Below, one piece after another: positions 1 through 64,000 of a stretch of DNA of 64,000 nt. The stretch lies in IMG/VR virus record IMGVR_UViG_3300045988_113959, positions 31,643 to 95,642 of that record; one strand, 5' to 3'. The notes beneath the pieces are model-generated. The model ran no database searches, was not told the DNA's origin, and saw nothing but the letters and a program-made list of their open reading frames with translations. Source of the DNA: a virus. How positions within the stretch are numbered: the stretch's first letter is position 1; every line of letters begins with the position of its first letter. The translations under genes and the position numbers were made by a program.

Positions 1-281
1 CAGCATTCTTTAAAGATGGTTATATTTATGTTCAAGGAACACAAGATAACAATATACTTAAGAATATATGGGTTCTAGCTATATATGAAGATGAGAATGA
101 CGATGATTGGGATAAACAAACAGAAGATGATATTAAATTACCAGCGTGGATGTTACCGCCAATAAAGCAAATGATTATGAGTAAAGAATTACCATTTATG
201 TTAGGTAGACCTAGCGATGATAGTAACAACTCTACATTAGCAAGCGTTAAACCACATGGACCACAAGACGATGAGGAATAA
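1..281 (+). CDS. 3' end of a virion-module protein (5' end lies outside the window)
   Basis: The frame starting at nt 3 is open from the window edge and ends ...KPHGPQDDEE then TAA at 279-281. It overlaps the next ATG (271), as other plus-arm junctions do. Confidence 0.6.
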   Translation, partial: AFFKDGYIYVQGTQDNNILKNIWVLAIYEDENDDDWDKQTEDDIKLPAWMLPPIKQMIMSKELPFMLGRPSDDSNNSTLASVKPHGPQDDEE

Positions 282-714
282 GAACTCAATAACATATAGA
301 GACATGTATAAAGATTTACCCATAGACGTGCCATACGACGCGTATAAGCGCATATTAAGCGAAATGGGTAATATTATACTATAGTGCGTATTAGACGGCT
401 CAGACGGCTTTAAAATGCCTTTTGGGTTAGGTTATATACAAGTTGGTAAATATAAACCTAAAACTTACACAGATAAATCATTATCTGTTGATTATAAAGC
501 CAGTAAAGATATTGGGAAACGTATATATCATTTAAATGAACACTCTGACGGGTATAAATTTAGGTTACATTGGTCAAAGATACCTCAGACATTTCCAGAT
601 AGATACAAATATCAGCTAAGTCTTGTTAGGCGTAATAAAAGAAGACTGGCTCAATTAATATTTAACAAAACAGATTATATAAATATAAATGATATACAAG
701 TATATAAAATGTGA
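271..714 (+). CDS. hypothetical virion-module protein (147 codons, 1 in-frame TAG)
   Basis: Runs from ATG 271 to TGA 712-714. The in-frame TAG at 382-384 joins a 37-codon N-terminal part to tracked ORF 415..714. There is only a weak HU/IHF-like pattern (FGLGYIQVGKYKPK), so no product is called. Confidence 0.65.
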
Positions 715-733
715 ATCAGTTATAGCTAAGATT

Positions 734-1603
734 ATGGCTGATTTAGATTCTTCTGAGGTAAGGTAGCGTACAAGTGATATTAAGGAGTGGATATTTGAAG
801 CCATAGATAAGATTGGTGCACCTATGCAGTATATCAGTAGACAGTCTGGAGCCGATGGAGTTCCTGTATATAAATTACAGGATAATTAGATTCCATTGCC
901 TTCAGACTTAGTGTATTTAGATGGGGTAGCCTATTCTACATCGGAAAATGGTCCGTGGATTCCATGTAGTACTTAGACTTCTATATTTAAGAAGTAGAAT
1001 ACTACTCAACCTAAACCTATAAAGAATGTACACTTTGAAGATAAAAACTTAGCAAAGGAAGAATAGATTACAGAAGAGCAAAGAATGTAGCATAAAATGC
1101 CAACAGTTCAAGCTCAAATAAATAGACCAAATACTGGAGGTTTCTCTGACTTGTTATATAATGACGACTTCTATGAAAAGCCAGAGTACTTTATAAAACC
1201 AGGTTGGATTGTAATGAATAAGAAGAATGGGTACATTAAACTTGCATATAAAGCAATACCTACAGATGAGAGAGGATACCCTTTAATACCAGATTTAGAA
1301 TCATACAAAGAAGCTATATACTGGTATGTTAATATGAAGTTGTCATTCCCTAAGTTTATGAAAGGATAGCTTGGTGGGAAATTAAAGAGTGCAAACATTA
1401 CTATATATAACTATATACATAATAGATGGAATTATTATAGAAATCAAGCTTATGCTGAAGCCATGATGCCAACTCCAGATGATATGTAGAATATAAAGAA
1501 TGATTGGAATAAACTTATCCCAGATTGGGATGGAGATGATACATTCTTTAATTATATAGGAAAAGAACAATTAACTTATAATGATTACTACAATGGATTC
1601 TAA
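734..1603 (+). CDS. hypothetical virion structural protein (289 codons, 8 in-frame TAG)
   Basis: Runs from ATG 734 to TAA-TAA at 1601-1606. No TAA or TGA occurs in frame. Tracked ORF 1097..1369 is an internal piece. The stop overlaps the next gene's ATG at 1593. Confidence 0.75.
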
Positions 1604-4600
1604 TAAACAACAAAACATGCAAGTTAACTCGTTTGATGGTGGTATGAATACAGATGTAGCAGACCATTTAATTAAATCAAATTAGTACAGACTTGCTAAA
1701 AACTTAAGATTTATTTAGGGTAGAGATGGTAATACTGGAGAACTTAAAAGTTTAACATTGCCAGACCATATATATGATGAAGCAAGTGGTCAACTTGGTA
1801 CTATTGTAAGTTCTTGCCAGATAAGAGATTATGGTATTTTGTTTGTATCTAAATAGAATCCAGAAGGGTAGGATTGTTTATATATATATAGGTTCGATAT
1901 TCCAAAAGATAATAGTAAGCTTGTTAATTTCGATAGTAATGCAGCAAGTTTGATATTTGGACCGTGTACTGACTTCAACTCAAAACAAATTGGATTAGAA
2001 GCTATATTTAGACAATATAGTATTGTTGGTAGAGTTGAGAATAATGATAATATGAAACTATACTTAGCTGATGGCGAACATTAGATAATGATTATTGATT
2101 TATTCCCAGACCCAAATAATATACCAACAAGTATTAAATAGATAGAATCTAATAATAATTTCATAATGTATCCTCCTAAAGTTGTTGAAGTTACATACGG
2201 TAACTTAAAAGCGGGTATGAACCAATATAGTTATCAGTTGTATAGACGTTATAAACAGGCAACTCAAGTATCACCATTAACAAAGATAATCCCAATTGTA
2301 AATAAGAAAAGTGGTAATTTGTACGATGGTGTTTTACAAGGTAATAATACCAATATGGGAATAAAGCTCAGATTTAACGTTGATAATAATATATACGATA
2401 CAATAAAGATATTTAGAGTGCATTATGATAAAATAGGAGAGCATCCAGAGATTGATATTATATACGAAGGTGATTATGATGGTACGTTTGAATATATAGA
2501 CTATGGAGGTTAGAGTTTAGGTAAGTTAACAGTCGAAGAGTATAATTCATCATCTGGTATACATATAATACCTAGAGTTATAGAAGCTAAAGATGATTAT
2601 TTATTTGCAGCTTAGATTAAAGAAAAGTCTGTTACAACTGATAAGTTTGATGATATAAACACAATATCATTAAGATTCTCTGAACAAGGTTTTGCATTTG
2701 CAGCTAATTACTCTGATAGATAGAATAAGTTAGATGGTAAAACCATAAATGATTTAAAAGCGAGCAATTGGAAGTTGTTTGATGACACTACAAGGAAAAC
2801 AGATTGTTTTAATATCATTAACGATATGAGTGACTTGTCTGTAAATACAGACGTTTATATGGAAGATATTAGAAAAAATGGAGGTTCTTCTGCATACACT
2901 TATTTATTTCAACCAAAGGATAATGGTATTATTTATTATGGTGGTGTTGGTAAGCATATAGACTGGAGATTTGTTGTAACATAGATTTCTGGAGATGGTA
3001 ATCCAGATGGAAACGAAAATACTAACTTTGATGATTCATCATCTAATATAGATGACGTTTATCTTGGACAGATAGACCCTAAGAAGATTAAGTTAAGTAA
3101 TAGTACAAAAATACCTGTTAGAAATGTTAGTCCAAATAATAATATAGGTTTTAAAAAATACTATATAAATTCTCGTGGAAATTTTGTTGATGCTGGTAAA
3201 ATAAAAGATAGTGGATTATATACTGGTGCATCTTATAATGACCCAATAGTAGCATCAAATCTAAAATCTCTAAGAAGAGGTGAGCTTTACAGATATGGTA
3301 TTATATTTACAGATAGTCTTGGCAATAAGAGTAATGTAAAATGGATTGCAGATATCAGAGTACCTGGATTATACATAAATGGATTTAATACGTTTGAAGC
3401 TGGTGGTATAAAGACAGAGCTTGGTGTTAATGTTCTTGGTGTTGAGTTTAAATTACATGATTTAGATAAATATGATATAGCTCAATATGAAATAGTTAGA
3501 TGTAATAGAACTATAAATGATATATCAATAGTATCACAAGGAGTTGTATCTAGACCTGTTAAGAGATTCTCGTTTAAAAATGATAAGAATTATCCGTACA
3601 CTCCAAACTTTATATTGTCTACAAATAAGTTTATAACATCAGTAGAACTTAATGCAAATCCATTAAATGATATACGTGAGACTAATGGAAATAGACAGTT
3701 AGGTACAAATATATTTAATGACTAGTTATATCAATTCTTATCACCAGAGTTTTCATTTACACCAACAACTGTAACGGATATAATAAAAGGTACAAATGTT
3801 AATATAAATACACTTAAATATCTATTCCCAAATTCGTCGTTTGAAAAAAGACAAGATGAATGGTTTGCTGAAAATCAAAAAAATACACTATTATAGGTAA
3901 ATCATGATGATAACAATCCTAGAGTTATAGATTCTAATGGTTTTGAAAGAAATGCTAAAATATACGATAACTATTCTGGTTATAGTATATTTAAATTCGC
4001 ATACGATTTAAGAATAAGCAAAACTGGTGGTGGTGGAGCACCTGATTACATGGATGATGTTAATAAGGTTGTTGATAAATTAAAAACATCTAAACTTGTT
4101 TTTAAATATTATAATCAATCATCAGTTGTAACAATGCTTCCACATAGAAAAGGATTTGTTGATAACATAACATATAAACTTAATGATAAATTATATACAT
4201 ACGGTACTGTTATGTATACCTCTGATAACATATGTGAAATAAAAAACCTTAAATTTGTAAAAGGAGAGAAGTGGAATGATTTTGGAACATTAGATTCTAA
4301 AGGCAACCCATCTTTAAAATATATAGATTAGATAAATATTGTAGGAACTTATCAATTCTGCAATTGGGTTATGGGTGGTATATATGGACTTAGTGTGAGT
4401 GAGATGAATGCATGGTTTGAAAAACACGGCGATGTAGACTATGTGTACCAATCTTTAGTAGGTCCTGGTTCATCTGGATTATTAATATAGTTGAATAACA
4501 AATGGAAACATTCTGACTCATCTCAACTAAATTCAGAGATATATCAATTAACAGATACTATTGGTTCTAAGGTTATACAAGCTGTAGTTTATAATGATGA

Positions 4601-6257
4601 TGGTAGTATTATGCCTGGATTACGCCGATTAGGGTATAATAGTGAAACTATAGGTAAGCCAGTTAATGATTACGTTATAAACGCACCAAAGTTTGCTAAT
4701 ACATACTTTAGTTATGATGCTACGTATGGACCTGAGAATGAAAATAACATATATTCATTTACAACACAAGGTACTTATTTATGCAATATAGTTAAAGAGT
4801 GTATTCCTTACGGAGGTTATGAAAAGAATAGTATAGAAAATAGTTTATACTATAGCTATTCAGATGTTTATAAGTACAATAAAGGTGCTGAGAATGTAGC
4901 AGAAGTATTTAATGGAGATACTTATATATGTCCATTTGAATATGTATCATTACATAAGTTTGAGTTTAAAGGATTACACGGACCATTAACAACAACTATA
5001 GTTAATTATATACCAGTTGAGACTAGTATAAATCTAATGTATACATCTGGAACTCAATTTATTAACAATGATTCTGGAGATAATATATCTTGGATTCAAG
5101 AAGAGTCTGGTAGAATATTAAATCATCCAGCTCAAGATAAACCTCAATTTGTATATAATACAGCATATAGTTCAGACTACAAACTACAGATAAATACTAT
5201 TAAGTCATCTTTATTAAACAAGAATGATGAGTATTTCGATTATAGATGTAGATATTCAAATAAGAAGGAAAATGGAGAACTACAAGATTCTTGGACAACG
5301 TTCTTAGCTGCAAACTATATAGACGTATCTCCAGATTACGGAAAGATAACAGAGCTTAAGACTTTTAAGAATAGTTTGGTATTCTTTCAAGAGAGAGCAT
5401 TTGGATTACTGTCTGTAAATGAAAGAACAACGTTAACAGATAATAATAGTAATTAGCTATTACTTGGTTCAGGAGGAGTTCTTGATAGATATGATTATAT
5501 ATCAACTACAAATGGAATGGAAGATGGTAACTTTTCAGACCTCGTTACTAACACAGCTTTATACTGGATAGACTACGATAATAAAGAATATTGCCAGTAT
5601 TCTGGCGGTAATTCTTATAGTATAATATCTAGAATCAAAGGTGTTCAAAAAGCAACAGAGGAAGGTATGTACGACGTTAGACTAGAAGCACCAAAACCAA
5701 AGAAAATATTATACAATTCAAAGTATAATGAAGTTATGTTTTGGAATGGAGATAGTAGAGTTCTTGTTTATAATGATGAGACTCAATTGTTTCATTCTGT
5801 ATATACAATATCTGCAAACGTTGATAGTATTAACTACTTTGATAGGAATATCATAGTTAATGGTAATGATAGTTTGGTAGAGTTTGATAAAAGTGGTAAT
5901 ATTAGACATAACGACAACACTAACACTATTAAAGAATTCTAGCTAAAGTATGTAATTAATGAGTATTATCAATAGGTTAAAGTATTTGATAATATAATAT
6001 TTAATGGTAGTCTAGAATTTAAAGATAACATAAAAGAAACATTCGCAACTCAAGGTTAGGTATCTAATGAATTAACTCCTGAATATATATCATAGAGATA
6101 TTATGATTATAGAGCTGCAATTCCTAGAGCTTCTAATGCAGGCTTATATGGAAATAGAATGAGAGGTAAGTCTATGGAATGTGATATTAAAAATAACATA
6201 GCTGATAATATTATTATACAATATATAACAACTAAATATAGAGCTTTATGGAGTTAA
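1593..6257 (+). CDS. large tail/virion structural protein (1,554 codons, 19 in-frame TAG)
   Basis: I walked 1593-2166, 2982-4050 and 5940-6257 codon by codon and read the other gaps by eye, finding no TAA or TGA. Tracked ORFs 2166, 2775, 4050, 4491 and 5517 share this frame. The 2985-4049 stretch has no in-frame ATG yet stays open. Ends at TAA 6255-6257. Confidence 0.8.
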
Positions 6258-8425
6258 ATTATAGAAGAAGAATGAGAATGCCTATATAGTATCTTCCTGG
6301 ATTTGCATATGGCACATCATATTTACCATGGTACGCATCAAGGCGTAATATGTATGGAGATACAAATGATTATTACAATATAGATGGATAGTATAGACCA
6401 TTAAATGGAAGAAACTCTAATATTAAAGGCGTTGTTGGTAAATTAGGAGATAACGCCAGTAATATTATGTCTTCAGGAATACAATTCGCTGGAGATTTGG
6501 GTAATGCATTTGGTGGCGTTAAGAGTGTAAATGATATACTTGACGAAACTGGAACATCGTATTCAAATGGTATAGGTTTTGGGTATCAGAGAATAAATGA
6601 TATAGATAGAGGGGCTTAGCTAACAGAACTTAGAAGATAGAGTCAAAATAATACAATGAAGACTGTTGGGTCTGGAGCTGCATTGGGTTCAACTATTGGA
6701 AGTGTTGCTGGACCAGTTGGAGGATTGATTGGTGGTGCCGTAGGTGCTTTAGGAGGTCTTATAGGTGGTTTATTTGGTGGTGCTAAAAGAAAGCGTAAAA
6801 TGCTTAGAAGATTAGAACTGGCAAAAAAAGACGCAGAAGCAACAAATAACTATAATCAGAGTTCATCACAATCTGACTATATGATTAATGATTATTATAA
6901 TACAAACGGTACAACTCAAGATGATGTATTGTACGCTAAGCGTGGTAAGGATAAAGGTTATTCTGCTAATGGTATTAATACAAAAACCAATGTGTACACA
7001 TCACAAGGAAAAGTTAATACTACACCTAATGCTAGAGTTGCTGCTGGAGAAAGTATTATAGATAATATAAATGATACAAGTAAAACAACTGGACATGTTG
7101 TTAAAGATGGTAAGTTAGGACAAGATACAAATCTAGCAAACTTAAACGATAGTACAATTGTTCTAGGTCAAGATATAGATTGGAGAAATGGAATGACATT
7201 TAGAGACCAATCTTTACCATACACACAAGCACTTGAAAAGATTAATAAGAAGTATGAAAATAGAACAAATAGTTCTATAAATAAACTTAGAGGAACTATA
7301 GGTAAACAGAGTGATGAGCTACAACAGCAACAAGTAAATAAATTAAAAGAACCTATCGTTCAAAAACTTAAAGATTTATCAGAGCAACAAGCTCTTCAAC
7401 ATAGTCAACAAGAAATGCAAAATAACTATAATATGCCTGGATATGCAAAAGGTAAGAATAATACGTATGGTTATATAGAACCAATGAGCTGGTATAGTAA
7501 TGCTGTACCGATGGGTCTTGGAATGCTTACAAGTCTTGGTCAATATTTTGATGCAAGAGGTTAGAAGATACACACTCCTGATGTATACGCTGGTAACCCA
7601 TACGAAACTGCTGCATTGAACGAAATGTCAAAGCTGAACGTAAACCCATATAAAGCAATACAAGACGTATATAAACAAGATAGAATTAATAGATATGCAA
7701 TCAATAGAGCTGGTGGTTTAAGTGGTTCTCAGAAGTATTTAGCTAATGTTGCTATGGGATTAGGTACTCAAAGTAATATAGCAGATGTGATACAAAAAGC
7801 ACAAGAAGTTAATAATCAGTATAGAGGTAAGTGGGCTGAAGCCGCACTTAATGCTGGTAATGCATTAGCTCAACGTAGACAACAAGCTAATCAGTATAAC
7901 ACAGAATACGCATCACAAGCACACGCAGCAAGACAACAAGGTATGCAAATGGGTATCCGTAACTTTATGGATTACTTACAGCAATACGCAGCAAATGAAT
8001 ATAAGCGTAAGACTGGTAACGGAATGCTTGGATTATATCAGCAACAAGTAGATTTAGATAGAGATAAGTTTAATGCTGGCAACAACGGTGATAATATACC
8101 TGATAATAATGATAGACCATTCTCTTATTCAAAGTATTATAACTTTATGAATGGTATTAATAGCAACAATAGTCCTTATAAATTTGTACCAACAATGAGT
8201 TTAAATACTGGTGCTAATAATAGTATTTTTGGACAAAAGGAGCCTACTAAACTTATGACATACATTAAGAACTACAATCCTAATAGTAATAAAACAACTA
8301 AAATAAAACCTGGCACTGTAAGACCAACTGGAGTTACAAATGATGTAGTTATACCTTATGCAACATACGTTCCACAGTATATTGATTTTACAAACCCAGA
8401 CCCAAGATGGTTAAATTGGCAATAA
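6248..8425 (+). CDS. virion internal/ejection-type protein with glycine-zipper segment (725 codons, 5 in-frame TAG)
   Basis: ATG 6248 overlaps the upstream stop. Tracked ORFs 6656..7564 and 7616..8425 are in the same frame, joined across TAG 7562. Contains GAALGSTIGSVAGPVGGLIGGAVGALGGLIGGLFGG followed by KRKRK. Ends at TAA 8423-8425. Confidence 0.8.
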
Positions 8426-8436
8426 TTATTTAAAAT

Positions 8437-10524
8437 ATGGTTTACTCGAGAGATTAGTGGGTCCAGCTCCCAGTTAGAGATTTATACGATTCTCAGATAA
8501 TGCTGGCATCTATAAACGCTGCAAGAGATATGTATCAGCGAGGTGTAGATGAAATGAAGGAATTTAAAAGGGAGTATGGAGATTTCTATAGTCCTATACA
8601 GAAAGATATGGATTGGTATACAACCAATGTTACTTAGGGTATGAGAGATACCATAGAAGACTTATATGCTAGAGGAATCGACCCACTTAGGTCTGCCGAA
8701 GGTAGAGCCATTATATCAAGGAGAATTAACAATGCTCCTATTGGGGAAATAAATAAATTAAAGATGGCTTCTAAAACAGCTCAAGAATATCTCAAAAATA
8801 GGGGTGTTCTTGAAGCTCAAGGTAGGTATAATAAAGACTATGAAGACTTTGTCAATGGTGGTAAGACTATTGAAGATTGGGATACTCTTAGAGATGGTAT
8901 TTGGACAAGACAAGCTCCATCATAGTTTATGACATTAAAAGAAGCTACAGAGAACTGGTATAATAATAGAACACCACATTCACTTACACAAAAAGAAGTT
9001 GAAGGTTTTGGCGTTAAATACGATAAAAGATATAATTATACAGGATTTACAAAGGACGATTTACTTGGCATTGCAGCTAAAAATACTCCAGGTTGGAACG
9101 GTTCTCAAATAGCTGACTACTATAGAAATGTAGCAAAGAACTAGTTATTATCAGAAGGTATTGAAAAGCCAACCAATTAGCAAATAGAATACAGATTGTA
9201 GCAGAATGTCGCTGCCGCTAATGACGAGTATAAGATTAAACCTATAGAACAGGTTAATCAGTATGCAATGCTCGATAAGCAACAAGCATATCAAACACAA
9301 GCTCGTAGAGAAGGCTTTGCTCACGATAGGGAAATGGCAGCATTTAATGCAGCTAAACAGAGAGAGATGGCATATCTACAATGGAGGTTATCAAATTCTA
9401 CTCCAGATGGAAATGGTAATCCTGCACTTAAGAACCAACAACAGCAACCAATTCCTCTTTCATTTACAGAATAGCTTATAGAGTCTGCAAATAGAAAGAA
9501 GACTGATAATATAGCTGGTCCAAAGAACTTCCAAGCAAATACTAAGAAGATATCAGATTATTGGTTAGGTAAGGCTTATAGTGTATTAAGTAAAGCCGAC
9601 AGTAATGGAGATGGTAAACTATCTAAGGACGAACAAGCAAACTGGAAAGTTAGATATAGTCGTTTATCTCCATATCAAAAGAAACTTTACGATAATGCGA
9701 TACATCATAGAAATTGGTGGAATAAAGTTTCAGCTGAAGGTTATGGTAACGCTGCCAAAAACGGACTTATAGATAAGTTTGGTAATGTAACAAGTAGATT
9801 TACTAACGCTATGGCTTATTCTGATAAGAATACTGGTAATAATGGTTATAGTGATAATGAAAGAAATAGAATAAACTCTAAATACTATAACAATGTATTT
9901 ACAGATATCAATGAAGAAGGTAGAAAACAAATAATAAATCTTCTTACAGGAGGAAATGAAGAAAATTATGTAATAGATGAGAAAAAATCTAAGTTTGGAA
10001 AGAAACATCCTGTATTAAACTTTTCAGAAAGTGGAGTTTGGTTTGGAAATTATAGAGCGCATAATGCGTCTACTGGAAGAGATTTAACAAATGGTAGTAT
10101 AAGTAAAACATTCCAAAATTTCCTCAAGAGAAACAAGGTAAAAGGCTGGGTTGTTAGTAAAAATGGAATCGGTGTAACAACTGTTCCAAATAGAGGTAAG
10201 GGTCAATCCTTGGATATTTTAGCAAATGTTTCAGTACCATATAGTGTGCTTGAAAGGTATGCAAATTCTATAGGAGTTGGCTCTTCTAATATTCCTCAAT
10301 TGATAAGGAGTTTAGGTTTAAGAATGATGAATGTTAATGGTGATACTATAGATAAGAAAGAAGATAATACGTTTGTAGAAATACCAGTATCTAAGCAGAT
10401 AGATAACAATGGCGGTCAAGGTTATGGACAAGTAGACACTTCTTATGATAAGAGTTTATTTGGCGGAAAAGAAGCCGCAGCAAGAGAAATACAAAGACAA
10501 TATAAATCTTCATAGACAAGATGA
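8437..10524 (+). CDS. virion protein with an EF-hand-like loop (695 codons, 8 in-frame TAG)
   Basis: Runs from ATG 8437. Tracked ORFs 8641, 8929, 9268 and 9811 are all in this frame, separated only by TAG. After TAG 10513 the frame continues three codons to TGA 10522-10524, forming an ATGA overlap with the next start. Confidence 0.8.
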
Positions 10525-13500
10525 TTAATATGAGATATAAGAGTTTTAATAATGGTAGTAAAAATAAAACTTCATATACAACTCCTAGTGCAAACGCATG
10601 GTTAGCCAGTTTTGAGCAAAATAAAGCCGCTCAAAACCAGGCTTTCTCTGCGCCTTATAATAGTGGTATATATAAAGGAGACGCTACTTCCATTTACAAT
10701 GCTCCCGCTACGTATAGTTATGTGGACAACGGAGCAAGCATAGAGCAAGATTCATGGCTCGACAAAGCAAAAAGCTTTATTGATAATTTAAATTCATCAA
10801 CATTAGCTCTTACTGTTGGTATGGCTATTGGTGATGTTGGTTTTAAAAACACAGCGAGGGCGTTTACACAAAAAATGCTCGAAACTTCATCTAGTGACGA
10901 TTTAGCTAAAATAGATGATTATCAGCAAGGTCTTAATGATATATAGCTCGTTGAAGAGTATAGTAAATTTCAAAATGACAAAAGTAAGCTCGAAGCACTT
11001 ATGAATTACCATATAAAATCTGGTGGTAGTACGAGTGATATAGAATATCAAACACTTAAAGTTCAATATGATGAAGCTAATAAGCAAATAAAGAGTCTTG
11101 ATGATTATTTTACAGGAGAAGGTAGAAATCATCAAGTTGTCAGAAAACTTATGTACAATCTTGACAATGTATCAACTTCTGATAAAATTAAAGCAAACGC
11201 ATCTTATATATTTCAAAACTTAGGTGGAAATGATAAATGGTATGATGGTCCGATTCAATTATTAAACCTTGGTAAAAACATTCTAAATTACGGAGCTAAT
11301 TATTTAGGGAAGCTTGGAAATGCTACAGGATTAACTAATAATTCATATTACAATACAGCTATAACAGAGCAAGCAATCATGAACTCTGATTCATTCTTAA
11401 ATCTTTACAAGAAAAATCAAAAACAATACGACGTAAAGAAAGCTCAGGAATGGAAGAAGTATTTTAAAGATATGATTGCAGAAAAAACCGTAGAATATGA
11501 ACAAGATAAATATGCTGCAAGAACTGGTAATGTAACACTTGGTTAGATGGCTAGTGCTATTCCTGTTATAAGTATGTTATATGATGGAAGTGTGAGTAAT
11601 TCTCTAAACCTAAAAAGAAATGCTTTAAAAAATAAAGATAATTGGGCTAATGGAACTATAAAACTTTATAATCCAGAAGATATTCCAGAATCATTTAAAC
11701 AAGGTGTAGATAAGTTTGGTGAAAACTGGTATGATTTTATTATACATCCCCAATATGCTGCTGTACAATCTGCATCTAGCGTTGCTATGATGAAACATAC
11801 TCTTAATGCTCAAGGTGTAGATGCGTTATTAATGTTTGCTGCTAAAAAACTTCCAGTTATAGGTTGGGCTGCAACTGGAGCATCTGTTGCTAATAGTATT
11901 AATTCTGCGGTTAAACAGCGCGAGCAAGAAACTGGAATGGAAAAGATTCAAGGTCTTGGTACAAGAGTATTCTCTGAACTTGCCGCTACAGATGAAAGAA
12001 ATATAAGTAATGTTATATCTGAAATTAAAGATTATGCAAGAAGAAATAATCTTGATACAACAGATATGACTCCTCAAGAACTTATAGAGATGGGTGTTGC
12101 TTTTAATGTACAAACAGACAACTCAGCATTTGAACAAATTAAAAAAGATGCAAGAAAGGGTATAAATAAACTTGTTAATGCGAATAACGCATTAGCTTTG
12201 ATGGATTATGCTCAACAAATGCCATTCTATTCATTCGGTGGTAAAGCTTTAAATAAATTTGCTAAAGCTGTTATTAATAGTAGAGCTAATCAAGCTATAG
12301 CTAAATTTTTAAGCCCTTCTTTACGAGCAGCATCATCTAAGCTATCACAACCAGTAATGGAAGAACTTGTTGGCGTTCAAGATTATTTACCTACATTTAA
12401 TGGTATCTTTAATGCTGCTACAGATAAAATAGCAAATAGATTTATAAAGAAAGAAGCAGCTTCTGCAGAGTAGTTTGCAAGCAATATGACAAAAGGTCTT
12501 TATACAAAGTCTTTAGGTAATTATTTAAAAAATAAAAGCAAACTTTTACTCGCAGAGGGTATTTCTGAAGGAATTGAAGAAGGTCAACAGCAGATATTAC
12601 AAGATAGATACGCAAGAGGACTTTATGACGAATACGGAAAAGATGCTAATATATTAGATATAGATGAAGTATTTGGCAATGTAGGTCTCGCTGGCGAATC
12701 TGTTCTTGCTTATTTTGGTTTAAGACCATTTGATAAGAACTTGAATACTGATGAGATTAGGAAGGCTATGAATATAGGTTTTGCTTCATCTATTATACAA
12801 AGTGGAGTTCAGCATTCGCTTAAAAATGTATTACCATCTAAGTTTAGAAATGGTGATAGTTTTAGAGATTTTGTACAACAAGTAAAATCAGACAGAACTG
12901 TAACAAGCCTTATAGGTAAACATTTTGAAGACCTTGACGACCAGTCTCATCTTGAATTATTTTATAATGCATTTAGAAGCGGAATTACTGATAAACAGCT
13001 TATAACATCTATGAATAGACTTAAGGGTTAGCTTGATGAAAGTAATCCCTTTATAAGAAAGTCTAATATGGATGCTGATATATAGTTAATGCAAAACGCA
13101 TATAATTTATATAACAATAAAGAAATCAGAAAGACTTTAAACGAAGCTGGTATTGAAACTTTTAGTGATAAATATAAAAACTTCGTAATAACTGGAGCTA
13201 AGAGAATAACAGACTATCAGATGAGTAATGATGCTGCTAATCAAAATGCAATAGAAGTTGATAGGCTTAATCATGAAAGAGCTAATATTGTAGATATGCT
13301 ATTTGAAGGAACTTTGTCAGATGATGAAATAAATAAGATTCAAAGTGAAAATCCTAAGCTTGCGAAAACAATTAAAAAACTTAGTGATGAATATGAATCT
13401 ACTAAAGAGTCTATAGATAAGAAGCGTAAAGATGATTTTAATTTATTTACCAAAGAACTAAGTAACTTTGACTCGTTTAAAAACAATAAACATATAAGAG

Positions 13501-16500
13501 AGTATGTTTCGCAAAATCATGCAAGTGGTAGGCTTGGAAAAGCTGCATTTGATGAAGATATAGCAAGTGTGTTTGGAAATGCTTCTTTAAAAAATTCAGC
13601 TATAGAATACGCATTTAGACAAGCTCATAAAGAGCAATTTAATAACTTGTCTAAAAATTTCAACGATGCTATAAAAAATAAGTTTATAGTTAAAGCTTTA
13701 CGTTCTAAACTTAATGCCGAAGTAATATATTCTTCTTTAATTGATAGATTTAAAAACGATAAAGATTTTTCTGAAGAGATAAGAAGCATTGCTGAGGATT
13801 ATGCTTTTAACAACAACGTATCTAAAGCTGAATTTATTAAAGAAAGAATAGCCGTATTAAATTCTCGTAGACAACTTAATAATATAAGAAAGATATTATC
13901 ATTATCTGAATCAAGGTTGGAATTTCTTAATTTATATCAAATAGAGACTGGTCTTGATATAGATACAAGTAAGCTTGGAACTCTTATATCAGAACTTAAG
14001 AGAATGGAGAAAGGTCTTGTTGATGAACAAAATAGAGTTCTTGGGAATAAGAAAGGTAAAATAAACTATACATATGATGATTTGTTTGAAGACGACATTG
14101 AGGAGTATGAAATAGATAATGATAATTCTTATGACTAGGCTGTTACAAGATACTTTATAAATAAAGCTTCTTTGAAATCTCAAAAGATATTAGCTCAAAT
14201 GTATTCTCTTGCTGGTAATAAAGATATATCTATAAATCCAATATCTCTTAATGAAGCTATAAATGGTACAAATAGAACTGACGTGTTTAATGAAGAACTC
14301 ACCCAGTTTGAGAAGATGAATGCTAGGCTTAATTCTAGGAATGAATTAGAATCTGAACATGTTGATGTGTAGGTTACTCGTAAAGATATGAGCGAAGTTT
14401 CTAAAAAAGCTCAATTAAAACAGCTTCTTAAAGACCTTGAAGACCAAGAACATAGATATAGAATAGCTAATAGGTTATGGAAAAATGCACCAGTTACAGA
14501 AGTAGATTTAAATGATGCTACAGACGGTGATGAAGAAGCTTAGGATAAAGTTGATTCAGCAGTGGATAAAATCATCAATGCTGCAGATAGCGAAAAATCT
14601 AATACTACTGAAGGTGAAGTGCCTGCAAGTAGTGAGCTTATAACTCCTGATACGTTACACCAAGAAGACGAGCTTGCTGAAAGATATATGAATAGAAATA
14701 AAACTCGTGATGATAGAAAGCGTAAACAAAAAGAAAAAGCTCTGAATGGTAAAAAGGATACAGATGATGTTGAAGATAATAATTCTAAAGAAGAACTTAA
14801 AGAAAGCCCAAAAGACCCATTAAGCTCTCTTATTAATGGAATGATGGCTGATGATTCTGATGTTAACGAAGAGGGTGATGGTGGTGAAACCGTTCCAAGT
14901 AAAGATACACCAGCTAAAAAATAGCCAGAAAACAAACCAGCCAAATCTACAAGTACTCGAGATGAAGATGATATTGATAGTATTATAGATAATGGTGATA
15001 AAACAGATTCTGAACTTGATTCTAAAACTGAAAAACAGAAAGATGATTATTTAGAAGAAGAATTTCCAGATGATGCTGATTATGAAGAACCTGAAGAATA
15101 TATTGAAGATGATTCTGAAACTCAAGAAGCTGCTGTTGAATTAGAGTTAGAAGACGATGATGTTCAATAGACTGCGTCTGAAGTTGAAGCTGAGGTATTA
15201 AACGATGAAATTGATATTCAAGAAGCTGCGGCAGAAGCCGAGGCTGAATCTTTTGAATATATAGAAGATGCTAGTGATATTGATACAGAAGATTATAGTA
15301 CAACCGGAAGGGTAAAATACAAAGATAAAGTTCTATCTAAGAAGCAGTCTAAACAATTAATGGACGAGCTTATAATATTAGGTAGGGCTGAGATTGATGG
15401 ATTTGACCAAAAAGAACTTCCAGATGGAACTGTGCAAGATGTTGAGATGTATAGAATGAATGTTACAGATGATACTATAGGTAGTTTTATAAGCAATACA
15501 TTCTTCTATCAACCAAATCCAGACTTATTTGAAGAAACTGGAGAATATGAATTAATGAAGCTTACTGTTAATGGTGAGCAAGTTAAGCTAAATAAACCTT
15601 TAGCATCTGGCAAGCAATTGTCTGAAAAGCTTTCTCAAGAAGGTTGGTTACAGTCTACAAAAAAATACTATATAGTAACTCAATCTCAACAGTCCGAGAA
15701 GAATACTATAGGCGACGTTAGAGACTCAATGACCGTATGTCTTATACTTGAAGATGACAATAATACATACGCTACTACTCTTAGAGCTCTTGGATTAATG
15801 GTTAGTGATATACCTGGAGACCCAAATGGTAAATATACAGTATCTCAATAGAAGAATTTAATTGACAGATTAATAACAAAAGGTGTTGATTTTTCTAAGA
15901 TATTAAAGCCAGGGCAAAGATTACCAAATAGTTATAGCAGAAGGGCTAAGTTAGCCATAGATGCTATAAACGCAATGGAAATGAAGCTTGCTAAATCTTG
16001 GTGGATTAGTCAGGGTAGAAAAGAAAGTGATTTTGAAAACTGGTGGTTACATAAACCATTAAAGAAAGATTATCACAAATCTGAATATGAGAATGAATAC
16101 AAGCAAGATTTAACAACTTGGAGGAATGTACATACTCAATTTAAAATACTTGCAAGAAAACATTATCAAAAACCTGGTAAGAAAATGCTTACCGAAGAAG
16201 CTATAAAAGACCAAATAAATGGTCTTAGAGAGCTTAGAAATAGTATAATTGATAAGTATTTAGAAAAAAGAATTATCAAACAAAATGGTAAAGAAGTTGT
16301 TGAATATATATTCCCAGAACATGTTAGAGATGATGTAACTCCATCTTATGTTCAACAAAGTAATGGTGTTATAGATAATGTTAAAGAGAAGAGAGTTGTT
16401 GGTAATAATGGTTCAGCTACAATAGATTAGATACAAACTCAAATAAACGACGGAAGTATTCTTCTTGGATATGGTAAAGGTGCATTAGCAGAGACTTCTG

Positions 16501-19500
16501 AACAATTTGCAATATATGGTTTATTATCAAAAGATTCTGGAAAGATTTATGATGGTAAAGGGTTGTCTGGTAAGCTATATTGGCTTGTTAAAGGATTATC
16601 TGGAACAGATGCACTTGTACCAATAATGCTACATGAGGAAAGATTCGATACTCAGGATTTTATAGATAAGGAAGGACATAGAAAAACTAAGTTCATAGGT
16701 TCTAAAGATGATGTTAAACTCACTCTATCATATGACGCTATACAAGGAAAACTCATAAATACAAGTAATGGTAAAATTATTCCATCTACTGCTGAGATTT
16801 TGATGTATATGCTATGCGGAAGATTTAATTTTGGAACTAATAATAGGACTGAAATTGATAATATTGTAGAGTTCTTTATACATAGCGGTGAGAAAACACT
16901 ATTGAGAAATCAACCAAAAACTGGCGGAGACCCTATGAACTTCTTAGCAAGAAAGCAATTATTCTTTGGAGATGTTGATAATAGTGGTATAAATAAGTTA
17001 CATATAGGTATAGGCGACCCTCTCAACGGTTATCAAGAAAAGATATATACCGAAGATGAAATATTTGAAGATTCAGAACAAGGAGAAGCTAATAGAAGAG
17101 AAATAGTTCATGCTATAGCGACTCAAATGCACTGGAATACTGATATAGATTTTATAAACTCATCTATAAAAGTTGGAGATTCTACATCATTAATTGGTAG
17201 ATTTATACAAAATATGATTAGTGAGTATTTCTCCGGTAAAGGTTTAACTCCAGAACAGCAGCTTGAAAAAACTATAGATATTCTTGATAATAAACAACTA
17301 TCATTTAAGGTTAGTGATTTCTTTGAACTTAAGAATGGTAAATTTGCACCAAAGTCAAACGTTAGTGTGTTAGCTTGGCTTCTTTCTAATAAAAAAGTAA
17401 GTACAGATGTATCTAAAAAGATATTTAAAGACCCATTCGTATTTGCTGGTGGTGTTAATTCAGAAGCTCCAGCTCCGTCTAATGGAAAACCGCAATCAAC
17501 TTCAAAAGTTGAACTTGTTGGTAGTAATAATGATGTTGTTAGTACTGGTTTTAGTGTAATAAATCCCGATTTATTCAATAAGGCTAATGAAGCTGCTGGT
17601 AGTAAAGTAGAAGATGGTAGTAAAGTGGTAGAGCTTCGTAAAAACATGGGATTCAAATCTCCTAAAACACAAGAAGAAAGAGAAGCTTACAGAAAACAAC
17701 TTGAAGAGGCTCATATAAGTGCTAATAAGAATGGAGGTTTGCAAGATGCTATATATGTAACAGACCCATATTTAAATACAGACTTTAATAAGTTTAATGT
17801 AGGTAATATGGATAAGCTTATAGACCATCTAAACTCTCTTGTAAAAGACTTCTTGGATAAGTATAATAAAGAATACGGAACTTCATATAAAATTGAAGAC
17901 ATTGGCGGTATAACAAAAAACACAGCTCTTACAACTATAAATAATATTAGAAATAACAACGGTTACCTTAGATTGGATTTGTTTAAAAACGGTAAGGGTA
18001 AACTTCAGTTTACAACAAGTACAATGAAAACTTGGAGCCAACCAGTAACTGGTGTATATTCTAAACATAAATCAAATGGTAAGTTTGATAAAGATAAGGC
18101 TGTTAAGTGGCTTGAAAAACATCTAGGTATAAACAGATATAATATTATAGTTAGAAACGGCGTAATGAGAAGTACCGATAACGAATAGGTATTTGGTGTT
18201 ACGCAGGTGTCTTTAGATAGAATAGCTGGCGAGCTTACAGGTCTTATACAACTTTCAACAAATGGTGGTGAAGGTGTTACATATCACGAGGCTTGGCACT
18301 ATGTAAACTTGTTGCTTAATGATGCTAACACACGTTCTAAAATATGGGATTCATACGTTAAGACTCATAAAGAACTTAATAGAGATGGCGTAACAAATCT
18401 TATGATAGAAGAAGCTCTTGCCGATGAGTTTATGAACTATATAGTTATGCAGCAAGATAATTCTCTACCAGGAATGGTTAAGAAGTTGTTTAATAACATA
18501 CTTGACTTTGTTGTAACATCTCGTAGAAAGTCTGCGTATAGAGCTTTATTTAGATCTATAAAAAGAGGTGAGTTTGGTAATACCGAACACCTTGATAAAC
18601 AATCAGCTAAAGAGTTTGCTGAAAAGTATAAATATGGTGTAAACAAAATAGATTATTCAGTTCCTGGATTTTCTAATAAGGATTTAAATAATCTTAAGTA
18701 TATAGATAATCATACAGATTTATTTGCTGTATTAGACGCCGTTGTTAGAAAAGTTATATCTGACTTTAATATAGACTCTATAGATAAGATTAAATAGATT
18801 TCTGGTGCGTACGATAAGAATCAACAGCTTGATTTTAGTATGCTTCTTGACAAGGTTCAAGATATGGCTGACGAAGCTGATTCAGAACAAATGTCATCAA
18901 TGCTTCAAGATATACATGATAACCCAGAATTTTTAAAGCGTAAGCTTGTAGAAACTTTTGCTGATTTTGGAATAAATGTTAAGATTAGAAGAGAAGAGGA
19001 TGTTGATGAAGCTGAAGATGCAGAAGAAAGAAATGATTTTGAGTTTGATAAGTTTGATTTATCTATAAGTAAAAAAGACAATGCGGCTTTAAGAGTTAAG
19101 ATGTTTATGTATTCAATACCTAAATACACAAGAGTTTTTAATGAAGATGGTTCAGTAGATATACAGATGGTACAAGATGGCTTTGGCTCGTCTTTATTCT
19201 GGGATTTCAACGAAGCTTGGACAAAGATTCTTAAAGATTTATGGCAAGCCTCATCTCTTGACGATGTATATACTGAAGACGTTGTTAAAGATGGAGTTGT
19301 TAAATATAATAAGGGTGAATATAAATACAATTCTATATACGGAATGGTTTCTCGTAGAGCAGAATCGGATGTGTTTTATTACGCACTCAAAGAAAAACTT
19401 AACCAATTACTTGCTAATAAAAATCCAGATGTTTAGCTTAGAAGCCAATTGTTTGCTACCATAAATTCAAGCAAACCAAATGTATCTTATATAAAAATAT

Positions 19501-22500
19501 CAGACCCAAAAGATTGGAATAATAACGATGACGAATTTATTGATGATACAGATATAGATTCAAGTTTATATCAATTCTCATTAATATCTGATAAACTTAG
19601 AGAGTGGAGAATAAATGATGATTCACTTGTATCAACTGAAAGAAATATTGCAAGACAGTGGTCTAAGAATCTATTTACAAACGGTTTGACAAAGATTGAT
19701 GGTAATAATGGTATAGTTGTTAGCGATTCTTTTGTTAGTAGCAGGCAAAGAGAACTTGATAAAGTTATAAGAAAACTATCTAAACTTCTTGTTAAAAAGA
19801 ATAAAAGATATATATCAGGCGAATCAACGGTACTATCTAAACTTAATAATACTGGTGAAGAATCTGCAATAAAGAATGATATTGTTAAATTCTTAAACTC
19901 TATAGGCATAGATGCTGATAGACAGTCTATAGATATTTATATATCTATGAACTCCGATAATGAGAATGTATCTGGATACGAACAAGCCAAAATACTTCAT
20001 AGACTTCTTAGTAGCACAGATAAAGCTAAAGGAGGTATAAGTGGTATTATAAATGAAACATTATCATCTTCTGTGGGTGAAAATATAATTCAAGCTGATA
20101 GTGTTAATGGTTTTGAAAAACAGTTAGATCAAGTATATAACAACTATAACAAAGATTCATTTATAGCACAACTTGCTGTATCTTGGGACGCTGTACATCC
20201 AGACCCATCAGACTTCTCTGTAAAAGGACCAAGTGGAGAAATGTATTATCCTATAGGATAGAATAACTATATATCAAGTAGGGTTAGAAATCTAAACGAT
20301 GCACAGTCTGAAACTTCTAAAAATCTTAGAAGAGACCCTTATTCAAGACACTCTTTATTGCTTGATGCTGCTGACAATGTTAACGAAGATGATTCTAAAA
20401 CACAGCTTAGGATAAATGCATTTGTCGGTCTTAAAGATGGTGATAGATTAAAAGGTAGTGATTATTTTGGAATAACAGCTATGGAAGATTATCTTTCAAA
20501 GATGTACATGACAGAGAACGACCATCTTATATTACCAACTATGGCTGATAAGAAAACTTGGTACTCTATAACATCACCAAATCTAAAATTAAGACATGAT
20601 GTTGTAATATCAGAAATACCAAATAAACTTATTAGAAGTGCTGCTGTTGATGTTTATACTGAGAATTTTAAAACTATAAAGAAATTTAAGAGTGATAATA
20701 GTATTGTCGAAGTACCAATTAATGAGTTAGATGATTACGAATTAAAGTCTTATGTAATGGATTGGTATAGAAGTCTCCCATCTAATAGTTATAATAGAGA
20801 AGATATTGAAAGCAGAGCTATTAACCAAATGTATAATGGTTCTAATTTTAATGGCTTTAGTGTAGATATAAATGGAAATATTATTCCTAAATATTCTAAT
20901 GATACATTAAATATACTTGCTGGTTATTTTATAGATGAACTAGATGCTCTTATACAGTACTATTCTGAAGATAATATAAAATATCTTACTGAAAATCCAA
21001 ATAAACTTCAAGAAAATTTCCATGGTGTTATAAAGGATGGTAGAATGGACTTTTCTGGTAATGGTGGTAAATTTAGGTATTTTTACGATATAGTGCCAGA
21101 ATATATAAATGGGTACAATGTAGAACATAATCTAAACCTAAACCAAATTCTACAGGCAATATTTGAAGCTCAGAAAAAGCTTGAAACACCTGGATTTAAG
21201 GTTACAGAAGATGACAATTCAGTTATGAATGGTTATAATGTATCACAATTAAGAGCTTTGCGTTCAGATAAGTCTGAATTAGATGGATTTGAACTTGTTA
21301 GAGATTATTTAAAAAAGTTGAGAGAATATGCTGTAGAAGAGGAGAATCTTGGCATTAATAAATATTCAAAGGATATTTTAAATAGTGTAAACAACTTTAT
21401 ATATAGAGGTGTTACTAATGAGCTTGAGCTGTTATCTGAGAACGGACCATTGCAAATGGTAAAGAAAGATAAAAATGGCAGATTTGTACCTACAAATATA
21501 CCGCAACAATTCTTTAATCCTTATGTTGAAGCTTTATCTAAGACTAAATTATTCTCAGGCAACGATTTATACGATAACTATTATATTCAAAATAGTGCAC
21601 TCGTATCTCTTATAAGTAATCATTTTGTAAATAGTATAATTTCAACTGTAGAATTTGAAAAAGTATTCTCTGGAGACCCTGCTCAATATAAGAATAAAGG
21701 TAACAAGAAAGCTCCTTTTGTTAGTACAACATTATCTATTTCTAATGAAAATAATAACATTAGCATCGATGTTGACGTTGACAACCTAGATGATATGCAC
21801 TCTGATAAAATCAAACGTCTTGGAAGTACATTATCTCCAGGAGAAGAGATTAGAACTCAGTATAATAAAGATGAAATAGAAAAGCTAAACATACCAAGTC
21901 ATTCTAAATACACAACACTTGATGTTGAAGATATTAAAACACCATCATTATTCTACGACGAAGTAAAACAAAAATTCTTAACTTAGCTTGTTGTAGATTA
22001 TGTTAGAACTGGTGTTATAAAAGAACAATTTGATAACTTTATATCACATATAGCTGGCATTCTTTATAAGAAAGCTAAAGATAGGTCTAATGGCGAAAAC
22101 ATAAAGCCAAAAAGAGTTTCTAAATCACAGGCTATAGATTTATTATATTCTGACAAAACTTACTTTGATATTTTATATAATAGTATTCCTAAAGATATAA
22201 AAGAAAGGATAGAATCTCAACTTGACCAATAGATGGACCCATATAAGAAAATAAATGTATGTGATGCTCAGGTTATAATAAGACCAGATTTGTATAGAAG
22301 AGTTAGAATTGGTCTCGGACAGTGGTCTGTAGTTCCAGATGAAACTGGATATTCTGATGAAGATGCGTTTAATATAATCGAAAACGGATATTATATAAAC
22401 GAAGATGGTGAACGTGTAAACATTGGAGAGCAAGATTGGGCTAAAGATAAAAATCTCGCATCAAAGATTCAAAAGTTACAGCTATTCCCATTAAAGATGT

Positions 22501-25500
22501 CTTATTTTGATAATTATTCTCACAAGGAGGGTGATAATTTTAGAAATAGAACATTACTTAATAAGATGGCTATATTTCCATTGTTTAAATTTAACATGTC
22601 TACAAACACGGGTTCTAAACTATATCTAAGAATGAATAGATATGGTGATTGGATAGATATGATTACTTTTAAATCAGCTGTTAAGGTTGGTGCTGTTCAA
22701 AAAGGATTACAGTTAATATCTAATGATTCTAATGTTGAAGATGGCGTTTCTAAACTATCTTCTTTAGTTGATAGAGATAGTGATACTGCTATAGATTATA
22801 AGACCGGAATTGTTATTAATAAAGGTTCTGAAAATTCACTTTCTGTAAAAGTTCAAAGTTTAGATAATCTTAGAATGCAGTTAAATACAAAAGCTCACGA
22901 AACAGACGAACGTATGATTGGTAAGCAGATGTTTAAGCTGGCATTCTCAAACTTAGTTGATGATGAGAAGTATGGTCATGGTGATAAAAGAAGAACTGGA
23001 AAGTCTATTAGAAAGGATATTATGACCACAATTAATCTACTTACATAGTTTGGTGTAATATCTGTAAAAGATGAGTTTTTTAACGAAGATGGAGATGTTG
23101 ATAATTCTTCTGTATCAAGTTTTGTTTAGAGAGTTTGTAGTAGCAATGGTTTAGGCGCATCTGCTTTACAAATACTTAGTAAAGGTGGAACTATATCAAG
23201 CTTAATGTCAAGAAGAGTATTTGAGAATAGTGTATCTAAGTTTATAAATAAACTTGTTGTAGATATAAACTCAAAAGGTGGTACTGCTATTCAGCAATCT
23301 GTACTTGGATTCTCTGCATTTAAGAAAGGTGATAATTTACTTGGACTTGAACAAGCTAAAGGTAGAATACCAAAATCAATACAATTGAATAATGGAAACG
23401 AATTAAAGTGGAAGACTAATAAAAACTACACCCAAGTGATATTAAGCGAAAACTTCTTTAGGGATATAGTTCCAGCTAATATTCAACAAATGGGATATGA
23501 AGCTATAAGAGCTTGGTTGTTTGAAAAGAATATAATTGGAGAAAATGCAAATCCACTTGGTGTTGGCTATCGTATTCCTACACAGGGTCAATCGTCAATG
23601 TTTGCGCCACAAGTTGTTGATATTCTTCCAAAACAGTCTGGAGATGTTATAATAGTACCAAGAGAGTTTACTGGTCAGACTGGTTCCGACTTCGACGTTG
23701 ATAAGATATTCTTAGCTCTTAAATACTTTAACAAATCAGGTTCTGAACACGATATAGATTATGATTTAATAGAGTCTATTTATAATGGCGAATCTAGTAA
23801 TATGTAGGTCGCTGTTAAAATTATATCTAAAATGTCTGGAAGAAGTGAAGAGGATGTCGCTAAAGCTATAGAAAGTCAAGACGATGAGTCTATTAATTCT
23901 ATTGTTGATGATTTAGATATAGAAAAAGCTGTAAAAAATCACCTTATAAATACTTATATAGACATTCTTACAGATGATAAAAACTTCTCACTTGCAAGAG
24001 GTTCTATTGACGTTGTAACAAATATATTGCAAGACTAGCTTGTTAAGAAGTATCTAAAAAATACATCTAATGGCTATTCTGTTGGAGGTTATCAACTTAG
24101 TCCGTATTTCCAAACTATGAGAAAACTTGAGTTTAGTTCTGGTAAGCAAGGTATTGGACCATTTGCTCTTAATGTTACAAACTTATCTCTTACACAGTAC
24201 ACTAGATTAACATTTGACTATGGTGAAAATCCATATGAGTTTGGAAGTCTTGATGCTATATATGGAGAAGATGGAATGCGTATTGCTGACTGGCTATCTG
24301 CAATGGTTAATGCTAATGTGGACGTTGCTAAAGACCCATATGTGTTTGCTTTAAATGTAAACCAAGCTACATATAGTCATACTAACTTCTTAATTAGAGC
24401 TGGAAAGGGTCTTGGTGTATTTACATTCCTAACACAACCATCTATAAAAGAGTTTGCTAATATAAAAAACAACTCTGGTAATGTATATGGTTTTAACTTA
24501 GAAGGTGATAAGAGTGAAGGTGATTATACTGGCAAGTATGAAAAGAGTATATATAATCAAATATACTACGGTATTATAAAACAACTTAAAGAGTGTTTAT
24601 TAGCTGTTGACGATAAGGATTCTCAAAAGTAGATTAGGAGTTTTATAAACTATGTAGATTCTTTAATTATAGACAAAAATCACAAAGATATCACACCAGA
24701 GGAAAGAAAGTCTATAAAAAGACCATTTTCTAAGAAGTAGATGTTTGATGTTGAACTTGGAAAGAAATCGTTAGAATTTAGTAATAGTAAACCAGGAGTT
24801 AACAAAGCTTCATCGCTTGCGTTCCAAGCTTGTGCACTAAACTCATTTAAAGATGTTGGTGTTTATGCTAAAAAATTATCAGATTTAGTTAAAGTATCTC
24901 AGATTGATACTAAGAAGTTTGGTAATTCTATAGCTCAGCAAATAAACTTTTCAAATCGTATAGATGTATTTAAAACAACAGATGGATTTACAATAAACAG
25001 AAAAGATTTTAAATCTTGGGTTTAGCAGCTCGCTAAAGAAAGAGAGGCTAAGACTGGGTAGAAAGTATCTTTAGGGAGATTTGAATCTACCGTAGCTATA
25101 AATGAATATTTTAAGAACACATTCTTAGGTAGTAAATTTAAAGAGTCTAAAAAGCTAACAAGATTATTACTTAAGAATCAATCGTTTACAGCAACAAGAC
25201 TATTTGATAATATATTCAGAAACATAATGGGTTAGACATTAGGCTTTAAAGATGCAGATGAAAATACTGTTAGTTACAAACCTACTTCAAAAGATGAGGT
25301 TGTAAACACAATATCTGATTCTATTGATAATGTCTTAAGGTTCTTATCGTTATTTGGCGTTGGTTCAAGAATTATTAAATCTGCATCATTTAAAGAAAGA
25401 AATCCAGACGCTATAGACTTTACAATGGGTGGTGATATAAATCTTGTTAAAGATAAAATTAAAACTATATTGTTTGGTAATAAAGAAGTTGATAATATCT

Positions 25501-27557
25501 TTTTAAGATTTAACAAACTTAAGAGTGATATGCAAGCTAATCCTTAGAATTACCCAGGTCTTATAGACCCAGTTACACTTGGTGTTCAGAATGAGCTTTT
25601 GAATTATCTAAATCCAATATCAGCTAATGAAAAATCACCTGTTGGTAGATTTGTGTTATCTACAAATCAAATGAAAGTTAATCAAAGTAAGAAATAGATT
25701 TTATCAAGCGCATTTAGTCAACTGTTATCATATCAAGATGAAAATGTTAGACAACTTGCTGAAGATTTAGCTTTCTATGCATATTATTCTTCTTATGACC
25801 AGAATAGAGTTGACGCATTCTTTGATTTAGTTCCTGTTGAATACAGAGCTCAATATGATAAAGCTCTTATGTTTGCTCTACACGATATGAATCGTAGTGA
25901 AAATAAACTTGTAAATACAAACAATGATTTATTAAGTTTATATAACTATGATGTTAATAATATTGAAGCTGATAGAGCAGAAAATATAATCGATATTATA
26001 TCAAGAAACTATTGGTACGATGATAATATAGTTAAAACTCACTATATAAAAGAAGATGAAAGTGTTTTTTTATTAGGAGGAGGTTATGATGTTCTTGGAG
26101 AGCCAGTAATTGTTCAAAATGAAGATAATAAGGTTTATCCTAACTTTATAGTTACTAGCAATTCTGATAGCTCTTATATTAAAATTAAGAGTGGAAAGAA
26201 TTATATGTTGTATAAAAATATAGGTTCTGTTATTAAATATAGAGATGGTAATATCGTTGGTATTCAATATGTTTACGCTGCTACAAACAAGGCTGGAATA
26301 AAACAAGGTCAAGCAAATATTCTTGAGATGTATGGGTCTTTTGGTGTTGGTTCCATATTTGAAAATAATAAACTTGATGAAGAGTTCTCTCATGATAAAG
26401 TTGTATCTGATGTAGAAAAGCTTGTAAAAGATAGTAATGAGGCTAATAGCGGTTATGGTTTTGAATTATCATGGTATAAGCCTGTAATAAAACAATCTAC
26501 ATCATAGTATAAAGATAACTTTATTCAGACTCAAATTGCTAATCCCGAACGTGTTATAAAAGTTGGTCCAGTTAAGTTAAAGGCTGGTCAAAAAGCTCCA
26601 GATAGAGTTGGTATAAACAAAGCTGATGTAGTTATAAATATAGTAAATGATTCTGTTAAAGAATCAGATTATTATAATACAATAAAGAGTGAAGATGCTA
26701 AATAGAAAACCGTTACTGTTAATATGAGTGAAAACCCGTCTAAGTTTATAAATAAGATTTTAACCTTAATAAATAAGGATAATGCTATTATACACTTTAC
26801 AACTCCAATATTTGATTATATATTAGAAAGAGGAGTTAGTGATGATAGAATCAGTAAATATATTGAGAGTGAAATTGAAAGACTTGAGAATGTTTTTGAT
26901 ACACAAGATGTGAAAGAAAAAGAAGTGCTTCTTAAACAAAATAGAGAGATGCTTGAAAGCTTTAAAGCTCGTAGAGTTTTAGCTTTGCAAGACCTACATT
27001 CTTTTATTAGAGAAATATTAAACCAACTGTCTATCAATGACGTTAATATAAATAGAATATCAACATCTTCTACTAAAAAAGGAAACTCTAAAAGATATGC
27101 TTTAGCAAAATCTGTAGCCGTATTGTCTAATTATATGCAATATACGTTCTCTGGTAAGAATATAATATACTGTAATAATAATCTTACATCTGATAATAAA
27201 GCATTTAGAAATTATATAAAAGAACTTCAGTATGAGGTTGACGATAGTGAAAATTTATTAGAAGATGCAGCTATAAATGAGTATATTGATATAAATCAAA
27301 CATTAGCTAAAGATGTAATGAACTATGACGACAAATCATCTAATATAGTAGAAAGGACATTAAAAGAAAATACTGGCGAAGATTCTAAAACTTAGACAGA
27401 AAGTAAAACAGATGATGACGCTAGCAATAATATATCTAGTTTTGATTCGCTAAGTATACTTTCTAATGCTATAGACTATAGCTCTGATGATTTCTTGGAC
27501 GAAGTTTAGGAAGATTTAGAGAATGATTTAGAAGATAATAATCACGAAAAATGTTAA
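10521..27557 (+). CDS. giant virion protein (5,678 codons) with a two-barrel RNA polymerase DxDxD motif and a zincin HExxH motif; about 33 in-frame TAG
   Basis: All 21 tracked ORFs from 10521 to 27395 start at coordinates divisible by 3. I read every gap between them and found only TAG, never TAA or TGA. Ends at TAA-TAA 27555-27560. Motifs are GYRIPTQGQSSM...GSDFDVDK (23565-23702) and HEAWH (18285-18299). Confidence 0.85.
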
Positions 27558-27563
27558 TAATAT

Positions 27564-30500
27564 ATGTTTTGTCCATATTATAAAAATAAAGAAGTGTTTG
27601 ATGGCTTTAATAGTATGATTCAAGCATTTGGTGGACAACCTATGACGGAAGATGAATTTAAGTCGGCTAATCTAAGAAATTAGAGAGTCGGCTTAGATTT
27701 ATATGCTATGGAAGCAGCTTATAGGTTGTATGATAAAAACGGAGGATTGTTTTTAGATAAAGTTCCAAACAGTCAATCTAAAGAGAATCCAAACGGTATA
27801 GATTCCAGATTATTCTCTGATATTCTTGCTAAGAATAATGGTGATTATCTTAAGTCTATAAAAGAAAAAGCTCAATATTATTCTAAAAGGTATATTAATA
27901 CGTACGGAGATTGGCTTTCAAATAAACCAAATAAAGATTCTTATTTAGATATCAATCACGAACCAATAATGAATAATGAAAGAGCTTCGATTGCTCTATT
28001 TAGTGCTAATTAGACTTTTGGTGATGGTATTGGTAGGCATGACCCAGTAACAAGGTTATTTGCAGGAGAAGTTGTGAGTTCTACATATTTGTTACAATAT
28101 TTCCTAGATACTAATACGTTTTCTTTAAAGAATAAAATATTAGCCAAAGTTTTATCTAAGCACGATATTCCAGTAAGGATTAATAATAGTATAAATGCAG
28201 ACGCTGACAGTGTAATTGTTAAAGGTTATAGATATATACAGTTTAACGGTAATGTATTAAGAAATTATTCAAATAGATATGTAGCGAATACATTAATACA
28301 CGAGATTGTGCATCAATTAACAACTGGTGCATTACGTAATCCACAAACTAAAGAAGAAAAGGATTTATAGAGAAATGTGAAAAAGTTTTATAACTATATA
28401 AACAAACACTTTAAAGAGTTTTCTTCTATATTTAGCGACGTGGATGGTGCATTGTACGCTATGGAAGATGAGTTTGAATTTGTTGCAGAATTAGCATCAG
28501 ATGAATATACTAGAGAGCAAGTTTATAAAGTAGCAAAATTAATAGACAATAATAAAAATATTGTTATACGAACACTTAATAATATAATAAACGCAATATC
28601 AAAAATACTTGTTGGTAGAAGTGTAGTAGGTAGTGTTAAAGAGTTTGATAAGCTTAGTAAGTAGGTTGAAGATTTTTTAATGTCAAGAAATGTAATTGTT
28701 AATAAAGAACCTTCAAATTAGGAAGTTATAAATTATTATGATGATATAATGAAAAATGCATCTGATTATGATATGGCTGGTGAAAACATTATTCATCTTA
28801 ATAAAGCTGTAGACTATATAGATAGACATTATAAAAAATCATCTAACAATAGTGATACTTATTATCAAAATATACAAAATTCACTATCTGTTAGACTTAA
28901 TGCAATTAGAACATCAAGTTTAGACGCATCGAAGAAAGCTAATCTAATCAACTCAACACAATCTTAGATAGACTTGTTTACAATATCAACTATATCTCAA
29001 TATGATGCCATTACATCGTTTTTGAGACAGGTTGTACCACAATTAATACAAGATAAACAAGAAATCTTCGATATTTATTACAAGCATAAAAGTTTTACAT
29101 CTAATGATTATATGTTTCAAATGCATAGCAATATAAAAATGTATGACTCAATCGTTGAACAACTTCAACTCATGCTTAGTGAAGATGGTAACATTCAACA
29201 AATTGTAGACTTATATAACAAGGGAAAAATTGACAAAGATAAAATATCAGTAGATGATTTACTAAATGTTAAACAAGATGTTGATAATTTGTCATCAGTA
29301 ACTACAGCTGCTAAGGCTGTATTAGACCACATGTTAGATTCTATAAGCTACGATAAAATGAAGGATGTATCAGAATCTGTTGGTGCGAGAGAAGGTGTTA
29401 AATATGCAGACTCTTTTGTAATGCATGAGATTATCAATGATGATATAAGTGTTAGACAGTTGTATGCTGGAGCGTCAGATTCATCAACAAATGAGGCTAT
29501 TAGAGCAATATCTCATATGGTAAATAAAGCTATAGAGAATGCTGATAATGACGCAATACCAGTTGGTTTAGCTATGCTTAATGCTGTTAAGAATCTTAAG
29601 CGTGGTGAGTCTCAATTATAGTTATATGAGTTAGATGAAAATGGTCAAACTACAGGTTATCTTGTAAGAAATTTAAATTATGGTAAATTCTGGAAAAATT
29701 ACGATAATGCATTGAAAGATATAAATAGAGCCGTTACTAAAAAATTTAGTAAAGATGGTCTTATATTAAAAGATGATAATAGATTTCCACCAGATTAGAA
29801 TGATGATGCAAGAATTATGTGGAATAATATGAGAAATAAATGGCTTGCAGAAAATTCTCATAGAAAATATACTCCAGAGTATTATAAAATATAGTCAGAG
29901 GTTCCATATTCTGCAAGAAAAGCATTAGACCAATATGATTCTCAAATACAGTCGTTATTATCTAAACAGGGTGTTATAGATGAGAATGGTATAAAACATT
30001 TCGATAAGCTAACAGATGAAGAATGGGACCGTTTAAAGTCAGCTTGGAGAGACAAAGCAATGCTGTATGAGGATTATACTATATTTGGTGTTTTAAAGAC
30101 CGGAGAAGAGCTTAAAATAGCTCGCTCACTACAAGACTTCAGAAAGAAATTAAACGACTATAGAGAGAAGAAAACAGGTAAGAAATTCGACCCTGTTTAT
30201 GACCAAAAAGGTTGGCAAAAACAATTTGATAAGATAGTTGAAGAATGTGGCGGTAAAAAAGCGTTCAACAAGTGGATGCAAGATGGTTACAGTTCTAAGT
30301 TTGACGATTAGAAATTCCTTAAGTGGGCAAGAAGAAACGCAAGACTTCAGTTTAAGAAAGATGAAGATGGTAATGCAATAGTATTTGAGAAAATAAAAGA
30401 AGCTATGCGTGGAATTTCAATTGACTTTGGAAAAGAATACGATGAGCTTAAAGAAAAGAGACAAGCATTACTTAGACCGCATAAAGACCAATATGGTGAA

Positions 30501-33236
30501 ATTGATGGTAATAATATACCAGAATCAGTAAGGAATATATTAATGGATATAAAATCTTAGATGCGAGATATTCGCAATAAAGTTTTATCTGAAAATCAAC
30601 AAATATCAAAACTATATTATAAGTATTCTGAGCTTATGGACGAATATATAACCAGAGAGAATACAGAATACTATAATGATGTAGAAAGGTCTATAGATGA
30701 TATGCTTCTTGAAGATGAAATAGACGACCCTGGTGTAAGATATGCAATGCTTCTTGACTATGGCTATGACCCAGATGATACTGGAGAGTTTATACAACCA
30801 GATGACTGGTGGGTTAAAACTGTAGCTACAGATAAACTTGAGTATATGGAGTTTACACCTGGAAAAGGTTGGATGTTACAACAAGACGAATCTGTATTCC
30901 TTGACAAAGAGTATGAAAAACTATCTAAGGAAGAAGGAAATAATAGTTCGTTTATACCGAAAAAGAGTCTGTATGATAACTCCCGCGCGTTTGAAAAGAT
31001 AAAAAACTCTGAGGGTTTATATAATTTATATAATCTAACATTAGAGTATATGAAAAAATCAAACGAAATGTAGACTAATAGAATGTTTACAGATGATTAT
31101 CTTTTACCACAGATGCAAGGTTCTTTATGGAAGAGATTAAAAAGAAGTAGAACTAAATGGGCTACATTTATTGAATGGTTTAAAGAATAGATTGGTATAT
31201 CTCAAAGTATTGATGATAGTATCCAATACGGAGAGTCTTCTGCATTGGATGAGAATAGTAATGAGTATGGTAATAAAGAAGTATCAAATATTGGTAAATA
31301 CCCAGATGGTCGTAGATTTAATATACTACCACAGTATTACACAAGAAAGCTATAGGACCCGTCACAATTGTCATCTGATTTAGTTAAAATGATAACAACT
31401 TATTATAACATGTCTTCATTATATAAATATAAATCTGAAATTAAAGACGATGTTGAAAGCTTAATAGATGCTATAGGTAAATAGAAGTTTGCTCAAGATT
31501 ATGCACAATTTTCTACTAAAAAAACAACTGTAGATGGAATAAACTCAAAGACATTTGAATTTATTAATAAGTGGGTTGAAATGAATCTGTATGATAAAGC
31601 AAGACTCAAATTTAATTTCAATAAATGGGGTTTAAATATAAACTTTGATAAGACTTTACAATTATCAAGGAGATATATCACAGCTAGAAACTTAGGACTT
31701 AATCCAAAAGTTGCTGTAGTTGGATTCTTAACAACTATGTATAACCATATAGCTTACACACTAACTGGTCAAAGATATAGCGCTAAAGAAACTTTAGCTT
31801 CTATGCTCGATATAGCTTCAAGAACACTATTCAAACATTTACTTGGAGCTAGAACTATAGGTAATCCATATACTAAAGATAAAATGCTTGTCATAATGAG
31901 TAATTTTGGTATGGCTAATCAGTGGGATAACACTATAAGTCATACGAATAGAAATAGGTTTATACAATCTGCATTTAAACAGTCTATATATGGATTTATG
32001 TCTACCACCGATATATTAACTAAACAATAGATAGCGCAATCAACTCTTAGAGCTCACCATTATGTAGATGGAGAATTTTTAACAAAGTATGACATAAGAA
32101 TGCGTCGTGTTAAAAATGGCGAAGATTGGTTTAATAACGCTATGAAGCAATATAATAAAAATAAATCTTTATGGGATTTAATTGACACTTCAACAGGTTA
32201 GATAAAAATAACTGGCGATAATCAAGATTATAAAGCTGCTTATAAAAAGAGTGAATTTAAAATTAAAAATAGATGTGTTAAATATGCAGAAGAAGCCGAC
32301 GGTATGGCTACACCATTACAAAGAGCTTTACTTGTACGTAGTTGGGCTGGTGTTCTTGTAATGCTTCATAGGCAATATTTTCCACTACTACTTGATAAGT
32401 ATTTTGGTAAAAGAGTGTATGATTATGATATGTAGGAGTACAAAAACGGTCTACATAGAAATATATTTAATTTACTTTCATCTTTAACAGGTCATAATAT
32501 TGTTACAAGTGGACTTATATGGGGTAGTGTTGGAACTTTGTTCTTAGGTCCTGTATTAGGCGGTGGTATTGGGACTGTTGCTGGTATTATTAGTCATATA
32601 CACACACGCAATAAGAATAAAGCTAATGGTGTAAAATCAAAAGGAGTTATAAAAGCATTTAAAGACTTTATAGATGATAAGTCGTCTGATGAAGCATATG
32701 TTAAATCTCTATCAAACAAATATCAACTAAAACAGACTGCTTCTGAAATTGCACTTTATATTGGAATAAGCTAGCTTTCAGCTTTAGCTACAGCTTATGC
32801 AAAAGCATCTGACGATGATGACGCTTGGTGGAAGTATATGTTAGCGTATTGGTTAGAGGCATTTAAATGGGAAGCTTTCAACCCGTATAGAATTGACGAT
32901 ATTTCAAATAACTTCAAAACTGTATCAGCAGCAACATCTATATCCGACGCGTTTAGTGATATTGGTCAAGGTGCAGCATCTGGAATAATGAATAGATTTT
33001 TCCCAAGAATATCAATGCTATATGACCCGTCACTTATGTAGAATATTGGAGACGATGCAGAAGATTATTTCACAACACCATTAGGGTCTCGTTCTCGTAC
33101 ATATGAAGGTTATTCAAAAGCATTTAGAGATATAATGAAAGCAACACCTTTCCATAGTATACCTGAACAAATACATGATTCTAAATCTAAATTAAACTAC
33201 CTTAAAACACAGATAGAAAAGGAACATATTAATTAA
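27564..33236 (+). CDS. large virion/ejection-type protein (1,890 codons, about 20 in-frame TAG) with HExxH motif and C-terminal glycine-zipper segment
   Basis: ATG 27564 lies 4 nt after the upstream TAA-TAA. Tracked ORFs 27708 to 32838 share its frame, and the gaps hold only TAG. Ends at TAA-TAA-TAA 33234-33242. Contains HEIVH at 28299-28313 and LGPVLGGGIGTVAGII near 32545. Confidence 0.85.
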
Positions 33237-33638
33237 TAATAAAAATAAAACCCGACTACTCTCACGAGCGGTCGGGTTTCTTTGTGTTATGAATGTATTG
33301 TAAGTATTAATTTCTTTATCAGTTATACTATACTCGTTAGCTTTTAGTAAATACATTATTCTATTAACATATTTTTTATTTGCTAAAAAAGACAATGTAA
33401 AATACCCTCCATCTATAGAAGATGATATATAATTTTCTTCAAGTTTAGCTAACCAATAAAGATTTTTAATGTCTTTCTTATTTTTAATTTTATACCTCAG
33501 TTTGTAAATTACACTTTCTGCGTTAAGAGTAACTTTAACTCCTACAAAGCAGTGATAATTTACCAAACTGGGGTATTTTAGTATATGCGGAATTGTAATC
33601 AACTCTCGATTAAATTGCAAACTCTTGAACGATTTCAT
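33192..33638 (-). CDS. hypothetical protein (148 aa); its C-terminal part runs through the terminator hairpin
   Basis: Tracked ORF, last gene of the minus arm. The final ~45 nt overlap the end of the plus-arm gene, and the terminator stem is inside the ORF. Confidence 0.45.
   Translation of the reverse strand: MKSFKSLQFNRELITIPHILKYPSLVNYHCFVGVKVTLNAESVIYKLRYKIKNKKDIKNLYWLAKLEENYISSSIDGGYFTLSFLANKKYVNRIMYLLKANEYSITDKEINTYNTFITQRNPTARESSRVLFLLLINMFLFYLCFKVV
33248..33279. terminator. bidirectional intrinsic terminator at the junction of the convergent arms
   Basis: aaacccgac (33248-33256) pairs with gtcgggttt (33271-33279). It is flanked by an A-rich run upstream and tttctttgtgtt downstream, so it reads as hairpin plus U-run on both strands. 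Confidence 0.7.
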
Positions 33639-33837
33639 CTACCAAACTTTCGTTTGCTTGTTCATCTTCAAACATACATTCAGCTTCTATTTCTGAGGCT
33701 AATTCTTGTATATCTACATCCTCATTAAACATTTCAATTTCAATTTCAGCAGCTGTTTCGTTTGCAAGATTTTCTTCTTGAGTATCCATTACTTCAAGCT
33801 CTACAATACTCTCTTCAATATTATAATTCTGACTCAT
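33610..33837 (-). CDS. small highly acidic protein (75 aa)
   Basis: Tracked ORF, very rich in E and D (EESIVELEVMDTQEENLANETAAEIEIEMFNEDVDIQELASEIEAE...) with no basic patch. Confidence 0.6.
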   Translation of the reverse strand: MSQNYNIEESIVELEVMDTQEENLANETAAEIEIEMFNEDVDIQELASEIEAECMFEDEQANESLVDEIVQEFAI

Positions 33838-33849
33838 AGGTTCTAATTA

Positions 33850-34830
33850 TTATAGGTTTAACTTTTCAGCACCATTGCCTTTATAATAACATATAGTATG
33901 TTCCCATAGATTATTATCTTGGTGCCAACGTATATCTTTTAAAGCTTGTACTATAGTTTCTTTTCTACTATATACCTGCTCTTCTGTAAATTCAAAAACA
34001 CGTACTTGATTAGTACCTGTTGTATCTATAGCGATAATATACCACTCAAACTCCCATTCTGTAGAGTCTTGTTTCAACTCTTCATCTATGTACCATTTAA
34101 GTGCTTGCGTATAGAAACATAGTTGTCTAAGGTAATCATACTGATTCATTGAATCTTCAAACCTACCTATATGTACAGTGGTTTTTATATCCATTAATGT
34201 ACATATCTTATCTCTAAAGTTAAAATGACAGCTATCAAGTAAAGATTTACACCTAACATCACACAACTCCCAATTTATATGGAACTCATGATGTAGTTCA
34301 TCTTCTTGTCCAATATACTCATTCTTAAGTAGCTTGGACGCTAGTTTGTGTTTTTGTATATTCTCTGAAATAGACACAAGCTGATTTGCTTGGTATGGAG
34401 TAATAATAATACGATTATCATTAGTCTTCAACCAATCTATATAAGAACTATACTCCTCAGCCATTTTAAGCCCTTTTGAGAGCACTAAATCATCTGACTT
34501 AGGTAAATTCTTATACGACGCGCGATATGCGCTTAAAACGGCTTTATTTGGCTCTATTTCAACGCTTTTTGCTACTTCCTGACAGAACTTCTCTTGCTGT
34601 TCAGAAGAAGGTCTACTTTCGTTAAAAACAACATAGTGTTTATTAAACTCTTCAGGCTGGAGTAGATACTCATGTATCATAGTTCCACGAGCTAATTGAG
34701 CTCCTGTTTCTCCTTCAGCATCTCCAGTTAGCATAGCATGTAAAAAGGCTGGTCCCTTGTTTAGAAACCAGCCTATGTTTGAGTTGCTTATACGATTTTT
34801 GTCCTCGTAATATGGTACTGTTATATCCAT
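33850..34830 (-). CDS. PD-(D/E)XK family (RecB/Cas4-like) exonuclease
   Basis: 326 aa. Has MDIKTT (D/ExK) followed by a QLCFY (QxxxY) motif typical of RecB-family nucleases. Its start overlaps the upstream stop. Confidence 0.6.
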   Translation of the reverse strand: MDITVPYYEDKNRISNSNIGWFLNKGPAFLHAMLTGDAEGETGAQLARGTMIHEYLLQPEEFNKHYVVFNESRPSSEQQEKFCQEVAKSVEIEPNKAVLSAYRASYKNLPKSDDLVLSKGLKMAEEYSSYIDWLKTNDNRIIITPYQANQLVSISENIQKHKLASKLLKNEYIGQEDELHHEFHINWELCDVRCKSLLDSCHFNFRDKICTLMDIKTTVHIGRFEDSMNQYDYLRQLCFYTQALKWYIDEELKQDSTEWEFEWYIIAIDTTGTNQVRVFEFTEEQVYSRKETIVQALKDIRWHQDNNLWEHTICYYKGNGAEKLNL

Positions 34831-35621
34831 TACTTGCTAATCAAGTTCATATCGTTAAACAACTCTTCAAATGTATCATCTGGGTTTTCATTAACCTCTA
34901 CAATAAACGAATAAACGTTATCAAAGCTAATACATTTAAAGGTTGATGTTATAAAATCCATTAGCGGTTTGATATTGTCTTTATTGCTTAGTTTTTCAGA
35001 AAGCATCTCTTGTATTATAGATGTATTCATTTCTTCAAATTGTTTCCAATATCTTACTCTAGAACATCTATCTACCATGAATTTATTTATACTAGATTCA
35101 TCATTACAAGTAAATAATATCAATTTCTTTCCAGATTCTCCAACACCATCTAATATGTTTAGTAAGAAGCTGTCATCGTACTTACTTCCAAACTTATCAA
35201 CTTCATCAAATATTAGACATACTTCTATATCATAAATATTATTAATTAAATTAACAAGACGTTTAGAAGATAAATTCTTACTTACAATTATAATTGGTAA
35301 TTTAGAAGTAACAGCAATCTGCTTAGCGGTAATTGTTTTACCAGAACCTTTCAATCCAGATAGCATTACACCAGTAACTCCATCTTTTGAATTATTATAA
35401 TGATTTAATACTTTATTAATAAACTTATCATCTTCTTCAGTATGATAAATTTTATCTGGGAGTGTTAAATTTGGTAATTCGTTAAAGACAATCTCTTCTA
35501 AATACTCGTCCCATCTTACACTATAAACGCAACCTCCTATTAGGTCATATGCATTACCGCGTGGTTCTTTATAAAGCATTATAGAATCACCTAACTTTCT
35601 AAATTTACTTTGTTTTTCCAT
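34830..35621 (-). CDS. AAA+/P-loop ATPase
   Basis: Walker A is GLKGSGKT and Walker B is CLIFDEVDK. Confidence 0.65.
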   Translation of the reverse strand: MEKQSKFRKLGDSIMLYKEPRGNAYDLIGGCVYSVRWDEYLEEIVFNELPNLTLPDKIYHTEEDDKFINKVLNHYNNSKDGVTGVMLSGLKGSGKTITAKQIAVTSKLPIIIVSKNLSSKRLVNLINNIYDIEVCLIFDEVDKFGSKYDDSFLLNILDGVGESGKKLILFTCNDESSINKFMVDRCSRVRYWKQFEEMNTSIIQEMLSEKLSNKDNIKPLMDFITSTFKCISFDNVYSFIVEVNENPDDTFEELFNDMNLISK

Positions 35622-36006
35622 GTTTCTTTTGACTTAAAAGTTCTTGAATCATTTCGTCTACTTGCTTATGATTTCTCACAAGGTAACACTTTATTTTACT
35701 TCTGTGTTTCTTCAAGTAGTATTTAAATAGCTTCCACCTTAACGGAAAGCTATCTCCCATCAGTCCTTTACATTCTACGATAAATCCATTACCTATAAAA
35801 TCAGGTAAGTATGTCATAGCTCGTATTTTCTCCTGCTGGTACTCGAATTTTGGTAAAAGTTCAAAATGCTTTGGCTCATATTTAACTGGTATACCAGCAT
35901 TCATAAAAGCTTCATAAGTATAGCATTCGAGTTTACTACGAAAATGTAGACCATACTTATCGACCTTAGTCGCATTTCTTACTTTTCCTTTAGATTTTTG
36001 TGGCAT
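35605..36006 (-). CDS. T7 endonuclease I-like Holliday-junction resolvase (PD-(D/E)XK)
   Basis: FRSKLECYTYEAF..GIPVKYEP...TYLPDFIGNGFIVECKG parallels the T7 gp3 pattern FRSGLE...YTPDF...FVETKG. Confidence 0.65.
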   Translation of the reverse strand: MPQKSKGKVRNATKVDKYGLHFRSKLECYTYEAFMNAGIPVKYEPKHFELLPKFEYQQEKIRAMTYLPDFIGNGFIVECKGLMGDSFPLRWKLFKYYLKKHRSKIKCYLVRNHKQVDEMIQELLSQKKHGKTK

Positions 36007-36229
36007 ACTTTACATAGGTTACACCGTTTTTATTAAGAGCAAATCCAGCATCGAGTAATTCTTTGCCATCTTTGTCATAAACGGTTATAAATTCTGTATT
36101 ATTGCCTTTAATGTAACGTATGTAGCCATTCTTTGTTTTAATTATAGGTATACTTCTTATACTATATGCATACCCTAAAAGACCACCAAGTAGTCCACAA
36201 AGCAACGACAGAATCAATGTTTCAATCAT
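35990..36229 (-). CDS. small membrane protein
   Basis: 79 aa with an N-terminal hydrophobic helix (LILSLLCGLLGGLLGYAY). Translationally coupled to its neighbours. Confidence 0.5.
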   Translation of the reverse strand: MIETLILSLLCGLLGGLLGYAYSIRSIPIIKTKNGYIRYIKGNNTEFITVYDKDGKELLDAGFALNKNGVTYVKYATKI

Positions 36230-37202
36230 ACTTATTTAATGTTTTACAAAGCCATTCTTTAACTGTATTAAAATTATTCATCTTAACAGCATCAGATATG
36301 TCTTTTGAATTAAACTTCTTATGAACGAAAAAAGCATCAAGTTTATACTCTTTACTATAATTTCTAGCTCTAAACATTCCTGTCTTATCCCTATCATATA
36401 ATATTAATATGTGATTCCATTTCTTTTTTAATTCTTCTAAAACAGAATCTGGAATAAATGTTGTTTCACTTGAAGCTGATATAGCATAATAACCCATCTC
36501 ATATAACGTCATAACGTCTTTTAATGATTTAGTAATAATCAAGAGATTACCTCCATCCTCAGGCAACTCAGCTAATCCCTGAACGTACTCACTTGTCATG
36601 TTTGTACGCCATTTAGTAAACTTGGATGCTAGTGGTCTATAGATTTTAAATCTATCATAAACCTTATATGCATACATAGGATTAGTTTCTTTGTAGGTTC
36701 CTCTGACGACTCTATTACAAAGAAAGTATTTTATGCTAAACACTTGATACTTCTTTAATGTATCAAGTGATATATGGAATTGCTTCCAATATTTTTTATC
36801 TATATCTGTGAACGGTTGTCTAACAATTCCTATTTCCTGAAATGGTACTGTACTTAGTTTATGGGTATAAGCCTCTTGTTTCATTATCATGTTAGGATTC
36901 ATTCTACGAACTATTCTCAGTAATTCTTTCTCAAGCTCTTCTCTAGTATCTATTTTACGAATAAGTTTAACAAATTTAAGAGCATTACCTCCTTCACCTG
37001 TTCCGTGGTCTTTAAAGAATAAACCACCTCCTTTACCGTAAAATATAGCAAAAGAGGGATTCTTATCATCATTTCTTAATGGGCTATTGATAAGTTTCCC
37101 TATTTTAATATTGCCTAGATAGTATGTATAAATACTTTTATCGTCCAACATTAACAATAAGTCTCTGAGACTCATTGTAATTGCTGTTTTCGTGTTATAC
37201 AT
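36222..37202 (-). CDS. DNA primase (DnaG-like, Toprim domain)
   Basis: NPSFAIF resembles the primase KTPSF element, without the zinc cysteines. Toprim-like LLIITKSLKDV and ILYDRDKTG are present. Confidence 0.55.
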   Translation of the reverse strand: MYNTKTAITMSLRDLLLMLDDKSIYTYYLGNIKIGKLINSPLRNDDKNPSFAIFYGKGGGLFFKDHGTGEGGNALKFVKLIRKIDTREELEKELLRIVRRMNPNMIMKQEAYTHKLSTVPFQEIGIVRQPFTDIDKKYWKQFHISLDTLKKYQVFSIKYFLCNRVVRGTYKETNPMYAYKVYDRFKIYRPLASKFTKWRTNMTSEYVQGLAELPEDGGNLLIITKSLKDVMTLYEMGYYAISASSETTFIPDSVLEELKKKWNHILILYDRDKTGMFRARNYSKEYKLDAFFVHKKFNSKDISDAVKMNNFNTVKEWLCKTLNKYD

Positions 37203-37226
37203 GACTTATAAGTTCTAAATAACTGT

Positions 37227-37268
37227 AGGTATTACGAGAATCGAACTCGTATTTATTCCAAAATACCC
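37227..37268 (-). ncRNA. acceptor/T-arm minihelix (42 nt, no D or anticodon arm)
   Basis: Reads GGGTATT-TTGGAATAAAT-ACGAG-TTCGATT-CTCGT-AATACCT. The outer stem is extendable to 9 bp. Confidence 0.4.
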
Positions 37269-37284
37269 TACATAAGTTATAAAC

Positions 37285-37503
37285 TTATGCTTCTTTTGTA
37301 ATTCTGTTGAATGCTAATTTTATAAAGCTTTCAACTCGATTGTCATCATAAAAACAATCTACATTTTCTTTAAATTGAACATCTCTAGCAACTCCATAGT
37401 TTTCATCTATGTAGTTAAACACAGCTTGTCCAATTCTCCATGACTTAGGCTTTGAATTATTTACATAATCCATAACCTCTTTTTTAAACTCTTCGTAGCT
37501 CAT
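37285..37503 (-). CDS. hypothetical protein (72 aa)
   Basis: Tracked ORF on the coding strand of this arm. Confidence 0.5.
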   Translation of the reverse strand: MSYEEFKKEVMDYVNNSKPKSWRIGQAVFNYIDENYGVARDVQFKENVDCFYDDNRVESFIKLAFNRITKEA

Positions 37504-37613
37504 ATTTTATATATTAAATTTGCGCAGGTCATGGACTCGAACCAATCCAGTGTCCTCGACACGAGCTAGCTCACCCAGCTCCCAACTTCCAGTTGACATA
37601 CCTACTATAATAG

Positions 37614-37883
37614 TTAATCACTTAACTCTTTCTCCTCTATAGAGATTACTATATAATTATAACTTTTTCCAGAAAATGATACATTAGTACCATCAAAACT
37701 ATATTCATATTCCTCGAAGTCTTTAAAGTTATTTTTAATAAATTCACTTTCTTTATTCATAACTTTCTTAGCTGAATCTAATGTTTTACATGCAGCTAAA
37801 ACTTTAGCACCTTCATCTATATCAATAAGATATCGTTCTAAGACGACAAATACTTTAATACTATTATCTTTATCCATAAACAT
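37614..37883 (-). CDS. hypothetical protein (89 aa)
   Basis: Tracked ORF. A promoter-like box sits about 10 nt upstream of its ATG. Confidence 0.55.
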   Translation of the reverse strand: MFMDKDNSIKVFVVLERYLIDIDEGAKVLAACKTLDSAKKVMNKESEFIKNNFKDFEEYEYSFDGTNVSFSGKSYNYIVISIEEKELSD

Positions 37884-37890
37884 TTATTTT

Positions 37891-37916
37891 AAAGCTATTT
37901 AAATGCGTTCTAAGGG
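37891..37916 (-). promoter_or_regulatory. promoter-like 22-nt box (minus-strand CCTTAGAACGCATTTAAATAGC)
   Basis: One of at least 8 copies of the same box. Lies about 10 nt upstream of ATG 37883. Confidence 0.45.
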
Positions 37917-37965
37917 CTTAAAGCATTTCTCATATATAAACATTCAACCTGTCTACTTTAAGCCG

Positions 37966-37986
37966 CTTAGAATGCAAATAAATATG
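37966..37986 (+). promoter_or_regulatory. promoter-like box in the opposite orientation (plus-strand CTTAGAATGCAAATAAATATG)
   Basis: Inverted partner of the 37891-37916 copy, about 50 nt away. Confidence 0.35.
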
Positions 37987-38005
37987 TACAACAGAATGAA
38001 TTTAT

Positions 38006-38062
38006 GCGGGATAAAGAGACTCGAACTCTTTACATGTTAGATATGTATACCATATATCCCCG
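38006..38062 (-). tRNA. candidate amber-suppressor tRNA (anticodon CTA), D-armless, about 56 nt
   Basis: The minus strand reads GGGGATA-TATGGTA-TACAT-ATCTAAC-ATGTA-AAGAG-TTCGAGT-CTCTT-TATCCCG. It has a 5-bp anticodon stem and a 7-nt loop with U33, CUA (plus-strand TAG at 38038-38040) and A37. The T-arm is canonical and the acceptor has 6 bp. Only a 7-nt linker replaces the D-arm. A promoter-like box ends about 5 nt upstream. Confidence 0.5.
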
Positions 38063-38066
38063 TATA

Positions 38067-38089
38067 GGCTATTTATTTGCGTTCTAAGG
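38067..38089 (-). promoter_or_regulatory. promoter-like box (minus-strand CCTTAGAACGCAAATAAATAGCC)
   Basis: Ends about 5 nt upstream of the 5' end of the CTA tRNA-like gene. Confidence 0.5.
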
Positions 38090-38099
38090 AGTTTCCTTT

Positions 38100-38440
38100 C
38101 GAGACAACTACAATCAATAACATGTTACTATTATAACCCCTCAAATCGCTCCTAAATAGCCTTAAATCGAACACTCCCTCTCCGTATCAGAGCTATAATA
38201 CTTAACGTAGGAATAGCCTTATTACACGTCATTATTGTTCGATGCGAATTGTTAGCTAGACAATTCTACGTATTCATGTAAGTTTACTTAACCTTTCAAA
38301 CTTCGCAATTAGCTCGCCAGCATCCTAAACTAGTTTACGTCTTGTTCCTTAACGCTTACGCACACATTTATAGTCAGTACGCTACTATTGACTCTAAGGC
38401 GGTGTCAGCCCAGCCTAAATAGCAATTTTAGGTCTTACGA
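38100..38440 (-). ncRNA. candidate structured ncRNA (about 340 nt) downstream of a promoter-like box
   Basis: ORF-free and GC-richer than the flanks. Hairpins include gaattgt/acaattc (about 38246-38266) and tagtca/tgacta (38371-38394). A promoter-like box at 38442-38466 points into it. Ends are not defined. Confidence 0.3.
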
Positions 38441-38441
38441 A

Positions 38442-38466
38442 AAAGCTATTTATTTGCGTTCTAACG
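38442..38466 (-). promoter_or_regulatory. promoter-like box (minus-strand CGTTAGAACGCAAATAAATAGCTTT)
   Basis: Points into the 38100-38440 ORF-free segment. Confidence 0.45.
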
Positions 38467-38555
38467 CGTTCAAATTTAAAGTATGTATAAATACATTACT
38501 TATTTATTTAAACGTCTTAAATCGCTCTTAAACAACCTCAAATCAAACGATTTAG

Positions 38556-38623
38556 TGAGATAGAGGGGACTCGAACCTCTCCACACATCAAAACTATGCA
38601 AAACTATGTGTACCATATATCTC
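38556..38623 (-). ncRNA. tRNA-like paralogue of the CTA element with an expanded 17-nt anticodon-position loop
   Basis: Reads GAGATAT-ATGGTA-CACAT-[AGTTTTGCATAGTTTTG]-ATGTG-TGG-AGAGG-TTCGAGT-CCCCT-CTATCTC-A. It shares the ATGGTA linker and YACAT/ATGTR stem of the CTA element. The loop contains a tandem 10-nt duplication. Confidence 0.4.
38589..38608 (-). repeat. perfect tandem duplication of 10 nt (plus-strand caaaactatg x2)
   Basis: 38589-38598 equals 38599-38608. The repeat sits in the anticodon-position loop of the tRNA-like element. Confidence 0.9.
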
Positions 38624-38746
38624 AAGTAGAGGTTTTAAACAGACCTCTAAACTGTGATTAGCGTCGCTAGGAATACGGGCATCACCCACGTAAACCATAT
38701 TCTGCACTAATCTGCTCATTGGATGTCCACCATCGACCGTTTACCA

Positions 38747-39337
38747 TTAGAATGGCAAGTCGTCGCCACTTGATGCCTGAGTACTACTATTTCCTGTAGC
38801 AAGAGGATTAGATGCATCTTCCTTATCTGCTATAATTTGACGTTCAAAGTTATCCTTTGAGAACTTCTTTATTGCAGATGGATTAGTATCCATTGGTTCA
38901 ACGAAGATTCCATTCTTAGAAACTTCAGCGTAATTACGTTGATTATAAACAACCTTAAGACGTAAAGCTTTCTTAGTTGCCAACATTGGAGTAAGTGTTG
39001 TCTTAACCCAATCAATCATTTCTTTAAATGTCTTAAATTCTCCATCTATAGAAGGATAAAAACAGTTAATAATTTGCATTATACGACCAAACTGAATGTT
39101 ATCACGGCGTTGCAAATCTTCATCTGTCTTAATCCACATATTCTTTTCGTTCTTCCACTCTGTCATTGTAACAGTTTTACCTTCAGCGTCCTCGAATACA
39201 ATTTCAAGGAAATCTTTCTGAGTTGGAGAAACTTTTGTATCAACAGATTTCAATGTAATATTTTCATTAATACCTGCTGACATGTAAGAACTTGTAAAAT
39301 CTTCGTTGTTATTAATAATATTTTTTGTACTGTACAT
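38747..39337 (-). CDS. ssb: single-stranded DNA-binding protein
   Basis: 196 aa ending ...SSGDDLPF, the acidic D-D-(I/L)-P-F tip characteristic of SSBs. Lies in the replication gene block. Confidence 0.55.
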   Translation of the reverse strand: MYSTKNIINNNEDFTSSYMSAGINENITLKSVDTKVSPTQKDFLEIVFEDAEGKTVTMTEWKNEKNMWIKTDEDLQRRDNIQFGRIMQIINCFYPSIDGEFKTFKEMIDWVKTTLTPMLATKKALRLKVVYNQRNYAEVSKNGIFVEPMDTNPSAIKKFSKDNFERQIIADKEDASNPLATGNSSTQASSGDDLPF

Positions 39338-39383
39338 ATTGTCTATTTTTCATTGAGTTATAACTTCTAAAATAATAGGGTGT

Positions 39384-40121
39384 TTAATCCTTGTAAACCT
39401 TATCCCAATAGGTTGTGATAGTTCCATCTTCATTACCAGTAGCAATAACGATATCCTTACCACGTAAATGCAAGGCACGAGCTTCTTTAATAGAATTATC
39501 TCCACCTTTAAAGCTTAAATGAGTTTCGTTACCTTTACGGTAAACTAATCCTACAGCATCAGCTTCTCCACAAATAATTGTAGATAGCTTACCAACTAAA
39601 TCTAATGCCATTTCTGACAATTCTTCTCCGTTGTTTTCTATTTGAACATCTTTAACGTGTCCTATGAGAATAAATTCATCACATAACTCTTTAAACATGT
39701 CTATTACCTTTCTAACAGCTTGTCTAATATACAAATAGCCAGAGCCATTTGGTAATATTCTAACATCATCTCCCGTCCATTTTTTGCCAATTGGAGTTTG
39801 ACGATATAATGTTGCTGCATATCCTAAGCAAATCTCCTCTAATCGAGTAGCATTATCTATTGTGATATGTTTATAAAAATTACCTCCTACTTCTTTATTC
39901 TTAGCTCTAATGGCTTGAGCAGCTTCACCTAAATCATTGATAGTACGACACTGTATAGCCATAGCATCAATGAATGTAGAACCACCTTCTAAGTCTATAA
40001 TTAGATTATTATCTAATTGTGCCAATGCTGACGTTTTGCCCGCTTTAGGACGCCCGTAAAGTATTAAGAACTTAGGGTTTACTGAAACTGCTGGAATTTT
40101 GGTTGTAGGTAATGTAATCAT
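39384..40121 (-). CDS. AAA_24/Sak4-like RecA-fold ATPase
   Basis: Walker A is LILYGRPKAGKTS near the N-terminus, with Walker B-like FILIGH. Size and position are typical of phage Sak4-type ATPases. Confidence 0.55.
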   Translation of the reverse strand: MITLPTTKIPAVSVNPKFLILYGRPKAGKTSALAQLDNNLIIDLEGGSTFIDAMAIQCRTINDLGEAAQAIRAKNKEVGGNFYKHITIDNATRLEEICLGYAATLYRQTPIGKKWTGDDVRILPNGSGYLYIRQAVRKVIDMFKELCDEFILIGHVKDVQIENNGEELSEMALDLVGKLSTIICGEADAVGLVYRKGNETHLSFKGGDNSIKEARALHLRGKDIVIATGNEDGTITTYWDKVYKD

Positions 40122-40127
40122 GTATTT

Positions 40128-40607
40128 TTATTTTTTAATGTTAATATTGATATTCAAACCATTGGTAAAAATGTCAATAATAATCTTCTTTTTTGGTTCA
40201 CTAATTGTGTTCAAGAATGAAATATCATTGAACTCTTCGTATGTATATACATCGTGTCCAATCTGAATCTCATCCTCGTAGAACATAATTGGTGTTCCGT
40301 CAATAAGCTTATAAAGCTTGCCAATAATATAAGGGAATGTCTTCATCTTATTATAATTAGCAAGAAAATTAGCTGCCTTTTTAAATTCAATATTTTCGTT
40401 CAGATTATTGGCAGTATTGAAAATAAGAACACTTGTATCAATATCTTTTTTACTCTTTAGATAAGGATTTACTTTCATCATATTATCATATATAATGTTA
40501 TCAAGAATCTTAGAGTAATTAGTTTTGTTACTTTTGGAACAAAGGTTAAATGTAAAAGATTTGTCACTAGTATTATTCTTATTTATGTTAAAAGTATATG
40601 TCTTCAT
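40128..40607 (-). CDS. hypothetical protein (159 aa)
   Basis: Tracked ORF, tightly packed between the ATPase and helicase genes. Confidence 0.5.
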   Translation of the reverse strand: MKTYTFNINKNNTSDKSFTFNLCSKSNKTNYSKILDNIIYDNMMKVNPYLKSKKDIDTSVLIFNTANNLNENIEFKKAANFLANYNKMKTFPYIIGKLYKLIDGTPIMFYEDEIQIGHDVYTYEEFNDISFLNTISEPKKKIIIDIFTNGLNININIKK

Positions 40608-40644
40608 ATTTATTTCAGCCTAAAAATTAATATTAACGACGCTT

Positions 40645-41571
40645 TTAGTCTTCAATCAAGTTATTGTATGCTAAATCATTTTCAAACTGTAAGATGCATG
40701 GCTTTCCAGCATCTCTATTTTTTAACATGTGTATATAAACTTTATTAGTAGTAGATAATTTGCTTTTACCATATTCTTGAATATTCAAGATTTCTGGTCT
40801 ATGGATTACACACACATAATCACTTGCTTGAAATATTGCGTCTGATGATGATAAATCACTACGCATTGGGTAATGACTCATCGGATTATTTATTCTTTCA
40901 GGAGCTTCTATATTTCTATTCATTTGAGCTAACTGAATAACAGATGTCATCGGTAACTTCTTTATTTGAATAAAAACACGCTCTAACTCACTTATAGTTT
41001 CTAATATAGAACCTACTTGTTTTGTTAATAGTGCGTGGTCGTATATAATAAGGAAATGTTTGTTAGTTCCTTTTACATACGTGTTATAGAACTCATATAT
41101 TATACTTTCAACTTGCGTGGGAGTAGTTGGACTATCTACAAAATAGATAGGATACTCCTTTAGCTGATTGGTAACACTGATGACTTTTCTGAACGTTTCG
41201 TCATCTAGTCTCTTTTCAGAGCTATACAAAGTTGAAGTCGTTCTCCTAAGCTTATTAGAGAGTGTCCTTCCGACCTGCCTAAAACCAACCATCTCTAATG
41301 AAAAGTTTAAAGCTATAATATCTTCCTGAGGGTTTAAATCAATTACGTCTGTGGTAATTAAGTTTGCAAATGAACTTTTACCACTTCCCGAAATGCCTGC
41401 AATGGTCAATACTGTATTAGGTTCTATTCCACCCATACATTGTTTATTAAACTTAGACCATCTTGTTTTAAGGCTGACAATTTCATTGTTACGTCTGCCT
41501 GCTATATAACGAACAGCTTCATTTGCAACTACAGACATAGGACGTATCAAATTAGATAATCTCTGCTCCAT
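40645..41571 (-). CDS. DnaB-like replicative helicase (RecA-like C-terminal domain)
   Basis: Walker A is LTIAGISGSGKSSFA and Walker B is LIIYDHALL. Arginine-finger-type NRNIE region follows. Confidence 0.6.
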   Translation of the reverse strand: MEQRLSNLIRPMSVVANEAVRYIAGRRNNEIVSLKTRWSKFNKQCMGGIEPNTVLTIAGISGSGKSSFANLITTDVIDLNPQEDIIALNFSLEMVGFRQVGRTLSNKLRRTTSTLYSSEKRLDDETFRKVISVTNQLKEYPIYFVDSPTTPTQVESIIYEFYNTYVKGTNKHFLIIYDHALLTKQVGSILETISELERVFIQIKKLPMTSVIQLAQMNRNIEAPERINNPMSHYPMRSDLSSSDAIFQASDYVCVIHRPEILNIQEYGKSKLSTTNKVYIHMLKNRDAGKPCILQFENDLAYNNLIED

Positions 41572-42148
41572 AATCGCTCTTATTTGCTTGTTCTTGTTCG
41601 TTTAACATTTCTTCTTCAATTTCTTCCCAGTGATGGTCTTGTAACCATCTCCACATAGTCTTCATATAACTAAGTTTTCCTAATTTAGCTTTTTTGTCAA
41701 TCTCTTTAGATAAACAATTATTAATATGTTCTGCTAAACCAGGAGTTCCTTTTATATAATTATTATAAAGATTTCTGCATTTATTCTTATTAGCTCTAAG
41801 GTAAGTTTTTTCACCATTAGGTCTAATGGAATAAACTGGGTACATCTCGTAAAACAGGTCAAAATGACTACGGTCTGGGGTGACATAAGCCTCAAGCTTC
41901 TCTGTTTCTTGATATGTAATTGAATTACTTCTCTCTATCGAAGTAATAAGTCCTTGTTGAATTAAGTATAATATCTCGTCGTCACTGATTAGGCTGACAA
42001 TCTTTTGGACGCTTTGATTATTCTTTTTTTGATTCTTATCCAATACTATACTTAAGAAAACTAATTGATTTAAATTTACTTTTTCTGGAATGCCCAGAAG
42101 TTTTTCGTTTATTTCGATAATCATACTCTTATATTCAAAGATTAACAA
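41552..42148 (-). CDS. hypothetical protein (198 aa)
   Basis: Tracked ORF overlapping both neighbours, which suggests coupling. Confidence 0.5.
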   Translation of the reverse strand: MLIFEYKSMIIEINEKLLGIPEKVNLNQLVFLSIVLDKNQKKNNQSVQKIVSLISDDEILYLIQQGLITSIERSNSITYQETEKLEAYVTPDRSHFDLFYEMYPVYSIRPNGEKTYLRANKNKCRNLYNNYIKGTPGLAEHINNCLSKEIDKKAKLGKLSYMKTMWRWLQDHHWEEIEEEMLNEQEQANKSDYGAEII

Positions 42149-44088
42149 GCGTTATCGCCAAACAAACTTAATTGCTTACATCTCAACTCTTCAACTATTT
42201 TTTGAGCTTTTTTGATGTAATACAAATAGTTTATATGACGATGCTCTATTGGCTTTTCGTCATATGTATTTAAAATAGTAACACCAGAATCCGCTAACAT
42301 ATTATAATCTGTATATTTGTGAGCGTCATAGTCTTTGCCTTGATATTTAAAACCAAGACCTCTATACTTTTCTGTGTATTTTCTTTTAAATAAATAGTAA
42401 TCATTTGTTGATGCGTAAAATCTATTTACTCGTTGCACTTTTTCTGTTCCGTGAAACACATCGAATTTTTTATTTACGCGTTGACCCATTACGAAGTCTT
42501 TAATGTCTTTAGAAGACCTTATATATTCGTTAACAGGTTGTTTTGTTAAGAAATAATTTATTACTGCTTTTGGTATAATGGTTGGTGCTAAACCACCTCC
42601 AAGTTTAGTTTCAGTAATAAACATTCCAATTTTTTCTATCAATTTAGGGTTCTTAGATTGAGAATACCCATCAATGATACCGAAATAATCATTGATTGCG
42701 TATTGATAAAACGCTTCATAATCGTTGCTTTCAAAAACAAGTTGTGTAATAGCTTCTACTTCAGAAATAGCTTCCTGTACCCTATTTCTAGCATTCTTCT
42801 TCGCTACATACATAACACCATCTGTATTAGCCTGTACAATCTTACAACCTAATTCCAGAAGACGCTCAATCAACATTAATAGAATCAATTGTCCATTAAT
42901 TCGTATTTTGAAGACGTTGAATGGGTCGTATAACCAACTGTTTTCTTCTTGCATTTTACCAGTTACAGAGTTTAAGGCAAGCTTAAATGTCTTATCCTTT
43001 AACTTCTGTTGATTATGTTTTGCTTCTACTCTAATGTTGTAAGCATCTTCATATACTTGCAAAAATACTTTTCCTAAATGTTGAGGAGTTAATTTATATT
43101 TTATCAATAATGATGGATACATTGATAACACATCACTGTGTCCTATATACTCGTCTTCATTTGAACGGATTATTCCTGGCTTGTTAATGGAGTGCAAACC
43201 ACCAACTCCTAAGGAATAGCCTAGATTCGAGAGAACAAACTTCTTCTCGTAGCCTTTGCGTTCTTTAGATGAAACTTTTTGTTGTTTCATATCTTCAAGA
43301 ATGTCTTTTAATATTCGGTTTTTGTATGTTATAAAAGGGAAAATAACATCTTTAAGAGGCACTATATCCATTGGACTCGATAACTCTTTAAGCTTTTTAT
43401 ATGATATTCCTGTTTTATCACAGTACATCTTAGCTAATATTCTTTCCCCAATTTTAACTCCATCGAAAGATAAACATTGTATATTATATTCATCTTCAAT
43501 ATACAATCTTAGTTCTATATCTTTTTTAAGTAAATTCAATAGTTCTGCTGTAGAATCTACATCGTTGATGTTGTATTTAACTACTTCATCAATTTCTTCA
43601 TCTGTAATCGGTTCGTCAAAAGAACCATCATACTCTTGAACATTCTTATAATGCATTGTTAATTGCATTTCTTTAAGACCTATTCTTTTCTTAGAACTAA
43701 ATTGCATTGTTAACAAGTCCATAGATGAAAATATATTTGCATACTTCCACCTTTTGAACCCGTCATAATCTCCATCTTCTGCATTTATTATACATTTAGA
43801 TAATCTATATAATGATGAACAAATTCTTCTGTATGATTTTTTACTCATTATATTATATAAATCTATAATATAATTCATAACAACATCGTCATAGTAATGA
43901 TTGTTATACCCACAGAACATTATGTCCTTAGACATAAAAAAATCAACTAGCTCGGCTAATTGATTCTTCCTATTAGATATTTCAAAAGTACTTATTTCGT
44001 CAGTTGTAGTATCTTTATATGTACAAGTAAAACAGTTTGGAAATATTTCAATGTCGTAAACAACGACTTTTAGATTTCTTATTAACAT
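42142..44088 (-). CDS. family B DNA polymerase
   Basis: Exo I is VYDIEIF, Exo II GYNNHYYD and Exo III YNINDVDS. Pol motif A is DVLSMYPS, motif B KLALNSVTGK and motif C QANTDGV. Confidence 0.9.
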   Translation of the reverse strand: MLIRNLKVVVYDIEIFPNCFTCTYKDTTTDEISTFEISNRKNQLAELVDFFMSKDIMFCGYNNHYYDDVVMNYIIDLYNIMSKKSYRRICSSLYRLSKCIINAEDGDYDGFKRWKYANIFSSMDLLTMQFSSKKRIGLKEMQLTMHYKNVQEYDGSFDEPITDEEIDEVVKYNINDVDSTAELLNLLKKDIELRLYIEDEYNIQCLSFDGVKIGERILAKMYCDKTGISYKKLKELSSPMDIVPLKDVIFPFITYKNRILKDILEDMKQQKVSSKERKGYEKKFVLSNLGYSLGVGGLHSINKPGIIRSNEDEYIGHSDVLSMYPSLLIKYKLTPQHLGKVFLQVYEDAYNIRVEAKHNQQKLKDKTFKLALNSVTGKMQEENSWLYDPFNVFKIRINGQLILLMLIERLLELGCKIVQANTDGVMYVAKKNARNRVQEAISEVEAITQLVFESNDYEAFYQYAINDYFGIIDGYSQSKNPKLIEKIGMFITETKLGGGLAPTIIPKAVINYFLTKQPVNEYIRSSKDIKDFVMGQRVNKKFDVFHGTEKVQRVNRFYASTNDYYLFKRKYTEKYRGLGFKYQGKDYDAHKYTDYNMLADSGVTILNTYDEKPIEHRHINYLYYIKKAQKIVEELRCKQLSLFGDNAC

Positions 44089-44203
44089 GGTTCATAGACT
44101 CTTAGTTTAATATTATTAAAATTCACTTGGCTTATGACGTATCTGCATACACCGCTTAACTTAGTGGTCCTAAGCTGTCCGTCTTTCGCTACAAGTGATA
44201 TTG

Positions 44204-44264
44204 TGAGTTATGTAGGAATCGAACCTACTAAAGCCCTAAGCGACTAGTCGCATACTTATAACCC
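44204..44264 (-). ncRNA. tRNA-like element, 61 nt: acceptor plus T-arm around the palindrome GCGACTAGTCGC
   Basis: Reads GGGTTAT-AAGTAT-GCGACTAGTCGC-TTAGGGCTTTA-GTAGG-TTCGATT-CCTAC-ATAACTC-A. The acceptor has 7 bp including one G:U. Confidence 0.35.
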
Positions 44265-44293
44265 TTCGTAAATACTAATTATTAATTCTTAAG

Positions 44294-44364
44294 TGGATTA
44301 GATAGGATTCAAACCTATACCTCTGACGACCAGTCAACGTTCTATCAATTATCACTACTAATCC
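44294..44364 (-). ncRNA. tRNA-like gene, 71 nt, degenerate D-arm, anticodon-position hairpin TTGAC-TGGTC-GTCAG
   Basis: The acceptor GGATTAG/CTAATCC is perfect and the T-arm is ATAGG-TTTGAAT-CCTAT. No 4-bp D-stem could be drawn. If the loop is opened to 7 nt (CTGGTCG) the anticodon would be GGT. Confidence 0.35.
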
Positions 44365-44551
44365 GAGAGTAGGAAAAGCAAAAAAGCGTCAAATCTTTTT
44401 AACCGTTCCTACGAAAGAAGTAAATCGTCAAATATTTCAACTCCTTCCAACACTTTGTCAGTCGTATATGCATTGATTTGACACTCTGAAAATATATAAA
44501 ACATATTATATATCTTGCATCTGGGCTCAAGCGACATACTTAAAGCCATCG

Positions 44552-44633
44552 TGGTAGGTGTGGGATTCGAACCTCACGACCGCTGCATTGTTAGTGCAGT
44601 ACTCTAGACCAAAAACTTCTGAGTTAACCTACC
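44552..44633 (-). ncRNA. tRNA-like gene, 82 nt, anticodon loop CTAACAA (AAC), extended D-arm
   Basis: Reads GGTAGGT-TA-ACTC-(16 nt)-GAGT-A-CTGCA-CTAACAA-TGCAG-CGGTC-GTGAG-GTTCGAAT-CCCAC-ACCTACC-A. The acceptor and anticodon stems are perfect. The T-stem has an A:C mismatch with an 8-nt loop, and the D-loop is oversized. Confidence 0.4.
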
Positions 44634-44677
44634 ATTTTAAAGTGTTGATGGGACGATAGGAGTCACCATCAGCACCG

Positions 44678-45364
44678 TTATGCTGCTATAGTAAGCAACA
44701 CCTTACGTTCGTATGTATAAGAAACTGATTTACAGTTATATTGTTTAGATGCATCCTTAAGTGTTTTTTTACATACTTCTGCTATAGTATCTTTTTTTAC
44801 AAATCGTTTTCCAGCAAACTTACATAATGGATAACCAATTATCAATGGGTCCATATTTGGATATTTATAATATTGTCCATTATAATTATTTTTTACAATT
44901 GGTGTAAGTTTTGATTTTTTACTGTCAAACGGTAATACTGTTTTGTCATATATCGAAATTACGACATCTCGAAAATGCTCAAGAGCTTCATCTCTTTCTT
45001 TCTCCCAGTCTTCAAGAAACTCTTTGTAGAATAAGTTTTGCTTATCATCTGGTTTTGGATTATTCCTAATCCATTTATTTAGTTTGTGTTGTGCTAAACT
45101 TTCCATATACTTAGCTATACCAACAGGTTTTATAGTATTCTTATCGTGTAAAATCTTTGTTTCTGAAGGTTTTCTAAACCATTTTGTATGGTCTCCCCAC
45201 GATTCATGTCTAGTTTCATAGTTATATTGTTTACCACTAACTAACATAAACCATGGCTTTTTAGAAAGTATATAATTCTTTTTTAAATACTCTTTGCGAG
45301 CTTGTTTTGCCTGGTCATATGTAACGGCATAACTGGTATTTATTGGTTGCGTTTTTATTTTCAT
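44678..45364 (-). CDS. hypothetical protein (228 aa)
   Basis: Tracked ORF. A promoter-like box lies about 20 nt upstream of its ATG. Confidence 0.55.
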   Translation of the reverse strand: MKIKTQPINTSYAVTYDQAKQARKEYLKKNYILSKKPWFMLVSGKQYNYETRHESWGDHTKWFRKPSETKILHDKNTIKPVGIAKYMESLAQHKLNKWIRNNPKPDDKQNLFYKEFLEDWEKERDEALEHFRDVVISIYDKTVLPFDSKKSKLTPIVKNNYNGQYYKYPNMDPLIIGYPLCKFAGKRFVKKDTIAEVCKKTLKDASKQYNCKSVSYTYERKVLLTIAA

Positions 45365-45384
45365 TTTGATAATGTCTCTTAATT

Positions 45385-45409
45385 AGTTAAATAAATGCGT
45401 TTTAAGGCG
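45385..45409 (-). promoter_or_regulatory. promoter-like box (minus-strand CGCCTTAAAACGCATTTATTTAACT)
   Basis: Lies about 20 nt upstream of ATG 45364. Confidence 0.45.
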
Positions 45410-45491
45410 TTATAATACTTTTTATGATATTATATACGTAAATGCGTATAAAACGCCTTAGAATGGCTCTAAATGGCCTTAAATCGAATTG

Positions 45492-45541
45492 TGGTATAGA
45501 TAGCCTCGAACTACCGCTAAAATGCTGGTCCTTATACACCA
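45492..45541 (-). ncRNA. acceptor/T-arm tRNA-like element (50 nt)
   Basis: Reads TGGTGTA-(19 nt)-GGTAG-TTCGAGG-CTATC-TATACCA. It is followed by a CGATTTAAGG box and a promoter-like box. Confidence 0.35.
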
Positions 45542-45557
45542 TACACCTTATTTGTTA

Positions 45558-46109
45558 TTATAATGCTATTTCGTTCTTAAAGAAGTCTGCAATAGTATCA
45601 ATACATTCAATATCTGTATTGTCATTGAAGTTCTTAAGATTAGCATCGTGTTTGTTTGCTTTCAATTGTTCAGCTTTAAGCAATGAAGAAATCTTAGCCG
45701 ATGTAAACGTTTCCGTTTTACCCATATTCTTCTTACCCTTAGAAGCCTTTTCTGTTGGATTGATTGTTGGAATCATTTTCAACTGAGCTATAGCTTCTTT
45801 AGCTTCACCTGCTGCGAAAATATCGTAATTATTTGTCTTCTTAAAGTCATCATAATTGAAGGTTTTAACACCCATATTAAGAGACATTAGAAGTCCTTTA
45901 ATAATAATACGCTTTTCTGTCATTTGTGTAATCTCATTATACAAATTCTTAAGGTCAAAACCTGAACCCATACCAGACTTAATAGCCTTCTTAGACATTA
46001 CGTTCTCTGAACGAATAATCTTCCAATACTTATTAATCTTTGCATCTAGTTCCTTACGAATATTAATGATATTACTTGAATTTAATTTAATTGATTTGTT
46101 CTTGCTCAT
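45558..46109 (-). CDS. hypothetical protein (183 aa, basic)
   Basis: Tracked ORF on the arm's coding strand. Confidence 0.5.
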   Translation of the reverse strand: MSKNKSIKLNSSNIINIRKELDAKINKYWKIIRSENVMSKKAIKSGMGSGFDLKNLYNEITQMTEKRIIIKGLLMSLNMGVKTFNYDDFKKTNNYDIFAAGEAKEAIAQLKMIPTINPTEKASKGKKNMGKTETFTSAKISSLLKAEQLKANKHDANLKNFNDNTDIECIDTIADFFKNEIAL

Positions 46110-46392
46110 ATATTTATAGAAATTTGATTAAAATTAAACATAAAACAGTTTGAGCAAATTATCTACTAGCTTATTGCTTGGAATCGAACCAAGATTTAAA
46201 GTTATCCAGCGAGATGTGCACCCCAGCGGAGTGACACATCTCAAATCCCTCAGGATTTTTGGAAACTTATAAATTCCACAGTTTGTGAAAGTTAGAATAT
46301 AAATATATTATACAAATATAAAAGATTACTCAAACATTCGTTGTGAAGTAAAATTCCGCAGAAATTACTTCTACACCCAGCGGATGTAATAC

Positions 46393-46977
46393 TTATGATT
46401 TGAAAAATCCTTTAAATCCGTACTCTAAATTTATATTCATTGACTTTCCCTCGCTGTCAATAAATGGTATTTTCTTTTCTACCCCGTTTATCTTTATGTT
46501 GATAATTTTTGGTTCATTAGAGTTGGTATTAAAGTTGTAGCCTGAGTCTTTCTCCCGACACCCCTCGAAGTGTTCTACTTCTTTATACCCATCGCTCTTC
46601 TGAGCCACAAATCGCCAACAATCGTATAAACGTTGTATTACATAGTTATAGTCCTTTTTACGGACAGAGTTCTTGACTATCTCTAAAGATAGTCCATTTA
46701 TAATCGCTTCTTTATTCTTGCCTTCAGACATGTCTGAAAGAGCGCTCCAAATTTTAAGAGCAAAACTATCAAATGGAATTTTGTCCTGGCAATTAATTAG
46801 TTGATTCCACCAACTAACAGACGTTTTTCCTAGAACAATAGTACCATTATCTAGGATTGTACAAATCTTATACTTTTCTGCGTCTGTTTCGTTATCTAAA
46901 ACGATAGTTGATATTTTGGAATCTTCTAATAATACCTTCATTAGTAGCTTGCTCGTAGTAGTGACAAGCTTTTCCAT
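46393..46977 (-). CDS. hypothetical protein (194 aa)
   Basis: Tracked ORF. Confidence 0.5.
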   Translation of the reverse strand: MEKLVTTTSKLLMKVLLEDSKISTIVLDNETDAEKYKICTILDNGTIVLGKTSVSWWNQLINCQDKIPFDSFALKIWSALSDMSEGKNKEAIINGLSLEIVKNSVRKKDYNYVIQRLYDCWRFVAQKSDGYKEVEHFEGCREKDSGYNFNTNSNEPKIINIKINGVEKKIPFIDSEGKSMNINLEYGFKGFFKS

Positions 46978-46981
46978 TCAA

Positions 46982-47563
46982 TTAGCCTTCCTTAATAGTT
47001 ACAGTAACATTTGGTTCACCAAACTCACGAACATAAGCTTCTACTTTCTTATTGTTCTCATCAATTGCTGCAAGGATTGCTTGCTTGTCCTTCTTAAGGT
47101 CTTCAATTAGATTGTCAATTCGTGTCAATTCTGAATTATTTGCTACATTTGCAGCTGAAACTAATGCTTTTACATCTGAGAAGATTATGCTATTATCTCC
47201 TCGAAGAGCCTTGCCAATAGCATCATCAGTAACCTTTCCAACAGATGACAAGTCTGGTGAAATTGGCATTACAACACTACTAGGAAGGTCTTTATTGATG
47301 ATTACTACTGGAGCTCCAGAAATATCTTCACCAATTTGTAGGCTTTGAACATCATAGCCTAGAACACGAAATCGTTGTATTGAACGGTTGAGAATTAAAT
47401 CCTTATTGCCATTCATTTCTATATCCCGTTTCAATTCCTCAAAGTTGAGGGTATTTTGACGAGCTTCTGGACGATAATACTGGCAGCCAAATTGTTTGCC
47501 AATAGTTGATAAATTACAACGATTACTTGCGATTACCTGAGGGTTTACTTTATTAGTATTCAT
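46982..47563 (-). CDS. hypothetical protein (193 aa)
   Basis: Tracked ORF, 4 nt upstream of the next gene. Confidence 0.5.
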   Translation of the reverse strand: MNTNKVNPQVIASNRCNLSTIGKQFGCQYYRPEARQNTLNFEELKRDIEMNGNKDLILNRSIQRFRVLGYDVQSLQIGEDISGAPVVIINKDLPSSVVMPISPDLSSVGKVTDDAIGKALRGDNSIIFSDVKALVSAANVANNSELTRIDNLIEDLKKDKQAILAAIDENNKKVEAYVREFGEPNVTVTIKEG

Positions 47564-47811
47564 TTTTTATTCCTTTTTGAAATTATTTTTGATAAATTAA
47601 CGAATAAAAAAACGTTAATCCGATATAGCTGTAATATACAGCTTCCTAATTTTTATTTTTTGAACATTTCTGTGTCGAAGCATCTGAATGCTCTGGTTAA
47701 ACATAATTATAATGATTATCTATTTTCTTTAGATACGCTTTCAACTTGGCTATTTACACTTTTATTCCTTTAAATGAAGCTCAATCGTGTAAAGGGAATC
47801 CAACGGTAGGA

Positions 47812-48051
47812 TTAACTATGCCCATCAACAAATTGCTTTACAAAGCTTTGAATGTCATTATGCGTATTCAAACGCTTGTTTTTTGAATTTATATTCAATT
47901 TATTTTTAATTAAAATAATACATGAAGTATACTGTTTAACATCCGTCAAAGGCTCTGATACAGAGAGTTCCAGTGCTGAGATATTAATGTAAGTTTCCAT
48001 GTTTTTATACCAACGAAAAATTGCGTAATTCTTTATATTTTCCACATACAA
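47812..48051 (-). CDS. possible small protein (79 aa)
   Basis: The only minus-strand ORF inside the long ORF-free stretch. AT-rich like real genes here, but isolated. Confidence 0.3.
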   Translation of the reverse strand: MYVENIKNYAIFRWYKNMETYINISALELSVSEPLTDVKQYTSCIILIKNKLNINSKNKRLNTHNDIQSFVKQFVDGHS

Positions 48052-49853
48052 AAAACTACTCTGCCGCTTTTCTGGTCTTTGACCTTCTATTGTTAAATTA
48101 GGAATGTCAATTCATTCCTTCTTTTTTCAATATTATCACTAATATTACGGTTGTGAAGATAATCAATCCGTTTTGCTCTCTTGCTCCTCCCAAGAGCTCC
48201 ATAGTCAAGAGGTACGTGCGTGTGTACCTATACGCTTGGACTTCACGTTTCATTATCGAACAATCTCATCCTTCAGAGGGAATCACGGATTCTACGGTTG
48301 TTTCTACTCTTGGATTTTACTTCCTCATTTTTCTATCTCTTTCTTTCGTTGAGACGTGCATATCACTTGGGATTTCAACCCCACCATCTACCCTTGTCAC
48401 CCACAACATTCCTTTTTAATACATCGAGACAGGACGTATTAATGAGTCACTAACTCCCTATCCTTATTGCAAGGACGTACTTAAGTTCTGTTGCTGCCCA
48501 TCAGTTCAACGATGATAGCTCTATAGACTTGCTTACAATTGCTTTGTAGTTTTAAATAAACATCCTCGGCCACCTATTTGTATATATATACTTTCGGCAA
48601 CTCAGGCTTAGATGTTTATATTGCTATCTATTCTGCTTAATTAGTTTAAGTGTATTGGCACTCGAGTTTCCGACTTAGTTTCTTTTTTACAATAAAAGGG
48701 GTATACCTATCGGGGGACACTCATTTGTTATACATGTTAATTCTTTTCTCAAACTCTTTTTTCTTAATAACTATACAGTTTGTAAAACTTATACGCACAT
48801 ATGTTTTGTAGTTTACTACTCTACAGTGAGCTTTACGATTTTGTATAAGTGGTTACAAAATTATTAATACTTATAGCTTTTGAAGGTCGGCGAGTTTCTT
48901 CATTACCATTGGCAATATGGCATTGGAATCGTTCCTACCTCGTTTGAACATTGCTAGAGTCCCGCTAGCTCGGTTTCGACTGTCAAGTTGTCAACTGTAA
49001 GGATATAGGTTTTTTATGCCTGCTACCACAATACATTACTTATATTCCACGTGCAAATGGCTAATGTATTTCAAATCAGACTTTGTCCGCGGTCTCGTTT
49101 CGCGTAGTATTTCTACTTAAGGATTTGCTCCACCTTCTAGTCATTTTACTTTTATATCCCGCATAAACGACCAAAGCCTGGCGGTCACATTCATCGTAAA
49201 TCAAACTGCTACCCATTCCCTGTTCCCTAACTCATCGAAAAGGCTACCGAATCGAACGGTAAGGATTTTGTTCAGTTGTCGTAGTTACGGTACGACTCGT
49301 GAGTATTACTCTCACGATATTAATTACTCATGTATTTTTTCACTCCTTCATACTCTACTTTGGTTGTAGAGGAACACTAAGCTGCACTTTGTAAATTGAT
49401 ACTCATAGAGGAATTTGGCCTTGCCTTCATATAACCATACCATGTATTATATTCTTCGGGGTTTCTCTACTATGCTTCAACTCGTGTAACGTTCTTATAT
49501 ACAGTGTATCAGCTGTATATATTTCCGATACGGCACCTAGTTTAACGTGATTGGCAACTCACGAATTATGCGTCTTCTTATATATCCATCACCAGACGGT
49601 TCTCACTTCAATATAAATAGGGTTAGATACAACGCTCACCCTAATACAAATAGGCTTTTCACACCTAAATGTCTTCCACCCCGTCTTTTGCGTTTCTCAC
49701 CCTTTGAGAGGGCTAACATATCATAGGGTCTAGTTAATTTCGCTCAGAGGCTAATGAGACCTCTTATATGAGCTTAAACACCCGTTACACACACTAAGCG
49801 CAAAGCTTACAATGTGTGTAACTCCGATTATATACGGTTAGTGCACGGTCCTT
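48052..49853. other. 1.8-kb ORF-free, GC-enriched, hairpin-dense region (candidate large structured RNA locus; strand unresolved)
   Basis: No credible ORF exists on either strand, even with TAG allowed across 47988-48417 in the plus-strand frame I checked. A spot count gave 27/60 G+C in one 60-nt line (49181) against 21/60 in a coding line (45001). There are many perfect stems, for example the 10-bp gttacacaca/tgtgtgtaac at 49784-49822. Confidence 0.5.
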
Positions 49854-50207
49854 TTATATTGACTCTACTTTTGTAGAATCATGGGAGGTTTTCCAACTCC
49901 CAGAAGGAATTTTTAAACTAAAGGCAGGTAGATACGAAGTACCTTCTTTAGACTTAACACGAACCTTCGTTACGTATTTAAGTTTTGTTTTAACCACTTT
50001 AACCGTGTCTGTCTTTTTAACAAACACAGTATCCTTATCAGTTCTCTCTACACCTTTCGGTATATTTGAAATAGCTGGTAACATATTGTTACTAGCATTA
50101 ACCGACATAGTACTAACTAACGTCGGTGCAGGTTTATCATTTATTGCTACGCATACGCCAGCTATCGCGAATGCAATACTACAAATGATTGTAGTCGTTT
50201 TATTCAT
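49854..50207 (-). CDS. secreted or membrane-anchored protein (117 aa)
   Basis: N-terminal hydrophobic segment TTTIICSIAFAIAGVCVAI. Confidence 0.5.
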   Translation of the reverse strand: MNKTTTIICSIAFAIAGVCVAINDKPAPTLVSTMSVNASNNMLPAISNIPKGVERTDKDTVFVKKTDTVKVVKTKLKYVTKVRVKSKEGTSYLPAFSLKIPSGSWKTSHDSTKVESI

Positions 50208-50300
50208 ACTACTACACCTCCTCTTGTTCGTTTTTGAAAGCCTTGACAGCTTTTTTTATTCGGTTGTTAAAGTTACGAACTTTATCTTTAGCAACCTCGA

Positions 50301-51725
50301 TTAGTTTTTTTTAGGCTCCTCAGCTTGAGTTTCTTTAGATTCTTCCTTAGGAGTTTCCTTAGATTCCTCTTTAGACTCTTCTGTCTCTTCAATTTCTTGA
50401 AGCTCAGGAACGTCTCCTTGAGTATAACCTATAATTTTAGCGAGTGGGTCACGAAACATATTTGTGATTACTCCAGCTTGTTTAATCATATTCTGATTAA
50501 CACTAGATATAGTATATTTAGTTAAATCTAAACCAAAATATAAGCTGTCCAAGAGCGACTTGTACATCTTACAGGCACCCATGTCTTTTTGACCTTTCTT
50601 CTCGAGAAGAGTTTCAATAGGTTCAATACTTGGCTCTATTACGAACTTAGCAACTGAATTATGATGCTCTATATTCTTCTTAAGAACTTCAATTCGCTTG
50701 TTTTGCTCTTCAATAGCTTTTTCGTTCTTCTTTTTGTCTTTACTGAGAACTTTTATATTCTCCTTAATAGACTCAATTCCTTTTTTAGTCTCATCAACCT
50801 TTAGGTCAATAGCCCATAATATTAGTTCACGAACAATGTCGGCTATGAACTCGTTTTCCATATCGCACTTTCCAGTCTTTCTATCTGTAACAGTGTTACG
50901 TAAATGACAGAAAGCAGATACTGGTGACTTAGTTGCAGCTGTTGCTGAGTACAGGAAATTACCTATTCCTGTTACTACGATAGGGGCTTTACCTACTAGC
51001 TTTATTAGCTTATTCAACAATTGAATACGCGTCATTCCTTTTGTTGAATCCTTTTCCTGTTTTTCAAGGAAAGCTGAATAGATGCTAATTGCCTTTTGGA
51101 TATTGACAATGTAATCTTTTCTCTGTGACAGAAGATAAACTAACACAGTTCTCAACTCATCTTCAGAGTTAATTTTGTTAATATCCATCTCTGGAGTATT
51201 CTCCAAAGTCTTCTTTTCTTCCTTTAGCTGCTTCTTAACTTCTGTAGGGACTTTAACATCCTTATCTGTAATTGTAACATTACCTTTTTCGTCTGGAGCA
51301 GGAAGAGCTTTCATATTGATGGTAACACCAATAAGCTTAGCTGCTGTAGAAATCTTCTCCAAGACAGCTGGACGCATTGTTCGACTGAATGGATTTTCAC
51401 CTAAAGCTACTTCTTGAGCTAATGCTGTAACCAAACCGATGGCTGTACATTGATTAATACCTTCTACAGCTTCTGGTGTCATATTATAACGCTTTGCTGC
51501 TTCAGGGTCATCATGAAAGACCTTTGTTAGAGATGTTAGCAAATCTACTCTACGGTTAGGGTCTAACCCTCGTCCATATTGATTCGCGTTCAATGTTTTC
51601 TCAAAAATCTTTGCAGATTCTTCTGCTGATATAACTTCAGCATTTTCTACTTTAGGAGCTTCTGTTTTAGGAGCTTCTACCTTTGGTGCCTCAACTTGAG
51701 GCTTTATTTTATTATTCTTCTTCAT
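50301..51725 (-). CDS. hypothetical protein (474 aa) with N-terminal EAPK repeats and a C-terminal KEESKET-type repeat tail
   Basis: Tracked ORF. PQVEAPKVEAPKTEAPKVE lies at the N-terminus and EETEESKEESKETPKEESKETQAEEPKK at the C-terminus. Confidence 0.6.
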   Translation of the reverse strand: MKKNNKIKPQVEAPKVEAPKTEAPKVENAEVISAEESAKIFEKTLNANQYGRGLDPNRRVDLLTSLTKVFHDDPEAAKRYNMTPEAVEGINQCTAIGLVTALAQEVALGENPFSRTMRPAVLEKISTAAKLIGVTINMKALPAPDEKGNVTITDKDVKVPTEVKKQLKEEKKTLENTPEMDINKINSEDELRTVLVYLLSQRKDYIVNIQKAISIYSAFLEKQEKDSTKGMTRIQLLNKLIKLVGKAPIVVTGIGNFLYSATAATKSPVSAFCHLRNTVTDRKTGKCDMENEFIADIVRELILWAIDLKVDETKKGIESIKENIKVLSKDKKKNEKAIEEQNKRIEVLKKNIEHHNSVAKFVIEPSIEPIETLLEKKGQKDMGACKMYKSLLDSLYFGLDLTKYTISSVNQNMIKQAGVITNMFRDPLAKIIGYTQGDVPELQEIEETEESKEESKETPKEESKETQAEEPKKN

Positions 51726-51795
51726 TTTTGATAAATGTTTTTAAAGTTATTATTTTATAAAATTTTAGTTACTAATTTGGGTTATTGATATTCTG

Positions 51796-52194
51796 TCAAG
51801 AGTCATCAAAATAATCTGTACTCTGTGGTGGTTTAATCATCTTTATTACAATATCGTCTAACCCACTATAGCTACTATTTTCGATAGAATTACATAAACT
51901 GCATAATGTGCCTTTACCCACAGGTTTTGTGTCATACAACACTTGGGTTCCTGCAAGAGCATAGTCTGCCAAAAGGAATATTCCTGACTTGCTTGCAGGA
52001 GCCTGTGTGAGGCTTACGCAGCTTACCTTTTCTACCTTTTTACCTTTTTCAAGCACAGCTTTAATAGCTACACTTGTTATTGCGAAACTACTAATAAATG
52101 AAATTAGCAGAATCCAAAACAGTTTATTGCTCTCATTATATCTTCCAATACAGAAGATGATAAAAAGACCAATTAGGAATAAAAGTAAGCTCAT
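51796..52194 (-). CDS. membrane protein (132 aa, two N-terminal helices)
   Basis: LLLFLIGLFIIFCIG and LFWILLISFISSFAITSVAI. Confidence 0.5.
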   Translation of the reverse strand: MSLLLFLIGLFIIFCIGRYNESNKLFWILLISFISSFAITSVAIKAVLEKGKKVEKVSCVSLTQAPASKSGIFLLADYALAGTQVLYDTKPVGKGTLCSLCNSIENSSYSGLDDIVIKMIKPPQSTDYFDDS

Positions 52195-52197
52195 TTT

Positions 52198-52770
52198 TTA
52201 AGAATTTTTAATTAATTTCTTTTTAATTTTCTCTCTAGTTCTCGATAAGATTGATTTAATCGTTCCTGTCGGAATGTTGAGAGATTCACTAATCTGAACA
52301 ACAGTCATATTATTTACATAAAAAAGTTCAAGAATCTGCTTCATATGAGCAGGAAATTTCTTAAATTCTTCGATGACTCTTTCGTACTCAAGTCGATTGA
52401 CTAAATCAACTTCGTCGGAAGATATAGAAGACGCAAGCGATAGTCGTTCACTCATATCTCCTACAGGTTTCGCTTTGTTTTTTATACTTCGTAAATAATC
52501 AATTGCCGTTCTTTGAGTTAAAATTCTTAACCAACCCCCGAAAGAGTCGAAATCTAAGAATTGCGAGAGGTTATTATAAACTTTAAGGAAAACTATATTA
52601 GTTATATCCTTCGCTTCATCTAAGTCTTTAATATAATAGTATAAAATACCATCAACAAAAGACTTATAGCGATGAAAAAGTTTATTAAAGGCTAGTATAT
52701 TACCAGCCTTAGCGCTCTTGATAAGTTCCACCTCCTCGGGGGTAATACGTGGACTATTTATCATCATCAT
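52198..52770 (-). CDS. ECF-type sigma-70 family RNA polymerase sigma factor
   Basis: Region 2-like F..LF.RY...V.....Y.....AKDITN.VFLKV and GGWLRILTQRTAIDYLR. Region 4 HTH is MTVVQISESLNIPTGTIKSILSRTREKI. Confidence 0.7.
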   Translation of the reverse strand: MMMINSPRITPEEVELIKSAKAGNILAFNKLFHRYKSFVDGILYYYIKDLDEAKDITNIVFLKVYNNLSQFLDFDSFGGWLRILTQRTAIDYLRSIKNKAKPVGDMSERLSLASSISSDEVDLVNRLEYERVIEEFKKFPAHMKQILELFYVNNMTVVQISESLNIPTGTIKSILSRTREKIKKKLIKNS

Positions 52771-52771
52771 A

Positions 52772-52794
52772 AAAGCTATTTATTAGCGTGTCAC
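52772..52794 (-). promoter_or_regulatory. partial promoter-like box (minus-strand ...ACGCTAATAAATAGCTTT)
   Basis: Abuts ATG 52770 of the sigma-factor gene, so the mRNA may be nearly leaderless. Confidence 0.35.
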
Positions 52795-52894
52795 TCGCAT
52801 TGAGGATATAGCTTGACCTCTGTGTGAATGTAGTTCCGACCAAAGAACTACACCCTTTAGATTTGTTAATCTATCTATGTGGAAAATAAATGTT

Positions 52895-53608
52895 CTAAAA
52901 AGGCAAATCTGAGGAAAACATCTCAAATCTAATATCTGTTATTTGTTTATTAATGGTAAATATTAAAAAGTTTTCAATATCTTCATCTAATTTACATCTT
53001 TTTATAAGACTATTTAAAATCTTAACTAAAATATCTATTCTGTAATACCCTAAAGATTTCATTTTGAGTATTATGTTTGTATCAGCCCATATTAATACAT
53101 TTTTAAGACCAATATGGCCTTTTATTAATTCATATAGGTCATATGGTAAGAATATAAAATTATCACCATAATGACCTTTACGCTGTTCTCCATCGTAAAC
53201 GATTAAACCTTTTTGGACTAATTTAACTCTAGCAGTATCTTTATATGTTTCTTTTACACAATAATTTTTTTCAATTCCTTTTAATATATTCAATAAACTT
53301 CTCAGAATACAACAGCTAATATTTCTTAAAACTGTAGTATTTACATGTTTAATTCTTAGTATTTTATTATTATATTCTTTATATTTATCGCATATACTAT
53401 TTAAATTGTATTTTTTGTAATTTTCATTGAGTAAGAAATACTCAAATATATCACAAATCACGCGTTCTAAATCTCTATGTTTTTCAAATATATTTGGTTG
53501 TCCAACTTCATGATTAGGTAGTTGAACGTTAACTCTCCAAGATATACATTTCCCATTTAAATACTGATATATATAAAATCCGTTTTTATTTGCTGTTACA
53601 TAATCCAT
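52895..53608 (-). CDS. hypothetical protein (237 aa); stops at TAG
   Basis: Tracked ORF. The plus-strand cta at 52895-52897 is a TAG stop. Confidence 0.5.
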   Translation of the reverse strand: MDYVTANKNGFYIYQYLNGKCISWRVNVQLPNHEVGQPNIFEKHRDLERVICDIFEYFLLNENYKKYNLNSICDKYKEYNNKILRIKHVNTTVLRNISCCILRSLLNILKGIEKNYCVKETYKDTARVKLVQKGLIVYDGEQRKGHYGDNFIFLPYDLYELIKGHIGLKNVLIWADTNIILKMKSLGYYRIDILVKILNSLIKRCKLDEDIENFLIFTINKQITDIRFEMFSSDLPF

Positions 53609-54048
53609 TTTAAATTATTTACAAAAAAATTAGCTAACTCTAACGCTGTGTCTTTGTTAGTTGTTTTAACAAATATGGAATATAGTTCAGAAATAGTTTC
53701 TTCGCTACTCTTCCCCATCGAGAGATTAATCTTTCGTATATTATCTACATACGGAAGATAGTACTTAAACCAATCAACCCAACCAATAGTTGGCTTTAAG
53801 ATTAATTCATCATCCTTTGAGAGTAAATCCCAATCCAAACTCTTTTTATAATCAAACAGTTTATTTTTGTTAGAGATACCCAATATAATTCTAGTAGCAT
53901 TATATCTGTCTTCTTTATTAACATAGATATTTATCTGTTTATCATAAACTAAGTTCAACCATCTCTCTTTGGCTTTACACCATTTGAGAGCTAAATCTAC
54001 GTAGACAGGTATTCTGTCTCGTAGCATATTTTTGTAACCAGTATTCAT
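53596..54048 (-). CDS. hypothetical protein (150 aa)
   Basis: Tracked ORF, overlaps the downstream gene by 13 nt. Confidence 0.5.
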   Translation of the reverse strand: MNTGYKNMLRDRIPVYVDLALKWCKAKERWLNLVYDKQINIYVNKEDRYNATRIILGISNKNKLFDYKKSLDWDLLSKDDELILKPTIGWVDWFKYYLPYVDNIRKINLSMGKSSEETISELYSIFVKTTNKDTALELANFFVNNLKWIM

Positions 54049-54050
54049 AG

Positions 54051-54092
54051 TGAGTATGAGAGGAATCGAACCTCTTTGAGCCTACCATACTC
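54051..54092 (-). ncRNA. acceptor/T-arm minihelix at the 3' end of the tmRNA-like coding piece
   Basis: Reads GAGTATG-GTAGGCTCAA-AGAGG-TTCGATT-CCTCT-CATACTC-A, a self-contained 7-bp acceptor plus T-arm. Confidence 0.4.
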
Positions 54093-54253
54093 ATTCTAAA
54101 CCACTTTGGTAGGTTATCGCATCCACCTGACTTTTACTTACGCTACGCAAGTATAGTCTACAACATTAAAGTTGCCATTTAAATATACACAATATCCTTC
54201 CTAACTAAATAGGTGTATTTACTTCTGATATTAGTCAAACGCCAATCAGCCCC
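54093..54253 (-). ncRNA. ssrA: tmRNA-like gene, coding piece (5' acceptor strand, P2 strand, tag reading frame)
   Basis: Starts GGGGCTGATTGGCGTTTGAC-TAATATC, 18 nt downstream of the acceptor piece. GGGGCTG pairs with CAGCTCC, including G3:U70. TAATATC pairs with GATATTA (helix P2). The candidate tag GGC AAC ... GCG TAA spans 54176-54138 and reads GNFNVVDYTCVA. The 3' boundary is uncertain. Confidence 0.6.
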
Positions 54254-54271
54254 GTTGTTTATCTATTATTG

Positions 54272-54364
54272 TGGAGCTGACGGGAATCGAACCCGTGTCC
54301 TAATATCTTACCTAATACGGGATAAAGTTTCTTTATTAGGGGATGAGTGGAGTAGCGACCTCCA
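54272..54364 (-). ncRNA. ssrA: tmRNA-like gene, acceptor piece (T-arm plus 3' acceptor strand) of a circularly permuted ssrA
   Basis: The minus-strand 3' end is GATATTA-GGAC-ACGGG-TTCGATT-CCCGT-CAGCTCC-A, close to the universal tmRNA 3' end (E. coli GGACGCGGGTTCAACTCCCGCCAGCTCCACCA). A promoter-like box lies just upstream. The 5' boundary is uncertain. Confidence 0.6.
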
Positions 54365-54376
54365 AACATCCGTTTT

Positions 54377-54403
54377 AAGGCTATTTTAAAGCGTTTTAAG
54401 ACG
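54377..54403 (-). promoter_or_regulatory. promoter-like box (minus-strand CGTCTTAAAACGCTTTAAAATAGCCTT)
   Basis: Lies immediately upstream of the tmRNA-like acceptor piece. Confidence 0.45.
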
Positions 54404-54451
54404 ATTTAATCATCTTTGTGATTAGCTACTTCACTTAGACTCATAAAACCT

Positions 54452-54472
54452 CTTAAAACGCAAATAATAACC
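54452..54472 (+). promoter_or_regulatory. promoter-like box in plus orientation (CTTAAAACGCAAATAATAACC)
   Basis: Inverted partner of the 54377-54403 copy, about 48 nt away. Confidence 0.35.
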
Positions 54473-54809
54473 TTTATTTTAATATAAAACTATATAATGA
54501 CTCAAAGGTTCTATATACAGTTATTATGTATATATTCTTGATATGTTATGCAGTGTTCATAAATGAGAGCACCGACTCGATGGTTCGCACATAACAACTT
54601 TTTGAATATAACGTATAGTTTATTCTGCGTACGTTCACAGTTTTAGTTCCATTATGGCTCAAAGGCTCTCAATGGTAATGTTTATTCATTACAAAGGGTG
54701 TTTTCTCCAAGGTCCAATAAAAGGCACCCAACGCACATTTAAACTATCTGTCTCCCATCCACGTTGACTCGAAGGTTCTTGTGGCGAACTTTAGTATAGA
54801 ATCTGGGTA

Positions 54810-55262
54810 TTAATAATCCCAATCCCATCGGAAGTTGTTGCCAAAGTTGGCACGCAACTCATCAAGCTCGTTTGAGTATATGTTATCGTTCTTAGCGTTT
54901 TCTTCGTGGAACTTTCTCTTCAACTCAGCTCGCTTTTCGTTATACTCCTTAACAGTAAACTTCTTTGCAATTAAGCCATCGAGAAGCTCTTTTGACTCTA
55001 CTAATAGATTCTTAGTAGCTTTTTCCTCTCTACGACGTGAACGTAGTTTAATAAGACTCTTGTTGTTCTGATAAGTAGCACAGAGAATTGCAGCTTTCGC
55101 TTCTCTTTGTTGCTTCTCATCATTGTCATTTTCAATCTCTTCAAGAGCCTTAGCGATATTATCTTCTTTTAGAAGATTTCTCTCACGTATATTTATCATT
55201 ACGTTTTCGTCGTTAGTTGGCAACTCTACTTTCTTTGCTTGATTTTTTACTTCTTTTGTCAT
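54810..55262 (-). CDS. hypothetical coiled-coil protein (150 aa)
   Basis: Tracked ORF, rich in charged residues. Confidence 0.5.
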   Translation of the reverse strand: MTKEVKNQAKKVELPTNDENVMINIRERNLLKEDNIAKALEEIENDNDEKQQREAKAAILCATYQNNKSLIKLRSRRREEKATKNLLVESKELLDGLIAKKFTVKEYNEKRAELKRKFHEENAKNDNIYSNELDELRANFGNNFRWDWDY

Positions 55263-55275
55263 TTTTGATAAATTT

Positions 55276-55605
55276 TTAATTGTTAATTTTTATAACTTCT
55301 GATACAATATAATTTGTATCATGAATTATTTTAAAGTTACTCTCTTTTCCTTTAATACAATTTTCATCTCTTGGTGCTAAAAACTCTTTACACCTTGATA
55401 TTCGTATTAAAGCAGCTCTAGCTTCTAGAGCATCTTCCATATTGCCATAAGTAGCTCTAGAGCGTAGATTTTTTCTAGCTCCATTGCTATTACGAGTCCA
55501 AGTCTCTATAATAAATTTCATTTTTATTAATTTTGTTTTTTGAACGACTATACGGTTTAGCATTAATATGTCTAGCCTTTTCAATTCTGCCATTTTTCTC
55601 AACAA
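55276..55605 (-). CDS. hypothetical protein (up to 109 aa; start uncertain)
   Basis: Tracked ORF. An internal ATG at 55521 (MKFIIETW...) is an alternative start. Confidence 0.45.
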   Translation of the reverse strand: MLRKMAELKRLDILMLNRIVVQKTKLIKMKFIIETWTRNSNGARKNLRSRATYGNMEDALEARAALIRISRCKEFLAPRDENCIKGKESNFKIIHDTNYIVSEVIKINN

Positions 55606-55638
55606 ATTGGCTCATTCGTTCTTTTAACATAGCTTTTA

Positions 55639-56073
55639 TTATTTATTTATTAATTTTGCTACTAATTTTAGGACTCTCTCGACAGATGCTTTGTATTCGT
55701 AGTTTCTACGAATATTCATCGGAACAGGTTTATTGGAAATAATTTCCAACGCACTTTTAAGCTCTATTGGAAAATTTTCAATATCAGCTACCTTTTGGAG
55801 TATTAACTCTGGTTTACTCCATTCTAGTTTGAAAAATTCTTTCAAATAGATTAAAGCGTATTCAACGTCTGTCTTTTCGTGTTCTCCAGAATATTCTGGG
55901 AAAGATTCTTTCGACACGATTGTTTTAGCAATATCCTGTTCACTCATTATAATAACTTTTACGTTATTTGCTTGAACAGTATTACTACTACTTAACTGGC
56001 GCACTATCAGATTGAGGTCTGTGTTAGACGGTGTTATTCCATCATACAGAATAACAATAGCTCTCTTTTCCAT
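55639..56073 (-). CDS. hypothetical protein (144 aa)
   Basis: Tracked ORF. Its ATG lies 2 nt after the TAG stop of the upstream gene. Confidence 0.5.
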   Translation of the reverse strand: MEKRAIVILYDGITPSNTDLNLIVRQLSSSNTVQANNVKVIIMSEQDIAKTIVSKESFPEYSGEHEKTDVEYALIYLKEFFKLEWSKPELILQKVADIENFPIELKSALEIISNKPVPMNIRRNYEYKASVERVLKLVAKLINK

Positions 56074-56075
56074 AT

Positions 56076-56498
56076 CTATTTTATGTTTTGGTTATCGTAC
56101 AATGTGTCCACCTCCATCGGTTGTTTCCTAGGCAAGTTATTATAAATCCTTTTATTGGACTCATACTCCTTAGCCACATCTCTCAATGTTATAACTTCGT
56201 GTGGTTTTTCTTTTAATAGAACACCAACTACTTCGATTAACACTTGTTGAGGCATATCCTTAAATACGTTCTCATAGTTTTTTCTAGCTATGAGCTCGTT
56301 TTGTACAGATACGGCTCCTCCAACTGAATTAATTTCTGGATTATAGTGATTTTCTACAATCCTTACAATTTCCGCACTATCTAGTACGGTTTGAGCAACT
56401 CTCTTTTTTGGGTTAGTTTTAGCATTAAACAGGATAACGCCAAAACCTACAACAATTACTAAGGTTGCTGCAATAATCCCCCACATTAAATGTTTCAT
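56076..56498 (-). CDS. membrane-anchored protein (140 aa); stops at TAG
   Basis: N-terminal helix WGIIAATLVIVVGFGVILF. The stop is plus-strand cta at 56076-56078. Confidence 0.5.
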   Translation of the reverse strand: MKHLMWGIIAATLVIVVGFGVILFNAKTNPKKRVAQTVLDSAEIVRIVENHYNPEINSVGGAVSVQNELIARKNYENVFKDMPQQVLIEVVGVLLKEKPHEVITLRDVAKEYESNKRIYNNLPRKQPMEVDTLYDNQNIK

Positions 56499-56564
56499 TT
56501 TTTAATAATTTTTTGATAAAATTTATTTTTACAATCTAGTTTTTAGAGAACCCAGAATAAACTC

Positions 56565-56714
56565 TTAATCTTCTTCAAAGTCTTCTTCTTTTGCTCCAAC
56601 TCCTTCGCTCGGGTTAAATTCATCATCACTAACTCCAGGACTTGCTGTAAGCATAAAAGACTCTAATTTGAGACGCTGTGTAAACGTCTCTGGTTTTAAA
56701 TACTTCTTTTTCAT
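56565..56714 (-). CDS. possible small acidic-tailed protein (49 aa)
   Basis: Manual read gives MKKKYLKPETFTQRLKLESFMLTASPGVSDDEFNPSEGVGAKEEDFEED then TAA. It is below the track's length cutoff but more protein-like than tracked ORF 56629..56820. Confidence 0.35.
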   Translation of the reverse strand: MKKKYLKPETFTQRLKLESFMLTASPGVSDDEFNPSEGVGAKEEDFEED

Positions 56715-56949
56715 AATTTATTATATTAAAACTGTCGGCTAGGTTGATTACGATACAACATCTAACGCGAAACGCGTTCGTTCTCACCTTTAAACTACTA
56801 GCCGTAAATAAAACTAACATATTCTCACGAACCTGTTAGTTGAGAGTATACATAACGATTCAAATATTTGCTAAAATCATTTTCACAAACAATATTTAGC
56901 CCATTAATGTATTAATATAAAATAAAAAGTAGTATATAACAATTCCATG

Positions 56950-57004
56950 TACTGTAAACAGGAATCGAACCTGTATAGTTAATAACTAATTACACAATTA
57001 CAGT
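56950..57004 (-). ncRNA. D-armless tRNA-like element (55 nt), anticodon unclear
   Basis: Reads ACTGTAA-TTGTGTA-ATTAG-TTATTAA-CTAT-ACAGG-TTCGATT-CCTGT-TTACAGT-A. The 7-nt linker (TTGTGTA) matches the CTA element's architecture, but the anticodon-position stem has only 3 bp. Confidence 0.35.
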
Positions 57005-57163
57005 AAATTAATGTAACTATTCTCTCGAACCATTACATTATATAAGTATAATTTAATATACGAATTAAAACGTTTAAGATAAGATGAGCTTGTCTTCACA
57101 GATTTACTCATCATAGACATGACATTAAGTAATAATAATAATTTCAATTACGCCTATTACGTG

Positions 57164-57236
57164 TGATTCATGCAGGATTCAAACCTGCGACCCACAGCTT
57201 AGAAGGCTGTTGCTCTATTCGCTGAGCTAATGAATC
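57164..57236 (-). tRNA. tRNA-Arg (anticodon TCT)
   Basis: The minus strand reads GATTCAT-TA-GCTC-AGCGAATA-GAGC-A-ACAGC-CTTCTAA-GCTGT-GGGTC-GCAGG-TTTGAAT-CCTGC-ATGAATC-A. This is a full 73-nt cloverleaf with every stem Watson-Crick. AGA is the dominant Arg codon in this genome. Confidence 0.85.
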
Positions 57237-57638
57237 ATGTGGAAAGTGGGAGAAATTAATCTCCCACATAAAATGCATAGATATAAACTATATTACATTT
57301 TATCCAACTATCCTTTGTTTTGTTTTGTTTCAATCATATAATAATCTTTAACTAATTACTAAATTTCATATATGATAAAACAACTATTCTCACGAACCGT
57401 TGTTTGTTAGAGCCGCTGCTCTTAGCTAAATAAAATTCAAAACCTAAAAAGATGGTGTATATAGTAGTGTATGGAGAATTCCATTCTCAGCTGCGCGCTA
57501 TAAATAATTGCAATTATTATCATACACTTTGATAGTATACTTCCCCTCCACATTCTTTCATTCTGGACTTGGGACCAGCCGTACCCCTCTTGGCCTTCGA
57601 GAGCGTAGGTAGCGTTAGAAGTATATCATTTTGTCTTT

Positions 57639-57668
57639 GGGAGATGGTTTGATACCATCCCCCTTTTT
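57639..57668 (+). terminator. intrinsic-terminator-like hairpin oriented for the plus strand
   Basis: ggg-a-gatggt ttgat accatc-ccc is followed by cttttt on the plus strand. On the minus strand no U-run follows. Confidence 0.4.
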
Positions 57669-57671
57669 CAG

Positions 57672-57869
57672 TTAATCACTGTGATATTGTAATACGGTAA
57701 TTCCATACCATATTACACAAATTGCTATTAACGCAACATTGAAAAATGTAGCATCAATAAGCGTGCCGATGTAATAATATACAAATACGGCTATGAAAAA
57801 TAGAATTAGTTCTATTCTTCTTAATCTTAGTTGTAGAAGACGATTTCTCTTCTTTATTTCTTCTTCCAT
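57672..57869 (-). CDS. small two-helix membrane protein (65 aa)
   Basis: ILFFIAVFVYYYIGTLI and VALIAICVIWYGITVL. Confidence 0.5.
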   Translation of the reverse strand: MEEEIKKRNRLLQLRLRRIELILFFIAVFVYYYIGTLIDATFFNVALIAICVIWYGITVLQYHSD

Positions 57870-58060
57870 TTTGTAACTCGTTTAAATATAATTGATTTAT
57901 ATCTACAATCTAATTTTGATTGTCCGGTTTTACCATCAACAATCCCCATACAGGTGTAGAGATTATTAAATGCACAACCCTCACAACCGTTTTCCGCTTT
58001 GTAAGCTCTGTATACAACATTATTTATTGTGCAAAGTTGACCTGGTTTTGGAGTTTTCAT
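57854..58060 (-). CDS. small cysteine-rich protein (68 aa)
   Basis: Tracked ORF with six Cys, including a CEGC pair. Confidence 0.45.
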   Translation of the reverse strand: MKTPKPGQLCTINNVVYRAYKAENGCEGCAFNNLYTCMGIVDGKTGQSKLDCRYKSIIFKRVTKWKKK

Positions 58061-58517
58061 AAAATATTATATTTTTTATATGATATCTTATATATAGTAC
58101 TTCTTTAAAAGGAGCTTGTAACTTGCAAGCTTTATGAAAATATCCATTCCAAGTCTTTTCACTTTTCTCGTAATGAATAATTTTTTCAAACTGTCTTATT
58201 TCCACAATCATCTTTTGTCCAGTTTTTGTTAATAATTTAACAATTTCTGGTTCTTCGTCGAATACCCTTTCCCACGATTTAGATAGTTTGTGTTTTAAAA
58301 CAATAACTCCTTTTAATATATCATCACATTCTTTCTGTGTTATAACTAAAGAAGGAAAATTTACAGCTTTAAGACATGATTTATCTTTTTTAATTACATT
58401 ACCGTTACTCTTTCTAATGAAGAAAGCATCACCTTTGTAATTCTCTGCTGTTATTATTCCATACACCTTAAGATTGTTTTTTCTTAAGGTGTATTGTACT
58501 AAATCTCCAATTTTCAT
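58020..58517 (-). CDS. hypothetical protein (165 aa)
   Basis: Tracked ORF. Overlaps the downstream ORF by 41 nt. Confidence 0.45.
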   Translation of the reverse strand: MKIGDLVQYTLRKNNLKVYGIITAENYKGDAFFIRKSNGNVIKKDKSCLKAVNFPSLVITQKECDDILKGVIVLKHKLSKSWERVFDEEPEIVKLLTKTGQKMIVEIRQFEKIIHYEKSEKTWNGYFHKACKLQAPFKEVLYIRYHIKNIIFYENSKTRSTLHNK

Positions 58518-58897
58518 TTCCTTGTAACCCTCAATACTGGTTTGAACCTAATTAATGAACTTATTTGACCATTCCTTAGTTTTATACCAAGAGATGGTTC
58601 AATCCCATTAGCTTTACAGGTCTCTATATAATCATATACAGTTTGGCTAACTGGAATCAGTTCGTTAATTTTATTCGCTGCATCTTTATATACAGCAAAA
58701 TACCTTGGTTTGCCTGTTGATGTTGTAGTACTAGTATATTTTACAATATACTTCGCATTACAGTACACAGTGTCGTATTGAGCTTTAGGTTTTTGTGTAT
58801 AACTTTGTGCATTACATTTTGCAACACATAAGCCGATAAACATTACAACCAATGCTACAACTAGGGTTATTTTAGCCCAAAAGCAATTATTTTCCAT
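58514..58897 (-). CDS. secreted or membrane protein (127 aa)
   Basis: N-terminal hydrophobic segment AKITLVVALVVMFIGLCVAKC. Confidence 0.5.
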   Translation of the reverse strand: MENNCFWAKITLVVALVVMFIGLCVAKCNAQSYTQKPKAQYDTVYCNAKYIVKYTSTTTSTGKPRYFAVYKDAANKINELIPVSQTVYDYIETCKANGIEPSLGIKLRNGQISSLIRFKPVLRVTRK

Positions 58898-58951
58898 TTT
58901 AATTAATTTTGATAATTATTTTCTTATGCAGGACTTAAGCACCTACATTTG

Positions 58952-59560
58952 CTATTTTACTTTTCTGTATACTTGTGTTTGAAGATTATAGCCTTCTATC
59001 GCTTTCATTATATCAAGTTCGTCTTTTTGACTTCTAAGAGCTACTGAACAGTAGTTCTTGCCAACAGATATAATTGATTCTGGCACCGATGCTTTCATTA
59101 GAATATATTTGCATGCGTTTTCATTATGTGCCATTATACTCACATTTCTTTCTTCAACACTTAATACTTCGTGTTTTACGCCACGTTTGTATATCTTCTT
59201 TTTTCTTGTTTTGTCTGTAATAACAGAAAATCCATTTGGAACGATGATACACAAGATTCTTCTTGGTGGCGTCTTTTCAACTCTTTCCTTATTAACGACT
59301 TGTTTAGTAAATTTACTCTTGTCGTCTGTATGATGGAAAGGTTTTATATTTATAGGAGCATTGCTACGTAGTTTTTTCTTATTTTCTACATCCAATAAAC
59401 TCTTCTTAAGTTTACCACCTCTTTTTTGCTTTGCAGCTTGACGAGCTTTTCTAGCTTTGTCAATTTCTTGGAATTTTTTAAGTCCCAATAATCTTACTCT
59501 TCTTTTGTTTTCAGATGTTTGTTCCATTTTGATAATGTTTTTTATTTTACTACTAACCAA
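58952..59560 (-). CDS. basic protein (202 aa); stops at TAG
   Basis: K/R-rich. The stop is plus-strand cta at 58952-58954. Confidence 0.5.
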   Translation of the reverse strand: MVSSKIKNIIKMEQTSENKRRVRLLGLKKFQEIDKARKARQAAKQKRGGKLKKSLLDVENKKKLRSNAPINIKPFHHTDDKSKFTKQVVNKERVEKTPPRRILCIIVPNGFSVITDKTRKKKIYKRGVKHEVLSVEERNVSIMAHNENACKYILMKASVPESIISVGKNYCSVALRSQKDELDIMKAIEGYNLQTQVYRKVK

Positions 59561-59778
59561 AATCCTTCAATCTTTGAATTATAATTGTCAAGGTTTGTCT
59601 TAAACTCCTTTGTTAGGATTTTGATTTGATTTTTTGTTAGACCCTTTGCTACTAATATAGTGGCATTCCCAGACTTAAAGAACAGTCTAAATCTGGGATT
59701 ACCAATCTTATCAACAGAGGATTTATCTTTCCTCTGTCTGACAAGTTGGTTTTTTATATGAACTTCCTTATTCTCCAT
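59542..59778 (-). CDS. hypothetical protein (78 aa)
   Basis: Tracked ORF, overlaps its neighbours. Confidence 0.45.
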   Translation of the reverse strand: MENKEVHIKNQLVRQRKDKSSVDKIGNPRFRLFFKSGNATILVAKGLTKNQIKILTKEFKTNLDNYNSKIEGFWLVVK

Positions 59779-60157
59779 CGAATACGTCGTGTGCGTTTTT
59801 GTTAATTCTATCTATAATAGAACTTGTCGCCTCTTTAAGTAACAATGCTTCTACGATTTCTTTTTGCATTGTTATAAGGTTGTTGATTTTATCAAAATCA
59901 TTTCCACCAAGTGCAATTTCAACTGTATCTAATGGAATTTCTTTTGACATGAACTCAATGCAAACAATACCCGCTTCACTTTCGCAAAGTCCTAAATTTG
60001 GGTCCACTTCATTTATTTTTTCTACAAGAGGACTTACTATTTTATGCTCTTTTTTCTTATAAGAATTAAGTAAATCTGATGTTTTAATGAACTCTTCTTT
60101 AACCTCTGCTATTGTAGAGATTTTTAACATACTGTCACTTATTTTGATAACATTCAT
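59768..60157 (-). CDS. hypothetical protein (129 aa)
   Basis: Tracked ORF. Confidence 0.5.
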   Translation of the reverse strand: MNVIKISDSMLKISTIAEVKEEFIKTSDLLNSYKKKEHKIVSPLVEKINEVDPNLGLCESEAGIVCIEFMSKEIPLDTVEIALGGNDFDKINNLITMQKEIVEALLLKEATSSIIDRINKNAHDVFDGE

Positions 60158-60168
60158 AATTTTGATAA

Positions 60169-60561
60169 TTATTCTTTATAGTTGTTTACTGTGTTTTCTA
60201 TCTCTCTTGCTGCTTTTTTAAGCCTCTTAGCGTACACTAATCTATAATTATATTTATCTTTTCTAAAGAATGTATGAAAATATACTCGGTTGAAATTCGT
60301 TTTCAAATTACGTGTATCTATAACGTAAAACGTTCCTGAATAATCAGTATATGGTTGTACATCTTCCTTATACATCTTTATGATGTTCTTTACCTCCTGT
60401 AATAGACTCTTATTATTATTTATAAGCCTTTTTTCACATTCGGTAAATGTTAAACAACATATCATAGAATAGTTTTCATCATATGGATTAATCTTACTGA
60501 TTTTTATATCTCCAATTTCCATATCATATAAACATTTCGTATTGAACCCCTCGATTTTCAC
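60169..60561 (-). CDS. hypothetical protein (130 aa)
   Basis: Tracked ORF. Confidence 0.5.
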   Translation of the reverse strand: MKIEGFNTKCLYDMEIGDIKISKINPYDENYSMICCLTFTECEKRLINNNKSLLQEVKNIIKMYKEDVQPYTDYSGTFYVIDTRNLKTNFNRVYFHTFFRKDKYNYRLVYAKRLKKAAREIENTVNNYKE

Positions 60562-60838
60562 TTAAGAACTTTATGTTTTCTTCTGTTTTAGGCAGAATAT
60601 CACAAAACCTCTTAAGTTTATCGAACAACAACGTTATACCTTCTTTATCTATATAAAGATTAGACTTTTTAGTATGACCAAATCCATGACCAAAGAACTT
60701 TCGCTCTTCTTCTTTTGTCATACAATTAGCCTTGATTCTTCTCTTTTTGAGAGATTTATAAGACTTTCCATCATCTAACTTTACAGTTCTTCTTAGATAT
60801 GGTAGGTCTTTTTCCGTTAGAACTTTATCTTTTCCCAT
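60524..60838 (-). CDS. hypothetical protein (104 aa)
   Basis: Tracked ORF. Confidence 0.45.
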   Translation of the reverse strand: MGKDKVLTEKDLPYLRRTVKLDDGKSYKSLKKRRIKANCMTKEEERKFFGHGFGHTKKSNLYIDKEGITLLFDKLKRFCDILPKTEENIKFLSENRGVQYEMFI

Positions 60839-60852
60839 ATAAATATACTCGA

Positions 60853-61026
60853 TTAAATGGCTAATATTTTTCTAACTTCTTCAAAAGAGTTCATAACTGA
60901 ATAGTCTTCATATTCTGTTATTATTTCAGCTCCATAGTCCGCCTCTTCTATTGCTACAACAATAGAGATATCTAACATTAATTCTTTTCCACTTGTTTCT
61001 GTAAACTTTGCAAATCTTCTATCCAT
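60853..61026 (-). CDS. possible small acidic protein (57 aa)
   Basis: Manual read gives MDRRFAKFTETSGKELMLDISIVVAIEEADYGAEIITEYEDYSVMNSFEEVRKILAI then TAA. It is below the track cutoff and fills an otherwise empty gap. Confidence 0.4.
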   Translation of the reverse strand: MDRRFAKFTETSGKELMLDISIVVAIEEADYGAEIITEYEDYSVMNSFEEVRKILAI

Positions 61027-61212
61027 GTTTTTCTACATGCCCTTGTAGTCTTTTAAATAATGGCAAAATTACCACTTTCGTGGTCACTCCAGAAAGTTCC
61101 AATATGAGCTACTATTATTCACTCTGGGGCTTACAACTTAAATGTACACAATAAAACCTAATCTAGGAAAGACTTGTGTACCAATCTTTTTACCCATTTA
61201 TGTTAATACGGG

Positions 61213-62274
61213 TTAAACATAAGTGAGCTTTAGTTTATCTTTTAGTAAATTTACATTTTTACTAACAATTTTGTTTGCTATTTGAGAATCGCTAATAATT
61301 TTATCAATTATTTTCTGTTTATCCTTAACAGCCTTTTCTCGCTTTTCTCTAATATCTAACAAGAAGTTGTTTAACTCGTTAAACAATAGAGATTTACATA
61401 ACATATCACCAATACCGCCTTTTTTATAAGCTTCTTCAAGCTTATATAAAGAATCAACATCTTTTAAAGCTGGAAAAATCTTTGTAAAGTCAAATTCTAT
61501 AAAGTCTTGAATTGTATTTAGATACGTAAACACTACATTTCCTTCAACATTTCCAGGGTCTGAAATTTTCAAATGATTTGGGTCTGTGTACATTTTCTTA
61601 ATTTTTTCCCAAAGTTCTTTTTGGTTATCAGATAAATATATACAATTTCCAAAACTTTTACTCATCTTCTCATGACCATCTATACCTGGTAATCTACCAG
61701 CAATTTTATTTTGTGGTAGTAGTATTTCAGGCTCTTTAAAGATAATTTCATCTTTATTGATTTTTCTAACAATTCTCCTTGTCAGTTCAATCATTGGTCT
61801 TTGGTCTTCTCCAGCAGGAACTATATCAGTATTAAAACCTAATATATCTGCTGCTTGAGATACAGGATACATAAAGAAACCCAAAGGTGTACTTTCTTCA
61901 AATTTTCTTTGTTGAATCTCACTCTTTATAGTTGGGTTTCTTGACAAATCATTTATACTAACGTAATTTGTAAGTAATTGTGTTAGTTCACAAAGAGCTG
62001 GCACTTGACTTTGTAACACAAAGCTTAGTTTGTTATTACTCAACACATCTAATCCGACAGATATATAATCTAATGCAACTTCTATTACATTATCTTTTAC
62101 CTTTTGTGGATTGTCTATGTTATCAGTCAGCGCCTGCATATCTGCTATAAGAACATACATGTGTTCTGTATCTTCTTCAAATAGCAGATGGATTCTTTGT
62201 AATAATGAGCCTACAAAGTGACCTAAATGCAGTCTCCCTGTAGGCCTATCTCCAGTTAGTATTATTTTACCCAT
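61213..62274 (-). CDS. trpS: tryptophanyl-tRNA synthetase (class I)
   Basis: HIGH motif is TGRLHLGH and KMSKS is HEKMSKS. MYPVSQAADILGFNTDIVPAGEDQRPMIELTRRI closely parallels bacterial TrpRS YPxLMAADILLYxTDxVPVGEDQKQHxELTRD. The start is placed at ATG 62274 (MGKIILTGD...), 7 nt after the upstream TGA; the tracked ORF extends to 62331. Confidence 0.85.
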   Translation of the reverse strand: MGKIILTGDRPTGRLHLGHFVGSLLQRIHLLFEEDTEHMYVLIADMQALTDNIDNPQKVKDNVIEVALDYISVGLDVLSNNKLSFVLQSQVPALCELTQLLTNYVSINDLSRNPTIKSEIQQRKFEESTPLGFFMYPVSQAADILGFNTDIVPAGEDQRPMIELTRRIVRKINKDEIIFKEPEILLPQNKIAGRLPGIDGHEKMSKSFGNCIYLSDNQKELWEKIKKMYTDPNHLKISDPGNVEGNVVFTYLNTIQDFIEFDFTKIFPALKDVDSLYKLEEAYKKGGIGDMLCKSLLFNELNNFLLDIREKREKAVKDKQKIIDKIISDSQIANKIVSKNVNLLKDKLKLTYV

Positions 62275-62281
62275 GTAGTTT

Positions 62282-62560
62282 TCAATCGCAACAGTCTTCA
62301 AGATTCTCAAGACTGTCAACTTTCTGTTCAACTTTCATTGCCGAAGAATTATTCAGTATCAACTGCTTTGTTACAGTATGATATTCCTGGTACGCCTTAA
62401 TTAACTCTATTTTATAGTCTAAAGTTTTGTAATTAGCATACTCCAGAGAGCCTAAGATTCGCCCTCCAAATAAATTAATGATAAAATATGTTGTTAATAA
62501 ACCTAATCCAAAGCATAATAAATTCATTATTATGTTGTCTTCTTTTTTATCGTATTTCAT
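62282..62560 (-). CDS. small membrane protein (92 aa)
   Basis: Hydrophobic helix IMNLLCFGLGLLTTYFIINLFGG. Confidence 0.5.
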   Translation of the reverse strand: MKYDKKEDNIIMNLLCFGLGLLTTYFIINLFGGRILGSLEYANYKTLDYKIELIKAYQEYHTVTKQLILNNSSAMKVEQKVDSLENLEDCCD

Positions 62561-62872
62561 ACATTATTTGTAATTTGTCGTTGTTTGAAATGTTTTTATA
62601 AAAATAGTCCAGGCGGTAGTCCGAACCCGCTGTTTATATATAATATAAATCCGTAAACATGCAAATGCATCACTGGACGTTTTGTTCTCTCTCACAGGAT
62701 AACCTTTTACAAGAGCTACTTTGGTTTTTTATTTCGTTACTAAGCTTAAGAAAACCATCAAACTATAAACTACATACTTTCACGCCAACTCTCGAAGGTT
62801 GTTAGGGTACGACCACCTTAGCTCTGTATCCTCTGTAGTTTATGCTTATAACATATTCAGTTCATACTTGAA

Positions 62873-63229
62873 CTATTTCCTTTTAGGGAATAATCCAAGT
62901 ATGCCGCATGTCTTTGACTTATAAAAGTCATTAGCCACTAATTTAGCGGCAGACATTGTATTCTTGTACCCTATGAATTCTCCTTCATAGAATACTTCGA
63001 ATCTGTTTTCTTCATAAGAATAACAGATTACTAAACTTCCTATAAATGGAGCTTCACAGACAAGTTTTTCACCTTCGACCTTCCATTCTAATAAATCTAT
63101 TAGAAGATGGATGTTATTAAAGATATAATTACACGCTTTCATAACAACGCCTACTTGCTCGAGACTGAAGTCTGTTGGGACGAATTGCTTTCTGATTTCT
63201 CCCAACATCATCTCATACTTATTTTCCAT
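62873..63229 (-). CDS. hypothetical protein (118 aa); stops at TAG
   Basis: Tracked ORF. The stop is plus-strand cta at 62873-62875. Confidence 0.5.
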   Translation of the reverse strand: MENKYEMMLGEIRKQFVPTDFSLEQVGVVMKACNYIFNNIHLLIDLLEWKVEGEKLVCEAPFIGSLVICYSYEENRFEVFYEGEFIGYKNTMSAAKLVANDFYKSKTCGILGLFPKRK

Positions 63230-63934
63230 CTTTTTATTATTTTGATAATATTAACACTTGTAGTAAACACAACGCTATTACTACTTAGCTTAAAAGTGTG
63301 TGGTTTTGAGCAGAGACCACACTAACTCTGTATTTTTAACTCTGTTATCTACTTATGTGTAATTGCACACAGAAAGCAACCAGCACCACTGGCTCTATTC
63401 TTGACTATTTGGTTAGAATAGCCCTCTTAATATGTAAATTACATTGTATACATATACCTGCGAAGTGCAACAGGATTATACCTCAAGGGTATTAATGTGC
63501 TGTAACAGAAAGGTGTTCTCATACGAATTTCACGCAGAATTGACACTACACGCCAGATTTTGGTGGGCGTGACGGGCTTTAACCGCAACCTCCTTTTTGT
63601 TACTAGAGTTCAAACCAAATCTACTCAGGGTAATTACTTCCTTTCAATTTGTTTTTCCTCGTTACACAACACTAGTCCTAAATTCAAGATTTTCTTTCCT
63701 TTAGAGCATAGTGGTTCTTTAGACACGTTCCAATCAGGCAAGACCTGTTGTAAATAGGTGTATATACTCAATAATGTACAGCTATTCCGTGTACCATAAT
63801 GGAGGACTCTCGTCTATATCTCCTCATAAAGCTAATATGGTGTAGCTTAATATCTTGTTGTATCTATTTCTTTGTATTGATGTAATTGGCTATATATTAA
63901 GAATGCTATGTAAGCTCAGTGGTTTAACTGAGCG

Positions 63935-63970
63935 AAAAAAAAGGTTGGTGTACTACTCAAATAGTACACC
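63935..63970 (-). terminator. intrinsic terminator (minus strand)
   Basis: A 9-bp stem ggtgtacta/tagtacacc (63947-63970) is followed on the minus strand by aacc plus eight U (plus-strand A-run 63935-63942). It lies directly after a TAA stop. Confidence 0.7.
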
Positions 63971-63978
63971 ATACCCCA

Positions 63979-64000
63979 TTAATCTTCGTCGCCTTCGTCG
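63979..64000 (-). CDS. 3' end of a gene that starts beyond the window (...DEGDED then TAA)
   Basis: The reverse complement of 63979-64000 reads D-E-G-D-E-D-stop. An intrinsic terminator follows immediately. Confidence 0.35.

What the first reader, a model, noticed from the sequence alone, without database searches (positions are those of the whole stretch)
1..33236. Arm-specific amber (TAG) recoding: late/virion genes need TAG as sense, early genes use it as stop
Every plus-arm gene breaks into fragments at TAG only. Adjacent tracked ORFs share one frame and are separated by single TAG codons, for example 8641..8925, then TAG, then 8929..9144. I counted about 94 in-frame TAGs by hand (1+8+19+5+8+~33+~20) and no in-frame TAA or TGA. 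All eight genes end in TAA or TGA, several in doubled or tripled TAA. Gene junctions become typical phage overlaps only under readthrough. After TAG 10513 the frame runs three codons to TGA 10522, giving an ATGA overlap with ATG 10521. The minus arm has long intact standard-code ORFs. Late-gene TAG-to-Gln recoding is known for crAss-like and other gut phages, so the phenomenon is not new. It is still the organising principle of this window, and standard gene callers will shred 33 kb of it.
Basis: partly seen in the sequence, partly recalled or inferred. Interest (0 to 1): 0.75.

Follow-up and report, generated by a model that had tools for sequence, protein, structure and literature searches.

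The report
Amber-recoded late genes, crAss-like phage

Summary
On the + strand of 1..33236, eight back-to-back genes (one cut by the window start) hold 96 in-frame TAG codons and no in-frame TAA or TGA. All eight end in TAA or TGA. Reading TAG as sense raises coding coverage from 71% to 99%.

In close relatives (68-98% protein identity), 94 of the 96 TAG sites can be aligned. At 45 sites every relative keeps TAG. At 38 sites the only alternatives are CAA or CAG. TAA, TGA and TGG never occur opposite a TAG. TAG therefore means glutamine (code 15).

The minus arm (33192..~63300) holds replication genes, an ECF sigma factor, a TrpRS and tRNAs in standard code. Its 43 ORFs end in TAA 33 times, TGA 5 times and TAG 5 times.

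The window is a Crassvirales genome near Bohxovirus (Oafivirinae), a group where late-gene TAG-to-Gln recoding is published.

The window has no amber suppressor tRNA. Its two closest relatives encode a tRNA(CUA) at the head of the late arm, about 6.5 kb beyond the window's right end.

Several side observations are less ordinary: a two-piece tmRNA, tRNA-like minihelices, a TrpRS, and suppressor tRNA genes that were swapped or split in relatives.

The parts
1..165 (+). g0: 3' end of a late gene cut by the window start. One in-frame TAG (76-78); ends in TAA.
217..714 (+). g1: 165 aa, phrog_12177 (unknown function). 2 in-frame TAG; ends in TGA.
   Evidence: It is 95-98% identical to ORFs of L003 and L004 that are interrupted by TAG in the same way.
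689..1603 (+). g2: 304 aa, phrog_33740. It sits where relatives annotate a tail tubular protein. 8 TAG against 6 CAA and 3 CAG; ends in TAA TAA.
1581..6257 (+). g3: 1558 aa, crAss-type tail stabilization / virion structural protein (phrog_28748). 19 TAG.
6248..8425 (+). g4: 725 aa virion-module protein. 5 TAG.
8437..10524 (+). g5: 695 aa virion-module protein. 8 TAG. Its TGA overlaps the ATG of g6 as ATGA.
10521..27557 (+). g6: 5678-aa giant ORF with 33 TAG. The C-terminal part is the crAss-type virion RNA polymerase (DFDVD motif).
   Evidence: Relatives keep one ORF of more than 3330 aa.
27564..33236 (+). g7: 1890 aa with 20 TAG; ends in TAA TAA TAA. Last gene of the late arm.
33192..63229 (-). 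Standard-code early/replication arm with 43 ORFs of at least 60 aa. Genes identified: PDDEXK nuclease 33850-34830, AAA ATPase 34830-35621, DnaG-like primase 36222-37202, AAA_24 39384-40121, DnaB helicase 40645-41571, DNA polymerase 42142-44088, ECF sigma factor 52198-52770, TrpRS 61213-62331. Stops: TAA 33, TGA 5, TAG 5.
52895..53608 (-). Early gene ending in TAG (52895-52897). The next 186 nt are intergenic and carry the promoter-like motif in front of the sigma factor gene.
56076..56498 (-). Early gene ending in TAG. The closest relative (L098) has TAA here, and the next gene's ATG lies 2 nt downstream.
56629..56820 (-). Early gene ending in TAG followed directly by TGA TGA TGA (back-up stops).
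58952..59560 (-). Early gene ending in TAG. Next in-frame stops are TAG (+3 codons) and TAA (+12 codons).
62873..63229 (-). Early gene ending in TAG. The next TAA is 9 codons downstream (8 sense codons between).

Best explanation
The window is about two thirds of a ~97-kb Crassvirales (Oafivirinae, Bohxovirus-like) genome. It covers the distal 33 kb of the late, virion-protein arm (+ strand) and about 31 kb of the convergent early/replication arm (- strand).

The late genes are written in genetic code 15, where UAG is read as glutamine. The early genes work under the host's standard code: they contain no internal TAG and usually end in TAA.

Inferred mechanism. Early genes are translated by the unmodified host machinery. 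A phage-encoded amber suppressor tRNA(CUA), charged with Gln, then accumulates. Its gene lies at the head of the late arm, between tRNA-Met and dUTPase, just outside this window. Once it is present, the TAG-containing virion genes can be translated in full. These include the tail proteins, the 5678-aa virion RNA polymerase fusion and other large proteins. The in-frame TAGs thus act as a translational lock that delays late proteins.

What is shown: the codon pattern, its conservation, TAG/Gln-codon exchange, arm-specific functions, and the presence and position of tRNA(CUA) in the two nearest relatives.

What is inferred: that this genome carries the same tRNA, that it is charged with Gln, and the temporal order of events.
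For: - 96 in-frame TAG and 0 TAA or TGA across 11,069 codons, with 99.98% of the arm coding under TAG=sense.
- Coverage by ORFs of at least 60 aa is 71% under code 11 and 99.3% under code 15 on the + arm, with no gain on the - arm.
- Eight IMG/VR relatives show the same TAG-only interruptions.
- Opposite window TAGs, relatives have TAG 171, CAA 54, CAG 38 and GAA 10. Per site: 45 all TAG, 38 Gln codons only, 11 other. TAA, TGA and TGG never occur.
- Standard-code homologues span the TAG positions, with Q enriched about 5-fold.
- The base after TAG is A in 46 of 95 cases, against 27.6% after CAA/CAG (p=1.6e-5). From memory of the E. coli literature, this is the context that favours amber suppression.
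- Late-arm products are virion proteins (phrog_28748 stabilization protein; RNAP with DFDVD).
- The early arm holds DNA polymerase, DnaB, primase, ATPases, a nuclease and a sigma factor.
- TAG is used as a true stop in 5 early genes, one with a TAG-to-TAA change in a relative.
- tRNA(CUA) lies at a conserved slot (tRNA-Met, Sup, dUTPase) in both closest relatives, on the late strand about 2.3 kb after the divergence point. TAG-bearing genes start downstream of it.
- One of these tRNAs shares U1-A72, the D arm and its length with phage tRNA-Gln(UUG).
- Literature: PMC7886860; 10.1101/2021.08.26.457843; PMC9523058.
Against: - No tRNA(CUA) is present anywhere in the 64-kb window (ARAGORN, Rfam and a custom anticodon-loop scan). 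For this genome the suppressor is therefore inferred from relatives.
- The second-closest relative has a different, class II (long variable arm) tRNA(CUA) at the same slot. Its amino-acid identity cannot be read from sequence.
- No expression timing or peptide data exist for this phage.
- 11 of 94 aligned TAG sites have non-Gln codons in relatives. These are mostly Glu, Lys and Ser codons, as expected for variable surface positions.
Confidence: 0.92

Rival explanations
1. TAG is decoded as an amino acid other than glutamine. One route is Trp, through the phage-encoded TrpRS acting on a CUA tRNA. Another is Ser, Leu or Tyr, through a class II suppressor like the one in relative L211.
For: A bona fide TrpRS gene lies in the standard-code arm at 61213-62331 (TIGR00233, 212.7 bits against a cut-off of 176.75). 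TrpRS genes accompany TGA-to-Trp recoding in Jade phages (10.1101/2021.08.26.457843). Relative L211 carries an 89-nt long-arm tRNA(CUA) that is most similar to tRNA-Leu.
Against: TGG is never aligned with TAG in either direction, while CAA/CAG make up 92 of the 120 non-TAG codons. Even in the genome with the class II tRNA, the four TAGs it has where the window and L003 both have a non-TAG codon all align with CAG (sites 1818, 7307, 8494, 9250; three of these are also TAG in L004). The TrpRS is found in only one other IMG/VR contig, so it is not part of the clade's shared machinery. TGA is not recoded here.
Confidence: 0.04
2. Read-through happens without a canonical suppressor tRNA. It could rely on near-cognate host tRNA-Gln after RF1 is disabled. 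It could also rely on a non-canonical decoder such as the 54-nt D-armless tRNA-like element with a CUA-containing loop at 38007-38060(-).
For: The window holds no canonical tRNA(CUA). Published surveys detect suppressors in only about 40% of TAG-recoded phages. Element A has a 6-bp acceptor stem, a T arm, a perfect 5-bp stem and a 7-nt loop A-U-CUA-A-C, and it follows a conserved promoter-like motif.
Against: Canonical tRNA(CUA) genes exist in both closest relatives just outside the window's range. Element A occurs only in the window and one relative. The homologous slot in other TAG-recoded relatives holds hairpins with 3-5-nt loops or a 60-nt insert. In L016 the loop closes into a 7-bp stem with a triloop, and in the window the tRNA-like fold (-11.3) is not the minimum-free-energy fold (-12.3).
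Confidence: 0.03
3. The TAGs are real stops. The arm would then be pseudogenised, mis-assembled, or made of many short genes.
For: The GenBank record of the nearest named relative (PV686213) is annotated in exactly this way, as dozens of short hypothetical proteins.
Against: Only one of the three stop codons ever occurs in frame across 33 kb, while the off-frames hold hundreds of each. The TAG positions are conserved or exchanged for Gln codons in independent assemblies. Homologues in standard-code phages are single long ORFs. Gene junctions become normal only under read-through.
Confidence: 0.01

Closest known systems
Genetic code 15 (TAG to Gln) recoding of late/structural genes in crAss-like phages (Crassvirales Delta group, now Suoliviridae/Darmviridae). 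Sources: Yutin et al. 2021, PMC7886860; Borges et al., 10.1101/2021.08.26.457843; Peters et al. 2022, PMC9523058.
   Same: Same order and subfamily-level clade. In-frame stops are TAG only and are confined to the structural/late block. Replication genes are in standard code. TAG is equivalent to Gln. A suppressor tRNA is encoded by the phage (seen here in the nearest relatives). The tail tubular-position gene (g2) is the most heavily recoded: 47% of its Gln-type codons are TAG, in line with Borges' report of a preferentially recoded tail tube family.
   Different: Nothing essential differs. Details seen here that the papers I read do not mention: the suppressor sits at the head of the late strand between tRNA-Met and dUTPase; two genomes 94-97% identical to the window carry non-homologous tRNA(CUA) genes at that slot; in Bohxovirus PV686213 the tRNA appears split by a ~1-kb insertion.
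The 'code-change module' of TGA-recoded Jade phages (suppressor tRNA + TrpRS + RF1 upstream of the lysis cassette; Borges et al.).
   Same: The translation-related genes (here TrpRS, tRNAs and tmRNA) are themselves written in standard code. In relatives, a suppressor tRNA lies immediately upstream of the recoded genes.
   Different: The recoded stop here is TAG (to Gln), not TGA (to Trp). The TrpRS is therefore not matched to the recoding, and almost all relatives lack it. Among the window proteins I scanned, no release factor was found.
Amber-recoded Lak, Agate and Garnet phages (Borges et al.; Ivanova et al. 2014, cited from memory).
   Same: Hosts use the standard code. Late genes carry in-frame TAG and early genes are compatible with the standard code.
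   Different: These are unrelated phage lineages with different genome sizes. Some encode RF2; I found none in the window proteins I scanned.

Membership tests
Code-15 (TAG to Gln) late-gene recoding in Crassvirales | Conserved phage genes are interrupted in frame by TAG only, never by TAA or TGA | tested here: met
   96 TAG, 0 TAA and 0 TGA in 11,069 codons.
Code-15 (TAG to Gln) late-gene recoding in Crassvirales | TAG positions align with glutamine (CAA/CAG) in homologues | tested here: met
   92 of 120 non-TAG codons opposite window TAGs are CAA or CAG. At 38 of the 49 variable sites the alternatives are Gln codons only. Q is enriched about 5-fold in distant homologues, two of the four in standard code.
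Code-15 (TAG to Gln) late-gene recoding in Crassvirales | Recoding is confined to the structural/late module; replication genes are in standard code | tested here: met
   The + arm holds virion proteins and the virion RNAP. The - arm holds DNA polymerase, DnaB, primase and the rest as intact code-11 ORFs.
Code-15 (TAG to Gln) late-gene recoding in Crassvirales | Phage-encoded amber suppressor tRNA(CUA) | tested here: inconclusive
   Absent from the window. Present in both closest relatives at a slot that maps about 6.5 kb beyond the window end. This feature is not obligatory for the family, since published surveys detect it in about 40% of members.
Code-15 (TAG to Gln) late-gene recoding in Crassvirales | Peptide evidence that UAG is translated as Gln | not testable with these tools
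   This needs virion or metaproteomic mass spectrometry. It has been done for other crAss-like phages (PMC9523058; abstract seen).
Crassvirales (Oafivirinae, Bohxovirus-like) | Homology and synteny with crAss-like signature genes | tested here: met
   Best GenBank match is Bohxovirus PV686213. g3 matches the crAss stabilization protein. g6 carries the crAss-type RNAP DxDxD region and matches the crAss001 and crAssphage RNAP. MCP lies upstream in the relatives' contigs.
Code 4 (TGA to Trp) recoding | In-frame TGA within conserved genes | tested here: not met
   There are no in-frame TGA in the + arm, and TGA ends 2 late and 5 early genes. Treating TGA as sense gives no ORF gain.

The most novel reading that the evidence does not exclude
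Beyond an ordinary suppressor tRNA, the standard-code arm of this lineage encodes an unusually dense set of translation-related RNAs. These are a two-piece (permuted) tmRNA and at least seven tRNA-like elements (acceptor stem plus T arm; seven listed under Noticed in passing). Three of them (two tRNA-like elements and the tmRNA) follow one conserved promoter-like motif. There is also a TrpRS.

The most novel reading not excluded is that some of these are working parts of the code switch. They might rescue or manage ribosomes at UAG before the suppressor accumulates. One of them (38007-38060, with a loop A-U-CUA-A-C) might act as a non-canonical amber decoder. In that case they would not be unrelated accessory RNAs.
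Probability: 0.07. Interest if true: 0.75.

Novelty: already known. Interest (0 to 1): 0.3.

Why it matters
The practical importance is annotation. Any code-11 gene caller will cut this 33-kb arm into about 50-100 meaningless fragments. That is exactly what has happened in the GenBank record of the nearest named relative (PV686213, where the 77 features overlapping the late-arm stretch shown are all short 'hypothetical protein' CDSs). Such a caller will also miss one of the largest phage ORFs, the 5678-aa virion RNA polymerase fusion.

Biologically the window is a clean, textbook instance of the published model in which in-frame amber codons lock late-gene translation until a phage suppressor tRNA is made. 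It does not change that model.

Work on the relatives adds one useful point. In this clade the suppressor sits at a fixed slot at the head of the late strand. It can be replaced by a non-homologous tRNA(CUA), or split by an insertion. This helps explain why surveys fail to detect suppressors in many recoded crAss-like genomes.

Tried and rejected
1. Canonical suppressor in the window. ARAGORN, Rfam (gathering and E<=1 thresholds) and a custom scan for 5-bp stems around YU-CUA-RN loops all found none.

2. D-armless mini-tRNA(CUA) at 38007-38060 as the decoder. A collection-wide pattern scan of IMG/VR gave 25 hits, and only the closest relative had the stems. Homologous slots in other recoded relatives lack a 7-nt loop. 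The thermodynamics are unfavourable or ambiguous. Canonical tRNA(CUA) genes were then found in the relatives. Rejected as the main mechanism.

3. TrpRS as part of the recoding. TGG never aligns with TAG, and only one related contig has the gene. It is about 50% identical to ordinary bacterial TrpRS. Rejected.

4. PHROGs on g5, g7 and both halves of g6 gave no hits. The RNAP identity of g6 came from tblastn instead.

5. The 4 in-frame TAGs upstream of the minus-arm gene 33192-33638. They lie in the overlap with the preceding ORF, before the real ATG, and are not recoding.

6. The ORF-free region 47566-49854. No reading frame opens under any single stop reassignment, and Rfam has no hit there. 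It remains unexplained.

7. Group I intron in the split Bohxovirus tRNA. Rfam finds none, and the inserted ORF gives only sub-threshold HNH hits. The nature of the insertion is unresolved.

8. Covariation of the minihelices. It is strong (2-5 pair types at 11 of 12 positions), but the set was selected by a scanner that requires pairing, so the figure is not independent evidence.
Full report
**Observation**

Read with TAA and TGA as the only stops, the + strand of 1..33236 becomes eight contiguous genes:
- g0 1-165 (cut by the window start)
- g1 217-714
- g2 689-1603
- g3 1581-6257
- g4 6248-8425
- g5 8437-10524
- g6 10521-27557
- g7 27564-33236

In frame they contain 96 TAG and no TAA or TGA. 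The two off-frames of the same genes contain 1351 TAA, 721 TGA and 634 TAG. All eight genes terminate in TAA (6) or TGA (2). The terminators are doubled after g2 and g6 and tripled after g7.

Coverage of the arm by ORFs of at least 60 aa rises from 71% (47 pieces, longest 542 aa) under code 11 to 99.3% (longest 5678 aa) under code 15. On the other arm the change is negligible. Reassigning TGA or TAA gives no comparable effect. GC skew changes sign at about 33 kb, as expected for two convergent arms.

Everything else stands.

**What the sequence is**

The best GenBank match is Bohxovirus sp. (PV686213; Crassvirales, Oafivirinae). That record is annotated under the standard code as strings of short hypothetical proteins.
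- g3 is the crAss-type tail stabilization / virion structural protein (phrog_28748; tblastn).
- g2 occupies the tail-tubular position.
- The C-terminal part of g6 carries a DFDVD motif. It matches the RNA polymerase of crAss001 and gp44 of crAssphage. g6 is therefore a 5678-aa virion RNAP fusion.

The minus arm encodes the following:
- a PDDEXK nuclease
- two AAA-type ATPases
- a DnaG-like primase
- a DnaB helicase
- a DNA polymerase (phrog_1252)
- an ECF-type sigma factor
- a tryptophanyl-tRNA synthetase

The + arm is thus the late/virion arm and the - arm is the early/replication arm.

**What TAG means**

Eight IMG/VR relatives (68-98% protein identity) show the same TAG-only interruptions. 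In codon-level alignments, the codon opposite a window TAG is TAG 171 times, CAA 54, CAG 38 and GAA 10, with nothing else above 3. The reciprocal table gives the same picture.

Per site, 94 of the 96 TAGs can be aligned:
- at 45 sites all relatives keep TAG
- at 38 sites the only alternatives are Gln codons
- at 11 sites other codons occur

TAA, TGA and TGG never appear. CAA needs two mutations from TAG yet is the commonest replacement. This points to shared meaning rather than mutational proximity.

Two distant homologues of g3 use the standard code (cr55_1 and cr118_1, with no in-frame TAG). They run uninterrupted across the TAG positions. Across these two and two TAG-recoded homologues (cr273_1, cr115_1), Q is the commonest residue opposite the TAG positions (11 of 65, against 3% background).

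The base following TAG is A in 46 of 95 cases, against 27.6% after CAA/CAG (p=1.6e-5). From my own knowledge of the E. coli literature, this context favours amber suppression.

**The early arm**

Among 43 minus-strand ORFs of at least 60 aa, the stops are TAA 33, TGA 5 and TAG 5. The five TAGs behave as stops:
- The gene 56076-56498 has TAA instead in the closest relative, and the next gene's ATG follows 2 nt later.
- The gene 56629-56820 ends TAG TGA TGA TGA.
- The other three have in-frame TAA within 8 to 61 codons.

An apparent cluster of TAGs upstream of 33192-33638 lies before the true start codon. 'Early genes use TAG as stop' is therefore correct but applies to a minority. Most early genes simply avoid TAG.

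**Mechanism**

The window has no tRNA(CUA). ARAGORN and Rfam find only tRNA-Arg(TCT) at 57163-57236 and an odd tRNA at 44552-44633 (anticodon AAC). A custom scan for CUA anticodon arms finds nothing tRNA-like. The structural arms of about 55 relatives' loci scanned (ARAGORN, ±10 kb around the MCP gene) also lack tRNAs entirely.

I considered a 54-nt D-armless element with a CUA loop at 38007-38060 and rejected it as the decoder.

Walking beyond the window's right end in the two closest relatives then gave canonical amber suppressors at one conserved slot. Both lie between tRNA-Met(CAT) and a dUTPase gene, on the late strand, about 2.3 kb after the point where the two arms diverge. That corresponds to about 6.5 kb beyond window position 64000.

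The ORFs ahead of this slot (one 71-aa call apart) and the dUTPase are TAG-free. The TAG-bearing genes start just downstream.

- In L214 the tRNA is 72 nt. It shares U1-A72, the D arm and its length with the tRNA-Gln(UUG) of related phages.
- In L211 a non-homologous 89-nt class II tRNA(CUA) occupies the same slot. Even so, the four TAGs that genome has where the window and L003 do not all align with CAG (three of them shared with L004).
- In Bohxovirus PV686213 the slot holds the two halves of a Gln-like tRNA. Joined, their loop could read CUCUAAC, though I could not place the exon boundaries. The halves are separated by about 976 nt containing a 301-aa ORF with weak HNH matches. This would explain why neither ARAGORN nor Rfam reports a suppressor in that complete genome.

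The published model therefore applies: standard-code early genes, a phage suppressor tRNA, then translation of TAG-containing late genes. For this genome the tRNA itself is inferred from relatives.

**Comparison with what is known**

Yutin et al. [quoted passage not shown] They also note imperfect agreement with suppressor detection.

Borges et al. describe the same architecture and the temporal model. They detect suppressors in about 40% of TAG-recoded phages and find a tail tube family preferentially recoded. Here g2 has 47% of its Gln-type codons as TAG.

Peters et al. [quoted passage not shown]

The finding is thus a correct reading of a known phenomenon in a clade where it has been described.

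**Side observations**

The standard-code arm is rich in translation-related and structured RNAs. All are listed under Noticed in passing.
- A two-piece tmRNA (RF04321, 68.2 bits; also called by ARAGORN; conserved in relatives).
- At least seven tRNA-like elements made of an acceptor stem, a GG-containing linker and a T arm; the two shortest (41-42 nt) are bare minihelices.
- A promoter-like motif, TTAGAACGCAAATAAATAGC, in front of several of these RNAs and of the sigma factor gene.
- A RAGATH-12-like RNA.
- A conserved 2.3-kb ORF-free stretch.
- A TrpRS that is absent from nearly all relatives.

**Verdict**

The phenomenon is already known. Interest is low to moderate, mostly for annotation practice and for the side observations.

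Noticed in passing
window 54138-54331 (-); ARAGORN span 54047-54361: A two-piece (circularly permuted) tmRNA gene. It scores 68.2 bits against Rfam RF04321 (gathering 47) over the full model, and ARAGORN calls it independently with tag peptide GNFNVVDYTCVA*. It is conserved with the same tag in L098, L099 and L100, and is present in Bohxovirus PV686213 (70.6 bits). A promoter-like motif lies just upstream at 54380-54397.
   Followed up: partly
window 61213-62331 (-): A full-length tryptophanyl-tRNA synthetase (TIGR00233, 212.7 bits against a cut-off of 176.75) in a phage that recodes TAG to Gln, not TGA to Trp. Only one related IMG/VR contig (L097) has it. It is about 50% identical to ordinary bacterial TrpRS, and no crAss-like GenBank phage has a homologue.
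   Followed up: partly
window (-): 37227-37268, 38007-38060, 38556-38623, 44205-44264, 45492-45541, 54052-54092, 56951-57004: A family of short (41-68 nt) tRNA-like elements. Each has a 6-7-bp acceptor stem, a GG-containing linker in place of the D arm, a variable or absent central hairpin, and a canonical T arm (TTCGANT); nearly all are then followed by A-C. ARAGORN does not call them and none reaches Rfam's gathering score (56950-57004 gets a sub-threshold tRNA hit, 26.1 bits against 29). Homologous copies in relatives show compensatory changes in both stems, but the set was picked by a scanner that requires pairing. One of them (38007-38060) has a loop A-U-CUA-A-C; this is probably a coincidence.
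   Followed up: partly
window (-): 37894-37913, 38068-38087, 38445-38464, 52775-52792, 54380-54397: A conserved motif, TTAGAACGCAAATAAATAGC, with 4 matches at up to 3 mismatches against 0.01 expected. It lies immediately upstream of tRNA-like elements, the tmRNA, the ECF sigma factor gene and a small ORF. In relatives the same motif precedes very different tRNA-like genes. It is probably an early or middle promoter. The GAAC resembles an ECF -35 element, but that is my inference.
   Followed up: partly
window 44552-44633 (-): An 82-nt tRNA found by Rfam (53 bits) but missed by ARAGORN. It has an enlarged D loop and the anticodon loop CUAACAA (anticodon AAC, Val, with A34). The slot upstream of the DNA polymerase gene is a tRNA hot spot. 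Relatives carry Ile(GAT), Ile(AAT), Val(AAC), Ser(TGA)+Ser(GCT) or Met(CAT) there.
   Followed up: partly
window 47566-49854: A 2.3-kb stretch with no substantial ORF on either strand under any single stop reassignment, and with higher G+C (0.38). It is nevertheless conserved at 75-87% identity in distant relatives, as well as or better than coding regions; 48182-48526 is the most conserved part. Rfam has no hit. It could be a large non-coding RNA or a heavily interrupted gene.
   Followed up: partly
window 61038-61114 (-) and 57540-57621 (-): A RAGATH-12-like RNA lies just downstream of the TrpRS gene (63.4 bits, E=7e-11, below the gathering score of 75). Bohxovirus has clear RAGATH-12 (104.5 bits) and RAGATH-15 (226 bits). 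There is also a weak twister-P1-like hit (34 bits, E=6e-4) near tRNA-Arg.
   Followed up: no
window 10521-27557 (g6): A single 5678-aa ORF, among the largest phage ORFs. The region about 10530-16490 is only 28-30% identical to L002, L003 and L004, whose neighbouring genes are 68-98% identical, yet it is 96% identical to L005. This looks like a swapped or hypervariable N-terminal module in front of the virion RNAP.
   Followed up: partly
L214 5492-5563 (-) and L211 5497-5585 (-), the closest relatives, outside the window's range: Two genomes 94-97% identical to the window carry non-homologous amber suppressor tRNAs at the same slot, between tRNA-Met and dUTPase. One is a 72-nt Gln-like class I tRNA(CUA). 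The other is an 89-nt class II tRNA(CUA) with a long variable arm, a 6-bp anticodon stem and U73.
   Followed up: partly
L096 (PV686213) about 13243-13210 (-) and about 12233-12194 (-): In the Bohxovirus genome the same slot holds the 5' and 3' halves of a Gln-like tRNA. The acceptor stem and the anticodon stem pair across the two halves, and the joined loop could read CUCUAAC, although the exon boundaries are unresolved. The halves are separated by about 976 nt containing a 301-aa ORF with sub-threshold HNH endonuclease matches. Rfam finds no group I intron. This probably explains why tRNA finders report no suppressor in that recoded genome.
   Followed up: partly
window 52198-52770 (-): A phage-encoded ECF-type sigma-70 factor (regions 2 and 4; TIGR02937, 79 bits) in a phage that also packages its own RNA polymerase.
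   Followed up: no
window 1-33236, positions following each TAG: The base after in-frame TAG is A in 46 of 95 cases, against 27.6% after CAA/CAG (binomial p=1.6e-5). This suggests selection on the context for read-through.
   Followed up: yes
L003 297-1680 compared with L004 180-1679: In the closest relative the major capsid protein gene is split into two ORFs with an ~90-nt break, while in L004 it is one 499-aa TAG-free ORF. The cause may be a small insertion, an intron or a frame change. It lies outside the window.
   Followed up: no

Follow-up and report, generated by a model that had tools for sequence, protein, structure and literature searches.

Virion RNA polymerases in crAss-like phages

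Fused polyproteins in crAss-like phages have already been described in published work, and a review puts the giant RNA polymerase gene of this group at up to ~6000 aa (PMC10136315). Packaging of the polymerase in the virion and transcription of early genes by it are known for phi14:2 and crAss001 only (bioRxiv 10.1101/2020.03.07.982082; PMC10172136), and gp47, gp49 and gp50 have been found in crAss001 virions by mass spectrometry (PMC10172136). In Cellulophaga phage phi14:2, g067 is followed by the polymerase gene g066 (gp66, PDB 6VR4) and then by g065; these are three separate genes (1,797, 2,180 and 1,421 aa) in the standard code, and g067 carries no HExxH motif. Kehishuvirus 'tikkala' (Steigviridae), which stands in here for gp47, gp50 and gp49 of crAss001, encodes a 2,310-aa 'RNA-polymerase subunit' with HExxH...EExxAExF near the C-terminus, again with separate genes and no recoding. 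The RNA polymerase and sub2 of this phage lie on the opposite strand, and therefore no fusion is possible there.

In the Suoliviridae these parts are joined. CrAssphage cr273_1 gp35 (YP_010113556.1; Suoliviridae, Oafivirinae, Buhlduvirus animalis) is one CDS across in-frame TAGs, and RefSeq likewise annotates cr7_1 gp32 and cr60_1 gp27 as single CDSs (4,494-5,794 aa for the three). Dulem virus 42 (PP511876.1) has a comparable 5,633-aa recoded ORF followed by a 1,881-aa ORF, although GenBank presents the region as dozens of standard-code fragments. Recoding of TAG to Gln in late genes is described for delta-group crAss-like phages (PMC7886860), has been shown by mass spectrometry in other crAss-like phages (PMC9523058), and has been proposed to time late-gene translation (PMC9523058, PMC7886860).

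More distant parallels come from two further polymerases (PMC13434306; bioRxiv 10.1101/2022.12.01.518664). The N4-like vRNAP (~3,500 aa) is likewise packaged in the virion, ejected and used on early genes, but it is single-subunit, T7-like and non-homologous. The P23-45 polymerase (5,002 aa) is also packaged and ejected, and is fused to a virion protein, the tape measure; it belongs to another phage lineage with another fusion partner.

A 5,678-codon open frame

The window analysed here is a 64,000-nucleotide stretch of the IMG/VR virus record IMGVR_UViG_3300045988_113959 (positions 31,643 to 95,642). Its giant gene and the neighbouring genes are as follows.

6248..8425 (725 aa) and 8437..10524 (695 aa), + strand: two upstream recoded genes, in the place of the cargo genes gp45/gp46 (g069/g068), by position only
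10521..27557, + strand: giant gene, 5,678 codons, 33 in-frame TAG most likely read as Gln
27564..33236, + strand: downstream gene, 1,890 aa, 20 TAG, g065/gp49-like 'RNAP-associated protein' with its own HExxH at aa 246

The giant gene is 17,037 nt long including the first TAA. Its ATG at 10521 shares bases with the TGA that ends the recoded ORF before it (ATGA), and the nearest in-frame stop upstream is TAA 10503. On re-checking, no TAA or TGA had been misread: the frame holds 33 TAG (first 10944, last 27507) and runs open to TAA 27555 and TAA 27558, shortly before the ATG of the next ORF at 27564. The predicted product has a mass of 643.8 kDa and a pI of 5.3. TAA and TGA together make up 4.8% and 15% of codons in the remaining two + frames of that region, from which P is ~1e-121 or less for 5,678 codons free of both, and a chance origin of the open frame is thus impossible. 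TAG makes up 0.58% of codons in the giant frame vs 2.7-2.9% in the other frames.

The preliminary description had traced 21 ORFs, all starting at coordinates divisible by 3, and had joined them into a single gene. The shared frame stands, and the coordinate rule is true for every standard-code ORF of 150 aa or more in that frame. The count does not, as 33 TAGs delimit 34 segments; the figure of ~21 arose because the earlier reader followed the longer pieces only. An antisense ORF at 17123-17656 was considered separately and rejected as a shadow ORF: its start is TTG, its product is rich in Leu and Ser, and the antisense frame that holds it has several further long open stretches.

The same architecture recurs in relatives. 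Full-length collinear homologues are found in Dulem virus 42 (36 TAG), cr273_1 (gp35, 5,794 aa, 36 TAG), cr7_1 (gp32, 5,443 aa, 148 TAG) and cr60_1 (gp27, 4,494 aa, 55 TAG). The closest annotated relative in GenBank is Dulem virus 42, at 38.5% identity to the giant protein of the window. In cr273_1, cr7_1 and cr60_1 the giant gene has the same position within the late block as in the window, with a ~2,000-aa gene after it and a divergently oriented replication block alongside. The homology extends collinearly across ~5,100 columns, whereas amino acid identity is 29-33% and the TAG positions are almost entirely different. This collinearity with four GenBank phages and with IMG/VR contigs bears out the crAss-like origin first suggested from the sequence. 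The view that the gene lies at the extreme end of the size range does not survive the comparison, given the RefSeq Suoliviridae versions of 5,443 and 5,794 aa and the review figure quoted above. There are also relatives at 71% identity.

These homologues also bear on whether the long frame could be an assembly chimera of two genes, a caveat raised in the preliminary description for which nothing was found in favour. One IMG/VR contig from another assembly has the same architecture end to end, five more IMG/VR contigs match the junction region, and the four GenBank genomes sharing the architecture come from lemur, pig and human samples. A chimera can be given next to no credence.

TAG as a sense codon

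The codon-by-codon comparison of the giant gene was made with one relative, L009, a close relative whose giant protein is 87% identical to that of the window. Opposite the 33 TAGs of the window, L009 has CAA 10 times, CAG 9 times (together 19/33) and TAG 4 times, and 8 of the 14 TAGs in L009 face CAA or CAG in the window. TAG positions are not conserved between the two, and the number turns over fast (33 vs 14 at 87% protein identity), mostly by exchange with CAA/CAG. Among five more distant giants, Q stands opposite TAG at 11% vs a background of 3.6%. These substitutions argue that translation of the giant gene treats TAG as sense, with Gln the most likely amino acid.

Divergence from L009 has a coding signature throughout. 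It amounts to 9.4, 5.0 and 28.1% at codon positions 1, 2 and 3, and position 3 is the most divergent in every 400-codon bin. The standard code would leave 871 codons non-coding, those lying from a TAG up to the next possible start; there the values are 11.3, 5.8 and 29.8%. Judged by this pattern, purifying selection acts on the giant frame from end to end.

If the TAGs were ordinary stops, the region would comprise ~34 short independent genes or a decayed pseudogene. The standard code indeed splits it into ORFs of at most 542 aa, and the Dulem virus 42 homologue is annotated in that way in GenBank. Against this stand the open frame and its P value, the Gln codons at TAG sites in the close relative, the would-be gaps that evolve as coding sequence, and homology to gp66 and the other giants that continues across the TAGs. 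We consider this reading virtually untenable, and the single gene read through TAG, as originally proposed, is upheld by the same observations. There was no standard-code relative with an uninterrupted giant ORF, all five full-length homologues examined being TAG-recoded.

Recoding is confined to the + strand block 1-33236, which matches the late-gene block of crAss-like phages and in which all recoded ORFs terminate with TAA or TGA. The minus-strand replication genes are essentially TAG-free, and the minus-strand genes of the window use the standard code.

The polymerase half

The product of the giant gene can be divided as follows, in order from the N-terminus.

10521..18986, + strand: N-terminal moiety, aa 1 to ~2822 (approximate boundary), in position and C-terminal domain like g067 (phi14:2) or the gp47-like 'RNA-polymerase subunit' (Kehishuvirus/crAss001)
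14499..15293, + strand: acidic low-complexity stretch, aa 1327-1591, 265 aa, 46 D and 46 E, 34.7% D+E
18042..18695, + strand: putative zincin-like domain, aa ~2508-2725, with HEAWH at 18285-18299 and EEALADEF at 18408-18431
18987..19055, + strand: acidic segment RREEDVDEAEDAEERNDFEFDKF, aa 2823-2845, at the inferred junction of the two fused moieties
19068..26420, + strand: predicted virion RNA polymerase moiety, aa ~2850-5300 (approximate ends), homologous to phi14:2 gp66 and the Kehishuvirus 2,412-aa RNAP
26421..27554, + strand: C-terminal tail, aa ~5301-5678, the part with the lowest conservation among the giants, with an acidic run at its end

Identification of the C-terminal half is based on its similarity to the PDB entry 6VR4 (chain 6vr4_A, phi14:2 gp66), which the giant protein matches with a phmmer E of 9.5e-22. 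The best stretch pairs aa ~4117-4650 with gp66 1111-1675 and places SDFDVDK over SDFDIDK. The catalytic motif DFDVD thus lies at aa 4390-4394 (23688-23702), aligned to DFDID of gp66, and each of the six giants has a DFDxD motif; this is the beta-prime-like polymerase motif that had been pointed out from the sequence. A second stretch, aa ~3692-3772 against gp66 868-953, matches weakly (i-E 0.028), so that the second double-psi beta-barrel expected in this type of polymerase chain may be present as well. The Kehishuvirus 2,412-aa RNAP matches aa 3905-4647, and a tblastn search hit 109 phage records, mostly crAss-like. By homology, then, the C-terminal half is a gp66-type RNA polymerase. The tail (aa ~5301-5678) showed no homology outside the giant group, and scans of ten overlapping 680-aa pieces of the giant protein gave no PHROG match and only sub-threshold noise in Pfam.

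The N-terminal half and its neighbours

The N-terminal half is harder to place by sequence. Residues 1 to ~2400 match Suoliviridae-like giants only; they show no detectable similarity to g067/gp47, and a profile of six giants found only the HExxH domain and the polymerase. The link to known proteins runs through aa 2522-2687, which match Kehishuvirus sub1 aa 2097-2251 (blastp E 4e-12; profile E 4e-21), and the N-terminus of sub1 in turn matches phi14:2 g067 (E 7e-8). On gene order and the C-terminal HExxH domain only, the N-terminal half corresponds to the g067/gp47-like 'RNAP-associated' virion protein.

Its composition agrees with what had been noted from the sequence. The first 700 aa are rich in Q, N and A (24-31% in six of seven 100-aa blocks, 19% in the remaining one). 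Of the 50 blocks that follow, 37 have 7-20% and the others reach at most 27%. The D/E-rich linker of roughly 250 residues is the 265-aa acidic stretch listed above; it lies in the region least conserved with respect to L009 (72% amino acid identity, codon bin 1201-1600). The boundary between the two halves was placed by extrapolating alignment offsets to gp66 and the Kehishuvirus RNAP.

Gene order around the giant is that of phi14:2. The downstream gene matches phi14:2 g065 aa 162-352 (E 1e-6), the HExxH included, as well as Kehishuvirus sub2 (E 1e-7). The third protein of the transcription block, g065/gp49-like, is thus separate from the giant. The two upstream genes gave no significant sequence match to Kehishuvirus or phi14:2 proteins. 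Comparison with the separate cargo and polymerase genes of cultured crassviruses, which the preliminary description had recommended, shows that the RNA polymerase is indeed fused, with a g067/gp47-like partner, while the putative small cargo proteins (gp45/gp46-like) remain separate upstream. The proposed union of a virion RNA polymerase with an HExxH domain also holds: the C-terminal half matches 6VR4, and cultured relatives keep the parts as separate genes.

Taken together, 10521-27557 is very probably a single genuine gene from the late block of a crAss-like phage of Suoliviridae-like (delta-group) type, a block that uses code 15. In it a g067/gp47-like protein (~2,800 aa) is fused to a gp66/gp50-like, putatively two-barrel RNA polymerase.

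A putative zincin-like domain and possible processing

The HExxH motif reported earlier is HEAWH at aa 2589, followed by EEALADEF at aa 2630. In an 11-sequence alignment (A3), H86, E87, H90, E127, E128, A131 and F134 are invariant, and HExxH...EExxAExF is conserved without exception in all giants and in Kehishuvirus sub1. The layout is the one by which zincins are recognised, namely HExxH with a downstream Glu, here invariant in the 11 sequences, as candidate third zinc ligand. The top PDB profile match of the domain is the M34 protease Zmp1/PPEP-1 of C. difficile, which covers exactly the metal-binding motif HExxH...EExxAExF at a weak E of 0.09. The domain had no match in Pfam or PHROG, and a homologue search with the HExxH region returned eight fragments only, none with a Pfam label. 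An AF2 model of a TAG-free 202-aa HExxH piece, built from nine sequences, was poor (pLDDT 52.9), and Foldseek of this model against the PDB found nothing with E <1. The domain may be zincin-like, though the assignment is weak.

Such a domain raises the question of proteolysis. It is possible, though we hold it somewhat doubtful, that the ORF encodes a true polyprotein cleaved near aa 2750-2850, and perhaps at the acidic stretch too, to free the gp66-like polymerase and the g067/gp47-like protein, the protease being either the internal zincin-like domain or that of the downstream g065-like protein. This would refine the reading of a single fused late gene and is compatible with it. The invariant motif and the Zmp1 match speak for cleavage, as do the acidic, less conserved segment at the inferred junction and the fact that phi14:2 and Kehishuvirus encode the parts in separate genes; cleavage has also been proposed by Drobysheva et al. 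(bioRxiv 10.1101/2020.03.07.982082). Against it, no cleavage-site motif was identified in the giant, the model lends the protease fold no support, and the fusion is kept across very divergent Suoliviridae (28-39% identity), which could equally mean that the tethered form is functional.

Expression and fate of the giant protein

Relatives and the literature suggest how the giant protein might be made and used. Decoding of the TAGs would fall to an amber-suppressor tRNA(CUA) of the phage, whose gene would adjoin dUTPase beyond the window, and the protein could be produced only after that tRNA is expressed. A suppressor tRNA(CTA) adjoins dUTPase in cr273_1, in Dulem virus 42, which also has a tmRNA-like gene in its early block, and in 19 of 43 dUTPase loci from IMG/VR, a set without contigs of this lineage. 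The dUTPase region is not part of the window, and no tRNA with anticodon CUA was found in its 64 kb, even with relaxed ARAGORN settings. Two anticodon-arm patterns searched in IMG/VR matched other contigs only, none of this lineage, and a 12-kb contig reached by walking from the last gene of the window contained no tRNA. Once made, the giant protein would be packed in the capsid, ejected into the next host and used to transcribe early genes. It might also be split into its components, perhaps through the zincin-like domain that it carries.

A full-length yield with 33 TAGs needs very efficient suppression. Alternatively, the TAGs might be partly efficient, regulated stops that produce a ladder of N-terminal truncations and little full-length protein, with TAG density tuning polymerase stoichiometry or timing. 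The first TAG lies at codon 142, 33 TAGs multiply any inefficiency, and their number shifts fast between close relatives. On the minus strand, the standard code places a TAG stop at the end of two ORFs (52895-53608 and 58952-59560), a hint that TAG may terminate outside the recoded block, and the proposal of recoding as a late-gene timer points the same way. However, ribosomes have to pass 18 TAGs before they reach the catalytic polymerase, and since purifying selection keeps this part conserved, read-through must suffice for its synthesis. The lack of conserved TAG positions argues against specific regulatory stops. We regard regulated termination as improbable, and the single late gene with TAG as a sense codon as the better account.

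The most elaborate version would make the giant a self-processing, ejected polyprotein. An M34-like zincin would cut the acidic junction at ~aa 2823-2845, in the capsid or after ejection, freeing and so activating the polymerase, while the 33 amber codons would delay synthesis, in the manner of a timer, until suppressor tRNA accumulates. Self-processing and the amber timer have both been suggested in the literature, and we know of no crassvirus in which either has been demonstrated. We think it unlikely that this combined scheme is correct.

Significance

Giant fused, recoded polymerase genes are already documented in crAss-like phages, and the window contributes one more, divergent example whose identity to GenBank phages does not exceed 39%. 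The content of the fusion is clarified, in that a g067/gp47-like protein is joined to the polymerase and the g065/gp49-like protein, with its own HExxH, is separate, and rapid TAG turnover is seen between close relatives. The current view of crassvirus biology is unchanged by these findings. The main practical gain is correct annotation, as the standard code breaks the gene into ~34 meaningless fragments, just as has happened for Dulem virus 42 in GenBank.

Plus-strand gene block and the giant open frame

When TAG is read as sense, the plus strand from 1 to 33236 resolves into a tight series of long genes with 2-33 TAG codons each, all closing at TAA or TGA.

Genes of the plus-strand block, with TAG as sense
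689-1603, + strand: recoded gene
1581-6257, + strand: recoded gene
6248-8425, + strand: recoded gene
8437-10524, + strand: recoded gene
10521-27557, + strand: giant gene
27564-33236, + strand: downstream gene

From ATG 10521, the giant frame runs for 5,678 sense codons, 33 of them TAG; neither TAA nor TGA interrupts it before the consecutive TAA codons at 27555 and 27558. The closest in-frame stop on the 5' side is TAA 10503. The ATG shares bases with the TGA that closes the upstream recoded ORF 8437-10524, and 3' of the giant frame the next ORF opens at ATG 27564. Because TAA and TGA together account for 4.8% and 15% of codons in the other two plus-strand frames of the same stretch, the chance probability of such an open frame is ~1e-121 or lower. 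Re-reading of the frame bore out the coordinates, length and terminal TAA-TAA of the preliminary description; its ~21 pieces number 34. An antisense ORF of 177 aa within the giant gene (17123-17656, - strand) is also open in L009, the same gene in IMG/VR contig 3300045988_058211. It was rejected as a shadow ORF, with a TTG start, a Leu/Ser-rich product and an antisense frame containing several other long open stretches.

The minus-strand genes at 33.8-62.3 kb are whole under the standard code with in-frame TAG almost absent, and GC skew changes sign at ~33 kb. This confinement of recoding to the plus-strand block agrees with the late-gene block of crAss-like phages. Two minus-strand ORFs, 52895-53608 (-) and 58952-59560 (-), have TAG as their standard-code stop. 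Since read-through yields only short tails with more TAGs, TAG seems to be a true stop in these two ORFs yet Gln in the recoded plus-strand block of one genome.

Relatives with giant genes

A tblastn search with the C-terminal 1,990 aa matched 109 phage records, nearly all crAss-like. The top matches were Dulem virus 42 and cr273_1, cr7_1 and cr60_1, the last three classed in Suoliviridae, and each carries a collinear giant gene.

Collinear giant genes in the closest matches
Dulem virus 42: 5,633 aa, 36 in-frame TAG
cr273_1 gp35: 5,794 aa, 36 in-frame TAG
cr7_1 gp32: 5,443 aa, 148 in-frame TAG
cr60_1 gp27: 4,494 aa, 55 in-frame TAG

RefSeq gives the giant gene of each cr genome as a single CDS, whereas the GenBank annotation of Dulem virus 42 breaks it into dozens of fragments. 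The four homologues are 29-39% identical to the window's protein across more than 4,000-5,100 aligned columns. The gene that follows is ~1,900-2,000 aa in cr273_1, cr7_1 and Dulem virus 42 and 1,473 aa in cr60_1, and further on all four genomes have the same minus-strand replication module. As collinear giants with the same neighbors occur in four genomes, the giant gene is real and not the assembly chimera about which the preliminary description had worried. Nor is it the largest of its kind; the earlier view that its size is extreme fails against the larger cr273_1 gp35.

TAG as a sense codon

The L009 gene encodes 5,656 aa, 87% identical to the giant protein, with only 14 TAG codons. In a codon-by-codon comparison confined to L009 (71%-identity relatives were left out), the window's 33 TAG sites are matched by CAA (10), CAG (9), TAG (4), GAA (4), AAA/AAG (3), AAT (1), GCT (1) and a gap (1); in reverse, 8 of the 14 L009 TAGs are CAA or CAG in the window. 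With mostly CAA or CAG opposite them, the TAG sites are not gene boundaries and behave as Gln codons. Divergence from L009 at codon positions 1/2/3 is 9.4/5.0/28.1%, and in each 400-codon bin it is position 3 that diverges most. The 871 codons running from each TAG to the next ATG, GTG or TTG, which would be non-coding if every TAG ended a gene, behave alike (11.3/5.8/29.8%, 85% amino-acid identity). Gln stands opposite TAG at 11% against a 3.6% background, a three-fold enrichment, in four more distant full-length homologues that are all TAG-recoded themselves. The reading of TAGs as genuine stops between separate genes is thus opposed by L009 codons, selection and distant relatives, and these three independent tests agree that TAG is a translated codon that most likely specifies Gln. 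Amber codons turn over rapidly in this lineage, since TAG counts differ more than two-fold (33 vs 14) despite 87% protein identity, mostly as TAG vs CAA or CAG.

By analogy with relatives, the TAGs would be decoded by a phage amber suppressor tRNA. In cr273_1 and Dulem virus 42, ARAGORN places a CTA-anticodon tRNA directly upstream of dUTPase; such a tRNA also lies within 1.5 kb upstream, usually immediately so, in 19 of 43 IMG/VR dUTPase loci from Suoliviridae-like contigs. Several others of these loci show either a tRNA-Val(TAC) on the downstream side or unusual tRNA calls whose anticodons have four bases (taaa, ggaa). No tRNA with anticodon CTA was found in the 64-kb window by ARAGORN, relaxed thresholds included; by synteny, the dUTPase-adjacent tRNA region falls outside it. 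A tRNA-like gene at 44552-44633 (-), scored at 53 bits by Rfam and missed by ARAGORN, has a D-loop of 16 nt, which is unusually long, and an anticodon loop of CUAACAA. Canonical reading of that loop gives the anticodon AAC and leaves CUA two bases out of register, and the gene was rejected as a standard amber suppressor.

Polymerase half and gene fusion

The C-terminal half of the giant protein is a gp66-type polymerase. It matches the crystal-structure sequence of gp66, the crAss-like virion RNA polymerase of Cellulophaga phage phi14:2 (6vr4_A, E 9.5e-22), its SDFDVDK aligns with the catalytic SDFDIDK of gp66, and the DFDxD motif is present in 6 of 6 giants. The crAss-like origin and polymerase part proposed earlier are upheld by this match and the tblastn results. 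Kehishuvirus 'tikkala', which like crAss001 belongs to Steigviridae, carries its transcription block as three distinct genes: a 2,310-aa 'RNA-polymerase subunit' (sub1), a 2,412-aa RNAP and a 1,349-aa subunit (sub2). Giant residues 2522-2687 match the C-terminal end of sub1 (blastp E 4e-12; profile E 4e-21), residues 3905-4647 match the RNAP, and the downstream gene matches sub2. The order in phi14:2 is g067 (1,797 aa), g066 (RNAP) and g065 (1,421 aa); sub1 matches g067 at its N-terminus and sub2 matches g065. These matches make the giant an in-frame fusion of a g067/gp47-like protein with a g066/gp50-like polymerase, the g065/gp49-like protein being separate, in keeping with the earlier suggestion that genes separate in cultured crassviruses are joined here. 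The junction probably lies near aa 2750-2850, where an acidic run (aa 2823-2845) is found; like the domain borders, this position is approximate, as it comes from extrapolated alignment offsets. Residues 1-2,400 have homologues in Suoliviridae-like phages only, and their assignment as the g067/gp47 equivalent rests on position and the HExxH domain. crAss001 gp47, gp49 and gp50 are present in virions (PMC10172136), and by analogy with crAss001 and phi14:2 gp66 the giant protein would be packaged and ejected.

HExxH domains and acidic stretch

The HExxH motif noted earlier is present as HEAWH (aa 2589), and neither it nor EEALADEF (aa 2630) varies across an alignment of 11 sequences, Kehishuvirus sub1 among them. 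The best PDB match of a profile from this alignment is the C. difficile M34 protease Zmp1/PPEP-1, weak at E 0.09 and spanning exactly HExxH and EExxAExF. The domain had no Pfam match. AlphaFold modeled a 202-aa piece free of TAG poorly (pLDDT 52.9), and Foldseek with this model gave no significant match. The motif is a gluzincin one, with fold and activity putative. The downstream 1,890-aa gene has an HExxH (aa 246) homologous to that in the zincin-like N-terminus of phi14:2 g065 (aa 245), where their match is centered, whereas the Kehishuvirus g065 homologue, sub2, is without one. As the downstream gene has its own HExxH besides the giant's, the transcription block holds two such domains. The acidic linker described earlier is real (aa 1327-1591, 34.7% D+E) and is the fastest-evolving part of the giant against L009.

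Structured RNAs

A permuted tmRNA gene lies in the early/middle block at 54047-54361 (-), core 54138-54331 (Rfam RF04321, 68.2 bits vs a gathering score of 47). ARAGORN calls it tmRNA*, with tag peptide GNFNVVDYTCVA*. It makes the same call in cr273_1, where RefSeq annotates a tmRNA and the tag is GNINVVDYTGLQEAA*, and in Dulem virus 42, where it is GNDNNIVDYTHVA*; these tags resemble that of the window, and both genes fall below threshold in Rfam. Among the papers listed from a full-text search on tmRNA and Crassvirales, neither term occurs in any title or abstract. Dulem virus 42, the closest GenBank relative, has a RAGATH-1 hammerhead ribozyme in its early block (L027:25433-25501, - strand; PP511876.1 about 93433-93501) at 69.8 bits, above the Rfam gathering threshold; Rfam reported no equivalent in the window.

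Significance

Much of this is already known: the literature describes crAss-like late genes in which TAG is recoded to Gln (PMC7886860), with mass-spectrometric verification (PMC9523058); giant RNAP genes of 'up to ~6000 aa' have been called a hallmark of the group (PMC10136315); and RefSeq holds annotated equivalents. What the window contributes is a divergent member, clarity on the two genes that are fused and a case of fast TAG turnover.

Follow-up and report, generated by a model that had tools for sequence, protein, structure and literature searches.

A candidate structured non-coding RNA gene of roughly 2 kb conserved across Suoliviridae crAss-like phages

What occupies the approximately 2.3 kb between two minus-strand genes (49854..50207 upstream and 46982..47563 downstream) in a TAG-recoded crAss-like phage (Suoliviridae, Oafivirinae)? 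The window analysed here is a 64,000-nucleotide stretch of this phage (IMG/VR record IMGVR_UViG_3300045988_113959, positions 31,643 to 95,642), and an earlier note had described the interval as lacking a credible ORF, with a large structured RNA as the leading idea. The lack of a credible ORF is borne out by an ORF scan under four genetic codes and by the absence of 3-base periodicity. In the standard code, the longest ORF in the gap encodes 88 aa (48153..48419, plus strand), followed by ORFs of 79 aa (47812..48051, minus strand) and 77 aa (48220..48453, plus strand); the 79-aa ORF is thus one of several short frames, not the single isolated one that had been described. Reading TAG, TGA or TAA as a sense codon (each singly, in six frames, 47564-49853) yielded nothing longer than 193 codons and nothing coherent, which confirms that TAG readthrough opens no long frame and extends this result to the other two stop codons. 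Substitutions relative to three relatives showed no 3-base periodicity over 47600-49850 (chi-square <=4.1), whereas the same test gave chi-square values of 30-80 on flanking genes, including 40-66 for the 193-aa downstream gene, yet only 5-9 over the 117-aa upstream gene, beyond which the next gene upstream again displays strong codon periodicity. The GC-richer composition also holds, with a GC content of 0.363 in 47564-49853 and 0.372 in the conserved core compared to 0.317 in the rest of the window, placing the region at the 97th percentile among windows of the same size. In public records, the homologous region is either left blank or annotated with small 'hypothetical proteins', and the ORFs annotated inside it vary in strand and position among relatives.

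The region is conserved well beyond the phage in which it was noticed. A core of approximately 2.05 kb (about 47753-49822) is found at one constant syntenic location in over 100 phage contigs, all matched collinearly by an nhmmer profile, and 115 full-length copies were recovered, corresponding to 37 non-redundant sequences with a median identity of 55%. A strict three-block pattern found 47 matches in IMG/VR and 81 in metagenomes, whereas the genomes of 185,579 bacterial and archaeal species contained none; judging by the sample identifiers, copies of the RNA come from rumen and gut metagenomes. Homology that is remote yet significant reaches the Loutivirinae and Boorivirinae, where a covariance model of the 5' domain (R1) scores 79.7 and 39.6 bits, respectively, on the gene-sense strand; this cross-subfamily homology is backed by collinear nhmmer and blastn blocks. 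The Uncouvirinae have short collinear blocks in common with the core, and an equivalent CDS-free gap is present in all three of these other subfamilies. Compared with a Bohxovirus relative, the region is 75% identical at the nucleotide level and the neighbouring genes 66-79%; in genera further removed, blastn alignments still cover blocks of the region and miss the genes directly beside it. Nucleotide conservation of the region equals or exceeds that of the flanking genes, and the linkers between its domains are also highly conserved.

The surroundings of the region are equally stable. The gene order (an ECF-type sigma factor, a small gene, a gene of ~470 aa, a small gene, the candidate RNA and two genes of ~190 aa) is constant in the Oafivirinae, Loutivirinae, Boorivirinae and Uncouvirinae of the Suoliviridae, the 'delta' crAss-like group. 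The sigma factor (52198-52770), identified by a protein family match, was the only informative result when the flanking proteins were compared to Pfam, PHROGs, NCBIfam and PDB sequences; the product of 49854..50207 had no match in Pfam, PHROGs or NCBIfam, and that of 46982..47563 had no significant family match in the same three collections. A permuted tmRNA identified with Rfam (54138-54331) lies ~4.2 kb upstream of the candidate RNA and a tRNA-like gene (44552-44633) lies 3.1 kb downstream, a phage location near tRNA-type genes like that of GOLLD.

Evidence for a folded RNA comes from covariation among the syntenic relatives, which was counted in five sub-alignments (A3-A7), the full-length alignment having more than 3000 columns. 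Of the 135 pairs predicted in A3-A7, 102 showed compensatory double changes. In A3-A6, 92-95% of cells were paired compared to 72-79% in shuffled alignments, and none of 500 shuffles matched the observed pairing or covariation score; sliding the partners by 1-3 columns reduced pairing to 25-59%. Compensatory pairs therefore exceed both the shuffled and the slid controls. Single-sequence folding gave no such signal: the minimum free energy z-scores relative to dinucleotide shuffles were -0.27 (48880-49800) and -1.98 (47750-48740), neither of them significant. The region had been described as packed with perfect hairpins, and all of the stems that had been listed are present and most covary among relatives, including gtcgta/tacgac (49278-49296), cgtgag/ctcacg (49297-49317) and a T-arm-like hairpin (49245-49261); however, the single sequence is no denser in hairpins than expected by chance. 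The evidence for structure is evolutionary conservation and covariation, both beyond chance, and not hairpin density.

The same pairs indicate the strand. Many pairs that otherwise switch with Watson-Crick states have G·U as their most common state or as a frequent one, as in pairs 389-536 of A6 (GU in 18/18), 13-61 of A5 (GU:13 GC:4), 128-160 of A3 (UG in 16/18) and 380-426 of A4 (UG:14 CG:3 UA:1). Counted over the helices that both strands are predicted to form, there are 148 G·U and 78 A·C, and 13 local covarying helices fall on the minus strand compared to five on the plus strand. Because the G·U pairs would be impossible for the opposite strand, the RNA is predicted to lie on the minus strand, from which all neighbouring genes are likewise read. 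At long range, 4-bp 'helices' showed no excess over noise (15 on the wrong strand versus 3 on the right one), and therefore only the closure of one domain of ~325 nt and the helix 48662/48359 are reported here. Apart from that closure and one pseudoknot, inter-domain covarying helices were not above opposite-strand noise, and the covarying-helix search found no helix joining the 5' and 3' ends.

The candidate RNA gene (47753..49822, minus strand, ~2.05 kb), delimited by nhmmer collinearity, the conservation profile and the absence of periodicity, comprises at least five conserved domains made of many short helices, and includes a long-range-closed domain of ~325 nt, two pseudoknots (one of H-type and firmly supported, the other a candidate) and hairpins that resemble T-loops. 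Its ends (5' near 49822-49800 and 3' near 47753) are placed at the limits of conservation. At the 5' end, a long hairpin (49784..49822, minus strand; gttacacaca/tgtgtgtaac with apical GCUUUGCGC), which stands outside the formal pair count, begins ~30 nt past the stop codon of the upstream gene and is not followed by a U-tract. Both of its arms vary in the alignment of closer relatives (they differ in L067, L020, L009, L004, L026, L005 and L023), and the apical AGCUNUGCGCU is kept while the stem arms change. The 5' domain (49600..49802, minus strand; A3) is the most widely conserved part and contains the helices 49764-49759/49751-49746 (loop CUCAUUA), 49732-49726/49681-49675, which encloses 49712-49709/49703-49700, and 49641-49639/49622-49620. 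In A3, 93.9% of cells are paired (78.6% in shuffles) and 18 of the 23 pairs are compensatory, with 0/500 shuffles as good. Domain 2 (49170..49600, minus strand; A4) contains the helix 49382-49379/49345-49342 with 49369-49365/49357-49353 nested within it, the adjacent helices 49317-49311/49303-49297 and 49296-49291/49283-49278, and the T-arm-like hairpin 49261-49258/49248-49245 (loop UUCGAUU); 92.1% of its cells are paired (71.6% in shuffles) and 24/30 pairs are compensatory, again with 0/500 shuffles as good. One further helix from an early fold, 49597-49590/49183-49176, was dropped, as in the cr130/cr131 group a C-to-A substitution within the CCGCCAGGC block (CCGACAGGC), judged by eye on the alignment, is unmatched in the partner arm.

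Domain 3 (48880..49180, minus strand; A5) opens with the helix 49171-49165/49146-49140, which adjoins the near-invariant block CCGCCAGGCUUUGGUCGUUUAUGCGG, and continues with the hairpins 49134-49132/49124-49122, 49061-49058/49049-49046, 48993-48990/48980-48977 and 48922-48917/48909-48904; paired cells amount to 93.3% (72.1% in shuffles), 24 of the 31 pairs are compensatory and 0/500 shuffles were as good. The H-type pseudoknot (49078..49104, minus strand), identified by covariation, is formed by stem 1 (CGCG 49104-49101 with CGCG 49091-49088) and stem 2 (AGAC 49095-49092 with GUCU 49081-49078); all 136 of 136 cells are paired and both stems have compensatory changes, compared to 16-39% pairing in slid controls. 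The ~325-nt domain with its inner hairpins (48395..48719, minus strand; A6) is closed by UGUCCCC (48719-48713) pairing with GGG(U)GACA (48402-48395), a helix that is 100% paired and whose changes are solely C-G to U-G, on which a second helix is stacked (GCAACA 48494-48489 with UGUUGU 48408-48403) that contains four compensatory pairs. For A6 as a whole, 94.9% of cells are paired (76.0% in shuffles), 28/43 pairs are compensatory and 0/500 shuffles were as good. The candidate pseudoknot (48355..48662, minus strand) joins AGUGC (48662-48658), inside the closed domain, to GCAC(U/G) (48359-48355), outside it. This helix is 95.6% paired, with three pairs compensated, in L005 and L072, and was recovered independently in alignments of 18 and 37 sequences; its support is moderate because its arms are nearly invariant. 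Toward the 3' end, the helix 48296-48288/48265-48257 (within 48247..48296, minus strand) is 100% paired, with pair types AU:8 GC:6 CG:3 UA:1 and GC:9 AU:7, and runs into the 16-mer GUUCGAUAAUGAAACG (48262-48247), which has only one variable position among 18 representatives. A poorly conserved, length-variable, expansion-like segment follows (47880..48230, minus strand; conservation 0.08-0.5, no codon periodicity), which contains the 79-aa ORF (47812..48051) and the plus-strand ORFs that the earlier note had flagged, and then the 3' domain (47753..47880, minus strand; A7), with conserved CAUUCAAAGCUUU and the hairpins 47874-47872/47865-47863 and 47813-47809/47801-47797 (AAUCC-UACCGUU-GGAUU), in which 8/8 predicted pairs show compensatory changes. 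The spacer to the downstream gene (47564..47752, minus strand) lies outside the conserved RNA, with low conservation at 47700-47750; within it, a block at ~47571-47596, just 5' of the start codon of 46982..47563, is conserved (columns T8-A33 of alignment A1) and may be a candidate expression signal for that gene.

The Infernal scan against Rfam that had been proposed for this region returned no GOLLD, ROOL, intron, rRNA or tRNA match. At the gathering threshold, a scan of the whole window with Rfam 15 found only a tRNA, the tRNA-like gene and the permuted tmRNA, all elsewhere, and permissive scans of the region (E <=10) and of six divergent homologues (E <=1) gave only miRNA-level noise. Because Rfam families give no match, the region is not GOLLD, ROOL or an intron, and a literature search found no description of the present element. 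GOLLD, at roughly 800 nt, sits in prophages beside tRNAs. The candidate resembles it as a very large, multi-domain, covariation-supported phage ncRNA near tRNA-type genes, but is ~2.5 times longer, has no sequence or structure match to RF01998 at the thresholds given above, and occurs in lytic crAss-like phages of Bacteroidota rather than in Lactobacillales and lake bacteria. ROOL is a large ornate RNA, often phage-associated, found near tRNAs in gut and rumen microbiomes; the candidate is ~3.5 times longer, does not match its model (RF03087) and has an unrelated domain architecture so far as covariance-model scoring shows. According to one report (PMC12286853), GOLLD forms homo-oligomeric complexes. 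In size class (~2 kb), many short helices, variable expansion-like segments and pseudoknots, it is similar to rRNAs and group II introns; however, it matches no SSU, LSU or 5S model and, even permissively, none of Intron_gpI, Intron_gpII and group-II-D1D4. In addition, each neighbour is an intact ORF running from a start to a stop codon of its own, no gene is interrupted, a 190-nt unconserved spacer lies on one side, no intron-encoded protein is present and no domain-V-like hairpin was noticed. Finally, the covarying hairpin at 49261-49245 (ACCG-UUCGAUU-CGGU) has the short stem and 7-nt loop of a tRNA or tmRNA T-arm, and additional GUUCGAU motifs in the region are invariant in the alignment, but the candidate lacks an acceptor stem, an anticodon arm with U33 and a full cloverleaf.

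Taken together, a region that is non-coding by both tests, conserved and covarying, including at pseudoknots, supports the idea of a large structured RNA: we consider it likely that the locus encodes, on the minus strand, a structured ncRNA that works by means of its fold. It would be a previously undescribed folded ncRNA gene of roughly 2 kb, conserved across the Suoliviridae. The strongest competing explanation is a tandem cluster of independent small structured RNAs (sRNAs or tRNA-like modules), perhaps released from one precursor. Most supported helices are local stems of 4-7 bp with 7-nt loops, one hairpin mimics a T-arm perfectly, and the longest well-supported span is only ~325 nt; moreover, no 5'-3' helix was found and long-range helices are within noise, which weakens the case for a single 2-kb molecule. 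However, all blocks are collinear and co-inherited in each of the more than 100 copies, the linkers are as noted highly conserved too, and no credible tRNA was found in the region by Rfam or by ARAGORN at normal or lowered thresholds, with introns and tmRNA mode allowed; its one call, at a lowered threshold, is implausible and has a 668-nt intron. Nor does any internal promoter or terminator pattern stand out: promoter-like sites are at chance level (13 found versus 10.8 expected; none recognisable), and the terminator-like hairpins (7 versus 1.6 expected) are in excess as the RNA's own stems. We therefore regard a cluster as improbable, though the most serious of the alternatives.

A very long cis-acting leader or 3' UTR through which the mRNA of 46982..47563 or 49854..50207 is regulated or stabilised would fit an RNA on the same strand as both neighbours, starting ~30-50 nt behind the upstream stop codon with no evident promoter of its own. 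It is nevertheless very unlikely, as 2 kb is ~4 times the length of either neighbour, the downstream gene is set apart by 190 nt of poorly conserved spacer that bears a conserved signal of its own, and the RNA is conserved across subfamilies better than its neighbours are. Still less probable is a DNA-level element (a replication origin, a packaging site or a protein-binding-site array with hairpins in single-stranded DNA): the region is large, CDS-free and compositionally distinct, and single-stranded DNA can also form G·T pairs, but GC skew is negative all through the region, its sole sign change being near 33 kb, a repeat search of the region found no repeat families or iterons, leaving the origin suggested earlier unsupported, and nested multi-helix domains, pseudoknots and strand-asymmetric G·U over 2 kb are typical of RNA. 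A protein-coding gene that introns, frameshifts or another genetic code conceal, or a pseudogene in decay, can be set aside with near certainty even though the late genes of this phage are TAG-recoded and public records place small proteins here, since reassignment of any single stop codon opens no coherent frame, codon periodicity is absent, the annotated ORFs are inconsistent among relatives, no intron family matches, and decay is ruled out by strong purifying selection and covariation.

If the structured RNA gene is the correct reading, the RNA would be made as one ~2 kb transcript together with the standard-code (non-late) gene block, and its function would depend on its fold, the RNA serving in trans as a particle or scaffold and not as an mRNA, DNA site or leader; the ends of small metagenome contigs do not coincide with the RNA borders and give no hint of a transcript. 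By analogy with GOLLD and ROOL, it might fold into a compact particle, possibly a multimer, and bind or sequester components connected with translation (tRNA, the ribosome, or release or rescue factors), and so could help a phage with TAG-recoded late genes, and with a tmRNA and tRNAs of its own in the same module, to take over its host. This is speculative and rather doubtful, the evidence for a scaffold or decoy role in translation being the neighbourhood and analogy. We know of no larger structured phage RNA. The boldest version, in which a single ~2 kb RNA is the largest structured ncRNA in any phage, second only to rRNAs among RNAs of the bacterial world, a hallmark of the Suoliviridae and an ornate, possibly multimeric particle acting on host translation during a stop-codon-recoding take-over, is somewhat more doubtful still.

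In the human gut, most reads of phage origin belong to crAss-like phages, and no group within the gut crAss-virome is larger than the Delta group, the Suoliviridae (Yutin et al. 2021, PMC7886860); no member of the Suoliviridae had been cultured as of a 2023 review (PMC10136315). A pseudoknotted RNA of 2 kb with no Rfam 15 relative and a fixed position in four or more subfamilies implies that protein-centred annotation has missed an important function carried out by RNA, and joins the few very large ornate RNAs on record (GOLLD, ROOL, OLE). It is a well-defined target whose deep alignment can serve 3D modelling or cryo-EM, and its context (sigma factor, tmRNA, tRNAs, TAG recoding) gives testable hypotheses. 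In practical terms, it provides a nucleotide marker and a covariance model for the Suoliviridae, as well as a correction to genome annotations that contain spurious small ORFs.

The 64-kb window derives from a crAss-like phage, and the top GenBank match for its ORF-poor region (47564-49853) is Bohxovirus (Crassvirales, Suoliviridae/Darmviridae, Oafivirinae; 75% identity, 82% of the region covered), with two IMG/VR contigs at 93-98% identity. Comparison among homologues shows that the region holds an RNA-type element predicted to fold on the minus strand (~2.05 kb, core ~47753-49822), with a conservation pattern indicating strong purifying selection. The interval flanked by minus-strand genes 46982..47563 and 49854..50207 has no ORF above 88 aa (the next two are 79 and 77 aa), and reading TAG, TGA or TAA as sense yields nothing coherent on either strand. 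GC content is 0.363 (0.372 in the core) compared to 0.317 in the rest of the window, placing the region at the 97th percentile of equal-sized windows, and every stem named in the earlier note is present. The observation of a GC-richer stretch lacking a credible ORF is therefore confirmed, with the caveat that its supposed hairpin richness does not exceed chance (MFE z = -0.27 and -1.98 for the two halves versus dinucleotide shuffles).

Substitutions tallied by position modulo 3 in an alignment of the window with three relatives showed 3-base periodicity in the flanking genes (chi-square = 30-80) and none from 47600 to 49850 (chi-square ≤4.1 in every 300-nt window). Substitution density versus the Bohxovirus relative is lower in the region than in neighbouring genes, and several blocks still align by blastn in the more distant genera of cr130_1, cr131_1 and cr272_1, where the immediately adjacent genes give no blastn alignment. 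The region is non-coding and under selection. Public GenBank/RefSeq records annotate ORFs in the homologous stretch whose strand and position vary between records: PV686213 has one of 168 aa on the plus strand, cr7_1 has a further one, and Dulem virus 42 has a dozen very small ones. Such 'hypothetical protein' CDSs, annotated at L001 7117-7623, L144 3867-4349, L145 3461-5469 and L146 10895-11056, are very likely to almost certainly spurious.

Structural evidence came from dividing the RNA into five pieces at conserved anchors, for each of which 18 representatives (pairwise identity down to ~50%, a figure from the 14 first chosen) were tool-aligned and folded. Compensatory double changes were observed at 18 of 23 predicted pairs in piece S1 (alignment A3, 49600-49800), 24 of 30 in S2 (A4, 49170-49600), 24 of 31 in S3 (A5, 48880-49180), 28 of 43 in S4 (A6, 48230-48740) and all 8 in S5 (A7, 47740-47880), or 102 of 135 together, counted on the very alignments used to predict the structure. 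Across A3-A6, 92-95% of cells were paired compared to 72-79% with 3' partners shuffled, the covariation score was 0.48-0.66 compared to 0.19-0.28, and no shuffle out of 500 equalled the observed pairing or covariation values; sliding partners by 1-3 columns lowered pairing to 25-59%. Since the shuffle control ignores phylogeny, weight is placed mainly on the slid-partner controls and the independent compensatory events. Compensatory pairing beyond both controls in syntenic homologues supports the large structured RNA proposed in the earlier note.

The strand is indicated by G·U pairs, which on the minus strand are the commonest or a frequent state at many pairs, alternating with G-C or A-U, and which would become A·C mismatches if read on the plus strand. 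Examples are A6 columns 389-536 (G·U in 18/18 sequences), A5 13-61 (GU:13 GC:4), A3 128-160 (UG in 16/18) and A4 380-426 (UG:14 CG:3 UA:1). Among helices predicted independently on both strands, G·U outnumbered A·C by 148 to 78, where base composition predicts equality, and a de novo search of 37 sequences recovered more local covarying helices on the minus than on the plus strand (13 versus 5). All genes between 33 and 64 kb are also read from the minus strand.

The predicted minus-strand fold includes a closed domain of ~325 nt, in which UGUCCCC (48719-48713) pairs with GGG(U)GACA (48402-48395) and a strongly covarying helix (48494-48489 with 48408-48403) stacks on the closing helix. An H-type pseudoknot at 49104-49078 is paired in 136/136 cells with compensation in both stems, and a candidate second pseudoknot (48662-48658 with 48359-48355) has three compensated pairs. 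The long 5' hairpin noticed earlier (49784-49822) keeps its apical GCUNUGCGC, and in closer relatives its two arms change in concert. Further elements are a T-arm-like hairpin, ACCG-UUCGAUU-CGGU (49261-49245, minus strand), an invariant 16-mer, GUUCGAUAAUGAAACG (48262-48247, minus strand), and an expansion-segment-like variable segment of low conservation and differing length (47880-48230). Motifs containing UUCGA (GUUCGAUUC, GUUCGAUAA) lie in different domains of the minus strand, at 49245-49261, 48247-48262 and ~48938-48946, the last a putative third site where relatives have UCGAUUCGA and the window has ACGAUUCCA. These recurring motifs could be T-loop tertiary modules, which in other large RNAs bind the tRNA elbow or make long-range contacts. 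Conservation stops at ~47753, and the remaining 190 nt to the next gene are ordinary spacer. Within this spacer, a block of ~26 nt (~47571-47596; minus strand approximately UUAUCAAAAAUAAUUUCAAAAAGGAA) directly upstream of the 46982..47563 start codon is near-invariant in five genera amid unconserved surroundings, making it a candidate promoter or translation-initiation signal.

Rfam 15, which the earlier note had suggested scanning for GOLLD, ROOL and group I/II introns, returned no match to these or any other family, either for the region (both strands, gathering thresholds or E ≤10) or for six divergent homologues (E ≤1). To the limit of covariance models, this excludes membership in GOLLD, ROOL, OLE and HEARO, in group I and II introns, RNase P and rRNAs, and, within the region, in tRNA, tmRNA and known self-cleaving ribozymes. 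ARAGORN found no tRNA in the region, including with relaxed settings. Literature searches turned up no account of the element; the works covered included the main comparative study of these phages (PMC7886860), a review of Crassvirales (PMC10136315) and two large structured-RNA surveys spanning microbiomes and phages (PMC8040213, PMC10690425).

A matching CDS-free gap of ~2.0-2.2 kb between the same flanking genes occurs in Bohxovirus, Chuhaivirus, Cacepaovirus, Buhlduvirus and Burzaovirus, and collinear nhmmer profile matches (~1.9-2.0 kb) occur in dozens of IMG/VR contigs. Pattern scans brought the full-length copies to 115, representing 37 sequences at roughly ≤92% identity (pairwise identity median 55%, minimum 48%). 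The strict three-block pattern GGCAGC...GTGGGTGAYAA...GTTCGATAA had 47 matches in IMG/VR viral contigs, 81 in metagenome contigs (mostly 95-104 kb phage genomes) and 0 in 185,579 GTDB species-representative genomes; with a pattern this strict, all matches came from phage-type contigs. Its borders were not matched by contig ends in metagenome assemblies. An ECF-type sigma factor gene (52198-52770, minus strand; Pfam Sigma70_r2, Sigma70_r4, Sigma70_ECF), with ~27-31% identity to counterparts in other Suoliviridae records, served as synteny anchor for locating the locus in other subfamilies. Gene order is unchanged in Uncouvirinae (cr125_1), Boorivirinae (cr1_1) and Loutivirinae (cr4_1), where a gap of 1.85-2.5 kb at the locus is left unannotated, and on the gene-sense strand these gaps contain no long ORF in any code. 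R1, a covariance model built on the 5' domain, matched the gap start on that strand in cr4_1 (79.7 bits, E ~1e-14) and cr1_1 (39.6 bits, E ~2.5e-6; R1 E-values are rough), and nhmmer gave further collinear matches in the other-subfamily gaps. In cr125_1, R1 alone scored below significance; its gap has collinear blastn blocks in common with both cr4_1 and cr1_1. With one genome for each of three subfamilies, these matches point to family-wide presence in Suoliviridae.

The position of the RNA is fixed, lying in a standard-code block downstream of the sigma factor and between tmRNA and tRNA-type genes. TAG is a sense codon in the plus-strand late-gene block (1-33,000), where fragments merge into ORFs of 1560 (1575-6257), 729 (6236-8425), 696 (8434-10524) and 5683 codons (10506-27557) with 66 in-frame TAGs, while the minus-strand block (33,000-64,000) uses the standard code. 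A permuted, two-piece tmRNA gene was identified at 54047-54361 (minus strand) by Rfam (tmRNA_permuted, 68.2 bits; gathering score 47) and ARAGORN (tag peptide GNFNVVDYTCVA*), and the relative cr125_1 has a tmRNA annotated in the same early module (L146 6022-6471). The cr125_1 module also carries a ribosomal-protein-like gene.

The RNA is probably made as a single ~2-kb transcript, since every copy carries all the domains together and in the same order, linkers are conserved and internal signals were not seen, and it probably acts in trans via its three-dimensional fold. More speculatively, and with low confidence, it might be a scaffold or decoy particle engaging translation components during take-over, an idea drawn from GOLLD and ROOL, ornate RNAs associated with phages, and from a translation-flavoured neighbourhood (T-loop modules, tmRNA, tRNAs, TAG-recoded late genes and the cr125_1 ribosomal-protein-like gene). 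A cluster of independent small RNAs would fit the predominance of local hairpins and the failure to find a helix closing the 5' to the 3' end; set beside the collinear, co-inherited domains, we consider it unlikely. A giant cis-acting leader or UTR is disfavoured by the present data and improbable. A DNA-level element is more improbable again: no repeats or iterons were found in the region, and the replication origin raised earlier finds no GC-skew switch there, the sole sign change in the window being at ~33 kb, where the plus and minus gene blocks converge. Hidden coding or a decayed gene is the least credible reading, given the missing periodicity.

Beyond the RNA, an 82-nt tRNA-like gene (44552-44633, minus strand; Rfam 53 bits) was missed by ARAGORN, also when the threshold was lowered; visual inspection shows a D-loop of 16 nt and an anticodon loop, CUAACAA, containing CUA, and the homologous place in the Bohxovirus relative carries two 'tRNA-Ser' annotations. 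Because the window of this TAG-recoded phage holds no canonical CUA suppressor tRNA, the gene might encode a non-canonical suppressor. A second small-ORF stretch (37203-38746; ORFs ≤89 aa, GC raised to 0.374) lacks the cross-genus conservation of the 2-kb RNA. Its sole alignment is to the Bohxovirus relative, which carries a tRNA-Cys annotation there; no tRNA was detected in the window's copy.

Follow-up and report, generated by a model that had tools for sequence, protein, structure and literature searches.

Two-piece tmRNAs encoded by circularly permuted genes are known from alphaproteobacteria, betaproteobacteria and cyanobacteria (Rfam RF01849, RF01850 and RF01851, merged in RF04321), where the acceptor piece lies upstream, helices P1 and P2 join the two pieces, and the coding piece stops after the first pseudoknot that follows the tag. 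These RNAs typically keep PK1 and PK2 (PMC3985003), RNase P and tRNase Z probably mature the permuted precursors (PMC3985003), and the processing is thought to use tRNA enzymes (PMC3985003; PMC11915505). Two-piece tmRNAs have also been published for marine myophages (Melnitz, pelagimyophages and cyanophages; PMC9004378), in which a complete permuted ssrA lies in the early region of the virus, resembles the permuted tmRNAs of alphaproteobacterial or cyanobacterial host lineages and is linked to a glutamine riboswitch. In the crAss-like family Suoliviridae, "transfer-messenger RNA, SsrA" is annotated in at least seven RefSeq genomes (cr130_1, NC_055901; cr131_1, NC_055902; cr124_1, NC_055899; cr7_1, NC_055895; cr125_1, NC_055900; cr52_1, NC_055888; cr115_1, NC_055898) at a site syntenic to the locus studied here. 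The gene call itself is not new. We found no paper describing these annotations, which are bare automatic calls; previously undescribed are the unusual build of the gene and its occurrence, among the genomes tested, only in TAG-recoded phages, the features concerned being a lineage unseen in bacteria, a reduced RNA, a variable spacer, a 3' minihelix and a covarying leader hairpin. An earlier note on this DNA had called a permuted tmRNA in a crAss-like phage unexpected; the gene is real, but in view of the RefSeq annotations and the published phage two-piece tmRNAs it is less unexpected than claimed.

The window (the whole 64-kb stretch of gut-phage DNA that we analyzed) has its closest records in the Crassvirales, Suoliviridae, in agreement with the crAss-like context proposed for it, and reading TAG as sense fuses its plus-strand ORFs into proteins of 5683, 1891 and 1560 aa, as the proposed TAG recoding would have it. 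All coordinates below are on the minus strand. ARAGORN calls a permuted tmRNA at 54361-54047 with the tag GNFNVVDYTCVA, and in a search of the whole window with Rfam 15 the family RF04321 (tmRNA_permuted, which models the tRNA-like domain only) scores 68.2 bits against a gathering threshold of 47 (E = 5.4e-11), a match far beyond chance. Two independent detectors thus agree on the permuted gene order, and these were among the checks that the earlier note had named. The order is acceptor piece (about 54363 to 54272, or from 54461 if the leader described below is counted in), an 18-nt spacer, and coding piece (54253 to about 54093), the two pieces together measuring about 250 nt counted from hairpin H0. 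When the two halves are swapped in silico, ARAGORN makes a standard tmRNA call with the tag unchanged. The lineage models RF01849-RF01851 were not reported at the gathering threshold in the window, where RF04321 was the only family found, and in E-value mode none of them scored above a partial hit of the one-piece model RF00023. The latter reached 43.2 bits, below its cut-off of 47, and matched the acceptor half alone; moreover, the downstream strand CAUACUC is unable to pair with GGGGCUG, and we rejected a standard one-piece tmRNA on these two grounds. The minimum free energy (MFE) fold of the window gene recovers the T arm, P1, P2a, hairpin H5 and the 3' minihelix (z = -2.85). These results support the locus as a circularly permuted, two-piece tmRNA gene. 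Among relatives, RF04321 scores 50-75 bits in four clades and falls below threshold in three divergent ones; because the clades missed by ARAGORN differ from those missed by Rfam, this tmRNA family is under-annotated in gut virome catalogues.

To collect relatives, three sequence patterns were searched in IMG/VR, which gave about 40 loci; more divergent members in Burzaovirus, Uncouvirinae and Loutivirinae were missed by these patterns and were reached solely through synteny of the sigma-factor gene. Three subfamilies of Suoliviridae keep the tmRNA in one syntenic position, with the sigma-factor gene downstream of it. In a set of 38 distinct relatives, the proposed partners pair in 94.5% of cases, compared with about 41% when they are slid, and 21 of 40 pairs have changed on both sides. 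The covariation score is 0.26 versus 0.077 in shuffles (reached by 0 of 500), with support for P1, P2, the T arm, the stop-codon hairpin and the pseudoknot. H0, P2c and the minihelix were scored per sequence, since the MAFFT alignment did not keep them in register from clade to clade.

It is evident that the 3' end, the spacer, the 5' end, P2 and the tag frame all lie on the minus strand where the earlier note had placed them. The acceptor 3' strand CAGCUCC (54279-54273), followed by the discriminator A at 54272, pairs at all seven positions with GGGGCUG (54253-54247), the first nucleotides of the coding piece, including G3 of the G3:U70 pair that had been read as an alanine identity element. 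P1 is 95.9% paired in the family, with four pairs changed on both sides. The G3:U70 position holds U:G in 37 of 38 aligned sequences, the lone exception being an alignment offset, since a GGG start with all seven pairs can be read in every sequence; the pair is also present in divergent family members. The T arm ACGGG-UUCGAUU-CCCGU (54280..54296), identified by its sequence, by RF04321 and by pair counts, is 99-100% paired, two of its pairs covarying and three being invariant G-C; in one relative, L043, the T loop is non-canonical (AGACAUA). Of the CCA end only the first C is encoded, so CCA must be added. Helix P2a is formed by GAUAUUAG (54300..54307) with CUAAUAUC (54234-54227), the helix that had been proposed as P2, and in the family both partners have changed in all eight of its pairs; the GGAC element is found at 54300-54297, overlapping the 3' strand of P2a. 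P2b pairs GUAU (54315..54318) with AUAC (54218-54215) and is invariant in 38 of 38 sequences, so that covariation can neither support nor refute it, and the conserved internal-loop sequence UAGGUAA (54314-54308) follows directly after its acceptor-piece strand. P2c pairs UAUCC (54320..54324) with GGAUA (54197-54193); RNAduplex finds a match in every clade, always adjoining P2b, in seven sequence versions. Between P1 and P2a lies a D-loop analogue, AUUGGCGUUUGA (54235..54246), whose pattern UGG..UUUGA(C/U) is conserved in alignment A1. Between P2b and P2c a small hairpin, CCUA-UUUAGU-UAGG (54200..54213; A1 and the MFE fold), is present only in the clade of the window and a large sister clade. 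The acceptor piece starts with hairpin H0, GGAG-GUCGCUA-CUCC (54349..54363), which a per-sequence hairpin search finds to be weak in the clade of the window and to reach 10-11 bp with a (U)UGAUCA loop elsewhere, the stems differing between clades. A further helix suggested by the MFE fold, between the 5' end of the acceptor piece and the 3' end of the coding piece, did no better than shuffles in most clades (P = 0.04-0.98) and was rejected. The tRNA-like domain rebuilt by the pairing of P1, P2a, P2b and P2c has no anticodon arm and can, judging from G3:U70 and the discriminator A, carry alanine identity.

The tag reading frame (54138..54176, as given by ARAGORN) starts at a GGC resume codon and not at a start codon, has 12 codons and ends at UAA. 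The frame proposed earlier is borne out, and its Gly resume codon is typical of Bacteroidota tags. In this frame the relatives show 154 synonymous versus 40 non-synonymous differences, compared with 14:161 and 61:98 in the other two frames, which indicates that the tag frame evolves as coding sequence. The stops in the family are TAA or TGA only, never TAG. It had been remarked that the tag does not end in LAA; this is true but probably no problem, as the family endings (-CVA, -HVA, -NVA, -LVA, -IAA and -EAA) are hydrophobic and Ala-terminal and resemble -LAA. The last tag codons and the stop codon lie in hairpin H5 (54135..54153; 8 bp, loop UAG), which is 94.9% paired, has three pairs with changes on both sides and is recovered by the MFE fold. 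An H-type pseudoknot follows (54099..54127), with S1 formed by GGUG (54127-54124) and UACC (54111-54108) and S2 by AACC (54115-54112) and GGUU (54102-54099); it is 99-100% paired, with both-sided changes in three of four S2 pairs and one of four S1 pairs, and its loop AAAGU is conserved. The survey of relatives that the earlier note had called for hence finds the pairing of P1, P2 and the pseudoknot kept, with compensatory changes.

That the locus is a non-functional relic (a host ssrA fragment from an integration site) or a chance match is extremely improbable. Partial ssrA 3' ends are indeed common in temperate phages that integrate into ssrA (PMC9004378), but here both halves are present, five helices carry compensatory changes, the tag is under coding constraint, the gene keeps one site across three subfamilies, the match has E = 5e-11, and no bacterial counterpart was found; we consider this reading refuted by the covariation and the coding constraint. 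We consider it very probable from the sequence comparisons that the locus encodes a functional two-piece tmRNA.

With the bacterial two-piece tmRNAs this RNA shares the gene order, the joining of the pieces by P1 and P2, and a coding piece that stops after the first pseudoknot past the tag. Its build differs from theirs in other respects. An all-against-all covariation scan and inspection by eye did not find PK1 between P2 and the resume codon, and in several clades the stretch from P2c to the resume codon is only 12-20 nt long. PK1 is common in tmRNAs, though not universal, so its absence lowers the typicality of the RNA and not its identity as a tmRNA. With PK1 not found and one pseudoknot, the RNA appears to be reduced. 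In addition to lacking a detected PK1, it resumes on Gly or Asp instead of Ala and has a different tag, and the phage gene adds a tRNA-like minihelix at the 3' end and a structured upstream leader. Furthermore, its carrier is a phage whose presumed hosts have a one-piece tmRNA.

Removal of the intervening spacer (54254..54271) is predicted; among relatives its length ranges from 16 to about 255 nt and its content is unrelated, and the closest relatives of the window (96-98% identical) have a 78-nt insert in it. This range of lengths and the unrelated inserts suggest that the spacer is dispensable. The RefSeq genes share with the window the syntenic site, the permuted order, G3:U70 and related tags (..[VI]-x-[DN]-Y-[TS]-x-[VIL]-[VA]-A); compared with them, the window gene has a spacer of the shortest type (18 nt) and a minihelix reduced the furthest (10-nt linker). 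The two pieces could alternatively be separate transcripts and not be cut from one precursor: in some relatives the spacer holds a terminator-like hairpin with a U run and the conserved loop GGUUCGUGAGAAUAG, and spacers reach about 255 nt, one with a 52-codon ORF. We regard this as quite improbable, because the 16-19 nt of spacer in the window and many relatives leave no room for both a terminator and a promoter, an exact 5' end at G1 would be needed either way, and no promoter- or terminator-like signal beyond chance lies in the gene. The last point comes from scans of the gene for sigma-70-type promoters and for terminators, a method not suited to Bacteroidota.

Upstream of the acceptor piece, alignment A3 reveals a leader hairpin (54391..54461), with an outer stem of GCGUUUUAAGAGG (54461-54449) and CGUCUUAAAACGC (54403-54391) and an inner hairpin GUGA..UCAC (54434-54418). 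It is 90.4% paired versus 33-56% when slid, 9 of 17 pairs have changed on both sides, its covariation score was reached by 0 of 500 shuffles, and G:U pairs are present. The leader matches no Rfam family. Its candidate roles are a 5' leader, a regulatory element or a part of the mature RNA. An alternative structure might form by pairing between the 5' strand of the leader stem and a third copy of the repeat CUUAAAAC (54372..54379), which is conserved in A3.

Immediately past the pseudoknot lies a tRNA-like minihelix (54051..54092, by per-sequence scoring), composed of an acceptor stem GAGUAUG/CAUACUC, a 10-nt linker, a T arm AGAGG-UUCGAUU-CCUCU and a discriminator A. In the family it covaries, occurring in 14 acceptor-stem and 11 T-stem sequence versions, always at this position, and the module is also found in the cr130_1, cr131_1, cr7_1, cr125_1, cr52_1 and cr115_1 sequences that we examined. 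A true tRNA was rejected: the Rfam tRNA model RF00005 scores 17.7 bits against a cut-off of 29 with the D and anticodon arms deleted, and ARAGORN finds nothing at the minihelix even with relaxed settings. At the same position one relative (L043) has a full tRNA(CAU) and cr7_1 has a D-armless "tRNA-Cys", and in cr273_1 tRNA genes directly follow the tmRNA gene; the minihelix thus appears to be a decayed tRNA and not a dedicated structure. The T-arm minihelix is absent from Dulem virus 42, so the module is not indispensable. The window holds further minihelices of similar type. The next gene (53596..54048; 150 aa, no known family) starts with an ATG 3 nt past the minihelix. tRNA-type punctuation has precedents in mitochondrial tRNAs and in MALAT1-mascRNA, and minihelices serve as substrates of RNase P and of the CCA-adding enzyme. 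As in mitochondria and MALAT1-mascRNA, an acceptor-stem and T-arm module lies exactly between two functional RNAs, at a point where RNase P and RNase Z would generate both ends; the phage module, with its predicted cleavage, differs in being a decayed tRNA. We predict that the minihelix acts as a processing signal, fixing where the coding piece ends and where the next mRNA begins.

In the processing scheme that we propose, the host enzymes that mature tRNAs would act on one early-region transcript. The 5' ends, at G54253 and at the start of the minihelix (54092), would be made by RNase P, and the 3' ends, at A54272 and A54051, by RNase Z or exonucleases; the CCA-adding enzyme would complete the acceptor end. 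The minihelix would in this way punctuate the transcript, as tRNAs do, where the tmRNA gives way to the next gene. We hold this scheme to be moderately probable.

To explore the origin of the gene, we compared it with bacterial tmRNAs. A specific family pattern had 0 matches in 185,579 GTDB species representatives. Thus, unlike the tmRNAs of the marine myophages, with which it shares a complete permuted ssrA in the early region, the crAss-type gene has no bacterial counterpart found, and its presumed hosts carry standard tmRNAs. The one-piece tmRNAs of Bacteroidales (Segatella copri, Bacteroides and Prevotella; tags GENNYALAA or GETNYALAA) share with the phage gene the Gly resume codon, its UG-GC context and a very similar D-loop analogue; their GAGGG/CCCUC T stem is identical in several phage clades, and the T stem and acceptor 3' strand of L043 match those of Bacteroides sp. 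GD17 exactly. In contrast to the phage gene, the Bacteroidales genes are about 395 nt long, unpermuted and equipped with further downstream pseudoknots, and their tag lies at position 96, so PK1 is present there.

No match to SmpB was found among the 34 minus-strand ORFs of the window, in the annotation of the complete cr131_1 genome or, by Pfam and PHROG, in the two flanking 150-aa ORFs and eight further neighbors. Because no SmpB gene was found, the phage RNA must fit host SmpB. Host AlaRS would charge the RNA, and host SmpB and EF-Tu would deliver it to stalled ribosomes; translation would then resume on GGC, appending A-GNFNVVDYTCVA, and the ribosome would be released at UAA. The tagged products would end in ...AGNFNVVDYTCVA, a hydrophobic, Ala-terminal tag that probably marks them for proteolysis, and the role of the RNA would be to keep up ribosome recycling during infection. 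Alternatively, the RNA might compete with host tmRNA by occupying host SmpB and stalled ribosomes and adding a phage-specific peptide, so that products escape host ssrA degradation or are rerouted. In line with this, the middle of the tag (N-V-V-D-Y-T) is under selection and the conserved core ..V-D-Y-T.. differs from the host GE(N/T)NYALAA, and with no phage SmpB found it is the host protein that would be competed for; moreover, a tmRNA of mycobacteriophage DS6A that has no CDS is reported to inhibit host tmRNA (PMC11915505), and viruses with unassigned UAG codons are blocked by host tmRNA tagging (PMC6207430). We nevertheless judge competition improbable, since the tag endings (-VA, -LVA, -IAA and -EAA) are hydrophobic and Ala-terminal like ordinary ssrA degrons, and escape from degradation would bring truncated products no gain. 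In E. coli, the synthetic LVA variant of the tag leads to rapid degradation, which also counts against competition.

With ribosome rescue as the preferred role, the extra need for it would most probably come from the UAG reassignment of the phage, since every family member in which the gene was seen is TAG-recoded. Of the genomes tested, the six with the tmRNA all recode TAG and the three standard-code relatives are all without it, a contrast that is also found within Uncouvirinae (cr125_1 and cr115_1, recoded with the tmRNA, versus cr118_1, standard code without it); yet the TAG-recoded cr4_1 and cr6_1 have no tmRNA in the 50 kb examined. Over these 11 related genomes the one-sided Fisher P is about 0.06, and the pattern could reflect shared descent. 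The link to amber recoding raised in the earlier note is thus an association so far. There is experimental precedent for tmRNA acting at poorly decoded UAG codons (PMC6207430), and we put the link to UAG reassignment forward tentatively. A possibility to be taken as seriously is that a functional tmRNA gives a general top-up of rescue during host mRNA degradation and translation load, its co-occurrence with recoding being due to common ancestry. Many phages without recoding have tmRNAs, in some cases two-piece ones (PMC9004378; 79 phage tmRNAs, PMC11915505), and Yutin et al. report 243 recoded crAss-like phages with tmRNA unmentioned; the two recoded relatives without the gene also fit a general role, whereas the six-to-three split, with its contrast inside Uncouvirinae, speaks against it.

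Taken as a whole, the best explanation, a working two-piece tmRNA with the proposed tRNA-type processing and a rescue role tentatively tied to recoding, is in our view likely. A further proposal, which we consider doubtful, is that the tmRNA lineage of Suoliviridae arose by an independent permutation of a one-piece tmRNA of Bacteroidota type, was kept specifically for UAG reassignment and is matured by decayed-tRNA punctuation. Such an RNA would clear ribosomes that stall or run off once amber codons no longer stop, and would add a phage-specific peptide tag. If this is true, two-piece tmRNAs would have a fourth bacterial-type origin, the first to be connected with a genetic code change. If the RNA works as we infer, phages that give a stop codon a new meaning in mid-infection would bring their own ribosome-rescue device, which would provide a testable handle on how phages cope with the side effects of recoding and represent a separate, virus-borne origin of the two-piece design. 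Furthermore, the minimal design of this RNA (no PK1 found, one pseudoknot, about 250 nt) could inform what trans-translation requires.

On the minus strand of the window, re-reading the sequence gave an exact match to the element order and sequences of the permuted tmRNA gene that the earlier note had described. The P2 3' strand GATATTA(G) and then GGAC precede a T arm (ACGGG-TTCGATT-CCCGT), the acceptor 3' strand CAGCTCC and the discriminator A at 54272; a spacer of 18 nt separates this A from GGGGCTG (54253-54247), which is followed by a D-loop analogue, the P2 5' strand (C)TAATATC and a tag frame, GGC...TAA, at 54176-54138. ARAGORN places a permuted tmRNA at 54361-54047 and gives its tag as GNFNVVDYTCVA*, the outer limits 54361 and 54047 being fixed offsets and not true ends, and the permuted model of Rfam 15 (RF04321) matches 54331-54138 with 68.2 bits (gathering threshold 47; E = 5.4×10−11 for the window). 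The standard one-piece model, RF00023, matches the acceptor half alone, under threshold (43.2 bits). When the coding piece is joined in silico to the acceptor piece, ARAGORN reports a one-piece tmRNA of the ordinary type, its tag unchanged. In the minimum free energy fold of the 319-nt precursor, the acceptor stem P1 closes the spacer loop, and the T arm, the joining helix P2a, the hairpin with the stop codon and a minihelix further downstream all form (z = -2.85); none of 100 shuffles is equally stable.

To this were added about 40 homologous loci from pattern scans of IMG/VR, of which 38 distinct sequences were aligned and scored against an explicit structure. The survey upheld the proposed pairing: 94.5% of cells pair, versus 31-42% when the partners are slid, both sides have changed in 21 of 40 pairs, and the covariation score of 0.26 (0.077 in shuffles) was reached by 0 of 500 shuffles. 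The covarying pairs comprise all eight of P2a, four in P1, two in the T arm, three in the stop-codon hairpin and four in the pseudoknot. The G3:U70 wobble claimed as an alanine identity element is also borne out, with U:G at that position in 37 of 38 rows and an alignment offset as the lone exception. An extra helix, P2c, pairs the acceptor piece just 5' of GUAU with the coding piece and exists in seven versions that differ in sequence. The largest clade escapes ARAGORN, and three divergent clades escape RF04321. The observation is confirmed and its interpretation supported; the element is a two-piece tmRNA that looks functional, and its lineage is restricted to phages.

The tag was examined in ten distinct 13-codon sequences by pairwise single-nucleotide codon differences. 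The tag frame shows 154 synonymous to 40 non-synonymous differences, against 14:161 and 61:98 in the other two frames, and 2, 3 and 7 variable sites fall at codon positions 1, 2 and 3; this pattern indicates that the tag is translated. Once the more divergent members are counted in, an approximate family consensus for the tag is (G/D)-N-x-x-(x)-[VI]-x-[DN]-Y-[TS]-x-[VIL]-[VA]-A, ending in -VA, -LVA, -IAA or -EAA. All stop codons of the tag are TAA or TGA; TAG is absent, which is to be expected in a phage that reads it as sense.

Published two-piece tmRNAs typically keep both PK1 and PK2 (PMC3985003), whereas no PK1 was found in this family, and the distance from P2c to the resume codon is only 12-20 nt in several clades. 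Spacers measure 16-19 nt in the window and in many of its relatives; in others they run to 62-79 nt and include at least two inserts unrelated to each other, and single lineages have spacers of 103, 175, ~190 and ~255 nt. A 78-nt insert is present in the window's closest relatives (96-98% identical) and absent from the window. Such freedom of length fits a segment that is discarded. The ~190-nt spacer belongs to a divergent member, L043 (IMGVR_UViG_3300028591_000011, ~3693-4240, minus strand), and contains a 52-codon ORF (MKGYIVLYKVNDKD...); the T loop of its acceptor piece is AGACAUA, not UUCGAxx. A cloverleaf-like element lies in the spacer of cr130_1 (L002, ~2868-2935), and a second T arm with a CCAGCUCCA end in that of L098, which suggests that tRNA-type modules were repeatedly inserted or duplicated there. 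A recurrent hairpin has a conserved loop of 15 nt (GGUUCGUGAGAAUAG) on stems that vary and covary, and a U-rich run usually comes after it; it occurs on the window's minus strand around tRNA-Arg (57407-57381, 57038-57010 and 56840-56812) and in spacers or flanks of L001, L104 and L076, some copies being inside the relatives' tmRNA spacer.

Directly after the pseudoknot, a minihelix on the minus strand (54092-54051) consists of GAGUAUG, 10 nt, AGAGG-UUCGAUU-CCUCU, CAUACUC and A, and the ATG of the next ORF lies 3 nt past it. Across the family, the acceptor stem comes in 14 versions and the T stem in 11, all of which still pair, and the linkers span 10 to ~70 nt. The Rfam tRNA model matches the minihelix with 17.7 bits, the D and anticodon arms being deleted. 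L043 bears a complete tRNA(CAU) in its place, cr7_1 a D-armless element annotated as tRNA-Cys at this position, and in cr273_1 tRNA genes directly follow the tmRNA; Dulem virus 42 shows no tRNA-like module at the tmRNA 3' end. The minihelix is probably a decayed tRNA and a putative target of RNase P and RNase Z, whose cuts would set where the coding piece stops and where the next mRNA starts. The minus strand of the window has similar minihelices elsewhere, at 57004-56950, 45541-45491, 44264-44204 and 37268-37226 (~1.6 expected by chance under a looser definition). These are intergenic in the early block, with acceptor stem and T arm and without D and anticodon arms, and look like decayed tRNAs retained as processing signals. 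Also on this strand are a 71-nt marginal tRNA-Thr(GGU) at 44364-44293, called by ARAGORN at relaxed settings only, and a tRNA at 44552-44633 found by Rfam (53 bits) and missed by ARAGORN. The latter has 13 extra nt, placed in the D loop, and its anticodon loop is read as CUAACAA; it may be a tRNA with a long variable arm, akin to tRNA-Leu(UAA) of cr131_1.

Conservation across clades also extends to about 200 nt on the upstream side of the acceptor piece. A separate alignment shows a 13-bp stem on the minus strand (54461-54449 with 54403-54391) enclosing an inner hairpin; 90.4% of cells pair versus 33-56% when slid, both sides have changed in 9 of 17 pairs, and 0 of 500 shuffles match the score. 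The conserved RNA locus thus begins upstream of 54403, the limit first proposed. The leader has no Rfam match; at the equivalent position, directly upstream of the tmRNA, cr125_1 has a RAGATH-9 RNA. The Suoliviridae early region around the syntenic site holds many known structured RNAs (RAGATH-12, RAGATH-1 hammerhead, hatchet ribozyme, RAGATH-9, RAGATH-22 and group I introns), located in L097 (9921-9999), L015 (3644-3722), L034 (3605-3681), L104 (617-686), L267 (1508-1636 and 2867-3035), L268 (1530-1730 and 2385-2629) and L269 (964-1125 and 2439-2728). No RAGATH, ribozyme or group I intron family reaches threshold in the window.

Two-piece tmRNAs are known in phages: of 133 distinct phage tmRNAs, 53 are of this type, for the most part marine (PMC9004378), and the tmRNA database holds 79 phage sequences from RefSeq viruses (PMC11915505). 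At the syntenic site, RefSeq has a feature named "transfer-messenger RNA, SsrA" in cr130_1, cr131_1, cr124_1 and cr7_1 (Oafivirinae), cr125_1 and cr115_1 (Uncouvirinae) and cr52_1 (Loutivirinae), and the gene call itself is thus not new. The lineage is annotated in databases, yet a full-text literature search found no paper discussing tmRNA in crAss-like phages, and tmRNA goes unmentioned in the main papers on recoding. What is distinctive is the reduced architecture, the putative tRNA-type punctuation, the structured leader and, among the genomes tested, the occurrence only in TAG-recoded ones.

Across 185,579 species representatives of bacteria and archaea, the specific family pattern has 0 matches. 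A Gly-first tag pattern, G-E-x-N-Y-A-L-A-A, matches almost exclusively Bacteroidota, and the tmRNAs of Segatella copri, Bacteroides, Prevotella, Paraprevotella and Odoribacter are of the standard one-piece kind, ~395 nt long, their tag lying at position 96. These share with the phage gene the Gly resume codon and the "UG|GC" context, and their GAGGG/CCCUC T stem is found in several phage clades; the D-loop analogue and T arm of Bacteroidales tmRNAs are also close to the phage gene's. The simplest reading of these likenesses is that a host-type tmRNA was permuted and shrunk within the phage lineage, probably independently of the alphaproteobacterial, betaproteobacterial and cyanobacterial cases. 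No SmpB match was found among ten neighbouring proteins or 34 minus-strand ORFs of the window, and none is listed in the complete cr131_1 annotation; the RNA would thus depend on host SmpB, AlaRS and EF-Tu.

The window belongs to a crAss-like phage of the family Suoliviridae (nearest record, Bohxovirus PV686213). When TAG is read as sense, plus-strand ORFs (~400-32000) fuse into proteins of 5683, 1891 and 1560 aa and the minus-strand block, with tmRNA, DnaB, sigma factor and tRNA-Arg, is unchanged, so that TAG is recoded in late genes and the tmRNA lies in a standard-code early/middle block. In relatives, in-frame TAG reaches 148 in 5443 codons (cr7_1). The tmRNA is followed, two to three genes further downstream, by an ECF-type sigma factor gene (52201-52770, minus strand), whose position, conserved across Suoliviridae, served as the synteny anchor. 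In cr131_1 (NC_055902), the TAG-recoded late block is headed by a RefSeq tRNA-Gln (9258-9330, plus strand; tRNA-Pyl in ARAGORN), an amber suppressor by its anticodon CUA; no tRNA with this anticodon was found in the 64-kb window. The window encodes a tryptophan-tRNA ligase (61216-62331, minus strand; TIGR00233 trpS, 212.7 bits, cut-off 176.75; Pfam tRNA-synt_1b, E = 4×10−52); in a TAG-recoding genome, such a phage-borne enzyme prompts one to ask what amino acid is loaded on the amber suppressor.

With the code assigned by counting in-frame stop codons in annotated late genes, all six genomes bearing the tmRNA are TAG-recoded (the window, cr131_1, cr7_1, cr125_1, cr52_1 and cr115_1). Among genomes in which it was not detected in the 50 kb examined of each, syntenic site included, cr1_1, cr55_1 and cr118_1 use the standard code and cr4_1 and cr6_1 are recoded. 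Within Uncouvirinae, the gene is present in two recoded genomes and not in the standard-code one. The association (P ~0.06, one-sided Fisher's exact test, in a small sample of related genomes) is a lead and not a result, because the genomes are few and related. Experiments have shown tmRNA acting at UAG codons where both decoding and termination are inefficient, thereby blocking UAG-containing viruses (PMC6207430), which would give a recoding phage a plausible reason to control trans-translation.
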